Shown: piece by piece, positions 1 to 64,000 of the stretch
How positions within the stretch are numbered: the first letter of the stretch is position 1
Layout of the letters: the number at the start of each line of letters is the position of its first letter
NCBI GenBank assembly: GCA_977017575.1
Contig: CDRNVI010000105.1
Location: 1 to 64,000 of the forward strand
Length of the DNA stretch: 64,000 nt
From: Paramoeba atlantica
Taxonomy: Eukaryota > Protista > Discosea
Direction of reading: 5' to 3'
Position numbers and translations under genes: made by a program
Notes under the pieces: generated by a model
Databases searched by the model: none
Seen by the model: the letters and a program-made list of their open reading frames with translations, nothing else
What the model was told of the DNA's origin: nothing

Positions 1-128
1 CCTGGTAGCTACGGTTGGGTACCCGTGCTCGGGCCGCAAGGCTTCGAGTGCCGTCTTGGAAGGGGGAAGCAAGACAATGAAGGTCGGTGGCTTGAGACTC
101 TACCCTAACGGTGCAGAGCCCTCGGTGT

Positions 129-191
129 CTTCTTCTTCTTCTTCTTCTTCTTCTTCTTCTTCTTCTTCTTCTTCTTCTTCTTCTTCTTCTT

Positions 192-221
<30 letters not shown>
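129..221 (+). repeat. (CTT)31 microsatellite; lacks the TT seen before the tract in all other copies
   Basis: GTGT(CTT)31ATT here versus GTGTCTTTT(CTT)nATT elsewhere. Confidence 0.97.
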
Positions 222-222
<1 letters not shown>

Positions 223-324
223 TTCCCCAGAGTCCTGAAAGCTGGTTTGCAACTCTACTACCGCGTTTAACGAAAAGCCTAAATTGAAATATTATAGCCA
301 AAAATAGCCGATTTTCGGGTAAAA

Positions 325-819
325 ATGGGGTCATTTTTGTGTATTTGTTTTCATTCACGAAATCCGATATTTGCTCGTGGGAAATCACTCGTAGGCATGA
401 ATGAAAGCCTGCCGAACGTATTGGGTAAAGAATGCGACCCCAACCCCAAGAATGGCGACCTAATGTATGATGTGGACGCAAAGCTCAGGTTACTAAAATT
501 CCATTCGTATAATATATATTTGTGCAAGGTAAAGGCGCACATTGGAAACAAATGGAATGAGGAGGCAGATGGTCTAGCACTTTTGGCATCACGAAAAGTG
601 GCACGGGCTCCGACCCAAAAAAGGAGAAAAACAACTGCTAACTCGGAGGATAGTGAGAATTCACAACCGTCATGGTCTTTGAAAGCCTTACTCAAAAGGA
701 AGTCCCTTGGAAATAAGCAAGCACGAGACATTCCATCATCGAAGCGCAAAGCTGAGGCGGAAGGGGTATTTCGAGGGAAGGTTGCGAGAGCTGGAGGTAA
801 TAGGAAACCGTCTAAGTAG
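325..819 (+). CDS. RNase H-like protein, C-terminal half plus basic tail (164-aa ORF; probable last exon starts at 395)
   Basis: KNGDLMYDVDAKL...IYLCKVKAHIGNKWNEEADGLA matches by eye the RNase HI C-terminal pattern (E. coli KNVDLW...WVKGHAGHPENERCDELA, with H124 and D134 equivalents kept). It is followed by a Lys/Arg-rich tail with an NLS-like KRRK. Confidence 0.7.
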   Translation: MGSFLCICFHSRNPIFARGKSLVGMNESLPNVLGKECDPNPKNGDLMYDVDAKLRLLKFHSYNIYLCKVKAHIGNKWNEEADGLALLASRKVARAPTQKRRKTTANSEDSENSQPSWSLKALLKRKSLGNKQARDIPSSKRKAEAEGVFRGKVARAGGNRKPSK

Positions 820-1210
820 GGAGAGAATTGATGGAATTATTTCTTTGCCAACTTAGAATGCCTTGAGGATTATTCATAGGTTATCGGAAAAATATTGTTT
901 GTTTGTACCGTATCAGACACATATAAACTCTGAACGTGGAAGCGATAGATGAAAGCTTTCAAGGTGTAAACATTAAGTTTTTCAACCGACTTTACGTCGG
1001 TCTTTTGGATTGGATATTGGATTGGACCCCAACCACACCATTCTTCCGACCCAAAAAGACCCCTTGAGGTCCGAAAAATACTTTTTCACCTATTTCAGTC
1101 GAAAATGGGTCATTTTGAGTGGCGCACCACGGCTCGAAGAAGAGATACCTTGAGAAACCAAAGGCCGAGAAAGCTAGTATAGGCCCCGAACTATCAAAAT
1201 ACAACAGGGG

Positions 1211-1424
1211 AAAGAATATTGAAAAAATATTTTCTTTGCCAGTTTTTTCGCCAAGTTGAATTTTTTTTCAAAAACATCCGAACTTGGCGGACCCGTCCTG
1301 CGGATACGAGGGGGGGCCACCCCCGGGTAGGGGGCGGAAAATAAGCGCCAACCCCGGCTACCCCTTCTGCGGGTTTTTTTCGAAAAAAAAATTTCAAAAA
1401 AAAAAATCGTGCGGTATGCCCCCC
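1211..1424. other. Cluster of inverted repeats and homopolymer runs in the intergenic spacer (possible regulatory or structural element); in every unit
   Basis: AAAGAATATT/AATATT-TT-CTTT hairpin (1211-1237); CGCCAAGTT/AACTTGGCG (1249-1257/1281-1289); G7 run; GGGTAG/CTACCC; palindrome T7-CG-A7 (1374-1389); A11 run. Function unknown. Confidence 0.55.
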
Positions 1425-1752
1425 TGTGTTCCTCTTTATATTTTCACTGTTTTTGTTCACTCTTTTTTCAATAATCGAGGGTAGAGTGGTAGTTATACAA
1501 CCACCGCAATATAATAATTAAGATATCGCCCAAAGCCCCACCATGAGCGGACAAAGAACCTGCCACTCAAATGCTTGAATTAGCGCTACCCGGCTTCACA
1601 TGCGATAACTGAGTTTCGTTTTGCTCGAGAACTCACGAGATACACCTTGCCAGGGGACCCTCCAGTGTGAAGTGGGTTTCAAATCTTGAACTCATCTTTT
1701 TTGATATTTTCAAAAATATTTACTCAGTCCGCTACTTTTTTAAAATAACAAA

Positions 1753-2514
1753 TTGATGAATTTCGGGCTTCAAGTTTCCAGCCCTCCCTCATGCAAGGTA
1801 TTTGTGGATGGGGTGCCAGATGTTGAAATCGAGGAAAGCGATATTTTCAAACAGAAGTTATGCTTCACGCCAAAACATCTCCAACGATCCTCCGTAATCC
1901 TGTTTTCTTCTCTTTCTCAACCCATAGGAATTTCCACGTCGAGCGGGGACCAATTCGTGTTAGACCCGGAGGGTGGAGCCGTTAACTTTACTTGTGCGAG
2001 CATGTTGAGCATCACGTTTCACAATCTTTTAAAGAAGGAAGCAGAAAGTGTATGTAGAGATGTTCTTGGTCTTTTTCAAGACAATTTTGTTAATCCTTCA
2101 TCTGGGGCCCTTTCATACGACTACGTGAGGAACCAGATTGATCAGAAATACCTTTTTAATGTTTTGAAGTTTCAGAGAATGGTTAAAAATGCAGGCAACC
2201 CATTTTACCAATACCTTGGGAAAGACCTTTGCAGGTGGATAGTTTTGCATTCAAGTTCAAAAAAGCCCAATTTTGGATTTACACGAGGAAAAGAGTATAG
2301 TGATCTCTTAAAATTTTCTGTTAGCCAGATCATGGGGGAAGAAGTTGCGATGAGCGACCTTTATCAGCTGGTAAGGGGTGAGAAAACCTTTGATTTGCTC
2401 CTTTCTTCAAATTTTACTGTGTTGAAAAGGTTTCTTGTGAAATTTAATGCTGAGTTTCTTTGGTTTCAAGATGAGGCTTCAAAAAAGACATTAATTTCCA
2501 CAAATCCCCTTTGA
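1753..2514 (+). CDS. Orphan 253-aa ORF, copy 1 (probably exon 1 of a longer spliced gene; ATG at 1756)
   Basis: Longest ORF in the unit, protein-like composition, intact in all 16 copies. No family recognised. Consensus-like donor CTG|GTAAGG at 2371. Alleles F38, R226. Confidence 0.65.
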   Translation: MMNFGLQVSSPPSCKVFVDGVPDVEIEESDIFKQKLCFTPKHLQRSSVILFSSLSQPIGISTSSGDQFVLDPEGGAVNFTCASMLSITFHNLLKKEAESVCRDVLGLFQDNFVNPSSGALSYDYVRNQIDQKYLFNVLKFQRMVKNAGNPFYQYLGKDLCRWIVLHSSSKKPNFGFTRGKEYSDLLKFSVSQIMGEEVAMSDLYQLVRGEKTFDLLLSSNFTVLKRFLVKFNAEFLWFQDEASKKTLISTNPL

Positions 2515-3764
2515 TTCTTAAAGTTTCCCTACTTTTGTAGACATTTCAAAAAGATGCGAAGGACCCTACTAGAGCACTTAATCATAAACAATTTTGTACA
2601 TAACAAACCCCCAGAGCCACCATCATCAAAAATAATTCTCAAGAATTTCTCCTCATTGATGCAAAACGTCTCTTTTAACGCCTTTTATTTTTGTTTTCGC
2701 ATAGCCGCCCCCCTCTACCACCAATAAACGCATAAACATTTATCAGCCCCAATGCTACCAAGACCCTTCACAGACAGATTTGGAAGTTCCAAGGCCGACG
2801 TCCTCTACCAGTTTTCGCTTTTCCAAGGCGGCACCAACGTTATGTTACCAACACGCTGCTTCGACGACTTGTATGACAACGCGGCCCACCCAAGAGGCTT
2901 AAACCGGGTAAGGGGGCCGGCTCCCTGATGGGAGGAGGGGAAGAAGAATCCAATCCAAAAAGAAGAAGAAGAGAAGAGAACCGGTTCCCTGATGGGAGCG
3001 CCCCTGGCGGCCGTCAGAGTACTGGGCCTAGTCGATTCTCAGCCCAGCCTCTTAGATCGAGGCCGCCGGGAATTATGCGATGAGCGGGTTCGAAACTTTG
3101 ATCCCTGAAGGAAGAAGGAAGAAGGTTGCTCGACTAAATGATGCTTTCCAATGTAGGGAAGTTACTTCGACAAGTGCTTGTGTAGGATCTAGTTGAATCT
3201 TTAGTGTCTCAACGAGGTTCTGCCAATCTTAAAGCAGAGATTTAAGCCGGGCCGAGGGGTCTGGCCTTTATTTGGGTAGCTTCTACAGAGGAAAGCGGTG
3301 TAATTGTAGTTGGAGACGGTGGGCCTTACAACCTGCAGGTTGGGGGTTATATTCCCGATATCGACAAAACTCGCAACCTGCCGGCCTCACTACAAAGGGA
3401 AAGCGACCAGGAGTGCCTTCAAGTCCCACACCCAACCCCAAATCAATCATTCCGGATTGCTCCGGATGGCCACTGGCAAGCCAGACCCTTCACAGAAAGA
3501 TTTGGAAGTTCCGAGGCCGACGTCCTCTATCAGTTTCCGCTTTTCCAAGGCGGCACCAACGTGCTGTTACCAACACGCTGCGTCGACGAACTGTACGTCA
3601 ACACGGCTTACCCAAGAGGTGTAAGCCGGGTAAGGGAGCTCGTTCCCTGAGGGGAGGGTCCGGGACGGTCCTCCGAGTACTGGGCCTAGTCGGTTATTAG
3701 CCCAGCCTCTTAGAGGGAGGCCGCCAGGAATATTTCGATGAGCGGGTTTGAACTCGCCGTCTGA
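1756..3764 (+). CDS. Proposed 6-exon ~442-aa orphan gene (exons 1756-2370, 2541-2595, 2747-2907, 3056-3152, 3280-3629, 3714-3764); recurs in every unit
   Basis: All five introns are GT-AG and phase-compatible, and the spliced frame has no stops. Introns 2908-3055 and 3630-3713 are supported by conserved splice sites in the two internal paralogs; the other three are plausible but not unique. Confidence 0.35.
2761..3094 (+). repeat. Internal diverged duplication, copy A (with a 64-bp insertion)
   Basis: Aligns to 3483-3752 at about 85% identity by hand count. Reads RPFTDRFGSSKADVLYQFSLFQGGTNVMLPTRCFDDLYDNAAHPRGLNR. Present in every unit. Confidence 0.95.
2917..2998 (+). repeat. 18-bp direct repeats (CCGG[C/T]TCCCTGATGGGAG at 2917-2934 and 2981-2998) flanking a 46-bp purine-rich spacer
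   Basis: Read directly from the sequence; paralog B has a single equivalent site. Confidence 0.85.
3483..3752 (+). repeat. Internal diverged duplication, copy B
   Basis: Reads RPFTERFGSSEADVLYQFPLFQGGTNVLLPTRCVDELYVNTAYPRGVSR; paralog of 2761-3094. Confidence 0.95.
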
Positions 3765-4100
3765 GCACCACGTGCTTGAAACTTTGAATTCTTGCTGCTA
3801 CGCCACCGCTCGGAAAAAGTCCGCTAGGAAGAAGGCCTCCCTCTGGAGGAACGACCCGGAACCGCAGAGCCGAACCAGGCTCCAGCGCAGCCGCCGAAAA
3901 TTCATGCTTCTTACGCAAACGAGGCATGAGACACAGCCTACACGATGCAACGGGGTTGGACGCCCGTCCTGGTAGCTACGGTTGGGTACCCGTGCTCGGG
4001 CCGCAAGGCTTCGAGTGCCGTCTTGGAAGGGGGAAGCAAGACAATGAAGGTCGGTGGCTTGAGACTCTACCCTAACGGTGCAGAGCCCTCGGTGTCTTTT

Positions 4101-4157
4101 CTTCTTCTTCTTCTTCTTCTTCTTCTTCTTCTTCTTCTTCTTCTTCTTCTTCTTCTT

Positions 4158-4187
<30 letters not shown>
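4101..4187 (+). repeat. (CTT)29 microsatellite
   Basis: Pure tract; count from the poly-Leu length in the ORF track. Confidence 0.97.
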
Positions 4188-4188
<1 letters not shown>

Positions 4189-4290
4189 TTCCCCAGAGTC
4201 CTGAAAGCTGGTTTGCAACTCTACTACCGCGTTTAACGAAAAGCCTAAATTGAAATATTATAGCCAAAAATAGCCGATTTTCGGGTAAAA

Positions 4291-4785
4291 ATGGGGTCAT
4301 TTTTGTGTATTTGTTTTCATTCACGAAATCCGATATTTGCTCGTGGGAAATCACTCGTAGGCATGAATGAAAGCCTGCCGAACGTATTGGGTAAAGAATG
4401 CGACCCCAACCCCAAGAATGGCGACCTAATGTATGATGTGGACGCAAAGCTCAGGTTACTAAAATTCCATTCGTATAATATATATTTGTGCAAGGTAAAG
4501 GCGCACATTGGAAACAAATGGAATGAGGAGGCAGATGGTCTAGCACTTTTGGCATCACGAAAAGTGGCACGGGCTCCGACCCAAAAAAGGAGAAAAACAA
4601 CTGCTAACTCGGAGGATAGTGAGAATTCACAACCGTCATGGTCTTTGAAAGCCTTACTCAAAAGGAAGTCCCTTGGAAATAAGCAAGCACGAGACATTCC
4701 ATCATCGAAGCGCAAAGCTGAGGCGGAAGGGGTATTTCGAGGGAAGGTTGCGAGAGCTGGAGGTAATAGGAAACCGTCTAAGTAG
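4291..4785 (+). CDS. RNase H-like C-terminal ORF, copy 2
   Basis: Same translation as 325..819. Confidence 0.7.
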   Translation: MGSFLCICFHSRNPIFARGKSLVGMNESLPNVLGKECDPNPKNGDLMYDVDAKLRLLKFHSYNIYLCKVKAHIGNKWNEEADGLALLASRKVARAPTQKRRKTTANSEDSENSQPSWSLKALLKRKSLGNKQARDIPSSKRKAEAEGVFRGKVARAGGNRKPSK

Positions 4786-5718
4786 GGAGAGAATTGATGG
4801 AATTATTTCTTTGCCAACTTAGAATGCCTTGAGGATTATTCATAGGTTATCGGAAAAATATTGTTTGTTTGTACCGTATCAGACACATATAAACTCTGAA
4901 CGTGGAAGCGATAGATGAAAGCTTTCAAGGTGTAAACATTAAGTTTTTCAACCGACTTTACGTCGGTCTTTTGGATTGGATATTGGATTGGACCCCAACC
5001 ACACCATTCTTCCGACCCAAAAAGACCCCTTGAGGTCCGAAAAATACTTTTTCACCTATTTCAGTCGAAAATGGGTCATTTTGAGTGGCGCACCACGGCT
5101 CGAAGAAGAGATACCTTGAGAAACCAAAGGCCGAGAAAGCTAGTATAGGCCCCGAACTATCAAAATACAACAGGGGAAAGAATATTGAAAAAATATTTTC
5201 TTTGCCAGTTTTTTCGCCAAGTTGAATTTTTTTTCAAAAACATCCGAACTTGGCGGACCCGTCCTGCGGATACGAGGGGGGGCCACCCCCGGGTAGGGGG
5301 CGGAAAATAAGCGCCAACCCCGGCTACCCCTTCTGCGGGTTTTTTTCGAAAAAAAAATTTCAAAAAAAAAAATCGTGCGGTATGCCCCCCTGTGTTCCTC
5401 TTTATATTTTCACTGTTTTTGTTCACTCTTTTTTCAATAATCGAGGGTAGAGTGGTAGTTATACAACCACCGCAATATAATAATTAAGATATCGCCCAAA
5501 GCCCCACCATGAGCGGACAAAGAACCTGCCACTCAAATGCTTGAATTAGCGCTACCCGGCTTCACATGCGATAACTGAGTTTCGTTTTGCTCGAGAACTC
5601 ACGAGATACACCTTGCCAGGGGACCCTCCAGTGTGAAGTGGGTTTCAAATCTTGAACTCATCTTTTTTGATATTTTCAAAAATATTTACTCAGTCCGCTA
5701 CTTTTTTAAAATAACAAA

Positions 5719-6480
5719 TTGATGAATTTCGGGCTTCAAGTTTCCAGCCCTCCCTCATGCAAGGTATTTGTGGATGGGGTGCCAGATGTTGAAATCGAGG
5801 AAAGCGATATTTTCAAACAGAAGTTATGCTTCACGCCAAAACATCTCCAACGATCCTCCGTAATCCTGTTTTCTTCTCTTTCTCAACCCATAGGAATTTC
5901 CACGTCGAGCGGGGACCAATTCGTGTTAGACCCGGAGGGTGGAGCCGTTAACTTTACTTGTGCGAGCATGTTGAGCATCACGTTTCACAATCTTTTAAAG
6001 AAGGAAGCAGAAAGTGTATGTAGAGATGTTCTTGGTCTTTTTCAAGACAATTTTGTTAATCCTTCATCTGGGGCCCTTTCATACGACTACGTGAGGAACC
6101 AGATTGATCAGAAATACCTTTTTAATGTTTTGAAGTTTCAGAGAATGGTTAAAAATGCAGGCAACCCATTTTACCAATACCTTGGGAAAGACCTTTGCAG
6201 GTGGATAGTTTTGCATTCAAGTTCAAAAAAGCCCAATTTTGGATTTACACGAGGAAAAGAGTATAGTGATCTCTTAAAATTTTCTGTTAGCCAGATCATG
6301 GGGGAAGAAGTTGCGATGAGCGACCTTTATCAGCTGGTAAGGGGTGAGAAAACCTTTGATTTGCTCCTTTCTTCAAATTTTACTGTGTTGAAAAGGTTTC
6401 TTGTGAAATTTAATGCTGAGTTTCTTTGGTTTCAAGATGAGGCTTCAAAAAAGACATTAATTTCCACAAATCCCCTTTGA
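5719..6480 (+). CDS. Orphan 253-aa ORF, copy 2
   Basis: Same translation as copy 1. Confidence 0.65.
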   Translation: MMNFGLQVSSPPSCKVFVDGVPDVEIEESDIFKQKLCFTPKHLQRSSVILFSSLSQPIGISTSSGDQFVLDPEGGAVNFTCASMLSITFHNLLKKEAESVCRDVLGLFQDNFVNPSSGALSYDYVRNQIDQKYLFNVLKFQRMVKNAGNPFYQYLGKDLCRWIVLHSSSKKPNFGFTRGKEYSDLLKFSVSQIMGEEVAMSDLYQLVRGEKTFDLLLSSNFTVLKRFLVKFNAEFLWFQDEASKKTLISTNPL

Positions 6481-8066
6481 TTCTTAAAGTTTCCCTACTT
6501 TTGTAGACATTTCAAAAAGATGCGAAGGACCCTACTAGAGCACTTAATCATAAACAATTTTGTACATAACAAACCCCCAGAGCCACCATCATCAAAAATA
6601 ATTCTCAAGAATTTCTCCTCATTGATGCAAAACGTCTCTTTTAACGCCTTTTATTTTTGTTTTCGCATAGCCGCCCCCCTCTACCACCAATAAACGCATA
6701 AACATTTATCAGCCCCAATGCTACCAAGACCCTTCACAGACAGATTTGGAAGTTCCAAGGCCGACGTCCTCTACCAGTTTTCGCTTTTCCAAGGCGGCAC
6801 CAACGTTATGTTACCAACACGCTGCTTCGACGACTTGTATGACAACGCGGCCCACCCAAGAGGCTTAAACCGGGTAAGGGGGCCGGCTCCCTGATGGGAG
6901 GAGGGGAAGAAGAATCCAATCCAAAAAGAAGAAGAAGAGAAGAGAACCGGTTCCCTGATGGGAGCGCCCCTGGCGGCCGTCAGAGTACTGGGCCTAGTCG
7001 ATTCTCAGCCCAGCCTCTTAGATCGAGGCCGCCGGGAATTATGCGATGAGCGGGTTCGAAACTTTGATCCCTGAAGGAAGAAGGAAGAAGGTTGCTCGAC
7101 TAAATGATGCTTTCCAATGTAGGGAAGTTACTTCGACAAGTGCTTGTGTAGGATCTAGTTGAATCTTTAGTGTCTCAACGAGGTTCTGCCAATCTTAAAG
7201 CAGAGATTTAAGCCGGGCCGAGGGGTCTGGCCTTTATTTGGGTAGCTTCTACAGAGGAAAGCGGTGTAATTGTAGTTGGAGACGGTGGGCCTTACAACCT
7301 GCAGGTTGGGGGTTATATTCCCGATATCGACAAAACTCGCAACCTGCCGGCCTCACTACAAAGGGAAAGCGACCAGGAGTGCCTTCAAGTCCCACACCCA
7401 ACCCCAAATCAATCATTCCGGATTGCTCCGGATGGCCACTGGCAAGCCAGACCCTTCACAGAAAGATTTGGAAGTTCCGAGGCCGACGTCCTCTATCAGT
7501 TTCCGCTTTTCCAAGGCGGCACCAACGTGCTGTTACCAACACGCTGCGTCGACGAACTGTACGTCAACACGGCTTACCCAAGAGGTGTAAGCCGGGTAAG
7601 GGAGCTCGTTCCCTGAGGGGAGGGTCCGGGACGGTCCTCCGAGTACTGGGCCTAGTCGGTTATTAGCCCAGCCTCTTAGAGGGAGGCCGCCAGGAATATT
7701 TCGATGAGCGGGTTTGAACTCGCCGTCTGAGCACCACGTGCTTGAAACTTTGAATTCTTGCTGCTACGCCACCGCTCGGAAAAAGTCCGCTAGGAAGAAG
7801 GCCTCCCTCTGGAGGAACGACCCGGAACCGCAGAGCCGAACCAGGCTCCAGCGCAGCCGCCGAAAATTCATGCTTCTTACGCAAACGAGGCATGAGACAC
7901 AGCCTACACGATGCAACGGGGTTGGACGCCCGTCCTGGTAGCTACGGTTGGGTACCCGTGCTCGGGCCGCAAGGCTTCGAGTGCCGTCTTGGAAGGGGGA
8001 AGCAAGACAATGAAGGTCGGTGGCTTGAGACTCTACCCTAACGGTGCAGAGCCCTCGGTGTCTTTT

Positions 8067-8102
8067 CTTCTTCTTCTTCTTCTTCTTCTTCTTCTTCTTC
8101 TT

Positions 8103-8132
<30 letters not shown>
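8067..8132 (+). repeat. (CTT)22 microsatellite
   Basis: Pure tract. Confidence 0.97.
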
Positions 8133-8133
<1 letters not shown>

Positions 8134-8235
8134 TTCCCCAGAGTCCTGAAAGCTGGTTTGCAACTCTACTACCGCGTTTAACGAAAAGCCTAAATTGAAA
8201 TATTATAGCCAAAAATAGCCGATTTTCGGGTAAAA

Positions 8236-8730
8236 ATGGGGTCATTTTTGTGTATTTGTTTTCATTCACGAAATCCGATATTTGCTCGTGGGAAATCACT
8301 CGTAGGCATGAATGAAAGCCTGCCGAACGTATTGGGTAAAGAATGCGACCCCAACCCCAAGAATGGCGACCTAATGTATGATGTGGACGCAAAGCTCAGG
8401 TTACTAAAATTCCATTCGTATAATATATATTTGTGCAAGGTAAAGGCGCACATTGGAAACAAATGGAATGAGGAGGCAGATGGTCTAGCACTTTTGGCAT
8501 CACGAAAAGTGGCACGGGCTCCGACCCAAAAAAGGAGAAAAACAACTGCTAACTCGGAGGATAGTGAGAATTCACAACCGTCATGGTCTTTGAAAGCCTT
8601 ACTCAAAAGGAAGTCCCTTGGAAATAAGCAAGCACGAGACATTCCATCATCGAAGCGCAAAGCTGAGGCGGAAGGGGTATTTCGAGGGAAGGTTGCGAGA
8701 GCTGGAGGTAATAGGAAACCGTCTAAGTAG
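8236..8730 (+). CDS. RNase H-like C-terminal ORF, copy 3
   Basis: Same translation as 325..819. Confidence 0.7.
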   Translation: MGSFLCICFHSRNPIFARGKSLVGMNESLPNVLGKECDPNPKNGDLMYDVDAKLRLLKFHSYNIYLCKVKAHIGNKWNEEADGLALLASRKVARAPTQKRRKTTANSEDSENSQPSWSLKALLKRKSLGNKQARDIPSSKRKAEAEGVFRGKVARAGGNRKPSK

Positions 8731-9663
8731 GGAGAGAATTGATGGAATTATTTATTTGCCAACTTAGAATGCCTTGAGGATTATTCATAGGTTATCGGAA
8801 AAATATTGTTTGTTTGTACCGTATCAGACACATATAAACTCTGAACGTGGAAGCGATAGATGAAAGCTTTCAAGGTGTAAACATTAAGTTTTTCAACCGA
8901 CTTTACGTCGGTCTTTTGGATTGGATATTGGATTGGACCCCAACCACACCATTCTTCCGACCCAAAAAGACCCCTTGAGGTCCGAAAAATACTTTTTCAC
9001 CTATTTCAGTCGAAAATGGGTCATTTTGAGTGGCGCACCACGGCTCGAAGAAGAGATACCTTGAGAAACCAAAGGCCGAGAAAGCTAGTATAGGCCCCGA
9101 ACTATCAAAATACAACAGGGGAAAGAATATTGAAAAAATATTTTCTTTGCCAGTTTTTTCGCCAAGTTGAATTTTTTTTCAAAAACATCCGAACTTGGCG
9201 GACCCGTCCTGCGGATACGAGGGGGGGCCACCCCCGGGTAGGGGGCGGAAAATAAGCGCCAACCCCGGCTACCCCTTCTGCGGGTTTTTTTCGAAAAAAA
9301 AATTTCAAAAAAAAAAATCGTGCGGTATGCCCCCCTGTGTTCCTCTTTATATTTTCACTGTTTTTGTTCACTCTTTTTTCAATAATCGAGGGTAGAGCGG
9401 TAGTTATACAACCACCGCAATATAATAATTAAGATATCGCCCAAAGCCCCACCATGAGCGGACAAAGAACCTGCCACTCAAATGCTTGAATTAGCGCTAC
9501 CCGGCTTCACATGCGATAACTGAGTTTCGTTTTGCTCGAGAACTCACGAGATACACCTTGCCAGGGGACCCTCCAGTGTGAAGTGGGTTTCAAATCTTGA
9601 ACTCATCTTTTTTGATATTTTCAAAAATATTTACTCAGTCCGCTACTTTTTTAAAATAACAAA

Positions 9664-10425
9664 TTGATGAATTTCGGGCTTCAAGTTTCCAGCCCTCCCT
9701 CATGCAAGGTATTTGTGGATGGGGTGCCAGATGTTGAAATCGAGGAAAGCGATATTTTCAAACAGAAGTTATGCTTCACGCCAAAACATCTCCAACGATC
9801 CTCCGTAATCCTGTTTTCTTCTCTTTCTCAACCCATAGGAATTTCCACGTCGAGCGGGGACCAATTCGTGTTAGACCCGGAGGGTGGAGCCGTTAACTTT
9901 ACTTGTGCGAGCATGTTGAGCATCACGTTTCACAATCTTTTAAAGAAGGAAGCAGAAAGTGTATGTAGAGATGTTCTTGGTCTTTTTCAAGACAATTTTG
10001 TTAATCCTTCATCTGGGGCCCTTTCATACGACTACGTGAGGAACCAGATTGATCAGAAATACCTTTTTAATGTTTTGAAGTTTCAGAGAATGGTTAAAAA
10101 TGCAGGCAACCCATTTTACCAATACCTTGGGAAAGACCTTTGCAGGTGGATAGTTTTGCATTCAAGTTCAAAAAAGCCCAATTTTGGATTTACACGAGGA
10201 AAAGAGTATAGTGATCTCTTAAAATTTTCTGTTAGCCAGATCATGGGGGAAGAAGTTGCGATGAGCGACCTTTATCAGCTGGTAAGGGGTGAGAAAACCT
10301 TTGATTTGCTCCTTTCTTCAAATTTTACTGTGTTGAAAAGGTTTCTTGTGAAATTTAATGCTGAGTTTCTTTGGTTTCAAGATGAGGCTTCAAAAAAGAC
10401 ATTAATTTCCACAAATCCCCTTTGA
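9664..10425 (+). CDS. Orphan 253-aa ORF, copy 3
   Basis: Same translation as copy 1. Confidence 0.65.
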   Translation: MMNFGLQVSSPPSCKVFVDGVPDVEIEESDIFKQKLCFTPKHLQRSSVILFSSLSQPIGISTSSGDQFVLDPEGGAVNFTCASMLSITFHNLLKKEAESVCRDVLGLFQDNFVNPSSGALSYDYVRNQIDQKYLFNVLKFQRMVKNAGNPFYQYLGKDLCRWIVLHSSSKKPNFGFTRGKEYSDLLKFSVSQIMGEEVAMSDLYQLVRGEKTFDLLLSSNFTVLKRFLVKFNAEFLWFQDEASKKTLISTNPL

Positions 10426-12011
10426 TTCTTAAAGTTTCCCTACTTTTGTAGACATTTCAAAAAGATGCGAAGGACCCTACTAGAGCACTTAATCATAAAC
10501 AATTTTGTACATAACAAACCCCCAGAGCCACCATCATCAAAAATAATTCTCAAGAATTTCTCCTCATTGATGCAAAACGTCTCTTTTAACGCCTTTTATT
10601 TTTGTTTTCGCATAGCCGCCCCCCTCTACCACCAATAAACGCATAAACATTTATCAGCCCCAATGCTACCAAGACCCTTCACAGACAGATTTGGAAGTTC
10701 CAAGGCCGACGTCCTCTACCAGTTTTCGCTTTTCCAAGGCGGCACCAACGTTATGTTACCAACACGCTGCTTCGACGACTTGTATGACAACGCGGCCCAC
10801 CCAAGAGGCTTAAACCGGGTAAGGGGGCCGGCTCCCTGATGGGAGGAGGGGAAGAAGAATCCAATCCAAAAAGAAGAAGAAGAGAAGAGAACCGGTTCCC
10901 TGATGGGAGCGCCCCTGGCGGCCGTCAGAGTACTGGGCCTAGTCGATTCTCAGCCCAGCCTCTTAGATCGAGGCCGCCGGGAATTATGCGATGAGCGGGT
11001 TCGAAACTTTGATCCCTGAAGGAAGAAGGAAGAAGGTTGCTCGACTAAATGATGCTTTCCAATGTAGGGAAGTTACTTCGACAAGTGCTTGTGTAGGATC
11101 TAGTTGAATCTTTAGTGTCTCAACGAGGTTCTGCCAATCTTAAAGCAGAGATTTAAGCCGGGCCGAGGGGTCTGGCCTTTATTTGGGTAGCTTCTACAGA
11201 GGAAAGCGGTGTAATTGTAGTTGGAGACGGTGGGCCTTACAACCTGCAGGTTGGGGGTTATATTCCCGATATCGACAAAACTCGCAACCTGCCGGCCTCA
11301 CTACAAAGGGAAAGCGACCAGGAGTGCCTTCAAGTCCCACACCCAACCCCAAATCAATCATTCCGGATTGCTCCGGATGGCCACTGGCAAGCCAGACCCT
11401 TCACAGAAAGATTTGGAAGTTCCGAGGCCGACGTCCTCTATCAGTTTCCGCTTTTCCAAGGCGGCACCAACGTGCTGTTACCAACACGCTGCGTCGACGA
11501 ACTGTACGTCAACACGGCTTACCCAAGAGGTGTAAGCCGGGTAAGGGAGCTCGTTCCCTGAGGGGAGGGTCCGGGACGGTCCTCCGAGTACTGGGCCTAG
11601 TCGGTTATTAGCCCAGCCTCTTAGAGGGAGGCCGCCAGGAATATTTCGATGAGCGGGTTTGAACTCGCCGTCTGAGCACCACGTGCTTGAAACTTTGAAT
11701 TCTTGCTGCTACGCCACCGCTCGGAAAAAGTCCGCTAGGAAGAAGGCCTCCCTCTGGAGGAACGACCCGGAACCGCAGAGCCGAACCAGGCTCCAGCGCA
11801 GCCGCCGAAAATTCATGCTTCTTACGCAAACGAGGCATGAGACACAGCCTACACGATGCAACGGGGTTGGACGCCCGTCCTGGTAGCTACGGTTGGGTAC
11901 CCGTGCTCGGGCCGCAAGGCTTCGAGTGCCGTCTTGGAAGGGGGAAGCAAGACAATGAAGGTCGGTGGCTTGAGACTCTACCCTAACGGTGCAGAGCCCT
12001 CGGTGTCTTTT

Positions 12012-12050
12012 CTTCTTCTTCTTCTTCTTCTTCTTCTTCTTCTTCTTCTT

Positions 12051-12080
<30 letters not shown>
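12012..12080 (+). repeat. (CTT)23 microsatellite
   Basis: Pure tract. Confidence 0.97.
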
Positions 12081-12081
<1 letters not shown>

Positions 12082-12183
12082 TTCCCCAGAGTCCTGAAAG
12101 CTGGTTTGCAACTCTACTACCGCGTTTAACGAAAAGCCTAAATTGAAATATTATAGCCAAAAATAGCCGATTTTCGGGTAAAA

Positions 12184-12678
12184 ATGGGGTCATTTTTGTG
12201 TATTTGTTTTCATTCACGAAATCCGATATTTGCTCGTGGGAAATCACTCGTAGGCATGAATGAAAGCCTGCCGAACGTATTGGGTAAAGAATGCGACCCC
12301 AACCCCAAGAATGGCGACCTAATGTATGATGTGGACGCAAAGCTCAGGTTACTAAAATTCCATTCGTATAATATATATTTGTGCAAGGTAAAGGCGCACA
12401 TTGGAAACAAATGGAATGAGGAGGCAGATGGTCTAGCACTTTTGGCATCACGAAAAGTGGCACGGGCTCCGACCCAAAAAAGGAGAAAAACAACTGCTAA
12501 CTCGGAGGATAGTGAGAATTCACAACCGTCATGGTCTTTGAAAGCCTTACTCAAAAGGAAGTCCCTTGGAAATAAGCAAGCACGAGACATTCCATCATCG
12601 AAGCGCAAAGCTGAGGCGGAAGGGGTATTTCGAGGGAAGGTTGCGAGAGCTGGAGGTAATAGGAAACCGTCTAAGTAG
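12184..12678 (+). CDS. RNase H-like C-terminal ORF, copy 4
   Basis: Same translation as 325..819. Confidence 0.7.
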   Translation: MGSFLCICFHSRNPIFARGKSLVGMNESLPNVLGKECDPNPKNGDLMYDVDAKLRLLKFHSYNIYLCKVKAHIGNKWNEEADGLALLASRKVARAPTQKRRKTTANSEDSENSQPSWSLKALLKRKSLGNKQARDIPSSKRKAEAEGVFRGKVARAGGNRKPSK

Positions 12679-13611
12679 GGAGAGAATTGATGGAATTATT
12701 TATTTGCCAACTTAGAATGCCTTGAGGATTATTCATAGGTTATCGGAAAAATATTGTTTGTTTGTACCGTATCAGACACATATAAACTCTGAACGTGGAA
12801 GCGATAGATGAAAGCTTTCAAGGTGTAAACATTAAGTTTTTCAACCGACTTTACGTCGGTCTTTTGGATTGGATATTGGATTGGACCCCAACCACACCAT
12901 TCTTCCGACCCAAAAAGACCCCTTGAGGTCCGAAAAATACTTTTTCACCTATTTCAGTCGAAAATGGGTCATTTTGAGTGGCGCACCACGGCTCGAAGAA
13001 GAGATACCTTGAGAAACCAAAGGCCGAGAAAGCTAGTATAGGCCCCGAACTATCAAAATACAACAGGGGAAAGAATATTGAAAAAATATTTTCTTTGCCA
13101 GTTTTTTCGCCAAGTTGAATTTTTTTTCAAAAACATCCGAACTTGGCGGACCCGTCCTGCGGATACGAGGGGGGGCCACCCCCGGGTAGGGGGCGGAAAA
13201 TAAGCGCCAACCCCGGCTACCCCTTCTGCGGGTTTTTTTCGAAAAAAAAATTTCAAAAAAAAAAATCGTGCGGTATGCCCCCCTGTGTTCCTCTTTATAT
13301 TTTCACTGTTTTTGTTCACTCTTTTTTCAATAATCGAGGGTAGAGCGGTAGTTATACAACCACCGCAATATAATAATTAAGATATCGCCCAAAGCCCCAC
13401 CATGAGCGGACAAAGAACCTGCCACTCAAATGCTTGAATTAGCGCTACCCGGCTTCACATGCGATAACTGAGTTTCGTTTTGCTCGAGAACTCACGAGAT
13501 ACACCTTGCCAGGGGACCCTCCAGTGTGAAGTGGGTTTCAAATCTTGAACTCATCTTTTTTGATATTTTCAAAAATATTTACTCAGTCCGCTACTTTTTT
13601 AAAATAACAAA

Positions 13612-14373
13612 TTGATGAATTTCGGGCTTCAAGTTTCCAGCCCTCCCTCATGCAAGGTATTTGTGGATGGGGTGCCAGATGTTGAAATCGAGGAAAGCGA
13701 TATTTTCAAACAGAAGTTATGCTTCACGCCAAAACATCTCCAACGATCCTCCGTAATCCTGTTTTCTTCTCTTTCTCAACCCATAGGAATTTCCACGTCG
13801 AGCGGGGACCAATTCGTGTTAGACCCGGAGGGTGGAGCCGTTAACTTTACTTGTGCGAGCATGTTGAGCATCACGTTTCACAATCTTTTAAAGAAGGAAG
13901 CAGAAAGTGTATGTAGAGATGTTCTTGGTCTTTTTCAAGACAATTTTGTTAATCCTTCATCTGGGGCCCTTTCATACGACTACGTGAGGAACCAGATTGA
14001 TCAGAAATACCTTTTTAATGTTTTGAAGTTTCAGAGAATGGTTAAAAATGCAGGCAACCCATTTTACCAATACCTTGGGAAAGACCTTTGCAGGTGGATA
14101 GTTTTGCATTCAAGTTCAAAAAAGCCCAATTTTGGATTTACACGAGGAAAAGAGTATAGTGATCTCTTAAAATTTTCTGTTAGCCAGATCATGGGGGAAG
14201 AAGTTGCGATGAGCGACCTTTATCAGCTGGTAAGGGGTGAGAAAACCTTTGATTTGCTCCTTTCTTCAAATTTTACTGTGTTGAAAAGGTTTCTTGTGAA
14301 ATTTAATGCTGAGTTTCTTTGGTTTCAAGATGAGGCTTCAAAAAAGACATTAATTTCCACAAATCCCCTTTGA
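13612..14373 (+). CDS. Orphan 253-aa ORF, copy 4
   Basis: Same translation as copy 1. Confidence 0.65.
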   Translation: MMNFGLQVSSPPSCKVFVDGVPDVEIEESDIFKQKLCFTPKHLQRSSVILFSSLSQPIGISTSSGDQFVLDPEGGAVNFTCASMLSITFHNLLKKEAESVCRDVLGLFQDNFVNPSSGALSYDYVRNQIDQKYLFNVLKFQRMVKNAGNPFYQYLGKDLCRWIVLHSSSKKPNFGFTRGKEYSDLLKFSVSQIMGEEVAMSDLYQLVRGEKTFDLLLSSNFTVLKRFLVKFNAEFLWFQDEASKKTLISTNPL

Positions 14374-15959
14374 TTCTTAAAGTTTCCCTACTTTTGTAGA
14401 CATTTCAAAAAGATGCGAAGGACCCTACTAGAGCACTTAATCATAAACAATTTTGTACATAACAAACCCCCAGAGCCACCATCATCAAAAATAATTCTCA
14501 AGAATTTCTCCTCATTGATGCAAAACGTCTCTTTTAACGCCTTTTATTTTTGTTTTCGCATAGCCGCCCCCCTCTACCACCAATAAACGCATAAACATTT
14601 ATCAGCCCCAATGCTACCAAGACCCTTCACAGACAGATTTGGAAGTTCCAAGGCCGACGTCCTCTACCAGTTTTCGCTTTTCCAAGGCGGCACCAACGTT
14701 ATGTTACCAACACGCTGCTTCGACGACTTGTATGACAACGCGGCCCACCCAAGAGGCTTAAACCGGGTAAGGGGGCCGGCTCCCTGATGGGAGGAGGGGA
14801 AGAAGAATCCAATCCAAAAAGAAGAAGAAGAGAAGAGAACCGGTTCCCTGATGGGAGCGCCCCTGGCGGCCGTCAGAGTACTGGGCCTAGTCGATTCTCA
14901 GCCCAGCCTCTTAGATCGAGGCCGCCGGGAATTATGCGATGAGCGGGTTCGAAACTTTGATCCCTGAAGGAAGAAGGAAGAAGGTTGCTCGACTAAATGA
15001 TGCTTTCCAATGTAGGGAAGTTACTTCGACAAGTGCTTGTGTAGGATCTAGTTGAATCTTTAGTGTCTCAACGAGGTTCTGCCAATCTTAAAGCAGAGAT
15101 TTAAGCCGGGCCGAGGGGTCTGGCCTTTATTTGGGTAGCTTCTACAGAGGAAAGCGGTGTAATTGTAGTTGGAGACGGTGGGCCTTACAACCTGCAGGTT
15201 GGGGGTTATATTCCCGATATCGACAAAACTCGCAACCTGCCGGCCTCACTACAAAGGGAAAGCGACCAGGAGTGCCTTCAAGTCCCACACCCAACCCCAA
15301 ATCAATCATTCCGGATTGCTCCGGATGGCCACTGGCAAGCCAGACCCTTCACAGAAAGATTTGGAAGTTCCGAGGCCGACGTCCTCTATCAGTTTCCGCT
15401 TTTCCAAGGCGGCACCAACGTGCTGTTACCAACACGCTGCGTCGACGAACTGTACGTCAACACGGCTTACCCAAGAGGTGTAAGCCGGGTAAGGGAGCTC
15501 GTTCCCTGAGGGGAGGGTCCGGGACGGTCCTCCGAGTACTGGGCCTAGTCGGTTATTAGCCCAGCCTCTTAGAGGGAGGCCGCCAGGAATATTTCGATGA
15601 GCGGGTTTGAACTCGCCGTCTGAGCACCACGTGCTTGAAACTTTGAATTCTTGCTGCTACGCCACCGCTCGGAAAAAGTCCGCTAGGAAGAAGGCCTCCC
15701 TCTGGAGGAACGACCCGGAACCGCAGAGCCGAACCAGGCTCCAGCGCAGCCGCCGAAAATTCATGCTTCTTACGCAAACGAGGCATGAGACACAGCCTAC
15801 ACGATGCAACGGGGTTGGACGCCCGTCCTGGTAGCTACGGTTGGGTACCCGTGCTCGGGCCGCAAGGCTTCGAGTGCCGTCTTGGAAGGGGGAAGCAAGA
15901 CAATGAAGGTCGGTGGCTTGAGACTCTACCCTAACGGTGCAGAGCCCTCGGTGTCTTTT

Positions 15960-16043
15960 CTTCTTCTTCTTCTTCTTCTTCTTCTTCTTCTTCTTCTTCT
16001 TCTTCTTCTTCTTCTTCTTCTTCTTCTTCTTCTTCTTCTTCTT

Positions 16044-16073
<30 letters not shown>
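15960..16073 (+). repeat. (CTT)38 microsatellite (longest)
   Basis: Pure tract. Confidence 0.97.
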
Positions 16074-16074
<1 letters not shown>

Positions 16075-16176
16075 TTCCCCAGAGTCCTGAAAGCTGGTTT
16101 GCAACTCTACTACCGCGTTTAACGAAAAGCCTAAATTGAAATATTATAGCCAAAAATAGCCGATTTTCGGGTAAAA

Positions 16177-16671
16177 ATGGGGTCATTTTTGTGTATTTGT
16201 TTTCATTCACGAAATCCGATATTTGCTCGTGGGAAATCACTCGTAGGCATGAATGAAAGCCTGCCGAACGTATTGGGTAAAGAATGCGACCCCAACCCCA
16301 AGAATGGCGACCTAATGTATGATGTGGACGCAAAGCTCAGGTTACTAAAATTCCATTCGTATAATATATATTTGTGCAAGGTAAAGGCGCACATTGGAAA
16401 CAAATGGAATGAGGAGGCAGATGGTCTAGCACTTTTGGCATCACGAAAAGTGGCACGGGCTCCGACCCAAAAAAGGAGAAAAACAACTGCTAACTCGGAG
16501 GATAGTGAGAATTCACAACCGTCATGGTATTTGAAAGCCTTACTCAAAAGGAAGTCCCTTGGAAATAAGCAAGCACGAGACATTCCATCATCGAAGCGCA
16601 AAGCTGAGGCGGAAGGGGTATTTCGAGGGAAGGTTGCGAGAGCTGGAGGTAATAGGAAACCGTCTAAGTAG
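16177..16671 (+). CDS. RNase H-like C-terminal ORF, copy 5
   Basis: Private S->Y in the tail (16529). Confidence 0.7.
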   Translation: MGSFLCICFHSRNPIFARGKSLVGMNESLPNVLGKECDPNPKNGDLMYDVDAKLRLLKFHSYNIYLCKVKAHIGNKWNEEADGLALLASRKVARAPTQKRRKTTANSEDSENSQPSWYLKALLKRKSLGNKQARDIPSSKRKAEAEGVFRGKVARAGGNRKPSK

Positions 16672-17604
16672 GGAGAGAATTGATGGAATTATTTCTTTGC
16701 CAACTTAGAATGCCTTGAGGATTATTCATAGGTTATCGGAAAAATATTGTTTGTTTGTACCGTATCAGACACATATAAACTCTGAACGTGGAAGCGATAG
16801 ATGAAAGCTTTCAAGGTGTAAACATTAAGTTTTTCAACCGACTTTACGTCGGTCTTTTGGATTGGATATTGGATTGGACCCCAACCACACCATTCTTCCG
16901 ACCCAAAAAGACCCCTTGAGGTCCGAAAAATACTTTTTCACCTATTTCAGTCGAAAATGGGTCATTTTGAGTGGCGCACCACGGCTCGAAGAAGAGATAC
17001 CTTGAGAAACCAAAGGCCGAGAAAGCTAGTATAGGCCCCGAACTATCAAAATACAACAGGGGAAAGAATATTGAAAAAATATTTTCTTTGCCAGTTTTTT
17101 CGCCAAGTTGAATTTTTTTTCAAAAACATCCGAACTTGGCGGACCCGTCCTGCGGATACGAGGGGGGGCCACCCCCGGGTAGGGGGCGGAAAATAAGCGC
17201 CAACCCCGGCTACCCCTTCTGCGGGTTTTTTTCGAAAAAAAAATTTCAAAAAAAAAAATCGTGCGGTATGCCCCCCTGTGTTCCTCTTTATATTTTCACT
17301 GTTTTTGTTCACTCTTTTTTCAATAATCGAGGGTAGAGTGGTAGTTATACAACCACCGCAATATAATAATTAAGATATCGCCCAAAGCCCCACCATGAGC
17401 GGACAAAGAACCTGCCACTCAAATGCTTGAATTAGCGCTACCCGGCTTCACATGCGATAACTGAGTTTCGTTTTGCTCGAGAACTCACGAGATACACCTT
17501 GCCAGGGGACCCTCCAGTGTGAAGTGGGTTTCAAATCTTGAACTCATCTTTTTTGATATTTTCAAAAATATTTACTCAGTCCGCTACTTTTTTAAAATAA
17601 CAAA

Positions 17605-18366
17605 TTGATGAATTTCGGGCTTCAAGTTTCCAGCCCTCCCTCATGCAAGGTATTTGTGGATGGGGTGCCAGATGTTGAAATCGAGGAAAGCGATATTTTC
17701 AAACAGAAGTTATGCGTCACGCCAAAACATCTCCAACGATCCTCCGTAATCCTGTTTTCTTCTCTTTCTCAACCCATAGGAATTTCCACGTCGAGCGGGG
17801 ACCAATTCGTGTTAGACCCGGAGGGTGGAGCCGTTAACTTTACTTGTGCGAGCATGTTGAGCATCACGTTTCACAATCTTTTAAAGAAGGAAGCAGAAAG
17901 TGTATGTAGAGATGTTCTTGGTCTTTTTCAAGACAATTTTGTTAATCCTTCATCTGGGGCCCTTTCATACGACTACGTGAGGAACCAGATTGATCAGAAA
18001 TACCTTTTTAATGTTTTGAAGTTTCAGAGAATGGTTAAAAATGCAGGCAACCCATTTTACCAATACCTTGGGAAAGACCTTTGCAGGTGGATAGTTTTGC
18101 ATTCAAGTTCAAAAAAGCCCAATTTTGGATTTACACGAGGAAAAGAGTATAGTGATCTCTTAAAATTTTCTGTTAGCCAGATCATGGGGGAAGAAGTTGC
18201 GATGAGCGACCTTTATCAGCTGGTAAGGGGTGAGAAAACCTTTGATTTGCTCCTTTCTTCAAATTTTACTGTGTTGAAAAAGTTTCTTGTGAAATTTAAT
18301 GCTGAGTTTCTTTGGTTTCAAGATGAGGCTTCAAAAAAGACATTAATTTCCACAAATCCCCTTTGA
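17605..18366 (+). CDS. Orphan 253-aa ORF, copy 5
   Basis: V38, K226 alleles. Confidence 0.65.
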   Translation: MMNFGLQVSSPPSCKVFVDGVPDVEIEESDIFKQKLCVTPKHLQRSSVILFSSLSQPIGISTSSGDQFVLDPEGGAVNFTCASMLSITFHNLLKKEAESVCRDVLGLFQDNFVNPSSGALSYDYVRNQIDQKYLFNVLKFQRMVKNAGNPFYQYLGKDLCRWIVLHSSSKKPNFGFTRGKEYSDLLKFSVSQIMGEEVAMSDLYQLVRGEKTFDLLLSSNFTVLKKFLVKFNAEFLWFQDEASKKTLISTNPL

Positions 18367-19952
18367 TTCTTAAAGTTTCCCTACTTTTGTAGACATTTCA
18401 AAAAGATGCGAAGGACCCTACTAGAGCACTTAATCATAAACAATTTTGTACATAACAAACCCCCAGAGACACCATCATCAAAAATAATTCTCAAGAATTT
18501 CTCCTCATTGATGCAAAACGTCTCTTTTAACGCCTTTTATTTTTGTTTTCGCATAGCCGCCCCCCTCTACCACCAATAAACGCATAAACATTTATCAGCC
18601 CCAATGCTACCAAGACCCTTCACAGACAGATTTGGAAGTTCCAAGGCCGACGTCCTCTACCAGTTTTCGCTTTTCCAAGGCGGCACCAACGTTATGTTAC
18701 CAACACGCTGCTTCGACGGCTTGTATGACAACGCGGCCCACCCAAGAGGCTTAAACCGGGTAAGGGGGCCGGCTCCCTGATGGGAGGAGGGGAAGAAGAA
18801 TCCAATCCAAAAAGAAGAAGAAGAGAAGAGAACCGGTTCCCTGATGGGAGCGCCCCTGGCGGCCGTCAGAGTACTGGGCCTAGTCGATTCTCAGCCCAGC
18901 CTCTTAGATCGAGGCCGCCGGGAATTATGCGATGAGCGGGTTCGAAACTTTGATCCCTGAAGGAAGAAGGAAGAAGGTTGCTCGACTAAATGATGCTTTC
19001 CAATGTAGGGAAGTTACTTCGACAAGTGCTTGTGTAGGCTCTAGTTGAATCTTTAGTGTCTCAACGAGGTTCTGCCAATCTTAAAGCAGAGATTTAAGCC
19101 GGGCCGAGGGGTCTGGCCTTTATTTGGGTAGCTTCTACAGAGGAAAGCGGTGTAATTGTAGTTGGAGACGGTGGGCCTTACAACCTGCAGGTTGGGGGTT
19201 ATATTCCCGATATCGACAAAACTCGCAACCTGCCGGCCTCACTACAAAGGGAAAGCGACCAGGAGTGCCTTCAAGTCCCACACCCAACCCCAAATCAATC
19301 ATTCCGGATTGCTCCGGATGGCCACTGGCAAGCCAGACCCTTCACAGAAAGATTTGGAAGTTCCGAGGCCGACGTCCTCTATCAGTTTCCGCTTTTCCAA
19401 GGCGGCACCAACGTGCTGTTACCAACACGCTGCGTCGACGAACTGTACGTCAACACGGCTTACCCAAGAGGTGTAAGCCGGGTAAGGGAGCTCGTTCCCT
19501 GAGGGGAGGGTCCGGGACGGTCCTCCGAGTACTGGGCCTAGTCGGTTATTAGCCCAGCCTCTTAGAGGGAGGCCGCCAGGAATATTTCGATGAGCGGGTT
19601 TGAACTCGCCGTCTGAGCACCACGTGCTTGAAACTTTGAATTCTTGCTGCTACGCCACCGCTCGGAAAAAGTCCGCTAGGAAGAAGGCCTCCCTCTGGAG
19701 GAACGACCCGGAACCGCAGAGCCGAACCAGGCTCCAGCGCAGCCGCCGAAAATTCATGCTTCTTACGCAAACGAGGCATGAGACACAGCCTACACGATGC
19801 AACGGGGTTGGACGCCCGTCCTGGTAGCTACGGTTGGGTACCCGTGCTCGGGCCGCAAGGCTTCGAGTGCCGTCTTGGAAGGGGGCAGCAAGACAATGAA
19901 GGTCGGTGGCTTGAGACTCTACCCTAACGGTGCAGAGCCCTCGGTGTCTTTT

Positions 19953-19988
19953 CTTCTTCTTCTTCTTCTTCTTCTTCTTCTTCTTCTT

Positions 19989-20018
<30 letters not shown>
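19953..20018 (+). repeat. (CTT)22 microsatellite
   Basis: Pure tract. Confidence 0.97.
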
Positions 20019-20019
<1 letters not shown>

Positions 20020-20121
20020 TTCCCCAGAGTCCTGAAAGCTGGTTTGCAACTCTACTACCGCGTTTAACGAAAAGCCTAAATTGAAATATTATAGCCAAAA
20101 ATAGCCGATTTTCGGGTAAAA

Positions 20122-20616
20122 ATGGGGTCATTTTTGTGTATTTGTTTTCATTCACGAAATCCGATATTTGCTCGTGGGAAATCACTCGTAGGCATGAATG
20201 AAAGCCTGCCGAACGTATTGGGTAAAGAATGCGACCCCAACCCCAAGAATGGCGACCTAATGTATGATGTGGACGCAAAGCTCAGGTTACTAAAATTCCA
20301 TTCGTATAATATATATTTGTGCAAGGTAAAGGCGCACATTGGAAACAAATGGAATGAGGAGGCAGATGGTCTAGCACTTTTGGCATCACGAAAAGTGGCA
20401 CGGGCTCCGACCCAAAAAAGGAGAAAAACAACTGCTAACTCGGAGGATAGTGAGAATTCACAACCGTCATGGTCTTTGAAAGCCTTACTCAAAAGGAAGT
20501 CCCTTGGAAATAAGCAAGCACGAGACATTCCATCATCGAAGCGCAAAGCTGAGGCGGAAGGGGTATTTCGAGGGAAGGTTGCGAGAGCTGGAGGTAATAG
20601 GAAACCGTCTAAGTAG
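20122..20616 (+). CDS. RNase H-like C-terminal ORF, copy 6
   Basis: Same translation as 325..819. Confidence 0.7.
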   Translation: MGSFLCICFHSRNPIFARGKSLVGMNESLPNVLGKECDPNPKNGDLMYDVDAKLRLLKFHSYNIYLCKVKAHIGNKWNEEADGLALLASRKVARAPTQKRRKTTANSEDSENSQPSWSLKALLKRKSLGNKQARDIPSSKRKAEAEGVFRGKVARAGGNRKPSK

Positions 20617-21549
20617 GGAGAGAATTGATGGAATTATTTCTTTGCCAACTTAGAATGCCTTGAGGATTATTCATAGGTTATCGGAAAAATATTGTTTGTT
20701 TGTACCGTATCAGACACATATAAACTCTGAACGTGGAAGCGATAGATGAAAGCTTTCAAGGTGTAAACATTAAGTTTTTCAACCGACTTTACGTCGGTCT
20801 TTTGGATTGGATATTGGATTGGACCCCAACCACACCATTCTTCCGACCCAAAAAGACCCCTTGAGGTCCGAAAAATACTTTTTCACCTATTTCAGTCGAA
20901 AATGGGTCATTTTGAGTGGCGCACCACGGCTCGAAGAAGAGATACCTTGAGAAACCAAAGGCCGAGAAAGCTAGTATAGGCCCCGAACTATCAAAATACA
21001 ACAGGGGAAAGAATATTGAAAAAATATTTTCTTTGCCAGTTTTTTCGCCAAGTTGAATTTTTTTTCAAAAACATCCGAACTTGGCGGACCCGTCCTGCGG
21101 ATACGAGGGGGGGCCACCCCCGGGTAGGGGGCGGAAAATAAGCGCCAACCCCGGCTACCCCTTCTGCGGGTTTTTTTCGAAAAAAAAATTTCAAAAAAAA
21201 AAATCGTGCGGTATGCCCCCCTATGTTCCTCTTTATATTTTCACTGTTTTTGTTCACTCTTTTTTCAATAATCGAGGGTAGAGTGGTAGTTATACAACCA
21301 CCGCAATATAATAATTAAGATATCGCCCAAAGCCCCACCATGAGCGGACAAAGAACCTGCCACTCAAATGCTTGAATTAGCGCTACCCGGCTTCACATGC
21401 GATAACTGAGTTTCGTTTTGCTCGAGAACTCACGAGATACACCTTGCCAGGGGACCCTCCAGTGTGAAGTGGGTTTCAAATCTTGAACTCATCTTTTTTG
21501 ATATTTTCAAAAATATTTACTCAGTCCGCTACTTTTTTAAAATAACAAA

Positions 21550-22311
21550 TTGATGAATTTCGGGCTTCAAGTTTCCAGCCCTCCCTCATGCAAGGTATTT
21601 GTGGATGGGGTGCCAGATGTTGAAATCGAGGAAAGCGATATTTTCAAACAGAAGTTATGCGTCACGCCAAAACATCTCCAACGATCCTCCGTAATCCTGT
21701 TTTCTTCTCTTTCTCAACCCATAGGAATTTCCACGTCGAGCGGGGACCAATTCGTGTTAGACCCGGAGGGTGGAGCCGTTAACTTTACTTGTGCGAGCAT
21801 GTTGAGCATCACGTTTCACAATCTTTTAAAGAAGGAAGCAGAAAGTGTATGTAGAGATGTTCTTGGTCTTTTTCAAGACAATTTTGTTAATCCTTCATCT
21901 GGGGCCCTTTCATACGACTACGTGAGGAACCAGATTGATCAGAAATACCTTTTTAATGTTTTGAAGTTTCAGAGAATGGTTAAAAATGCAGGCAACCCAT
22001 TTTACCAATACCTTGGGAAAGACCTTTGCAGGTGGATAGTTTTGCATTCAAGTTCAAAAAAGCCCAATTTTGGATTTACACGAGGAAAAGAGTATAGTGA
22101 TCTCTTAAAATTTTCTGTTAGCCAGATCATGGGGGAAGAAGTTGCGATGAGCGACCTTTATCAGCTGGTAAGGGGTGAGAAAACCTTTGATTTGCTCCTT
22201 TCTTCAAATTTTACTGTGTTGAAAAGGTTTCTTGTGAAATTTAATGCTGAGTTTCTTTGGTTTCAAGATGAGGCTTCAAAAAAGACATTAATTTCCACAA
22301 ATCCCCTTTGA
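21550..22311 (+). CDS. Orphan 253-aa ORF, copy 6
   Basis: V38, R226 alleles. Confidence 0.65.
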   Translation: MMNFGLQVSSPPSCKVFVDGVPDVEIEESDIFKQKLCVTPKHLQRSSVILFSSLSQPIGISTSSGDQFVLDPEGGAVNFTCASMLSITFHNLLKKEAESVCRDVLGLFQDNFVNPSSGALSYDYVRNQIDQKYLFNVLKFQRMVKNAGNPFYQYLGKDLCRWIVLHSSSKKPNFGFTRGKEYSDLLKFSVSQIMGEEVAMSDLYQLVRGEKTFDLLLSSNFTVLKRFLVKFNAEFLWFQDEASKKTLISTNPL

Positions 22312-23897
22312 TTCTTAAAGTTTCCCTACTTTTGTAGACATTTCAAAAAGATGCGAAGGACCCTACTAGAGCACTTAATCATAAACAATTTTGTACATAA
22401 CAAACCCCCAGAGACACCATCATCAAAAATAATTCTCAAGAATTTCTCCTCATTGATGCAAAACGTCTCTTTTAACGCCTTTTATTTTTGTTTTCGCATA
22501 GCCGCCCCCCTCTACCACCAATAAACGCATAAACATTTATCAGCCCCAATGCTACCAAGACCCTTCACAGACAGATTTGGAAGTTCCAAGGCCGACGTCC
22601 TCTACCAGTTTTCGCTTTTCCAAGGCGGCACCAACGTTATGTTACCAACACGCTGCTTCGACGACTTGTATGACAACGCGGCCCACCCAAGAGGCTTAAA
22701 CCGGGTAAGGGGGCCGGCTCCCTGATGGGAGGAGGGGAAGAAGAATCCAATCCAAAAAGAAGAAGAAGAGAAGAGAACCGGTTCCCTGATGGGAGCGCCC
22801 CTGGCGGCCGTCAGAGTACTGGGCCTAGTCGATTCTCAGCCCAGCCTCTTAGATCGAGGCCGCCGGGAATTATGCGATGAGCGGGTTCGAAACTTTGATC
22901 CCTGAAGGAAGAAGGAAGAAGGTTGCTCGACTAAATGATGCTTTCCAATGTAGGGAAGTTACTTCGACAAGTGCTTGTGTAGGATCTAGTTGAATCTTTA
23001 GTGTCTCAACGAGGTTCTGCCAATCTTAAAGCAGAGATTTAAGCCGGGCCGAGGGGTCTGGCCTTTATTTGGGTAGCTTCTACAGAGGAAAGCGGTGTAA
23101 TTGTAGTTGGAGACGGTGGGCCTTACAACCTGCAGGTTGGGGGTTATATTCCCGATATCGACAAAACTCGCAACCTGCCGGCCTCACTACAAAGGGAAAG
23201 CGACCAGGAGTGCCTTCAAGTCCCACACCCAACCCCAAATCAATCATTCCGGATTGCTCCGGATGGCCACTGGCAAGCCAGACCCTTCACAGAAAGATTT
23301 GGAAGTTCCGAGGCCGACGTCCTCTATCAGTTTCCGCTTTTCCAAGGCGGCACCAACGTGCTGTTACCAACACGCTGCGTCGACGAACTGTACGTCAACA
23401 CGGCTTACCCAAGAGGTGTAAGCCGGGTAAGGGAGCTCGTTCCCTGAGGGGAGGGTCCGGGACGGTCCTCCGAGTACTGGGCCTAGTCGGTTATTAGCCC
23501 AGCCTCTTAGAGGGAGGCCGCCAGGAATATTTCGATGAGCGGGTTTGAACTCGCCGTCTGAGCACCACGTGCTTGAAACTTTGAATTCTTGCTGCTACTC
23601 CACCGCTCGGAAAAAGTCCGCTAGGAAGAAGGCCTCCCTCTGGAGGAACGACCCGGAACCGCAGAGCCGAACCAGGCTCCAGCGCAGCCGCCGAAAATTC
23701 ATGCTGCTTACGCAAACGAGGCATGAGACACAGCCTACACGATGCAACGGGGTTGGACGCCCGTCCTGGTAGCTACGGTTGGGTACCCGTGCTCGGGCCG
23801 CAAGGCTTCGAGTGCCGTCTTGGAAGGGGGAAGCAAGACAATGAAGGTCGGTGGCTTGAGACTCTACCCTAACGGTGCAGAGCCCTCGGTGTCTTTT

Positions 23898-23951
23898 CTT
23901 CTTCTTCTTCTTCTTCTTCTTCTTCTTCTTCTTCTTCTTCTTCTTCTTCTT

Positions 23952-23981
<30 letters not shown>
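23898..23981 (+). repeat. (CTT)28 microsatellite
   Basis: Pure tract. Confidence 0.97.
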
Positions 23982-23982
<1 letters not shown>

Positions 23983-24084
23983 TTCCCCAGAGTCCTGAAA
24001 GCTGGTTTGCAACTCTACTACCGCGTTTAACGAAAAGCCTAAATTGAAATATTATAGCCAAAAATAGCCGATTTTCGGGTAAAA

Positions 24085-24579
24085 ATGGGGTCATTTTTGT
24101 GTATTTGTTTTCATTCACGAAATCCGATATTTGCTCGTGGGAAATCACTCGTAGGCATGAATGAAAGCCTGCCGAACGTATTGGGTAAAGAATGCGACCC
24201 CAACCCCAAGAATGGCGACCTAATGTATGATGTGGACGCAAAGCTCAGGTTACTAAAATTCCATTCGTATAATATATATTTGTGCAAGGTAAAGGCGCAC
24301 ATTGGAAACAAATGGAATGAGGAGGCAGATGGTCTAGCACTTTTGGCATCACGAAAAGTGGCACGGGCTCCGACCCAAAAAAGGAGAAAAACAACTGCTA
24401 ACTCGGAGGATAGTGAGAATTCACAACCGTCATGGTCTTTGAAAGCCTTACTCAAAAGGAAGTCCCTTGGAAATAAGCAAGTACGAGACATTCCATCATC
24501 GAAGCGCGAAGCTGAGGCGGAAGGGGTATTTCGAGGGAAGGTTGCGAGAGCTGGAGGTAATAGGAAACCGTCTAAGTAG
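24085..24579 (+). CDS. RNase H-like C-terminal ORF, copy 7
   Basis: A->V and K->E tail alleles. Confidence 0.7.
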   Translation: MGSFLCICFHSRNPIFARGKSLVGMNESLPNVLGKECDPNPKNGDLMYDVDAKLRLLKFHSYNIYLCKVKAHIGNKWNEEADGLALLASRKVARAPTQKRRKTTANSEDSENSQPSWSLKALLKRKSLGNKQVRDIPSSKREAEAEGVFRGKVARAGGNRKPSK

Positions 24580-25512
24580 GGAGAGAATTGATGGAATTAT
24601 TTCTTTGCCAACTTAGAATGCCTTGAGGATTATTCATAGGTTATCGGAAAAATATTGTTTGTTTGTACCGTATCAGACACATATAAACTCTGAACGTGGA
24701 AGCGATAGATGAAAGCTTTCAAGGTGTAAACATTAAGTTTTTCAACCGACTTTACGTCGGTCTTTTGGATTGGATATTGGATTGGACCCCAACCACACCA
24801 TTCTTCCGACCCAAAAAGACTCCTTGAGGTCCGAAAAATACTTTTTCACCTATTTCAGTCGAAAATGGGTCATTTTGAGTGGCGCACCACGGCTCGAAGA
24901 AGAGATACCTTGAGAAACCAAAGGCCGAGAAAGCTAGTATAGGCCCCGAACTATCAAAATACAACAGGGGAAAGAATATTGAAAAAATATTTTCTTTGCC
25001 AGTTTTTTCGCCAAGTTGAATTTTTTTTCAAAAACATCCGAACTTGGCGGACCCGTCCTGCGGATACGAGGGGGGGCCACCCCCGGGTAGGGGGCGGAAA
25101 ATAAGCGCCAACCCCGGCTACCCCTTCTGCGGGTTTTTTTCGAAAAAAAAATTTCAAAAAAAAAAATCGTGCGGTATGCCCCCCTGTGTTCCTCTTTATA
25201 TTTTCACTGTTTTTGTTCACTCTTTTTTCAATAATCGAGGGTAGAGTGGTAGTTATACAACCACCGCAATATAATAATTAAGATATCGCCCAAAGCCCCA
25301 CCATGAGCGGACAAAGAACCTGCCACTCAAATGCTTGAATTAGCGCTACCCGGCTTCACATGCGATAACTGAGTTTCGTTTTGCTCGAGAACTCACGAGA
25401 TACACCTTGCCAGGGGACCCTCCAGTGTGAAGTGGGTTTCAAATCTTGAACTCATCTTTTTTGATATTTTCAAAAATATTTACTCAGTCCGCTACTTTTT
25501 TAAAATAACAAA

Positions 25513-26274
25513 TTGATGAATTTCGGGCTTCAAGTTTCCAGCCCTCCCTCATGCAAGGTATTTGTGGATGGGGTGCCAGATGTTGAAATCGAGGAAAGCG
25601 ATATTTTCAAACAGAAGTTATGCGTCACGCCAAAACATCTCCAACGATCCTCCGTAATCCTGTTTTCTTCTCTTTCTCAACCCATAGGAATTTCCACGTC
25701 GAGCGGGGACCAATTCGTGTTAGACCCGGAGGGTGGAGCCGTTAACTTTACTTGTGCGAGCATGTTGAGCATCACGTTTCACAATCTTTTAAAGAAGGAA
25801 GCAGAAAGTGTATGTAGAGATGTTCTTGGTCTTTTTCAAGACAATTTTGTTAATCCTTCATCTGGGGCCCTTTCATACGACTACGTGAGGAACCAGATTG
25901 ATCAGAAATACCTTTTTAATGTTTTGAAGTTTCAGAGAATGGTTAAAAATGCAGGCAACCCATTTTACCAATACCTTGGGAAAGACCTTTGCAGGTGGAT
26001 AGTTTTGCATTCAAGTTCAAAAAAGCCCAATTTTGGATTTACACGAGGAAAAGAGTATAGTGATCTCTTAAAATTTTATGTTAGCCAGATCATGGGGGAA
26101 GAAGTTGCGATGAGCGACCTTTATCAGCTGGTAAGGGGTGAGAAAACCTTTGATTTGCTCCTTTCTTCAAATTTTACTGTGTTGAAAAAGTTTCTTGTGA
26201 AATTTAATGCTGAGTTTCTTTGGTTTCAAGATGAGGCTTCAAAAAAGACATTAATTTCCACAAATCCCCTTTGA
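25513..26274 (+). CDS. Orphan 253-aa ORF, copy 7
   Basis: V38, K226, private S189Y. Confidence 0.65.
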   Translation: MMNFGLQVSSPPSCKVFVDGVPDVEIEESDIFKQKLCVTPKHLQRSSVILFSSLSQPIGISTSSGDQFVLDPEGGAVNFTCASMLSITFHNLLKKEAESVCRDVLGLFQDNFVNPSSGALSYDYVRNQIDQKYLFNVLKFQRMVKNAGNPFYQYLGKDLCRWIVLHSSSKKPNFGFTRGKEYSDLLKFYVSQIMGEEVAMSDLYQLVRGEKTFDLLLSSNFTVLKKFLVKFNAEFLWFQDEASKKTLISTNPL

Positions 26275-27860
26275 TTCTTAAAGTTTCCCTACTTTTGTAG
26301 ACATTTCAAAAAGATGCGAAGGACCCTACTAGAGCACTTAATCATAAACAATTTTGTACATAACAAACCCCCAGAGCCACCATCATCAAAAATAATTCTC
26401 AAGAATTTCTCCTCATTGATGCAAAACGTCTCTTTTAACGCCTTTTATTTTTGTTTTCGCATAGCCGCCCCCCTCTACCACCAATAAACGCATAAACATT
26501 TATCAGCCCCAATGCTACCAAGACCCTTCACAGACAGATTTGGAAGTTCCAAGGCCGACGTCCTCTACCAGTTTTCGCTTTTCCAAGGCGGCACCAACGT
26601 TATGTTACCAACACGCTGCTTCGACGACTTGTATGACAACGCGGCCCACCCAAGAGGCTTAAACCGGGTAAGGGGGCCGGCTCCCTGATGGGAGGAGGGG
26701 AAGAAGAATCCAATCCAAAAAGAAGAAGAAGAGAAGAGAACCGGTTCCCTGATGGGAGCGCCCCTGGCGGCCGTCAGAGTACTGGGCCTAGTCGATTCTC
26801 AGCCCAGCCTCTTAGATCGAGGCCGCCGGGAATTATGCGATGAGCGGGTTCGAAACTTTGATCCCTGAAGGAAGAAGGAAGAAGGTTGCTCGACTAAATG
26901 ATGCTTTCCAATGTAGGGAAGTTACTTCGACAAGTGCTTGTGTAGGCTCTAGTTGAATCTTTAGTGTCTCAACGAGGTTCTGCCAATCTTAAAGCAGAGA
27001 TTTAAGCCGGGCCGAGGGGTCTGGCCTTTATTTGGGTAGCTTCTACAGAGGAAAGCGGTGTAATTGTAGTTGGAGACGGTGGGCCTTACAACCTGCAGGT
27101 TGGGGGTTATATTCCCGATATCGACAAAACTCGCAACCTGCCGGCCTCACTACAAAGGGAAAGCGACCAGGAGTGCCTTCAAGTCCCACACCCAACCCCA
27201 AATCAATCATTCCGGATTGCTCCGGATGGCCACTGGCAAGCCAGACCCTTCACAGAAAGATTTGGAAGTTCCGAGGCCGACGTCCTCTATCAGTTTCCGC
27301 TTTTCCAAGGCGGCACCAACGTGCTGTTACCAACACGCTGCGTCGACGAACTGTACGTCAACACGGCTTACCCAAGAGGTGTAAGCCGGGTAAGGGAGCT
27401 CGTTCCCTGAGGGGAGGGTCCGGGACGGTCCTCCGAGTACTGGGCCTAGTCGGTTATTAGCCCAGCCTCTTAGAGGGAGGCCGCCAGGAATATTTCGATG
27501 AGCGGGTTTGAACTCGCCGTCTGAGCACCACGTGCTTGAAACTTTGAATTCTTGCTGCTACTCCACCGCTCGGAAAAAGTCCGCTAGGAAGAAGGCCTCC
27601 CTCTGGAGGAACGACCCGGAACCGCAGAGCCGAACCAGGCTCCAGCGCAGCCGCCGAAAATTCATGCTGCTTACGCAAACGAGGCATGAGACACAGCCTA
27701 CACGATGCAACGGGGTTGGGCGCCCGTCCTGGTAGCTACGGTTGGGTACCCGTGCTCGGGCCGCAAGGCTTCGAGTGCCGTCTTGGAAGGGGGCAGCAAG
27801 ACAATGAAGGTCGGTGGCTTGAGACTCTACCCTAACGGTGCAGAGCCCTCGGTGTCTTTT

Positions 27861-27899
27861 CTTCTTCTTCTTCTTCTTCTTCTTCTTCTTCTTCTTCTT

Positions 27900-27929
<30 letters not shown>
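27861..27929 (+). repeat. (CTT)23 microsatellite
   Basis: Pure tract. Confidence 0.97.
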
Positions 27930-27930
<1 letters not shown>

Positions 27931-28032
27931 TTCCCCAGAGTCCTGAAAGCTGGTTTGCAACTCTACTACCGCGTTTAACGAAAAGCCTAAATTGAAATAT
28001 TATAGCCAAAAATAGCCGATTTTCGGGTAAAA

Positions 28033-28527
28033 ATGGGGTCATTTTTGTGTATTTGTTTTCATTCACGAAATCCGATATTTGCTCGTGGGAAATCACTCGT
28101 AGGCATGAATGAAAGCCTGCCGAACGTATTGGGTAAAGAATGCGACACCAACCCCAAGAATGGCGACCTAATGTATGATGTGGACGCAAAGCTCAGGTTA
28201 CTAAAATTCCATTCGTATAATATATATTTGTGCAAGGTAAAGGCGCACATTGGAAACAAATGGAATGAGGAGGCAGATGGTCTAGCACTTTTGGCATCAC
28301 GAAAAGTGGCACGGGCTCCGACCCAAAAAAGGAGAAAAACAACTGCTAACTCGGAGGATAGTGAGAATTCACAACCGTCATGGTCTTTGAAAGCCTTACT
28401 CAAAATGAAGTCCCTTGGAAATAAGCAAGTACGAGACATTCCATCATCGAAGCGCGAAGCTGAGGCGGAAGGGGTATTTCGAGGGAAGGTTGCGAGAGCT
28501 GGAGGTAATAGGAAACCGTCTAAGTAG
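28033..28527 (+). CDS. RNase H-like C-terminal ORF, copy 8
   Basis: P->T, R->M, A->V, K->E alleles. Confidence 0.7.
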   Translation: MGSFLCICFHSRNPIFARGKSLVGMNESLPNVLGKECDTNPKNGDLMYDVDAKLRLLKFHSYNIYLCKVKAHIGNKWNEEADGLALLASRKVARAPTQKRRKTTANSEDSENSQPSWSLKALLKMKSLGNKQVRDIPSSKREAEAEGVFRGKVARAGGNRKPSK

Positions 28528-29460
28528 GGAGAGAATTGATGGAATTATTTCTTTGCCAACTTAGAATGCCTTGAGGATTATTCATAGGTTATCGGAAAAA
28601 TATTGTTTGTTTGTACCGTATCAGACACATATAAACTCTGAACGTGGAAGCGATAGATGAAAGCTTTCAAGGTGTAAACATTAAGTTTTTCAACCGACTT
28701 TACGTCGGTCTTTTGGATTGGATATTGGATTGGACCCCAACCACACCATTCTTCCGACCCAAAAAGACCCCTTGAGGTCCGAAAAATACTTTTTCACCTA
28801 TTTCAGTCGAAAATGGGTCATTTTGAGTGGCGCACCACGGCTCGAAGAAGAGATACCTTGAGAAACCAAAGGCCGAGAAAGCTAGTATAGGCCCCGAACT
28901 ATCAAAATACAACAGGGGAAAGAATATTGAAAAAATATTTTCTTTGCCAGTTTTTTCGCCAAGTTGAATTTTTTTTCAAAAACATCCGAACTTGGCGGAC
29001 CCGTCCTGCGGATACGAGGGGGGGCCACCCCCGGGTAGGGGGCGGAAAATAAGCGCCAACCCCGGCTACCCCTTCTGCGGGTTTTTTTCGAAAAAAAAAT
29101 TTCAAAAAAAAAAATCGTGCGGTATGCCCCCCTGTGTTCCTCTTTATATTTTCACTGTTTTTGTTCACTCTTTTTTCAATAATCGAGGGTAGAGTGGTAG
29201 TTATACAACCACCGCAATATAATAATTAAGATATCGCCCAAAGCCCCACCATGAGCGGACAAAGAACCTGCCACTCAAATGCTTGAATTAGCGCTACCCG
29301 GCTTCACATGCGATAACTGAGTTTCGTTTTGCTCGAGAACTCACGAGATACACCTTGCCAGGGGACCCTCCAGTGTGAAGTGGGTTTCAAATCTTAAACT
29401 CATCTTTTTTGATATTTTCAAAAATATTTACTCAGTCCGCTACTTTTTTAAAATAACAAA

Positions 29461-30222
29461 TTGATGAATTTCGGGCTTCAAGTTTCCAGCCCTCCCTCAT
29501 GCAAGGTATTTGTGGATGGGGTGCCAGATGTTGAAATCGAGGAAAGCGATATTTTCAAACAGAAGTTATGCGTCACGCCAAAACATCTCCAACGATCCTC
29601 CGTAATCCTGTTTTCTTCTCTTTCTCAACCCATAGGAATTTCCACGTCGAGCGGGGACCAATTCGAGTTAGACCCGGAGGGTGGAGCCGTTAACTTTACT
29701 TGTGCGAGCATGTTGAGCATCACGTTTCACAATCTTTTAAAGAAGGAAGCAGAAAGTGTATGTAGAGATGTTCTTGGTCTTTTTCAAGACAATTTTGTTA
29801 ATCCTTCATCTGGGGCCCTTTCATACGACTACGTGAGGAACCAGATTGATCAGAAATACCTTTTTAATGTTTTGAAGTTTCAGAGAATGGTTAAAAATGC
29901 AGGCAACCCATTTTACCAATACCTTGGGAAAGACCTTTGCAGGTGGATAGTTTTGCATTCAAGTTCAAAAAAGCCCAATTTTGGATTTACACGAGGAAAA
30001 GAGTATAGTGATCTCTTAAAATTTTCTGTTAGCCAGATCATGGGGGAAGAAGTTGCGATGAGCGACCTTTATCAGCTGGTAAGGGGTGAGAAAACCTTTG
30101 ATTTGCTCCTTTCTTCAAATTTTACTGTGTTGAAAAAGTTTCTTGTGAAATTTAATGCTGAGTTTCTTTGGTTTCAAGATGAGGCTTCAAAAAAGACATT
30201 AATTTCCACAAATCCCCTTTGA
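29461..30222 (+). CDS. Orphan 253-aa ORF, copy 8
   Basis: V38, K226, private V69E. Confidence 0.65.
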   Translation: MMNFGLQVSSPPSCKVFVDGVPDVEIEESDIFKQKLCVTPKHLQRSSVILFSSLSQPIGISTSSGDQFELDPEGGAVNFTCASMLSITFHNLLKKEAESVCRDVLGLFQDNFVNPSSGALSYDYVRNQIDQKYLFNVLKFQRMVKNAGNPFYQYLGKDLCRWIVLHSSSKKPNFGFTRGKEYSDLLKFSVSQIMGEEVAMSDLYQLVRGEKTFDLLLSSNFTVLKKFLVKFNAEFLWFQDEASKKTLISTNPL

Positions 30223-31808
30223 TTCTTAAAGTTTCCCTACTTTTGTAGACATTTCAAAAAGATGCGAAGGACCCTACTAGAGCACTTAATCATAAACAAT
30301 TTTGTACATAACAAACCCCCAGAGCCACCATCATCAAAAATAATTCTCAAGAATTTCTCCTCATTGATGCAAAACGTCTCTTTTAACGCCTTTTATTTTT
30401 GTTTTCGCATAGCCGCCCCCCTCTACCACCAATAAACGCATAAACATTTATCAGCCCCAATGCTACCAAGACCCTTCACAGACAGATTTGGAAGTTCCAA
30501 GGCCGACGTCCTCTACCAGTTTTCGCTTTTCCAAGGCGGCACCAACGTTATGTTACCAACACGCTGCTTCGACGACTTGTATGACAACGCGGCCCACCCA
30601 AGAGGCTTAAACCGGGTAAGGGGGCCGGCTCCCTGATGGGAGGAGGGGAAGAAGAATCCAATCCAAAAAGAAGAAGAAGAGAAGAGAACCGGTTCCCTGA
30701 TGGGAGCGCCCCTGGCGGCCGTCAGAGTACTGGGCCTAGTCGATTCTCAGCCCAGCCTCTTAGATCGAGGCCGCCGGGAATTATGCGATGAGCGGGTTCG
30801 AAACTTTGATCCCTGAAGGAAGAAGGAAGAAGGTTGCTCGACTAAATGATGCTTTCCAATGTAGGGAAGTTACTTCGACAAGTGCTTGTGTAGGCTCTAG
30901 TTGAATCTTTAGTGTCTCAACGAGGTTCTGCCAATCTTAAAGCAGAGATTTAAGCCGGGCCGAGGGGTCTGGCCTTTATTTGGGTAGCTTCTACAGAGGA
31001 AAGCGGTGTAATTGTAGTTGGAGACGGTGGGCCTTACAACCTGCAGGTTGGGGGTTATATTCCCGATATCGACAAAACTCGCAACCTGCCGGCCTCACTA
31101 CAAAGGGAAAGCGACCAGGAGTGCCTTCAAGTCCCACACCCAACCCCAAATCAATCATTCCGGATTGCTCCGGATGGCCACTGGCAAGCCAGACCCTTCA
31201 CAGAAAGATTTGGAAGTTCCGAGGCCGACGTCCTCTATCAGTTTCCGCTTTTCCAAGGCGGCACCAACGTGCTGTTACCAACACGCTGCGTCGACGAACT
31301 GTACGTCAACACGGCTTACCCAAGAGGTGTAAGCCGGGTAAGGGAGCTCGTTCCCTGAGGGGAGGGTCCGGGACGGTCCTCCGAGTACTGGGCCTAGTCG
31401 GTTATTAGCCCAGCCTCTTAGAGGGAGGCCGCCAGGAATATTTCGATGAGCGGGTTTGAACTCGCCGTCTGAGCACCACGTGCTTGAAACTTTGAATTCT
31501 TGCTGCTACTCCACCGCTCGGAAAAAGTCCGCTAGGAAGAAGGCCTCCCTCTGGAGGAACGACCCGGAACCGCAGAGCCGAACCAGGCTCCAGCGCAGCC
31601 GCCGAAAATTCATGCTGCTTACGCAAACGAGGCATGAGACACAGCCTACACGATGCAACGGGGTTGGGCGCCCGTCCTGGTAGCTACGGTTGGGTACCCG
31701 TGCTCGGGCCGCAAGGCTTCGAGTGCCGTCTTGGAAGGGGGCAGCAAGACAATGAAGGTCGGTGGCTTGAGACTCTACCCTAACGGTGCAGAGCCCTCGG
31801 TGTCTTTT

Positions 31809-31844
31809 CTTCTTCTTCTTCTTCTTCTTCTTCTTCTTCTTCTT

Positions 31845-31874
<30 letters not shown>
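31809..31874 (+). repeat. (CTT)22 microsatellite
   Basis: Pure tract. Confidence 0.97.
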
Positions 31875-31875
<1 letters not shown>

Positions 31876-31977
31876 TTCCCCAGAGTCCTGAAAGCTGGTT
31901 TGCAACTCTACTACCGCGTTTAACGAAAAGCCTAAATTGAAATATTATAGCCAAAAATAGCCGATTTTCGGGTAAAA

Positions 31978-32472
31978 ATGGGGTCATTTTTGTGTATTTG
32001 TTTTCATTCACGAAATCCGATATTTGCTCGTGGGAAATCACTCGTAGGCATGAATGAAAGCCTGCCGAACGTATTGGGTAAAGAATGCGACACCAACCCC
32101 AAGAATGGCGACCTAATGTATGATGTGGACGCAAAGCTCAGGTTACTAAAATTCCATTCGTATAATATATATTTGTGCAAGGTAAAGGCGCACATTGGAA
32201 ACAAATGGAATGAGGAGGCAGATGGTCTAGCACTTTTGGCATCACGAAAAGTGGCACGGGCTCCGACCCAAAAAAGGAGAAAAACAACTGCTAACTCGGA
32301 GGATAGTGAGAATTCACAACCGTCATGGTCTTTGAAAGCCTTACTCAAAAGGAAGTCCCTTGGAAATAAGCAAGTACGAGACATTCCATCATCGAAGCGC
32401 GAAGCTGAGGCGGAAGGGGTATTTCGAGGGAAGGTTGCGAGAGCTGGAGGTAATAGGAAACCGTCTAAGTAG
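31978..32472 (+). CDS. RNase H-like C-terminal ORF, copy 9
   Basis: P->T, A->V, K->E alleles. Confidence 0.7.
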   Translation: MGSFLCICFHSRNPIFARGKSLVGMNESLPNVLGKECDTNPKNGDLMYDVDAKLRLLKFHSYNIYLCKVKAHIGNKWNEEADGLALLASRKVARAPTQKRRKTTANSEDSENSQPSWSLKALLKRKSLGNKQVRDIPSSKREAEAEGVFRGKVARAGGNRKPSK

Positions 32473-33405
32473 GGAGAGAATTGATGGAATTATTTCTTTG
32501 CCAACTTAGAATGCCTTGAGGATTATTCATAGGTTATCGGAAAAATATTGTTTGTTTGTACCGTATCAGACACATATAAACTCTGAACGTGGAAGCGATA
32601 GATGAAAGCTTTCAAGGTGTAAACATTAAGTTTTTCAACCGACTTTACGTCGGTCTTTTGGATTGGATATTGGATTGGACCCCAACCACACCATTCTTCC
32701 GACCCAAAAAGACCCCTTGAGGTCCGAAAAATACTTTTTCACCTATTTCAGTCGAAAATGGGTCATTTTGAGTGGCGCACCACGGCTCGAAGAAGAGATA
32801 CCTTGAGAAACCAAAGGCCGAGAAAGCTAGTATAGGCCCCGAACTATCAAAATACAACAGGGGAAAGAATATTGAAAAAATATTTTCTTTGCCAGTTTTT
32901 TCGCCAAGTTGAATTTTTTTTCAAAAACATCCGAACTTGGCGGACCCGTCCTGCGGATACGAGGGGGGGCCACCCCCGGGTAGGGGGCGGAAAATAAGCG
33001 CCAACCCCGGCTACCCCTTCTGCGGGTTTTTTTCGAAAAAAAAATTTCAAAAAAAAAAATCGTGCGGTATGCCCCCCTGTGTTCCTCTTTATATTTTCAC
33101 TGTTTTTGTTCACTCTTTTTTCAATAATCGAGGGTAGAGTGGTAGTTATACAACCACCGCAATATAATAATTAAGATATCGCCCAAAGCCCCACCATGAG
33201 CGGACAAAGAACCTGCCACTCAAATGCTTGAATTAGCGCTACCCGGCTTCACATGCGATAACTGAGTTTCGTTTTGCTCGAGAACTCACGAGATACACCT
33301 TGCCAGGGGACCCTCCAGTGTGAAGTGGGTTTCAAATCTTGAACTCATCTTTTTTGATATTTTCAAAAATATTTACTCAGTCCGCTACTTTTTTAAAATA
33401 ACAAA

Positions 33406-34167
33406 TTGATGAATTTCGGGCTTCAAGTTTCCAGCCCTCCCTCATGCAAGGTATTTGTGGATGGGGTGCCAGATGTTGAAATCGAGGAAAGCGATATTTT
33501 CAAACAGAAGTTATGCGTCACGCCAAAACATCTCCAACGATCCTCCGTAATCCTGTTTTCTTCTCTTTCTCAACCCATAGGAATTTCCACGTCGAGCGGG
33601 GACCAATTCGTGTTAGACCCGGAGGGTGGAGCCGTTAACTTTACTTGTGCGAGCATGTTGAGCATCACGTTTCACAATCTTTTAAAGAAGGAAGCAGAAA
33701 GTGTATGTAGAGATGTTCTTGGTCTTTTTCAAGACAATTTTGTTAATCCTTCATCTGGGGCCCTTTCATACGACTACGTGAGGAACCAGATTGATCAGAA
33801 ATACCTTTTTAATGTTTTGAAGTTTCAGAGAATGGTTAAAAATGCAGGCAACCCATTTTACCAATACCTTGGGAAAGACCTTTGCAGGTGGATAGTTTTG
33901 CATTCAAGTTCAAAAAAGCCCAATTTTGGATTTACACGAGGAAAAGAGTATAGTGATCTCTTAAAATTTTCTTTTAGCCAGATCATGGGGGAAGAAGTTG
34001 CGATGAGCGACCTTTATCAGCTGGTAAGGGGTGAGAAAACCTTTGATTTGCTCCTTTCTTCAAATTTTACTGTGTTGAAAAAGTTTCTTGTGAAATTTAA
34101 TGCTGAGTTTCTTTGGTTTCAAGATGAGGCTTCAAAAAAGACATTAATTTCCACAAATCCCCTTTGA
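33406..34167 (+). CDS. Orphan 253-aa ORF, copy 9
   Basis: V38, K226, private V190F. Confidence 0.65.
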   Translation: MMNFGLQVSSPPSCKVFVDGVPDVEIEESDIFKQKLCVTPKHLQRSSVILFSSLSQPIGISTSSGDQFVLDPEGGAVNFTCASMLSITFHNLLKKEAESVCRDVLGLFQDNFVNPSSGALSYDYVRNQIDQKYLFNVLKFQRMVKNAGNPFYQYLGKDLCRWIVLHSSSKKPNFGFTRGKEYSDLLKFSFSQIMGEEVAMSDLYQLVRGEKTFDLLLSSNFTVLKKFLVKFNAEFLWFQDEASKKTLISTNPL

Positions 34168-35753
34168 TTCTTAAAGTTTCCCTACTTTTGTAGACATTTC
34201 AAAAAGATGCGAAGGACCCTACTAGAGCACTTAATCATAAACAATTTTGTACATAACAAACCCCCAGAGCCACCATCATCAAAAATAATTCTCAAGAATT
34301 TCTCCTCATTGATGCAAAACGTCTCTTTTAACGCCTTTTATTTTTGTTTTCGCATAGCCGCCCCCCTCTACCACCAATAAACGCATAAACATTTATCAGC
34401 CCCAATGCTACCAAGACCCTTCACAGACAGATTTGGAAGTTCCAAGGCCGACGTCCTCTACCAGTTTTCGCTTTTCCAAGGCGGCACCAACGTTATGTTA
34501 CCAACACGCTGCTTCGACGACTTGTATGACAACGCGGCCCACCCAAGAGGCTTAAACCGGGTAAGGGGGCCGGCTCCCTGATGGGAGGAGGGGAAGAAGA
34601 ATCCAATCCAAAAAGAAGAAGAAGAGAAGAGAACCGGTTCCCTGATGGGAGCGCCCCTGGCGGCCGTCAGAGTGCTGGGCCTAGTCGATTCTCAGCCCAG
34701 CCTCTTAGATCGAGGCCGCCGGGAATTATGCGATGAGCGGGTTCGAAACTTTGATCCCTGAAGGAAGAAGGAAGAAGGTTGCTCGACTAAATGATGCTTT
34801 CCAATGTAGGGAAGTTACTTCGACAAGTGCTTGTGTAGGCTCTAGTTGAATCTTTAGTGTCTCAACGAGGTTCTGCCAATCTTAAAGCAGAGATTTAAGC
34901 CGGGCCGAGGGGTCTGGCCTTTATTTGGGTAGCTTCTACAGAGGAAAGCGGTGTAATTGTAGTTGGAGACGGTGGGCCTTACAACCTGCAGGTTGGGGGT
35001 TATATTCCCGATATCGACAAAACTCGCAACCTGCCGGCCTCACTACAAAGGGAAAGCGACCAGGAGTGCCTTCAAGTCCCACACCCAACCCCAAATCAAT
35101 CATTCCGGATTGCTCCGGATGGCCACTGGCAAGCCAGACCCTTCACAGAAAGATTTGGAAGTTCCGAGGCCGACGTCCTCTATCAGTTTCCGCTTTTCCA
35201 AGGCGGCACCAACGTGCTGTTACCAACACGCTGCGTCGACGAACTGTACGTCAACACGGCTTACCCAAGAGGTGTAAGCCGGGTAAGGGAGCTCGTTCCC
35301 TGAGGGGAGGGTCCGGGACGGTCCTCCGAGTACTGGGCCTAGTCGGTTATTAGCCCAGCCTCTTAGAGGGAGGCCGCCAGGAATATTTCGATGAGCGGGT
35401 TTGAACTCGCCGTCTGAGCACCACGTGCTTGAAACTTTGAATTCTTGCTGCTACTCCACCGCTCGGAAAAAGTCCGCTAGGAAGAAGGCCTCCCTCTGGA
35501 GGAACGACCCGGAACCGCAGAGCCGAACCAGGCTCCAGCGCAGCCGCCGAAAATTCATGCTGCTTACGCAAACGAGGCATGAGACACAGCCTACACGATG
35601 CAACGGGGTTGGGCGCCCGTCCTGGTAGCTACGGTTGGGTACCCGTGCTCGGGCCGCAAGGCTTCGAGTGCCGTCTTGGAAGGGGGCAGCAAGACAATGA
35701 AGGTCGGTGGCTTGAGACTCTACCCTAACGGTGCAGAGCCCTCGGTGTCTTTT

Positions 35754-35801
35754 CTTCTTCTTCTTCTTCTTCTTCTTCTTCTTCTTCTTCTTCTTCTTCT
35801 T

Positions 35802-35831
<30 letters not shown>
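35754..35831 (+). repeat. (CTT)26 microsatellite
   Basis: Pure tract. Confidence 0.97.
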
Positions 35832-35832
<1 letters not shown>

Positions 35833-35934
35833 TTCCCCAGAGTCCTGAAAGCTGGTTTGCAACTCTACTACCGCGTTTAACGAAAAGCCTAAATTGAAAT
35901 ATTATAGCCAAAAATAGCCGATTTTCGGGTAAAA

Positions 35935-36351
35935 ATGGGGTCATTTTTGTGTATTTGTTTTCATTCACGAAATCCGATATTTGCTCGTGGGAAATCACTC
36001 GTAGGCATGAATGAAAGCCTGCCGAACGTATTGGGTAAAGAATGCGACCCCAACCCCAAGAATGGCGACCTAATGTATGATGTGGACGCAAAGCTCAGGT
36101 TACTAAAATTCCATTCGTATAATATATATTTGTGCAAGGTAAAGGCGCACATTGGAAACAAATGGAATGAGGAGGCAGATGGTCTAGCACTTTTGGCATC
36201 ACGAAAAGTGGCACGGGCTCCGACCCAAAAAAGGAGAAAAACAACTGCTAACTCGGAGGATAGTGAGAATTCACAACCGTCATGGTCTTTGAAAGCCTTA
36301 CTCAAAAGGAAGTCCCTTGGAAATAAGCAAGCACGAGACATTCCATCATAG
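35935..36351 (+). CDS. RNase H-like C-terminal ORF, copy 10, truncated by a premature TAG (138 aa)
   Basis: TCG->TAG (C->A at 36350) removes the last 26 residues; the RNase H motifs are retained. Confidence 0.65.
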   Translation: MGSFLCICFHSRNPIFARGKSLVGMNESLPNVLGKECDPNPKNGDLMYDVDAKLRLLKFHSYNIYLCKVKAHIGNKWNEEADGLALLASRKVARAPTQKRRKTTANSEDSENSQPSWSLKALLKRKSLGNKQARDIPS

Positions 36352-37362
36352 AAGCGCGAAGCTGAGGCGGAAGGGGTATTTCGAGGGAAGGTTGCGAGAG
36401 CTGGAGGTAATAGGAAACCGTCTAAGTAGGGAGAGAATTGATGGAATTATTTCTTTGCCAACTTAGAATGCCTTGAGGATTATTCATAGGTTATCGGAAA
36501 AATATTGTTTGTGTTTACCGTATCAGACACATATAAACTCTCAACGTGGAAGCGATAGATGAAAGCTTTCAAGGTGTAAACATTAAGTTTTTCAACCGAC
36601 TTTACGTCGGTCTTTTGGATTGGATATTGGATTGGACCCCAACCACACCATTCTTCCGACCCAAAAAGACCCCTTGAGGTCCGAAAAATACTTTTTCACC
36701 TATTTCAGTCGAAAATGGGTCATTTTGAGTGGCGCACCACGGCTCGAAGAAGAGATACCTTGAGAAACCAAAGGCCGAGAAAGCTAGTATAGGCCCCGAA
36801 CTATCAAAATACAACAGGGGAAAGAATATTGAAAAAATATTTTCTTTGCCAGTTTTTTCGCCAAGTTGAATTTTTTTTCAAAAACATCCGAACTTGGCGG
36901 ACCCGTCCTGCGGATACGAGGGGGGGCCACCCCCGGGTAGGGGGCGGAAAATAAGCGCCAACCCCGGCTACCCCTTCTGCGGGTTTTTTTCGAAAAAAAA
37001 ATTTCAAAAAAAAAAATCGTGCGGTATGCCCCCCTGTGTTCCTCTTTATATTTTCACTGTTTTTGTTCACTCTTTTTTCAATAATCGAGGGTAGAGTGGT
37101 AGTTATACAACCACCGCAATATAATAATTAAGATATCGCCCAAAGCCCCACCATGAGCGGACAAAGAACCTGCCACTCAAATGCTTGAATTAGCGCTACC
37201 CGGCTTCACATGCGATAACTGAGTTTCGTTTTGCTCGAGAACTCACGAGATACACCTTGCCAGGGGACCCTCCAGTGTGAAGTGGGTTTCAAATCTTGAA
37301 CTCATCTTTTTTGATATTTTCAAAAATATTTACTCAGTCCGCTACTTTTTTAAAATAACAAA

Positions 37363-38124
37363 TTGATGAATTTCGGGCTTCAAGTTTCCAGCCCTCCCTC
37401 ATGCAAGGTATTTGTGGATGGGGTGCCAGATGTTGAAATCGAGGAAAGCGATATTTTCAAACAGAAGTTATGCGTCACGCCAAAACATCTCCAACGATCC
37501 TCCGTAATCCTGTTTTCTTCTCTTTCTCAACCCATAGGAATTTCCACGTCGAGCGGGGACCAATTCGTGTTAGACCCGGAGGGTGGAGCCGTTAACTTTA
37601 CTTGTGCGAGCATGTTGAGCATCACGTTTCACAATCTTTTAAAGAAGGAAGCAGAAAGTGTATGTAGAGATGTTCTTGGTCTTTTTCAAGACAATTTTGT
37701 TAATCCTTCATCTGGGGCCCTTTCATACGACTACGTGAGGAACCAGATTGATCAGAAATACCTTTTTAATGTTTTGAAGTTTCAGAGAATGGTTAAAAAT
37801 GCAGGCAACCCATTTTACCAATACCTTGGGAAAGACCTTTGCAGGTGGATAGTTTTGCATTCAAGTTCAAAAAAGCCCAATTTTGGATTTACACGAGGAA
37901 AAGAGTATAGTGATCTCTTAAAATTTTCTGTTAGCCAGATCATGGGGGAAGAAGTTGCGATGAGCGACCTTTATCAGCTGGTAAGGGGTGAGAAAACCTT
38001 TGATTTGCTCCTTTCTTCAAATTTTACTGTGTTGAAAAAGTTTCTTGTGAAATTTAATGCTGAGTTTCTTTGGTTTCAAGATGAGGCTTCAAAAAAGACA
38101 TTAATTTCCACAAATCCCCTTTGA
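37363..38124 (+). CDS. Orphan 253-aa ORF, copy 10
   Basis: V38, K226. Confidence 0.65.
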   Translation: MMNFGLQVSSPPSCKVFVDGVPDVEIEESDIFKQKLCVTPKHLQRSSVILFSSLSQPIGISTSSGDQFVLDPEGGAVNFTCASMLSITFHNLLKKEAESVCRDVLGLFQDNFVNPSSGALSYDYVRNQIDQKYLFNVLKFQRMVKNAGNPFYQYLGKDLCRWIVLHSSSKKPNFGFTRGKEYSDLLKFSVSQIMGEEVAMSDLYQLVRGEKTFDLLLSSNFTVLKKFLVKFNAEFLWFQDEASKKTLISTNPL

Positions 38125-39710
38125 TTCTTAAAGTTTCCCTACTTTTGTAGACATTTCAAAAAGATGCGAAGGACCCTACTAGAGCACTTAATCATAAACA
38201 ATTTTGTACATAACAAACCCCCAGAGCCACCATCATCAAAAATAATTCTCAAGAATTTCTCCTCATTGATGCAAAACGTCTCTTTTAACGCCTTTTATTT
38301 TTGTTTTCGCATAGCCGCCCCCCTCTACCACCAATAAACGCATAAACATTTATCAGCCCCAATGCTACCAAGACCCTTCACAGACAGATTTGGAAGTTCC
38401 AAGGCCGACGTCCTCTACCAGTTTTCGCTTTTCCAAGGCGGCACCAACGTTATGTTACCAACACGCTGCTTCGACGACTTGTATGACAACGCGGCCCACC
38501 CAAGAGGCTTAAACCGGGTAAGGGGGCCGGCTCCCTGATGGGAGGAGGGGAAGAAGAATCCAATCCAAAAAGAAGAAGAAGAGAAGAGAACCGGTTCCCT
38601 GATGGGAGCGCCCCTGGCGGCCGTCAGAGTACTGGGCCTAGTCGATTCTCAGCCCAGCCTCTTAGATCGAGGCCGCCGGGAATTATGCGATGAGCGGGTT
38701 CGAAACTTTGATCCCTGAAGGAAGAAGGAAGAAGGTTGCTCGACTAAATGATGCTTTCCAATGTAGGGAAGTTACTTCGACAAGTGCTTGTGTAGGCTCT
38801 AGTTGAATCTTTAGTGTCTCAACGAGGTTCTGCCAATCTTAAAGCAGAGATTTAAGCCGGGCCGAGGGGTCTGGCCTTTATTTGGGTAGCTTCTACAGAG
38901 GAAAGCGGTGTAATTGTAGTTGGAGACGGTGGGCCTTACAACCTGCAGGTTGGGGGTTATATCCCCGATATCGACAAAACTCGCAACCTGCCGGCCTCAC
39001 TACAAAGGGATAGCGACCAGGAGTGCCTTCAAGTCCCACACCCAACCCCAAATCAATCATTCCGGATTGCTCCGGATGGCCACTGGCAAGCCAGACCCTT
39101 CACAGAAAGATTTGGAAGTTCCGAGGCCGACGTCCTCTATCAGTTTCCGCTTTTCCAAGGCGGCACCAACGTGCTGTTACCAACACGCTGCGTCGACGAA
39201 CTGTACGTCAACACGGCTTACCCAAGAGGTGTAAGCCGGGTAAGGGAGCTCGTTCCCTGAGGGGAGGGTCCGGGACGGTCCTCCGAGTACTGGGCCTAGT
39301 CGGTTATTAGCCCAGCCTCTTAGAGGGAGGCCGCCAGGAATATTTCGATGAGCGGGTTTGAACTCGCCGTCTGAGCACCATGTGCTTGAAACTTTGAATT
39401 CTTGCTGCTACGCCACCGCTCGGAAAAAGTCCGCTAGGAAGAAGGCCTCCCTCTGGAGGAACGACCCGGAACCGCAGAGCCGAACCAGGCTCCAGCGCAG
39501 CCGCCGAAAATTCATGCTGCTTACGCAAACGAGGCATGAGACACAGCCTACACGATGCAACGGGGTTGGACGCCCGTCCTGGTAGCTACGGTTGGGTACC
39601 CGTGCTCGGGCCGCAAGGCTTCGAGTGCCGTCTTGGAAGGGGGCAGCAAGACAATGAAGGTCGGTGGCTTGAGACTCTACCCTAACGGTGCAGAGCCCTC
39701 GGTGTCTTTT

Positions 39711-39773
39711 CTTCTTCTTCTTCTTCTTCTTCTTCTTCTTCTTCTTCTTCTTCTTCTTCTTCTTCTTCTTCTT

Positions 39774-39803
<30 letters not shown>
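39711..39803 (+). repeat. (CTT)31 microsatellite
   Basis: Pure tract. Confidence 0.97.
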
Positions 39804-39804
<1 letters not shown>

Positions 39805-39906
39805 TTCCCCAGAGTCCTGAAAGCTGGTTTGCAACTCTACTACCGCGTTTAACGAAAAGCCTAAATTGAAATATTATAGCCAAAAATAGCCGATTTTCGG
39901 GTAAAA

Positions 39907-40401
39907 ATGGGGTCATTTTTGTGTATTTGTTTTCATTCACGAGATCCGATATTTGCTCGTGGGAAATCACTCGTAGGCATGAATGAAAGCCTGCCGAACG
40001 TATTGGGTAAAGAATGCGACCCCAACCCCAAGAATGGCGACCTAATGTATGATGTGGACGCAAAGCTCAGGTTACTAAAATTCCATTCGTATAATATATA
40101 TTTGTGCAAGGTAAAGGCGCACATTGGAAACAAATGGAATGAGGAGGCAGATGGTCTAGCACTTTTGGCATCACGAAAAGTGGCACGGGCTCCGACCCAA
40201 AAAAGGAGAAAAACAACTGCTAACTCGGAGGATAGTGAGAATTCACAACCGTCATGGTCTTTGAAAGCCTTACTCAAAAGGAAGTCCCTTGGAAATAAGC
40301 AAGCACGAGACATTCCATCATCGAAGCGCGAAGCTGAGGCGGAAGGGGTATTTCGAGGGAAGGTTGCGAGAGCTGGAGGTAATAGGAAACCGTCTAAGTA
40401 G
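39907..40401 (+). CDS. RNase H-like C-terminal ORF, copy 11
   Basis: K->E allele; private A->G near 39943, which lies in the proposed intron. Confidence 0.7.
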   Translation: MGSFLCICFHSRDPIFARGKSLVGMNESLPNVLGKECDPNPKNGDLMYDVDAKLRLLKFHSYNIYLCKVKAHIGNKWNEEADGLALLASRKVARAPTQKRRKTTANSEDSENSQPSWSLKALLKRKSLGNKQARDIPSSKREAEAEGVFRGKVARAGGNRKPSK

Positions 40402-41334
40402 GGAGAGAATTGATGGAATTATTTCTTTGCCAACTTAGAATGCCTTGAGGATTATTCATAGGTTATCGGAAAAATATTGTTTGTTTGTACCGTATCAGAC
40501 ACATATAAACTCTGAACGTGGAAGCGATAGATGAAAGCTTTCAAGGTGTAAACATTAAGTTTTTCAACCGACTTTACGTCGGTCTTTTGGATTGGATATT
40601 GGATTGGACCCCAACCACACCATTCTTCCGACCCAAAAAGACCCCTTGAGGTCCGAAAAATACTTTTTCACCTATTTCAGTCGAAAATGGGTCATTTTGA
40701 GTGGCGCACCACGGCTCGAAGAAGAGATACCTTGAGAAACCAAAGGCCGAGAAAGCTAGTATAGGCCCCGAACTATCAAAATACAACAGGGGAAAGAATA
40801 TTGAAAAAATATTTTCTTTGCCAGTTTTTTCGCCAAGTTGAATTTTTTTTCAAAAACATCCGAACTTGGCGGACCCGTCCTGCGGATACGAGGGGGGGCC
40901 ACCCCCGGGTAGGGGGCGGAAAATAAGCGCCAACCCCGGCTACCCATTCTGCGGGTTTTTTTCGAAAAAAAAATTTCAAAAAAAAAAATCGTGCGGTATG
41001 CCCCCCTGTGTTCCTCTTTATATTTTCACTGTTTTTGTTCACTCTTTTTTCAATAATCGAGGGTAGAGTGGTAGTTATACAACCACCGCAATATAATAAT
41101 TAAGATATCGCCCAAAGCCCCACCATGAGCGGACAAAGAACCTGCCACTCAAATGCTTGAATTAGCGCTACCCGGCTTCACATGCGATAACTGAGTTTCG
41201 TTTTGCTCGAGAACTCACGAGATACACCTTGCCAGGGGACCCTCCAGTGTGAAGTGGGTTTCAAATCTTAAACTCATCTTTTTTGATATTTTCAAAAATA
41301 TTTACTCAGTCCGCTACTTTTTTAAAATAACAAA

Positions 41335-42096
41335 TTGATGAATTTCGGGCTTCAAGTTTCCAGCCCTCCCTCATGCAAGGTATTTGTGGATGGGGTGCCA
41401 GATGTTGAAATCGAGGAAAGCGATATTTTCAAAAAGAAGTTATGCGTCACGCCAAAACATCTCCAACGATCCTCCGTAATCCTGTTTTCTTCTCTTTCTC
41501 AACCCATAGGAATTTCCACGTCGAGCGGGGACCAATTCGTGTTAGACCCGGAGGGTGGAGCCGTTAACTTTACTTGTGCGAGCATGTTGAGCATCACGTT
41601 TCACAATCTTTTAAAGAAGGAAGCAGAAAGTGTATGTAGAGATGTTCTTGGTCTTTTTCAAGACAATTTTGTTAATCCTTCATCTGGGGCCCTTTCATAC
41701 GACTACGTGAGGAACCAGATTGATCAGAAATACCTTTTTAATGTTTTGAAGTTTCAGAGAATGGTTAAAAATGCAGGCAACCCATTTTACCAATACCTTG
41801 GGAAAGACCTTTGCAGGTGGATAGTTTTGCATTCAAGTTCAAAAAAGCCCAATTTTGGATTTACACGAGGAAAAGAGTATAGTGATCTCTTAAAATTTTC
41901 TGTTAGCCAGATCATGGGGGAAGAAGTTGCGATGAGCGACCTTTATCAGCTGGTAAGGGGTGAGAAAACCTTTGATTTGCTCCTTTCTTCAAATTTTACT
42001 GTGTTGAAAAAGTTTCTTGTGAAATTTAATGCTGAGTTTCTTTGGTTTCAAGATGAGGCTTCAAAAAAGACATTAATTTCCACAAATCCCCTTTGA
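41335..42096 (+). CDS. Orphan 253-aa ORF, copy 11
   Basis: V38, K226, private Q34K. Confidence 0.65.
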   Translation: MMNFGLQVSSPPSCKVFVDGVPDVEIEESDIFKKKLCVTPKHLQRSSVILFSSLSQPIGISTSSGDQFVLDPEGGAVNFTCASMLSITFHNLLKKEAESVCRDVLGLFQDNFVNPSSGALSYDYVRNQIDQKYLFNVLKFQRMVKNAGNPFYQYLGKDLCRWIVLHSSSKKPNFGFTRGKEYSDLLKFSVSQIMGEEVAMSDLYQLVRGEKTFDLLLSSNFTVLKKFLVKFNAEFLWFQDEASKKTLISTNPL

Positions 42097-43682
42097 TTCT
42101 TAAAGTTTTCCTACTTTTGTAGACATTTCAAAAAGATGCGAAGGACCCTACTAGAGCACTTAATCATAAACAATTTTGTACATAACAAACCCCCAGAGCC
42201 ACCATCATCAAAAATAATTCTCAAGAATTTCTCCTCATTGATGCAAAACGTCTCTTTTAACGCCTTTTATTTTTGTTTTCGCATAGCCGCCCCCCTCTAC
42301 CACCAATAAACGCATAAACATTTATCAGCCCCAATGCTACCAAGACCCTTCACAGACAGATTTGGAAGTTCCAAGGCCGACGTCCTCTACCAGTTTTCGC
42401 TTTTCCAAGGCGGCACCAACGTTATGTTACCAACACGCTGCTTCGACGACTTGTATGACAACGCGGCCCACCCAAGAGGCTTAAACCGGGTAAGGGGGCC
42501 GGCTCCCTGATGGGAGGAGGGGAAGAAGAATCCAATCCAAAAAGAAGAAGAAGAGAAGAGAACCGGTTCCCTGATGGGAGCGCCCCTGGCGGCCGTCAGA
42601 GTACTGGGCCTAGTCGATTCTCAGCCCAGCCTCTTAGATCGAGGCCGCCGGGAATTATGCGATGAGCGGGTTCGAAACTTTGATCCCTGAAGGAAGAAGG
42701 AAGAAGGTTGCTCGACTAAATGATGCTTTCCAATGTAGGGAAGTTACTTCGACAAGTGCTTGTGTAGGCTCTAGTTGAATCTTTAGTGTCTCAACGAGGT
42801 TCTGCCAATCTTAAAGCAGAGATTTAAGCCGGGCCGAGGGGTCTGGCCTTTATTTGGGTAGCTTCTACAGAGGAAAGCGGTGTAATTGTAGTTGGAGACG
42901 GTGGGCCTTACAACCTGCAGGTTGGGGGTTATATCCCCGATATCGACAAAACGCGCAACCTGCCGGCCTCACTACAAAGGGATAGCGACCAGGAGTGCCT
43001 TCAAGTCCCACACCCAACCCCAAATCAATCATTCCGGATTGCTCCGGATGGCCACTGGCAAGCCAGACCCTTCACAGAAAGATTTGGAAGTTCCGAGGCC
43101 GACGTCCTCTATCAGTTTCCGCTTTTCCAAGGCGGCACCAACGTGCTGTTACCAACACGCTGCGTCGACGAACTGTACGTCAACACGGCTTACCCAAGAG
43201 GTGTAAGCCGGGTAAGGGAGCTCGTTCCCTGAGGGGAGGGTCCGGGACGGTCCTCCGAGTACTGGGCCTAGTCGGTTATTAGCCCAGCCTCTTAGAGGGA
43301 GGCCGCCAGGAATATTTCGATGAGCGGGTTTGAACTCGCCGTCTGAGCACCATGTGCTTGAAACTTTGAATTCTTGCTGCTACGCAACCGCTCGGAAAAA
43401 GTCCGCTAGGAAGAAGGCCTCCCTCTGGAGGAACGACCCGGAACCGCAGAGCCGAACCAGGCTCCAGCGCAGCCGCCGAAAATTCATGCTGCTTACGCAA
43501 ACGAGGCATGAGACACAGCCTACACGATGCAACGGGGTTGGACGCCCGTCCTGGTAGCTACGGTTGGGTACCCGTGCTCGGGCCGCAAGGCTTCGAGTGC
43601 CGTCTTGGAAGGGGGCAGCAAGACAATGAAGGTCGGTGGCTTGAGACTCTACCCTAACGGTGCAGAGCCCTCGGTGTCTTTT

Positions 43683-43730
43683 CTTCTTCTTCTTCTTCTT
43701 CTTCTTCTTCTTCTTCTTCTTCTTCTTCTT

Positions 43731-43760
<30 letters not shown>
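43683..43760 (+). repeat. (CTT)26 microsatellite
   Basis: Pure tract. Confidence 0.97.
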
Positions 43761-43761
<1 letters not shown>

Positions 43762-43863
43762 TTCCCCAGAGTCCTGAAAGCTGGTTTGCAACTCTACTAC
43801 CGCGTTTAACGAAAAGCCTAAATTGAAATATTATAGCCAAAAATAGCCGATTTTCGGGTAAAA

Positions 43864-44358
43864 ATGGGGTCATTTTTGTGTATTTGTTTTCATTCACGAA
43901 ATCCGATATTTGCTCGTGGGAAATCACTCGTAGGCATGAATGAAAGCCTGCCGAACGTATTGGGTAAAGAATGCGACCCCAACCCCAAGAATGGCGACCT
44001 AATGTATGATGTGGACGCAAAGCTCAGGTTACTAAAATTCCATTCGTATAATATATATTTGTGCAAGGTAAAGGCGCACATTGGAAACAAATGGAATGAG
44101 GAGGCAGATGGTCTAGCACTTTTGGCATCACGAAAAGTGGCACGGGCTCCGACCCAAAAAAGGAGAAAAACAACTGCTAACTCGGAGGATAGTGAGAATT
44201 CACAACCGTCATGGTCTTTGAAAGCCTTACTCAAAAGGAAGTCCCTTGGAAATAAGCAAGCACGAGACATTCCATCATCGAAGCGCGAAGCTGAGGCGGA
44301 AGGGGTATTTCGAGGGAAGGTTGCGAGAGCTGGAGGTAATAGGAAACCGTCTAAGTAG
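43864..44358 (+). CDS. RNase H-like C-terminal ORF, copy 12
   Basis: K->E allele. Confidence 0.7.
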   Translation: MGSFLCICFHSRNPIFARGKSLVGMNESLPNVLGKECDPNPKNGDLMYDVDAKLRLLKFHSYNIYLCKVKAHIGNKWNEEADGLALLASRKVARAPTQKRRKTTANSEDSENSQPSWSLKALLKRKSLGNKQARDIPSSKREAEAEGVFRGKVARAGGNRKPSK

Positions 44359-45291
44359 GGAGAGAATTGATGGAATTATTTCTTTGCCAACTTAGAATGC
44401 CTTGAGGATTATTCATAGGTTATCGGAAAAATATTGTTTGTTTGTACCGTATCAGACACATATAAACTCTGAACGTGGAAGCGATAGATGAAAGCTTTCA
44501 AGGTGTAAACATTAAGTTTTTCAACCGACTTTACGTCGGTCTTTTGGATTGGATATTGGATTGGACCCCAACCACACCATTCTTCCGACCCAAAAAGACC
44601 CCTTGAGGTCCGAAAAATACTTTTTCACCTATTTCAGTCGAAAATGGGTCATTTTGAGTGGCGCACCACGGCTCGAAGAAGAGATACCTTGAGAAACCAA
44701 AGGCCGAGAAAGCTAGTATAGGCCCCGAACTATCAAAATACAACAGGGGAAAGAATATTGAAAAAATATTTTCTTTGCCAGTTTTTTCGCCAAGTTGAAT
44801 TTTTTTTCAAAAACATCCGAACTTGGCGGACCCTTCCTGCGGATACGAGGGGGGGCCACCCCCGGGTAGGGGGCGGAAAATAAGCGCCAACCCCGGCTAC
44901 CCATTCTGCGGGTTTTTTTCGAAAAAAAAATTTCAAAAAAAAAAATCGTGCGGTATGCCCCCCTGTGTTCCTCTTTATATTTTCACTGTTTTTGTTCACT
45001 CTTTTTTCAATAATCGAGGGTAGAGTGGTAGTTATACAACCACCGCAATATAATAATTAAGATATCGCCCAAAGCCCCACCATGAGCGGACAAAGAACCT
45101 GCCACTCAAATGCTTGAATTAGCGCTACCCGGCTTCACATGCGATAACTGAGTTTCGTTTTGCTCGAGAACTCACGAGATACACCTTGCCAGGGGACCCT
45201 CCAGTGTGAAGTGGGTTTCAAATCTTGAACTCATCTTTTTTGATATTTTCAAAAATATTTACTCAGTCCGCTACTTTTTTAAAATAACAAA

Positions 45292-46053
45292 TTGATGAAT
45301 TTCGGGCTTCAAGTTTCCAGCCCTCCCTCATGCAAGGTATTTGTGGATGGGGTGCCAGATGTTGAAATCGAGGAAAGCGATATTTTCAAACAGAAGTTAT
45401 GCGTCACGCCAAAACATCTCCAACGATCCTCCGTAATCCTGTTTTCTTCTCTTTCTCAAACCATAGGAATTTCCACGTCGAGCGGGGACCAATTCGTGTT
45501 AGACCCGGAGGGTGGAGCCGTTAACTTTACTTGTGCGAGCATGTTGAGCATCACGTTTCACAATCTTTTAAAGAAGGAAGCAGAAAGTGTATGTAGAGAT
45601 GTTCTTGGTCTTTTTCAAGACAATTTTGTTAATCCTTCATCTGGGGCCCTTTCATACGACTACGTGAGGAACCAGATTGATCAGAAATACCTTTTTAATG
45701 TTTTGAAGTTTCAGAGAATGGTTAAAAATGCAGGCAACCCATTTTACCAATACCTTGGGAAAGACCTTTGCAGGTGGATAGTTTTGCATTCAAGTTCAAA
45801 AAAGCCCAATTTTGGATTTACACGAGGAAAAGAGTATAGTGATCTCTTAAAATTTTCTGTTAGCCAGATCATGGGGGAAGAAGTTGCGATGAGCGACCTT
45901 TATCAGCTGGTAAGGGGTGAGAAAACCTTTGATTTGCTCCTTTCTTCAAATTTTACTGTGTTGAAAAAGTTTCTTGTGAAATTTAATGCTGAGTTTCTTT
46001 GGTTTCAAGATGAGGCTTCAAAAAAGACATTAATTTCCACAAATCCCCTTTGA
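45292..46053 (+). CDS. Orphan 253-aa ORF, copy 12
   Basis: V38, K226, P57T. Confidence 0.65.
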   Translation: MMNFGLQVSSPPSCKVFVDGVPDVEIEESDIFKQKLCVTPKHLQRSSVILFSSLSQTIGISTSSGDQFVLDPEGGAVNFTCASMLSITFHNLLKKEAESVCRDVLGLFQDNFVNPSSGALSYDYVRNQIDQKYLFNVLKFQRMVKNAGNPFYQYLGKDLCRWIVLHSSSKKPNFGFTRGKEYSDLLKFSVSQIMGEEVAMSDLYQLVRGEKTFDLLLSSNFTVLKKFLVKFNAEFLWFQDEASKKTLISTNPL

Positions 46054-47639
46054 TTCTTAAAGTTTCCCTACTTTTGTAGACATTTCAAAAAGATGCGAAG
46101 GACCCTACTAGAGCACTTAATCATAAACAATTTTGTACATAACAAACCCCCAGAGCCACCATCATCAAAAATAATTCTCAAGAATTTCTCCTCATTGATG
46201 CAAAACGTCTCTTTTAACGCCTTTTATTTTTGTTTTCGCATAGCCGCCCCCCTCTACCACCAATAAACGCATAAACATTTATCAGCCCCAATGCTACCAA
46301 GACCCTTCACAGACAGATTTGGAAGTTCCAAGGCCGACGTCCTCTACCAGTTTTCGCTTTTCCAAGGCGGCACCAACGTTATGTTACCAACACGCTGCTT
46401 CGACGACTTGTATGACAACGCGGCCCACCCAAGAGGCTTAAACCGGGTAAGGGGGCCGGCTCCCTGATGGGAGGAGGGGAAGAAGAATCCAATCCAAAAA
46501 GAAGAAGAAGAGAAGAGAACCGGTTCCCTGATGGGAGCGCCCCTGGCGGCCGTCAGAGTACTGGGCCTAGTCGATTCTCAGCCCAGCCTCTTAGATCGAG
46601 GCCGCCGGGAATTATGCGATGAGCGGGTTCGAAACTTTGATCCCTGAAGGAAGAAGGAAGAAGGTTGCTCGACTAAATGATGCTTTCCAATGTAGGGAAG
46701 TTACTTCGACAAGTGCTTGTGTAGGCTCTAGTTGAATCTTTAGTGTCTCAACGAGGTTCTGCCAATCTTAAAGCAGAGATTTAAGCCGGGCCGAGGGGTC
46801 TGGCCTTTATTTGGGTAGCTTCTACAGAGGAAAGCGGTGTAATTGTAGTTGGAGACGGTGGGCCTTACAACCTGCAGGTTGGGGGTTATATCCCCGATAT
46901 CGACAAAACGCGCAACCTGCCGGCCTCACTACAAAGGGATAGCGACCAGGAGTGCCTTCAAGTCCCACACCCAACCCCAAATCAATCATTCCGGATTGCT
47001 CCGGATGGCCACTGGCAAGCCAGACCCTTCACAGAAAGATTTGGAAGTTCCGAGGCCGACGTCCTCTATCAGTTTCCGCTTTTCCAAGGCGGCACCAACG
47101 TGCTGTTACCAACACGCTGCGTCGACGAACTGTACGTCAACACGGCTTACCCAAGAGGTGTAAGCCGGGTAAGGGAGCTCGTTCCCTGAGGGGAGGGTCC
47201 GGGACGGTCCTCCGAGTACTGGGCCTAGTCGGTTATTAGCCCAGCCTCTTAGAGGGAGGCCGCCAGGAATATTTCGATGAGCGGGTTTGAACTCGCCGTC
47301 TGAGCACCATGTGCTTGAAACTTTGAATTCTTGCTGCTACGCCACCGCTCGGAAAAAGTCCGCTAGGAAGAAGGCCTCCCTCTGGAGGAACGACCCGGAA
47401 CCGCAGAGCCGAACCAGGCTCCAGCGCAGCCGCCGAAAATTCATGCTGCTTACGCAAACGAGGCATGAGACACAGCCTACACGATGCAACGGGGTTGGAC
47501 GCCCGTCCTGGTAGCTACGGTTGGGTACCCGTGCTCGGGCCGCAAGGCTTCGAGTGCCGTCTTGGAAGGGGGCAGCAAGACAATGAAGGTCGGTGGCTTG
47601 AGACTCTACCCTAACGGTGCAGAGCCCTCGGTGTCTTTT

Positions 47640-47675
47640 CTTCTTCTTCTTCTTCTTCTTCTTCTTCTTCTTCTT

Positions 47676-47705
<30 letters not shown>
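47640..47705 (+). repeat. (CTT)22 microsatellite
   Basis: Pure tract. Confidence 0.97.
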
Positions 47706-47706
<1 letters not shown>

Positions 47707-47808
47707 TTCCCCAGAGTCCTGAAAGCTGGTTTGCAACTCTACTACCGCGTTTAACGAAAAGCCTAAATTGAAATATTATAGCCAAAAATAGCCGATTTTC
47801 GGGTAAAA

Positions 47809-48303
47809 ATGGGGTCATTTTTGTGTATTTGTTTTCATTCACGAAATCCGATATTTGCTCGTGGGAAATCACTCGTAGGCATGAATGAAAGCCTGCCGAA
47901 CGTATTGGGTAAAGAATGCGACCCCAACCCCAAGAATGGCGACCTAATGTATGATGTGGACGCAAAGCTCAGGTTACTAAAATTCCATTCGTATAATATA
48001 TATTTGTGCAAGGTAAAGGCGCACATTGGAAACAAATGGAATGAGGAGGCAGATGGTCTAGCACTTTTGGCATCACGAAAAGTGGCACGGGCTCCGACCC
48101 AAAAAAGGAGAAAAACAACTGCTAACTCGGAGGATAGTGAGAATTCACAACCGTCATGGTCTTTGAAAGCCTTACTCAAAAGGAAGTCCCTTGGAAATAA
48201 GCAAGCACGAGACATTCCATCATCGAAGCGCGAAGCTGAGGCGGAAGGGGTATTTCGAGGGAAGGTTGCGAGAGCTGGAGGTAATAGGAAACCGTCTAAG
48301 TAG
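47809..48303 (+). CDS. RNase H-like C-terminal ORF, copy 13
   Basis: K->E allele. Confidence 0.7.
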   Translation: MGSFLCICFHSRNPIFARGKSLVGMNESLPNVLGKECDPNPKNGDLMYDVDAKLRLLKFHSYNIYLCKVKAHIGNKWNEEADGLALLASRKVARAPTQKRRKTTANSEDSENSQPSWSLKALLKRKSLGNKQARDIPSSKREAEAEGVFRGKVARAGGNRKPSK

Positions 48304-49236
48304 GGAGAGAATTGATGGAATTATTTCTTTGCCAACTTAGAATGCCTTGAGGATTATTCATAGGTTATCGGAAAAATATTGTTTGTTTGTACCGTATCAG
48401 ACACATATAAACTCTGAACGTGGAAGCGATAGATGAAAGCTTTCAAGGTGTAAACATTAAGTTTTTCAACCGACTTTACGTCGGTCTTTTGGATTGGATA
48501 TTGGATTGGACCCCAACCACACCATTCTTCCGACCCAAAAAGACCCCTTGAGGTCCGAAAAATACTTTTTCACCTATTTCAGTCGAAAATGGGTCATTTT
48601 GAGTGGCGCACCACGGCTCGAAGAAGAGATACCTTGAGAAACCAAAGGCCGAGAAAGCTAGTATAGGCCCCGAACTATCAAAATACAACAGGGGAAAGAA
48701 TATTGAAAAAATATTTTCTTTGCCAGTTTTTTCGCCAAGTTGAATTTTTTTTCAAAAACATCCGAACTTGGCGGACCCGTCCTGCGGATACGAGGGGGGG
48801 CCACCCCCGGGTAGGGGGCGGAAAATAAGCGCCAACCCCGGCTACCCATTCTGCGGGTTTTTTTCGAAAAAAAAATTTCAAAAAAAAAAATCGTGCGGTA
48901 TGCCCCCCTGTGTTCCTCTTTATATTTTCACTGTTTTTGTTCACTCTTTTTTCAATAATCGAGGGTAGAGTGGTAGTTATACAACCACCGCAATATAATA
49001 ATTAAGATATCGCCCAAAGCCCCACCATGAGCGGACAAAGAACCTGCCACTCAAATGCTTGAATTAGCGCTACCCGGCTTCACATGCGATAACTGAGTTT
49101 CGTTTTGCTCGAGAACTCACGAGATACACCTTGCCAGGGGACCCTCCAGTGTGAAGTGGGTTTCAAATCTTGAACTCATCTTTTTTGATATTTTCAAAAA
49201 TATTTACTCAGTCCGCTACTTTTTTAAAATAACAAA

Positions 49237-49998
49237 TTGATGAATTTCGGGCTTCAAGTTTCCAGCCCTCCCTCATGCAAGGTATTTGTGGATGGGGTGC
49301 CAGATGTTGAAATCGAGGAAAGCGATATTTTCAAACAGAAGTTATGCGTCACGCCAAAACATCTCCAACGATCCTCCGTAATCCTGTTTTCTTCTCTTTC
49401 TCAACCCATAGGAATTTCCACGTCGAGCGGGGACCAATTCGTGTTAGACCCGGAGGGTGGAGCCGTTAACTTTACTTGTGCGAGCATGTTGAGCATCACG
49501 TTTCACAATCTTTTAAAGAAGGAAGCAGAAAGTGTATGTAGAGATGTTCTTGGTCTTTTTCAAGACAATTTTGTTAATCCTTCATCTGGGGCCCTTTCAT
49601 ACGACTACGTGAGGAACCAGATTGATCAGAAATACCTTTTTAATGTTTTGAAGTTTCAGAGAATGGTTAAAAATGCAGGCAACCCATTTTACCAATACCT
49701 TGGGAAAGACCTTTGCAGGTGGATAGTTTTGCATTCAAGTTCAAAAAAGCCCAATTTTGGATTTACACGAGGAAAAGAGTATAGTGATCTCTTAAAATTT
49801 TCTGTTAGCCAGATCATGGGGGAAGAAGTTGCGATGAGCGACCTTTATCAGCTGGTAAGGGGTGAGAAAACCTTTGATTTGCTCCTTTCTTCAAATTTTA
49901 CTGTGTTGAAAAAGTTTCTTGTGAAATTTAATGCTGAGTTTCTTTGGTTTCAAGATGAGGCTTCAAAAAAGACATTAATTTCCACAAATCCCCTTTGA
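49237..49998 (+). CDS. Orphan 253-aa ORF, copy 13
   Basis: V38, K226. Confidence 0.65.
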   Translation: MMNFGLQVSSPPSCKVFVDGVPDVEIEESDIFKQKLCVTPKHLQRSSVILFSSLSQPIGISTSSGDQFVLDPEGGAVNFTCASMLSITFHNLLKKEAESVCRDVLGLFQDNFVNPSSGALSYDYVRNQIDQKYLFNVLKFQRMVKNAGNPFYQYLGKDLCRWIVLHSSSKKPNFGFTRGKEYSDLLKFSVSQIMGEEVAMSDLYQLVRGEKTFDLLLSSNFTVLKKFLVKFNAEFLWFQDEASKKTLISTNPL

Positions 49999-51584
49999 TT
50001 CTTAAAGTTTCCCTACTTTTGTAGACATTTCAAAAAGATGCGAAGGACCCTACTAGAGCACTTAATCATAAACAATTTTGTACATAACAAACCCCCAGAG
50101 CCACCATCATCAAAAATAATTCTCAAGAATTTCTCCTCATTGATGCAAAACGTCTCTTTTAACGCCTTTTATTTTTGTTTTCGCATAGCCGCCCCCCTCT
50201 ACCACCAATAAACGCATAAACATTTATCAGCCCCAATGCTACCAAGACCCTTCACAGACAGATTTGGAAGTTCCAAGGCCGACGTCCTCTACCAGTTTTC
50301 GCTTTTCCAAGGCGGCACCAACGTTATGTTACCAACACGCTGCTTCGACGACTTGTATGACAACGCGGCCCACCCAAGAGGCTTAAACCGGGTAAGGGGG
50401 CCGGCTCCCTGATGGGAGGAGGGGAAGAAGAATCCAATCCAAAAAGAAGAAGAAGAGAAGAGAACCGGTTCCCTGATGGGAGCGCCCCTGGCGGCCGTCA
50501 GAGTACTGGGCCTAGTCGATTCTCAGCCCAGCCTCTTAGATCGAGGCCGCCGGGAATTATGCGATGAGCGGGTTCGAAACTTTGATCCCTGAAGGAAGAA
50601 GGAAGAAGGTTGCTCGACTAAATGATGCTTTCCAATGTAGGGAAGTTACTTCGACAAGTGCTTGTGTAGGCTCTAGTTGAATCTTTAGTGTCTCAACGAG
50701 GTTCTGCCAATCTTAAAGCAGAGATTTAAGCCGGGCCGAGGGGTCTGGCCTTTATTTGGGTAGCTTCTACAGAGGAAAGCGGTGTAATTGTAGTTGGAGA
50801 CGGTGGGCCTTACAACCTGCAGGTTGGGGGTTATATCCCCGATATCGACAAAACGCGCAACCTGCCGGCCTCACTACAAAGGGATAGCGACCAGGAGTGC
50901 CTTCAAGTCCCACACCCAACCCCAAATCAATCATTCCGGATTGCTCCGGATGGCCACTGGCAAGCCAGACCCTTCACAGAAAGATTTGGAAGTTCCGAGG
51001 CCGACGTCCTCTATCAGTTTCCGCTTTTCCAAGGCGGCACCAACGTGCTGTTACCAACACGCTGCGTCGACGAACTGTACGTCAACACGGCTTACCCAAG
51101 AGGTGTAAGCCGGGTAAGGGAGCTCGTTCCCTGAGGGGAGGGTCCGGGACGGTCCTCCGAGTACTGGGCCTAGTCGGTTATTAGCCCAGCCTCTTAGAGG
51201 GAGGCCGCCAGGAATATTTCGATGAGCGGGTTTGAACTCGCCGTCTGAGCACCATGTGCTTGAAACTTTGAATTCTTGCTGCTACGCCACCGCTCGGAAA
51301 AAGTCCGCTAGGAAGAAGGCCTCCCTCTGGAGGAACGACCCGGAACCGCAGAGCCGAACCAGGCTCCAGCGCAGCCGCCGAAAATTCATGCTGCTTACGC
51401 AAACGAGGCATGAGACACAGCCTACACGATGCAACGGGGTTGGACGCCCGTCCTGGTAGCTACGGTTGGGTACCCGTGCTCGGGCCGCAAGGCTTCGAGT
51501 GCCGTCTTGGAAGGGGGCAGCAAGACAATGAAGGTCGGTGGCTTGAGACTCTACCCTAACGGTGCAGAGCCCTCGGTGTCTTTT

Positions 51585-51620
51585 CTTCTTCTTCTTCTTC
51601 TTCTTCTTCTTCTTCTTCTT

Positions 51621-51650
<30 letters not shown>
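51585..51650 (+). repeat. (CTT)22 microsatellite
   Basis: Pure tract. Confidence 0.97.
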
Positions 51651-51651
<1 letters not shown>

Positions 51652-51753
51652 TTCCCCAGAGTCCTGAAAGCTGGTTTGCAACTCTACTACCGCGTTTAAC
51701 GAAAAGCCTAAATTGAAATATTATAGCCAAAAATAGCCGATTTTCGGGTAAAA

Positions 51754-52248
51754 ATGGGGTCATTTTTGTGTATTTGTTTTCATTCACGAAATCCGATATT
51801 TGCTCGTGGGAAATCACTCGTAGGCATGAATGAAAGCCTGCCGAACGTATTGGGTAAAGAATGCGACCCCAACCCCAAGAATGGCGACCTAATGTATGAT
51901 GTGGACGCAAAGCTCAGGTTACTAAAATTCCATTCGTATAATATATATTTGTGCAAGGTAAAGGCGCACATTGGAAACAAATGGAATGAGGAGGCAGATG
52001 GTCTAGCACTTTTGGCATCACGAAAAGTGGCACGGGCTCCGACCCAAAAAAGGAGAAAAACAACTGCTAACTCGGAGGATAGTGAGAATTCACAACCGTC
52101 ATGGTCTTTGAAAGCCTTACTCAAAAGGAAGTCCCTTGGAAATAAGCAAGCACGAGACATTCCATCATCGAAGCGCGAAGCTGAGGCGGAAGGGGTATTT
52201 CGAGGGAAGGTTGCGAGAGCTGGAGGTAATAGGAAACCGTCTAAGTAG
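51754..52248 (+). CDS. RNase H-like C-terminal ORF, copy 14
   Basis: K->E allele. Confidence 0.7.
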   Translation: MGSFLCICFHSRNPIFARGKSLVGMNESLPNVLGKECDPNPKNGDLMYDVDAKLRLLKFHSYNIYLCKVKAHIGNKWNEEADGLALLASRKVARAPTQKRRKTTANSEDSENSQPSWSLKALLKRKSLGNKQARDIPSSKREAEAEGVFRGKVARAGGNRKPSK

Positions 52249-53181
52249 GGAGAGAATTGATGGAATTATTTCTTTGCCAACTTAGAATGCCTTGAGGATT
52301 ATTCATAGGTTATCGGAAAAATATTGTTTGTTTGTACCGTATCAGACACATATAAACTCTGAACGTGGAAGCGATAGATGAAAGCTTTCAAGGTGTAAAC
52401 ATTAAGTTTTTCAACCGACTTTACGTCGGTCTTTTGGATTGGATATTGGATTGGACCCCAACCACACCATTCTTCCGACCCAAAAAGACCCCTTGAGGTC
52501 CGAAAAATACTTTTTCACCTATTTCAGTCGAAAATGGGTCATTTTGAGTGGCGCACCACGGCTCGAAGAAGAGATACCTTGAGAAACCAAAGGCCGAGAA
52601 AGCTAGTATAGGCCCCGAACTATCAAAATACAACAGGGGAAAGAATATTGAAAAAATATTTTCTTTGCCAGTTTTTTCGCCAAGTTGAATTTTTTTTCAA
52701 AAACATCCGAACTTGGCGGACCCGTCCTGCGGATACGAGGGGGGGCCACCCCCGGGTAGGGGGCGGAAAATAAGCGCCAACCCCGGCTACCCATTCTGCG
52801 GGTTTTTTTCGAAAAAAAAATTTCAAAAAAAAAAATCGTGCGGTATGCCCCCCTGTGTTCCTCTTTATATTTTCACTGTTTTTGTTCACTCTTTTTTCAA
52901 TAATCGAGGGTAGAGTGGTAGTTATACAACCACCGCAATATAATAATTAAGATATCGCCCAAAGCCCCACCATGAGCGGACAAAGAACCTGCCACTCAAA
53001 TGCTTGAATTAGCGCTACCCGGCTTCACATGCGATAACTGAGTTTCGTTTTGCTCGAGAACTCACGAGATACACCTTGCCAGGGGACCCTCCAGTGTGAA
53101 GTGGGTTTCAAATCTTGAACTCATCTTTTTTGATATTTTCAAAAATATTTACTCAGTCCGCTACTTTTTTAAAATAACAAA

Positions 53182-53943
53182 TTGATGAATTTCGGGCTTC
53201 AAGTTTCCAGCCCTCCCTCATGCAAGGTATTTGTGGATGGGGTGCCAGATGTTGAAATCGAGGAAAGCGATATTTTCAAACAGAAGTTATGCGTCACGCC
53301 AAAACATCTCCAACGATCCTCCGTAATCCTGTTTTCTTCTCTTTCTCAAACCATAGGAATTTCCACGTCGAGCGGGGACCAATTCGTGTTAGACCCGGAG
53401 GGTGGAGCCGTTAACTTTACTTGTGCGAGCATGTTGAGCATCACGTTTCACAATCTTTTAAAGAAGGAAGCAGAAAGTGTATGTAGAGATGTTCTTGGTC
53501 TTTTTCAAGACAATTTTGTTAATCCTTCATCTGGGGCCCTTTCATACGACGACGTGAGGAACCAGATTGATCAGAAATACCTTTTTAATGTTTTGAAGTT
53601 TCAGAGAATGGTTAAAAATGCAGGCAACCCATTTTACCAATACCTTGGGAAAGACCTTTGCAGGTGGATAGTTTTGCATTCAAGTTCAAAAAAGCCCAAT
53701 TTTGGATTTACACGAGGAAAAGAGTATAGTGATCTCTTAAAATTTTCTGTTAGCCAGATCATGGGGGAAGAAGTTGCGATGAGCGACCTTTATCAGCTGG
53801 TAAGGGGTGAGAAAACCTTTGATTTGCTCCTTTCTTCAAATTTTACTGTGTTGAAAAGGTTTCTTGTGAAATTTAATGCTGAGTTTCTTTGGTTTCAAGA
53901 TGAGGCTTCAAAAAAGACATTATTTTCCACAAATCCCCTTTGA
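53182..53943 (+). CDS. Orphan 253-aa ORF, copy 14
   Basis: V38, R226, P57T, private Y124D and I248F. Confidence 0.65.
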   Translation: MMNFGLQVSSPPSCKVFVDGVPDVEIEESDIFKQKLCVTPKHLQRSSVILFSSLSQTIGISTSSGDQFVLDPEGGAVNFTCASMLSITFHNLLKKEAESVCRDVLGLFQDNFVNPSSGALSYDDVRNQIDQKYLFNVLKFQRMVKNAGNPFYQYLGKDLCRWIVLHSSSKKPNFGFTRGKEYSDLLKFSVSQIMGEEVAMSDLYQLVRGEKTFDLLLSSNFTVLKRFLVKFNAEFLWFQDEASKKTLFSTNPL

Positions 53944-55529
53944 TTCTTAAAGTTTCCCTACTTTTGTAGACATTTCAAAAAGATGCGAAGGACCCTAATA
54001 GAGCACTTAATCATAAACAATTTTGTACATAACAAACCCCCAGAGCCACCATCATCAAAAATAATTCTCAAGAATTTCTCCTCATTGATGCAAAACGTCT
54101 CTTTTAACGCCTTTTATTTTTGTTTTCGCATAGCCGCCCCCCTCTACCACCAATAAACGCATAAACATTTATCAGCCCCAATGCTACCAAGACCCTTCAC
54201 AGACAGATTTGGAAGTTCCAAGGCCGACGTCCTCTACCAGTTTTCGCTTTTCCAAGGCGGCACCAACGTTATGTTACCAACACGCTGCTTCGACGACTTG
54301 TATGACAACGCGGCCCACCCAAGAGGCTTAAACCGGGTAAGGGGGCCGGCTCCCTGATGGGAGGAGGGGAAGAAGAATCCAATCCAAAAAGAAGAAGAAG
54401 AGAAGAGAACCGGTTCCCTGATGGGAGCGCCCCTGGCGGCCGTCAGAGTACTGGGCCTAGTCGATTCTCAGCCCAGCCTCTTAGATCGAGGCCGCCGGGA
54501 ATTATGCGATGAGCGGGTTCGAAACTTTGATCCCTGAAGGAAGAAGGAAGAAGGTTGCTCGACTAAATGATGCTTTCCAATGTAGGGAAGTTACTTCGAC
54601 AAGTGCTTGTGTAGGCTCTAGTTGAATCTTTAGTGTCTCAACGAGGTTCTGCCAATCTTAAAGCAGAGATTTAAGCCGGGCCGAGGGGTCTGGCCTTTAT
54701 TTGGGTAGCTTCTACAGAGGAAAGCGGTGTAATTGTAGTTGGAGACGGTGGGCCTTACAACCTGCAGGTTGGGGGTTATATCCCCGATATCGACAAAACG
54801 CGCAACCTGCCGGCCTCACTACAAAGGGATAGCGACCAGGAGTGCCTTCAAGTCCCACACCCAACCCCAAATCAATCATTCCGGATTGCTCCGGATGGCC
54901 ACTGGCAAGCCAGACCCTTCACAGAAAGATTTGGAAGTTCCGAGGCCGACGTCCTCTATCAGTTTCCGCTTTTCCAAGGCGGCACCAACGTGCTGTTACC
55001 AACACGCTGCGTCGACGAACTGTACGTCAACACGGCTTACCCAAGAGGTGTAAGCCGGGTAAGGGAGCTCGTTCCCTGAGGGGAGGGTCCGGGACGGTCC
55101 TCCGAGTACTGGGCCTAGTCGGTTATTAGCCCAGCCTCTTAGAGGGAGGCCGCCAGGAATATTTCGATGAGCGGGTTTGAACTCGCCGTCTGAGCACCAT
55201 GTGCTTGAAACTTTGAATTCTTGCTGCTACGCAACCGCTCGGAAAAAGTCCGCTAGGAAGAAGGCCTCCCTCTGGAGGAACGACCCGGAACCGCAGAGCC
55301 GAACCAGGCTCCAGCGCAGCCGCCGAAAATTCATGCTGCTTACGCAAACGAGGCATGAGACACAGCCTACACGATGCAACGGGGTTGGACGCCCGTCCTG
55401 GTAGCTACGGTTGGGTACCCGTGCTCGGGCCGCAAGGCTTCGAGTGCCGTCTTGGAAGGGGGCAGCAAGACAATGAAGGTCGGTGGCTTGAGACTCTACC
55501 CTAACGGTGCAGAGCCCTCGGTGTCTTTT

Positions 55530-55577
55530 CTTCTTCTTCTTCTTCTTCTTCTTCTTCTTCTTCTTCTTCTTCTTCTT

Positions 55578-55607
<30 letters not shown>
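55530..55607 (+). repeat. (CTT)26 microsatellite
   Basis: Pure tract. Confidence 0.97.
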
Positions 55608-55608
<1 letters not shown>

Positions 55609-55710
55609 TTCCCCAGAGTCCTGAAAGCTGGTTTGCAACTCTACTACCGCGTTTAACGAAAAGCCTAAATTGAAATATTATAGCCAAAAATAGCCGATTT
55701 TCGGGTAAAA

Positions 55711-56205
55711 ATGGGGTCATTTTTGTGTATTTGTTTTCATTCACGAAATCCGATATTTGCTCGTGGGAAATCACTCGTAGGCATGAATGAAAGCCTGCCG
55801 AACGTATTGGGTAAAGAATGCGACCCCAACCCCAAGAATGGCGACCTAATGTATGATGTGGACGCAAAGCTCAGGTTACTAAAATTCCATTCGTATAATA
55901 TATATTTGTGCAAGGTAAAGGCGCACATTGGAAACAAATGGAATGAGGAGGCAGATGGTCTAGCACTTTTGGCATCACGAAAAGTGGCACGGGCTCCGAC
56001 CCAAAAAAGGAGAAAAACAACTGCTAACTCGGAGGATAGTGAGAATTCACAACCGTCATGGTCTTTGAAAGCCTTACTCAAAAGGAAGTCCCTTGGAAAT
56101 AAGCAAGCACGAGACATTCCATCATCGAAGCGCGAAGCTGAGGCGGAAGGGGTATTTCGAGGGAAGGTTGCGAGAGCTGGAGGTAATAGGAAACCGTCTA
56201 AGTAG
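55711..56205 (+). CDS. RNase H-like C-terminal ORF, copy 15
   Basis: K->E allele. Confidence 0.7.
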   Translation: MGSFLCICFHSRNPIFARGKSLVGMNESLPNVLGKECDPNPKNGDLMYDVDAKLRLLKFHSYNIYLCKVKAHIGNKWNEEADGLALLASRKVARAPTQKRRKTTANSEDSENSQPSWSLKALLKRKSLGNKQARDIPSSKREAEAEGVFRGKVARAGGNRKPSK

Positions 56206-57138
56206 GGAGAGAATTGATGGAATTATTTCTTTGCCAACTTAGAATGCCTTGAGGATTATTCATAGGTTATCGGAAAAATATTGTTTGTTTGTACCGTATC
56301 AGACACATATAAACTCTGAACGTGGAAGCGATAGATGAAAGCTTTCAAGGTGTAAACATTAAGTTTTTCAACCGACTTTACGTCGGTCTTTTGGATTGGA
56401 TATTGGATTGGACCCCAACCACACCATTCTTCCGACCCAAAAAGACCCCTTGAGGTCCGAAAAATACTTTTTCACCTATTTCAGTCGAAAATGGGTCATT
56501 TTGAGTGGCGCACCACGGCTCGAAGAAGAGATACCTTGAGAAACCAAAGGCCGAGAAAGCTAGTATAGGCCCCGAACTATCAAAATACAACAGGGGAAAG
56601 AATATTGAAAAAATATTTTCTTTGCCAGTTTTTTCGCCAAGTTGAATTTTTTTTCAAAAACATCCGAACTTGGCGGACCCGTCCTGCGGATACGAGGGGG
56701 GGCCACCCCCGGGTAGGGGGCGGAAAATAAGCGCCAACCCCGGCTACCCATTCTGCGGGTTTTTTTCGAAAAAAAAATTTCAAAAAAAAAAATCGTGCGG
56801 TATGCCCCCCTGTGTTCCTCTTTATATTTTCACTGTTTTTGTTCACTCTTTTTTCAATAATCGAGGGTAGAGTGGTAGTTATACAACCACCGCAATATAA
56901 TAATTAAGATATCGCCCAAAGCCCCACCATGAGCGGACAAAGAACCTGCCACTCAAATGCTTGAATTAGCGCTACCCGGCTTCACATGCGATAACTGAGT
57001 TTCGTTTTGCTCGAGAACTCACGAGATACACCTTGCCAGGGGACCCTCCAGTGTGAAGTGGGTTTCAAATCTTGAACTCATCTTTTTTGATATTTTCAAA
57101 AATATTTACTCAGTCCGCTACTTTTTTAAAATAACAAA

Positions 57139-57900
57139 TTGATGAATTTCGGGCTTCAAGTTTCCAGCCCTCCCTCATGCAAGGTATTTGTGGATGGGGT
57201 GCCAGATGTTGAAATCGAGGAAAGCGATATTTTCAAACAGAAGTTATGCGTCACGCCAAAACATCTCCAACGATCCTCCGTAATCCTGTTTTCTTCTCTT
57301 TCTCAAACCATAGGAATTTCCACGTCGAGCGGGGACCAATTCGTGTTAGACCCGGAGGGTGGAGCCGTTAACTTTACTTGTGCGAGCATGTTGAGCATCA
57401 CGTTTCACAATCTTTTAAAGAAGGAAGCAGAAAGTGTATGTAGAGATGTTCTTGGTCTTTTTCAAGACAATTTTGTTAATCCTTCATCTGGGGCCCTTTC
57501 ATACGACTACGTGAGGAACCAGATTGATCAGAAATACCTTTTTAATGTTTTGAAGTTTCAGAGAATGGTTAAAAATGCAGGCAACCCATTTTACCAATAC
57601 CTTGGGAAAGACCTTTGCAGGTGGATAGTTTTGCATTCAAGTTCAAAAAAGCCCAATTTTGGATTTACACGAGGAAAAGAGTATAGTGATCTCTTAAAAT
57701 TTTCTGTTAGCCAGATCATGGGGGAAGAAGTTGCGATGAGCGACCTTTATCAGCTGGTAAGGGGTGAGAAAACCTTTGATTTGCTCCTTTCTTCAAATTT
57801 TACTGTGTTGAAAAAGTTTCTTGTGAAATTTAATGCTGAGTTTCTTTGGTTTCAAGATGAGGCTTCAAAAAAGACATTAATTTCCACAAATCCCCTTTGA
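57139..57900 (+). CDS. Orphan 253-aa ORF, copy 15
   Basis: V38, K226, P57T. Confidence 0.65.
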   Translation: MMNFGLQVSSPPSCKVFVDGVPDVEIEESDIFKQKLCVTPKHLQRSSVILFSSLSQTIGISTSSGDQFVLDPEGGAVNFTCASMLSITFHNLLKKEAESVCRDVLGLFQDNFVNPSSGALSYDYVRNQIDQKYLFNVLKFQRMVKNAGNPFYQYLGKDLCRWIVLHSSSKKPNFGFTRGKEYSDLLKFSVSQIMGEEVAMSDLYQLVRGEKTFDLLLSSNFTVLKKFLVKFNAEFLWFQDEASKKTLISTNPL

Positions 57901-59486
57901 TTCTTAAAGTTTCCCTACTTTTGTAGACATTTCAAAAAGATGCGAAGGACCCTACTAGAGAACTTAATCATAAACAATTTTGTACATAACAAACCCCCAG
58001 AGCCACCATCATCAAAAATAATTCTCAAGAATTTCTCCTCATTGATGCAAAACGTCTCTTTTAACGCCTTTTATTTTTGTTTTCGCATAGCCGCCCCCCT
58101 CTACCACCAATAAACGCATAAACATTTATCAGCCCCAATGCTACCAAGACCCTTCACAGACAGATTTGGAAGTTCCAAGGCCGACGTCCTCTACCAGTTT
58201 TCGCTTTTCCAAGGCGGCACCAACGTTATGTTACCAACACGCTGCTTCGACGACTTGTATGACAACGCGGCCCACCCAAGAGGCTTAAACCGGGTAAGGG
58301 GGCCGGCTCCCTGATGGGAGGAGGGGAAGAAGAATCCAATCCAAAAAGAAGAAGAAGAGAAGAGAACCGGTTCCCTGATGGGAGCGCCCCTGGCGGCCGT
58401 CAGAGTACTGGGCCTAGTCGATTCTCAGCCCAGCCTCTTAGATCGAGGCCGCCGGGAATTATGCGATGAGCGGGTTCGAAACTTTGATCCCTGAAGGAAG
58501 AAGGAAGAAGGTTGCTCGACTAAATGATGCTTTCCAATGTAGGGAAGTTACTTCGACAAGTGCTTGTGTAGGCTCTAGTTGAATCTTTAGTGTCTCAACG
58601 AGGTTCTGCCAATCTTAAAGCAGAGATTTAAGCCGGGCCGAGGGGTCTGGCCTTTATTTGGGTAGCTTCTACAGAGGAAAGCGGTGTAATTGTAGTTGGA
58701 GACGGTGGGCCTTACAACCTGCAGGTTGGGGGTTATATTCCCGATATCGACAAAACTCGCAACCTGCCGGCCTCACTACAAAGGGAAAGCGACCAGGAGT
58801 GCCTTCAAGTCCCACACCCAACCCCAAATCAATCATTCCGGATTGCTCCGGATGGCCACTGGCAAGCCAGACCCTTCACAGAAAGATTTGGAAGTTCCGA
58901 GGCCGACGTCCTCTATCAGTTTCCGCTTTTCCAAGGCGGCACCAACGTGCTGTTACCAACACGCTGCGTCGACGAACTGTACGTCAACACGGCTTACCCA
59001 AGAGGTGTAAGCCGGGTAAGGGAGCTCGTTCCCTGAGGGGAGGGTCCGGGACGGTCCTCCGAGTACTGGGCCTAGTCGGTTATTAGCCCAGCCTCTTAGA
59101 GGGAGGCCGCCAGGAATATTTCGATGAGCGGGTTTGAACTCGCCGTCTGAGCACCATGTGCTTGAAACTTTGAATTCTTGCTGCTACGCAACCGCTCGGA
59201 AAAAGTCCGCTAGGAAGAAGGCCTCCCTCTGGAGGAACGACCCGGAACCGCAGAGCCGAACCAGGCTCCAGCGCAGCCGCCGAAAATTCATGCTGCTTAC
59301 GCAAACGAGGCATGAGACACAGCCTACACGATGCAACGGGGTTGGACGCCCGTCCTGGTAGCTACGGTTGGGTACCCGTGCTCGGGCCGCAAGGCTTCGA
59401 GTGCCGTCTTGGAAGGGGGCAGCAAGACAATGAAGGTCGGTGGCTTGAGACTCTACCCTAACGGTGCAGAGCCCTCGGTGTCTTTT

Positions 59487-59537
59487 CTTCTTCTTCTTCT
59501 TCTTCTTCTTCTTCTTCTTCTTCTTCTTCTTCTTCTT

Positions 59538-59567
<30 letters not shown>
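59487..59567 (+). repeat. (CTT)27 microsatellite
   Basis: Pure tract. Confidence 0.97.
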
Positions 59568-59568
<1 letters not shown>

Positions 59569-59670
59569 TTCCCCAGAGTCCTGAAAGCTGGTTTGCAACT
59601 CTACTACCGCGTTTAACGAAAAGCCTAAATTGAAATATTATAGCCAAAAATAGCCGATTTTCGGGTAAAA

Positions 59671-60165
59671 ATGGGGTCATTTTTGTGTATTTGTTTTCAT
59701 TCACGAAATCCGATATTTGCTCGTGGGAAATCACTCGTAGGCATGAATGAAAGCCTGCCGAACGTATTGGGTAAAGAATGCGACCCCAACCCCAAGAATG
59801 GCGACCTAATGTATGATGTGGACGCAAAGCTCAGGTTACTAAAATTCCATTCGTATAATATATATTTGTGCAAGGTAAAGGCGCACATTGGAAACAAATG
59901 GAATGAGGAGGCAGATGGTCTAGCACTTTTGGCATCACGAAAAGTGGCACGGGCTCCGACCCAAAAAAGGAGAAAAACAACTGCTAACTCGGAGGATAGT
60001 GAGAATTCACAACCGTCATGGTCTTTGAAAGCCTTACTCAAAAGGAAGTCCCTTGGAAATAAGCAAGCACGAGACATTCCATCATCGAAGCGCGAAGCTG
60101 AGGCGGAAGGGGTATTTCGAGGGAAGGTTGCGAGAGCTGGAGGTAATAGGAAACCGTCTAAGTAG
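59671..60165 (+). CDS. RNase H-like C-terminal ORF, copy 16
   Basis: K->E allele. Confidence 0.7.
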   Translation: MGSFLCICFHSRNPIFARGKSLVGMNESLPNVLGKECDPNPKNGDLMYDVDAKLRLLKFHSYNIYLCKVKAHIGNKWNEEADGLALLASRKVARAPTQKRRKTTANSEDSENSQPSWSLKALLKRKSLGNKQARDIPSSKREAEAEGVFRGKVARAGGNRKPSK

Positions 60166-61098
60166 GGAGAGAATTGATGGAATTATTTCTTTGCCAACTT
60201 AGAATGCCTTGAGGATTATTCATAGGTTATCGGAAAAATATTGTTTGTTTGTACCGTATCAGACACATATAAACTCTGAACGTGGAAGCGATAGATGAAA
60301 GCTTTCAAGGTGTAAACATTAAGTTTTTCAACCGACTTTACGTCGGTCTTTTGGATTGGATATTGGATTGGACCCCAACCACACCATTCTTCCGACCCAA
60401 AAAGACCCCTTGAGGTCCGAAAAATACTTTTTCACCTATTTCAGTCGAAAATGGGTCATTTTGAGTGGCGCACCACGGCTCGAAGAAGAGATACCTTGAG
60501 AAACCAAAGGCCGAGAAAGCTAGTATAGGCCCCGAACTATCAAAATACAACAGGGGAAAGAATATTGAAAAAATATTTTCTTTGCCAGTTTTTTCGCCAA
60601 GTTGAATTTTTTTTCAAAAACATCCGAACTTGGCGGACCCGTCCTGCGGATACGAGGGGGGGCCACCCCCGGGTAGGGGGCGGAAAATAAGCGCCAACCC
60701 CGGCTACCCATTCTGCGGGTTTTTTTCGAAAAAAAAATTTCAAAAAAAAAAATCGTGCGGTATGCCCCCCTGTGTTCCTCTTTATATTTTCACTGTTTTT
60801 GTTCACTCTTTTTTCAATAATCGAGGGTAGAGTGGTAGTTATACAACCACCGCAATATAATAATTAAGATATCGCCCAAAGCCCCACCATGAGCGGACAA
60901 AGAACCTGCCACTCAAATGCTTGAATTAGCGCTACCCGGCTTCACATGCGATAACTGAGTTTCGTTTTGCTCGAGAACTCACGAGATACACCTTGCCAGG
61001 GGACCCTCCAGTGTGAAGTGGGTTTCAAATCTTGAACTCATCTTTTTTGATATTTTCAAAAATATTTACTCAGTCCGCTACTTTTTTAAAATAACAAA

Positions 61099-61860
61099 TT
61101 GATGAATTTCGGGCTTCAAGTTTCCAGCCCTCCCTCATGCAAGGTATTTGTGGATGGGGTGCCAGATGTTGAAATCGAGGAAAGCGATATTTTCAAACAG
61201 AAGTTATGCGTCACGCCAAAACATCTCCAACGATCCTCCGTAATCCTGTTTTCTTCTCTTTCTCAAACCATAGGAATTTCCACGTCGAGCGGGGACCAAT
61301 TCGTGTTAGACCCGGAGGGTGGAGCCGTTAACTTTACTTGTGCGAGCATGTTGAGCATCACGTTTCACAATCTTTTAAAGAAGGAAGCAGAAAGTGTATG
61401 TAGAGATGTTCTTGGTCTTTTTCAAGACAATTTTGTTAATCCTTCATCTGGGGCCCTTTCATACGACTACGTGAGGAACCAGATTGATCAGAAATACCTT
61501 TTTAATGTTTTGAAGTTTCAGAGAATGGTTAAAAATGCAGGCAACCCATTTTACCAATACCTTGGGAAAGACCTTTGCAGGTGGATAGTTTTGCATTCAA
61601 GTTCAAAAAAGCCCAATTTTGGATTTACACGAGGAAAAGAGTATAGTGATCTCTTAAAATTTTCTGTTAGCCAGATCATGGGGGAAGAAGTTGCGATGAG
61701 CGACCTTTATCAGCTGGTAAGGGGTGAGAAAACCTTTGATTTGCTCCTTTCTTCAAATTTTACTGTGTTGAAAAAGTTTCTTGTGAAATTTAATGCTGAG
61801 TTTCTTTGGTTTCAAGATGAGGCTTCAAAAAAGACATTAATTTCCACAAATCCCCTTTGA
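61099..61860 (+). CDS. Orphan 253-aa ORF, copy 16
   Basis: V38, K226, P57T. Confidence 0.65.
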   Translation: MMNFGLQVSSPPSCKVFVDGVPDVEIEESDIFKQKLCVTPKHLQRSSVILFSSLSQTIGISTSSGDQFVLDPEGGAVNFTCASMLSITFHNLLKKEAESVCRDVLGLFQDNFVNPSSGALSYDYVRNQIDQKYLFNVLKFQRMVKNAGNPFYQYLGKDLCRWIVLHSSSKKPNFGFTRGKEYSDLLKFSVSQIMGEEVAMSDLYQLVRGEKTFDLLLSSNFTVLKKFLVKFNAEFLWFQDEASKKTLISTNPL

Positions 61861-63446
61861 TTCTTAAAGTTTCCCTACTTTTGTAGACATTTCAAAAAGA
61901 TGCGAAGGACCCTACTAGAGAACTTAATCATAAACAATTTTGTACATAACAAACCCCCAGAGCCACCATCATCAAAAATAATTCTCAAGAATTTCTCCTC
62001 ATTGATGCAAAACGTCTCTTTTAACGCCTTTTATTTTTGTTTTCGCATAGCCGCCCCCCTCTACCACCAATAAACGCATAAACATTTATCAGCCCCAATG
62101 CTACCAAGACCCTTCACAGACAGATTTGGAAGTTCCAAGGCCGACGTCCTCTACCAGTTTTCGCTTTTCCAAGGCGGCACCAACGTTATGTTACCAACAC
62201 GCTGCTTCGACGACTTGTATGACAACGCGGCCCACCCAAGAGGCTTAAACCGGGTAAGGGGGCCGGCTCCCTGATGGGAGGAGGGGAAGAAGAATCCAAT
62301 CCAAAAAGAAGAAGAAGAGAAGAGAACCGGTTCCCTGATGGGAGCGCCCCTGGCGGCCGTCAGAGTACTGGGCCTAGTCGATTCTCAGCCCAGCCTCTTA
62401 GATCGAGGCCGCCGGGAATTATGCGATGAGCGGGTTCGAAACTTTGATCCCTGAAGGAAGAAGGAAGAAGGTTGCTCGACTAAATGATGCTTTCCAATGT
62501 AGGGAAGTTACTTCGACAAGTGCTTGTGTAGGCTCTAGTTGAATCTTTAGTGTCTCAACGAGGTTCTGCCAATCTTAAAGCAGAGATTTAAGCCGGGCCG
62601 AGGGGTCTGGCCTTTATTTGGGTAGCTTCTACAGAGGAAAGCGGTGTAATTGTAGTTGGAGACGGTGGGCCTTACAACCTGCAGGTTGGGGGTTATATTC
62701 CCGATATCGACAAAACTCGCAACCTGCCGGCCTCACTACAAAGGGAAAGCGACCAGGAGTGCCTTCAAGTCCCACACCCAACCCCAAATCAATCATTCCG
62801 GATTGCTCCGGATGGCCACTGGCAAGCCAGACCCTTCACAGAAAGATTTGGAAGTTCCGAGGCCGACGTCCTCTATCAGTTTCCGCTTTTCCAAGGCGGC
62901 ACCAACGTGCTGTTACCAACACGCTGCGTCGACGAACTGTACGTCAACACGGCTTACCCAAGAGGTGTAAGCCGGGTAAGGGAGCTCGTTCCCTGAGGGG
63001 AGGGTCTGGGACGGTCCTCCGAGTACTGGGCCTAGTCGGTTATTAGCCCAGCCTCTTAGAGGGAGGCCGCCAGGAATATTTCGATGAGCGGGTTTGAACT
63101 CGCCGTCTGAGCACCACGTGCTTGAAACTTTGAATTCTTGCTGCTACTCCACCGCTCGGAAAAAGTCCGCTAGGAAGAAGGCCTCCCTCTGGAGGAACGA
63201 CCCGGAACCGCAGAGCCGAACCAGGCTCCAGCGCAGCCGCCGAAAATTCATGCTGCTTACGCAAACGAGGCATGAGACACAGCCTACACGATGCAACGGG
63301 GTTGGGCGCCCGTCCTGGTAGCTACGGTTGGGTACCCGTGCTCGGGCCGCAAGGCTTCGAGTGCCGTCTTGGAAGGGGGCAGCAAGACAATGAAGGTCGG
63401 TGGCTTGAGACTCTACCCTAACGGTGCAGAGCCCTCGGTGTCTTTT

Positions 63447-63476
63447 CTTCTTCTTCTTCTTCTTCTTCTTCTTCTT

Positions 63477-63506
<30 letters not shown>
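63447..63506 (+). repeat. (CTT)20 microsatellite (shortest)
   Basis: Pure tract. Confidence 0.97.
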
Positions 63507-63507
<1 letters not shown>

Positions 63508-63609
63508 TTCCCCAGAGTCCTGAAAGCTGGTTTGCAACTCTACTACCGCGTTTAACGAAAAGCCTAAATTGAAATATTATAGCCAAAAATAGCCGATTTT
63601 CGGGTAAAA

Positions 63610-64000
63610 ATGGGGTCATTTTTGTGTATTTGTTTTCATTCACGAAATCCGATATTTGCTCGTGGGAAATCACTCGTAGGCATGAATGAAAGCCTGCCGA
63701 ACGTATTGGGTAAAGAATGCGACCCCAACCCCAAGAATGGCGACCTAATGTATGATGTGGACGCAAAGCTCAGGTTACTAAAATTCCATTCGTATAATAT
63801 ATATTTGTGCAAGGTAAAGGCGCACATTGGAAACAAATGGAATGAGGAGGCAGATGGTCTAGCACTTTTGGCATCACGAAAAGTGGCACGGGCTCCGACC
63901 CAAAAAAGGAGAAAAACAACTGCTAACTCGGAGGATAGTGAGAATTCACAACCGTCATGGTCTTTGAAAGCCTTACTCAAAAGGAAGTCCCTTGGAAATA
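63610..64000 (+). CDS. RNase H-like C-terminal ORF, copy 17 (cut by window end)
   Basis: Same sequence from ATG 63610, including the KVKAHIGNKWNEEAD motif. Confidence 0.65.
   Translation, partial: MGSFLCICFHSRNPIFARGKSLVGMNESLPNVLGKECDPNPKNGDLMYDVDAKLRLLKFHSYNIYLCKVKAHIGNKWNEEADGLALLASRKVARAPTQKRRKTTANSEDSENSQPSWSLKALLKRKSLGN

Follow-up and report, generated by a model that had tools for sequence, protein, structure and literature searches.

Organization of the tandem array

The window (the whole 64,000-nucleotide stretch analysed here) lies within a tandem array, the features of which are listed in Table 1. The earlier note had described at least 16 almost identical copies of a 3.95-kb unit, and this was borne out: an exact 30-mer anchor occurred 17 times in the window with a spacing of 3939–3993 bp, and the mean identity between the 30 full units of contigs C105 (which holds the window) and C10 was 99.75% over 3923 ungapped columns. 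Within the window, unit length varied at the (TCT)n tract only. A whole-genome search, the check that the earlier note had proposed, assigned to the array positions 1–99789 of C105 and, on the minus strand, positions 1–29409 of C10, with partial copies on a third contig, C58. The array measures at least 130 kb and fills C105, which is itself 100.9 kb long. Intact copies of the gene described below numbered at least 32 across C105 and C10 in the assembly, every one on the array strand.

Table 1. Features of the array and of its unit, in positions of the window
Feature	Position	Strand	Description	Evidence
Tandem array	1..64000	+	Units of 3.94–3.99 kb; 16 full and 2 partial units	Anchor spacing, whole-genome matches
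(TCT)n microsatellite	128..225	+	23.7–41.7 copies per unit	
Spacer	227..445	+	Continuation of 3808–4127 beyond the microsatellite	94–96% identical copy on C58
Chance frame of 164 codons (earlier note: RNase H ORF)	325..819	+	Codons 1–41 spacer, 42–164 LINE ORF2 C-terminus	
3' end of an APE-RT-RNase H non-LTR retrotransposon	446..1024	+	5'-truncated	Dispersed 98% copies, domains of full-length copies, target site duplication
Third dispersed repeat family, one copy	1035..1511	.		84–87% identical to copies on many contigs
Presumed own 5' flank of the gene	1512..1755	+		Shared by the array and C58 only
Gene, 252 aa, the only real gene of the unit	1756..2514	+		Homologues, fold, MMETSP transcript
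SINE-like retroposon, older copy A	2761..3094	-	Truncated, with a 64-bp internal insertion	Sequence comparison
SINE-like retroposon, younger copy B	3438..3812	-	About 375 bp	tRNA-like head at right end, (TTTGGA)-type tail at left end
Spurious ORF (earlier note: start of gene 2)	3945..4253	+	(TCT)n read as poly-Leu	ORF translation

On C10, the array gives way to an 18-nt minisatellite and then to unique genes, and C105 ends in a terminal 10-mer satellite or simple repeat, (AGAGGAAGAA)n. Truncated copies of the unit were found on C10 and C58, beside related minisatellites. As C105 contains only array and terminal simple repeat, it could have been produced by long reads running round a 3.95-kb circle or along a linear amplicon, or by an assembly artefact. 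This is very improbable, because the units differ at 59 variant sites that are shared block-wise, differ in (TCT)n length and include three with an extra insertion, a pattern not expected from a rolling read of one circle. In addition, the array on C10 is contiguous with unique chromosomal genes, and a second, independent assembly has several gene copies per 16–20 kb contig. These data would still be compatible with a linear episome.

ORFs were searched singly, each frame as it stands. The only Pfam match for the five ORFs of the unit was a sub-threshold RNase H tail. The earlier note had seen all features on one strand and no transposase, RT or integrase; in agreement, these features share one strand, and the Pfam search found no RT, transposase or integrase domain in the window. 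Rfam searches with two units, at E values up to 1, returned archaeal snoRNA matches at chance level only.

Origin of the RNase H-like frame and of the spacer

The earlier note took the 164-codon frame for part of a second gene encoding an RNase H fold. The match to RNase H (PF00075) covers only profile positions 109–137 of 141 and scores 16.3 bits, compared with a cut-off of 25.8 (E 0.011); the frame does not qualify as an RNase H domain protein (about 140 residues with a DEDD catalytic core, above the Pfam cut-off). Its residues 42–164 match the last 123 amino acids of a 759-residue LINE RT-RNase H ORF at 98% identity. The LINE fragment ends in a (TTGGA)-type tail and is flanked, as read from the sequence, by a 10-bp direct repeat, GACCCCAACC (436–445 and 1025–1034), which is a target site duplication. 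Dispersed LINE copies with 98% identity lie next to APE, RT and complete RNase H domains. The fragment therefore bears all the marks of a LINE insertion: APE/RT homology, 5' truncation, 3' tail and target site duplication. The truncation, simple-repeat tail and duplication are those of target-primed reverse transcription in RNase H-bearing non-LTR retrotransposons, and full-length genomic relatives share the APE-RT-RNase H order, presumably comparable with that of the ingi/L1Tc and I-type clades. Compared with the full-length element, the array copy retains the last 579 bp, in which about 45 of the roughly 140 residues of RNase H are left; it can be neither an enzyme nor a complete fold. Capture of a transposon fragment, which the earlier note had named as an outcome that would contradict its proposal, is thus what was found for the RNase H ORF. 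The ATG at 3945, given as the start of gene 2, opens a frame that runs through (TCT)n as poly-Leu.

An internal duplication was also reported. It is real (2761–3094 compared with 3438–3807, 83–87% identical); however, it is not a protein module, as it consists of two antisense copies of a retroposon. All copies of this SINE-like element share their 5' end, they are dispersed in the genome, and the tail resembles the LINE tail. An insertion on C58 is flanked by a 7-bp duplicated target. The tRNA-like head gave a weak ARAGORN call at relaxed thresholds only and none at default settings. The third repeat family of the unit had more than 1000 first-look candidates genome-wide.

With its 3.2 kb, the spacer accounts for four fifths of the unit; about half of the spacer (plus the microsatellite) could be assigned to transposon debris. 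No long polypyrimidine tract other than (TCT)n occurs on the gene strand, and (TCT)n is almost absent from the C58 copy of the spacer.

These results bear on the model of the earlier note, a selfish or dosage-selected pair in which an orphan repeat-module effector would act with a catalytically dead RNase H-fold partner, both products being spliced. Two open frames do lie on one strand in every unit, and the RNase H profile match, weak as it is, was obtained; nevertheless, the model is scarcely credible. The RNase H frame is a LINE C-terminus, flanked by a target site duplication and fused by chance to spacer codons, and the module is an antisense retroposon also present elsewhere in the genome; a two-gene cassette was rejected on these grounds for gene 2 and the module. 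Moreover, the main ORF has homologues, and the host is a kinetoplastid with intronless genes, in which spliced models are unfounded (see below).

The 252-residue protein and its family

Gene 1 of the earlier note had been considered an orphan. An exhaustive protein search with the 252-residue ORF identified 16 distant homologues of matching length (30–37% identity), one of them from the prokinetoplastid Papus ankaliazontas, together with a fragment of its own cluster. Against a family profile built without it, the protein scored 173 bits (E 3.6e-55), and of the 44 positions on which at least 11 of 15 homologues agree, it retains 37. The family aligns over its full length (about 230–300 aa) with the motifs NPSxGAL, GKD...VVLHS..KK and SNFTxLKKFLxKxNxxFxWFQD, and the array ORF qualifies as a member. 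Judged by these alignments, the ORF is a member of a small, unnamed conserved family and not an orphan. Other searches added no member: a word-based protein search with the ORF matched its own cluster only; one with the family alignment had at least four members, each already known, among the matches listed; the ESM Atlas (best score 0.75), a PDB sequence search and a PDB profile search gave nothing above chance for the ORF; and family members were not found in sources holding trypanosomatid proteomes.

In this genome, the array copies are the only copies of the family. Neither stops nor frameshifts were present in the 32 full copies, in those of the second assembly or in those of the MMETSP strain, and a full-length MMETSP transcript match exists for the ORF, as a protein entry. 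The MMETSP kinetoplastid data include Neobodo designis and Perkinsela of paramoebae (PMC4870792). Some features of the protein count against the gene-array reading: Cys and His residues common in the family have been lost (CHCY to FYQY, HSHCKK to HSSSKK), and K225, otherwise invariant, has been replaced by R in about a third of the units.

The AlphaFold2 model of the protein, proposed as a check in the earlier note, was confident (mean pLDDT 86) and had relatives by fold. It predicts a beta-sandwich at about residues 12–90 and two winged helices (90–170 and 172–252). Both halves of residues 90–252 had winged-helix matches at Z 8–9, and the best Foldseek matches were ESCRT-II and STK19, with E about 1e-3. 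In the model, residues 90–252 resemble the two consecutive winged helices of tandem winged-helix proteins (ESCRT-II subunits, STK19, Cdt1, MAGE/Nse3, cullin WHB and LOTUS), but whole-chain TM-scores are only 0.21–0.25, and no sequence relation was found (Pfam was blank at E 0.1, and PDB profile matches were at chance level). In particular, none of the 16 family members matched the ESCRT-II family EAP30 (PF04157) in Pfam at E 0.1. A search of the host genome for a canonical EAP30 gene was blank, and uninformative. As far as the predicted model goes, the resemblance to ESCRT-II is at the level of the fold only, and function cannot be read from a shared fold. This is a first sighting of the unnamed family, in which a predicted beta-sandwich is joined to a pair of winged helices; it is so far known from prokinetoplastid and environmental sequences and present here in 32 copies.

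Host setting and evolution of the array

The pattern CAGTTTCTGTACTTTGTTG, taken as the core of the spliced leader, occurred 11 times in the genome compared with 0 for the reversed control, a count that confirmed this lead. The flank on C10 contains a row of six to seven intronless genes, all on the strand of the array, and the array is downstream of them. Taken with the Papus homologue, the spliced leader and the intronless one-direction clusters indicate from sequence that the host of the array is a kinetoplastid protist. A kinetoplastid spliced leader and intronless genes render spliced gene models implausible, including the spliced products assumed in the earlier note. The presumed 5' flank of the gene contains short polypyrimidine runs and AG sites resembling those upstream of neighbouring single-copy genes.

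We consider it probable that the window comes from the middle of a tandem gene array in the nuclear genome of a kinetoplastid, with one 252-residue gene per unit and spacer for the rest. The repeats are head to tail, each carries one intact bona fide gene, and the genes are on the coding strand of the cluster. The spacer insertions occupy identical sites in all units, which suggests that they most likely preceded amplification. Unequal exchange or gene conversion would have amplified the unit and would maintain its homogeneity: adjacent units differ at 6.3 sites, compared with about 11 for units at least 5 apart (rho 0.25, p 2e-5). A 414-bp retro-insertion is present in units 17, 20 and 21, each time with an identical 13-bp target site duplication; it is a later event that has spread to these three units. 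The position of the array, downstream of an intronless cluster and co-directional with it, suggests polycistronic transcription, with trans-splicing and polyadenylation freeing the individual gene copies. On this view, the chief effect of a higher copy number would be a multiplied dose of the winged-helix protein.

Several observations count against the gene-array reading and would be accounted for by a neutral macrosatellite, that is, a repeat-rich piece of DNA that unequal exchange has multiplied near a chromosome end, carrying the gene copies as passengers that have begun to decay under relaxed constraint. The array is situated in repeat-rich DNA beside satellites, its borders being a minisatellite and the 10-mer satellite, and truncated copies adjoin related minisatellites. 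The spacer, with its transposon debris, far exceeds the gaps of 240–535 bp between neighbouring genes. Variant density gave no sign of recent purifying selection on the ORF, being as high there as in the spacer (9 of the 59 sites, binomial p 0.51). All 17 recent ORF substitutions (9 within the array and 8 more by comparison with C58) are nonsynonymous; given the observed spectrum, neutrality would produce this with a probability of about 0.016. The loss of conserved Cys and His residues and the change of K225 also agree with relaxed constraint. However, these neutrality tests are of low power, because copies with such identity are too young to show decay. The uninterrupted reading frames in both assemblies and in the MMETSP strain, the conserved positions retained, the confident fold and the existing transcript all argue against passengers, and, with no other family copy in the genome, the array copies must be the working ones if the family matters. 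On balance we find a neutral macrosatellite unlikely.

Because all 17 substitutions change the protein, and because the array lies at a repeat-rich chromosome edge still hit by retroposons, one may speculate that the amplified winged-helix gene, this genome's only representative of a conserved, undescribed protist family, is under positive or dosage selection rather than drift. It could then mark a fast-evolving nucleic-acid- or chromatin-binding factor, engaged for example with retroelements or chromosome ends, an idea that we regard as doubtful. If either the dose or the all-nonsynonymous variation is selected, the family is worth a functional look.

Human D4Z4 is a macrosatellite of 3.3-kb units with a DUX4 ORF in each. 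The present array is similar in its kilobase unit with one ORF and repeat-derived sequence, in a copy number in the tens, in its position near a chromosome end and in its presumed homogenization by unequal exchange. Lineage and transcription system differ, and no sign of heterochromatic silencing or of a retrogene origin of the ORF was seen here.

Closer counterparts are the tandem gene arrays of trypanosomatids surveyed in Trypanosoma brucei, which likewise consist of near-identical head-to-tail copies sharing the coding strand with the rest of a one-direction cluster and are homogenized by concerted evolution; as kinetoplastid genes lack individual promoters, tandem arrays are expected to raise dosage (PMC1855330). 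The dosage branch of the earlier proposal fits this setting, whereas the effector-partner pair does not, only one gene being present, and no hint of a selfish or drive function was seen. The array is of an ordinary kind and is not a new two-gene cassette; a false lead, that of a selfish cassette with a repurposed RNase H fold, is thereby removed. It differs from the trypanosomatid arrays in a spacer four times the length of the gene and rich in retroposon debris, and in a gene family that is uncharacterized; the array is known here from sequence, and its expression from one MMETSP protein entry. It is a clean example of a kinetoplastid gene array in which dated retroposon insertions have built up a long spacer; these insertions provide an internal clock for amplification and homogenization.

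Extent of the array and exchange between units

The many nearly identical tandem units described in the earlier note were confirmed. A 30-base anchor directly 3' of the (TCT)n microsatellite is found at 17 places in the window, each 3939-3993 bp from the next; Tandem Repeats Finder reports one (TCT)n tract of 23.7-41.7 copies in each unit, and base composition across the window oscillates with a period equal to the anchor spacing. In the assembly analysed (45.7 Mb, 248 contigs), the window is C105:1-64000, and this contig is 100,945 bp long; the array occupies it from base 1 through 99,789, where the last unit breaks off no more than 20 bp into its younger SINE-like copy (copy B). A 1.16-kb nearly perfect (AGAGGAAGAA)n 10-mer run follows and reaches the contig end (C105:99789-100945; 1789-2946 of L033, a stretch of C105). 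A second contig, C10, starts with 7.5 further units on the minus strand; because these share the variant states of the first four C105 units, the two array ends probably adjoin and belong together. Across the whole genome the main ORF is intact in 32 copies (C105 and C10) and incomplete in two, namely a 5'-truncated one where the array ends on C10 and a partial one on contig C58. The repeat is genuine and extends about twice as far as the earlier note saw.

Mean identity across 30 full units was 99.75% (3923 ungapped columns), with 59 variable sites, 29 of them common to at least two units. Adjacent C105 units differed at a mean of 6.3 sites, versus about 11 for units at least five apart (unit distance against difference, Spearman rho 0.25, p = 2e-5); this greater likeness of neighbours points to unequal exchange or conversion acting locally. 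The spacer insertions occupy identical sites in every unit, which indicates that they most likely predate the amplification. C105 units 17, 20 and 21, and no others, share a retro-insertion of 414 bp at one site; it carries a 13-bp TSD (TTAGAATGCCTTG) and has a (TTGGA)n tail. The array has thus been a target of retrotransposition since its amplification, and the insert was afterwards copied between units.

Retroposons in the spacer

Features of the repeat unit (coordinates on the first unit of the array, unless C105 is named)
Feature	Position	Strand	Remarks
Residual spacer	3808-4127, (TCT)n, 227-445		One contiguous stretch; 94-96% identical copy on C58
RNase H-like ORF	325-819		First 41 codons unrelated spacer; rest LINE C-terminus
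LINE fragment	446-1024		3' end of dispersed non-LTR retrotransposon; 98%-identical copies on many contigs
414-bp retro-insertion	C105 ~64138-64551, 76480-76893, 80861-81274		Just past the window; within LINE fragment
Second dispersed repeat	1035-1511		84-87% identity to copies on many contigs; >1000 first-look candidates
Putative gene flanks	1512-1755, 2515-2760, 3095-3437		Found in array only, except 1512-1755 also on C58; taken as the gene's own flanks
The gene (main ORF)	1756-2514	+	252 aa
SINE-like copy A	2761-3094	minus	Same dispersed ~375-bp element as B
SINE-like copy B	3438-3812	minus	Same dispersed ~375-bp element as A

The second gene proposed earlier, with an RNase H fold, was not recovered, its ORF being composed of spacer codons and a LINE C-terminus. 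From residue 42 onwards this ORF matches the C-terminus (residues 637-759) of a 759-aa LINE protein at 98% identity. The RNase H domain of that protein occupies residues 540-681, and the ORF has no more than its final third (Pfam E 0.011, under the cut-off); for this reason catalytic residues had appeared 'substituted'. In the frame begun by the start assigned to gene 2 (ATG, 3945), the (TCT)n microsatellite is translated as poly-Leu. Further 5', the dispersed LINE copies have ORFs that encode an endonuclease, a reverse transcriptase and an entire RNase H domain. Judged from its (TTGGA)-type tail and the 10-bp direct repeat GACCCCAACC read on either side of it (436-445 and 1025-1034), the fragment in the array is a classic 5'-truncated, dead-on-arrival insertion.

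The internally duplicated module is indeed duplicated, but as two minus-strand copies of a dispersed retroposon and not as a protein module. Alignment with five other copies of the element showed a constant right end and a (TTTGGA)-type or T-rich left tail, which sets the strand. The head contains A-box-like and B-box-like motifs; ARAGORN gave a tRNA-like call there at relaxed thresholds and none at default settings. Copy A is truncated, has a 64-bp insertion inside and is older than copy B; the module came from two insertions of one SINE-like retroposon, made at different times. On C58, one SINE-like copy splits a paralogue of the array unit and is flanked by a 7-bp target duplication; in the C58 spacer copy the microsatellite is all but missing. 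The second dispersed repeat makes a tandem-like series of its own elsewhere, with a spacing of about 935 bp (contig C21:734601-739493).

A two-gene cassette with a duplicated module was rejected, gene 2 being a LINE 3' end and the module a SINE-like retroposon; both are transposon fragments, the outcome that the earlier note had set against its own proposal. What stands of its interpretation is a gene-bearing unit whose copy number may matter.

The gene and its family

Pfam, ESM Atlas and PDB sequence searches with the 252-aa ORF were blank, and a word-based protein search returned the gene's own 90% cluster and no other match. One entry of this cluster, full-length at 252 aa, comes from an MMETSP transcript, and in an independent ENA assembly contigs of 16-20 kb encode several members apiece, which indicates that the gene is transcribed, on the basis of that protein entry, and tandem in a second data set. 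Among the kinetoplastids covered by MMETSP data are Neobodo designis and Perkinsela of paramoebae (PMC4870792).

Exhaustive phmmer searching with the array ORF gave 17 proteins at E <=0.001, namely a 96%-identical fragment from the gene's own cluster and 16 distant relatives. The latter are 30-37% identical over the matched stretches, and most are full-length (231-301 aa; one has 131 aa). One comes from the free-living prokinetoplastid Papus ankaliazontas and the rest from environmental or SRA-derived assemblies, and none has an informative name. Gene 1 is hence no orphan: it scored 173 bits (E 3.6e-55) against a profile built on 15 aligned relatives alone, with the array ORF left out. Forty-four positions are conserved across 11 or more of these 15, and the array ORF retains 37 of them. 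Motifs of the family alignment include NPSxGAL, GKD...VVLHS..KK and SNFTxLKKFLxKxNxxFxWFQD. The array protein has lost the common CHCY and HSHC positions, and the otherwise invariant K225 is R in about one-third of units. The array ORF thus belongs, in intact form, to a small family that has no name and whose only representatives in this assembly are the array copies.

No member of the family matched a Pfam family. With the family alignment, AlphaFold2 predicted (mean pLDDT 86) a beta-sandwich at about residues 12-90, then two helix-helix(-helix)-hairpin modules. The best Foldseek matches were tandem winged-helix proteins (ESCRT-II, STK19, Cdt1, MAGE/Nse), and in VIA-align residues 90-170 and 172-252 each matched winged-helix domains separately (Z 8-9). 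Because the nearest fold matches include ESCRT-II subunits, the EAP30 family (PF04157) was searched for in six frames across the whole genome; no match was found, which may reflect divergence or an incomplete assembly.

Genomic setting and selection

The kinetoplastid spliced-leader 3' core, a pattern used as a lead, occurs 11 times in the genome versus 0 for the reversed control, and this count confirms it. Beyond the array boundary, C10 carries a 1.7-kb minisatellite of 18-nt period (2397-4136 of its stretch L034) and then intronless genes (WD40, ENTH, RING, AAA and others), 240-535 bp apart and all on the minus strand, as is the array there. Followed in the direction of coding, the gene cluster comes first, then the minisatellite, the truncated unit, at least 32 units and the 10-mer satellite. 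Such clusters are transcribed polycistronically in kinetoplastids, in which tandem arrays are the usual route to higher dosage (PMC1855330). The 220 nt 5' of the ORF contain short pyrimidine runs and AG sites, resemble the regions upstream of neighbouring genes and are compatible with a possible trans-splice acceptor.

The ORF contains 9 of the 59 variable sites, the density expected under an even spread (binomial p 0.51), and all nine polymorphisms are nonsynonymous. It also differs from the C58 partial copy at nine nucleotides; all nine differences are nonsynonymous, one also being polymorphic in the array. Altogether, 17 of 17 distinct recent changes (window 1852-2494 and each unit) are nonsynonymous, mostly transversions; the chance of this is about 0.016 given the observed mutation types, in tests that are low-powered at 99.75% identity. 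The pattern is consistent both with selection that relaxed after amplification and with positive selection. Long-term constraint on the gene is clear and recent constraint is not. The main rival reading, a neutral macrosatellite that carries the gene as a passenger, is considered unlikely; we regard the locus as probably a kinetoplastid tandem gene array in which a single winged-helix protein gene repeats and the spacer is padded with transposons.

On C58, three bacterial-looking genes lie in a row on the minus strand, 46-64 bp apart (3551-7195 of its stretch L035); their translations, judged by eye, are 2-isopropylmalate synthase-like, then isopropylmalate dehydratase small and large subunits. 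The trio directly adjoins a minisatellite and the partial array unit, and C58 also has a spliced-leader match; gene transfer, a chimeric contig or contamination could account for it. Related minisatellites, both of 18-nt period, adjoin truncated array-gene copies on C10 and on C58 (L035 7242-8083): on C10 the minisatellite is followed by a copy starting at codon 81, and on C58 a copy ending at codon 187 is followed by the minisatellite; the breakpoints overlap by about 320 bp within the gene.
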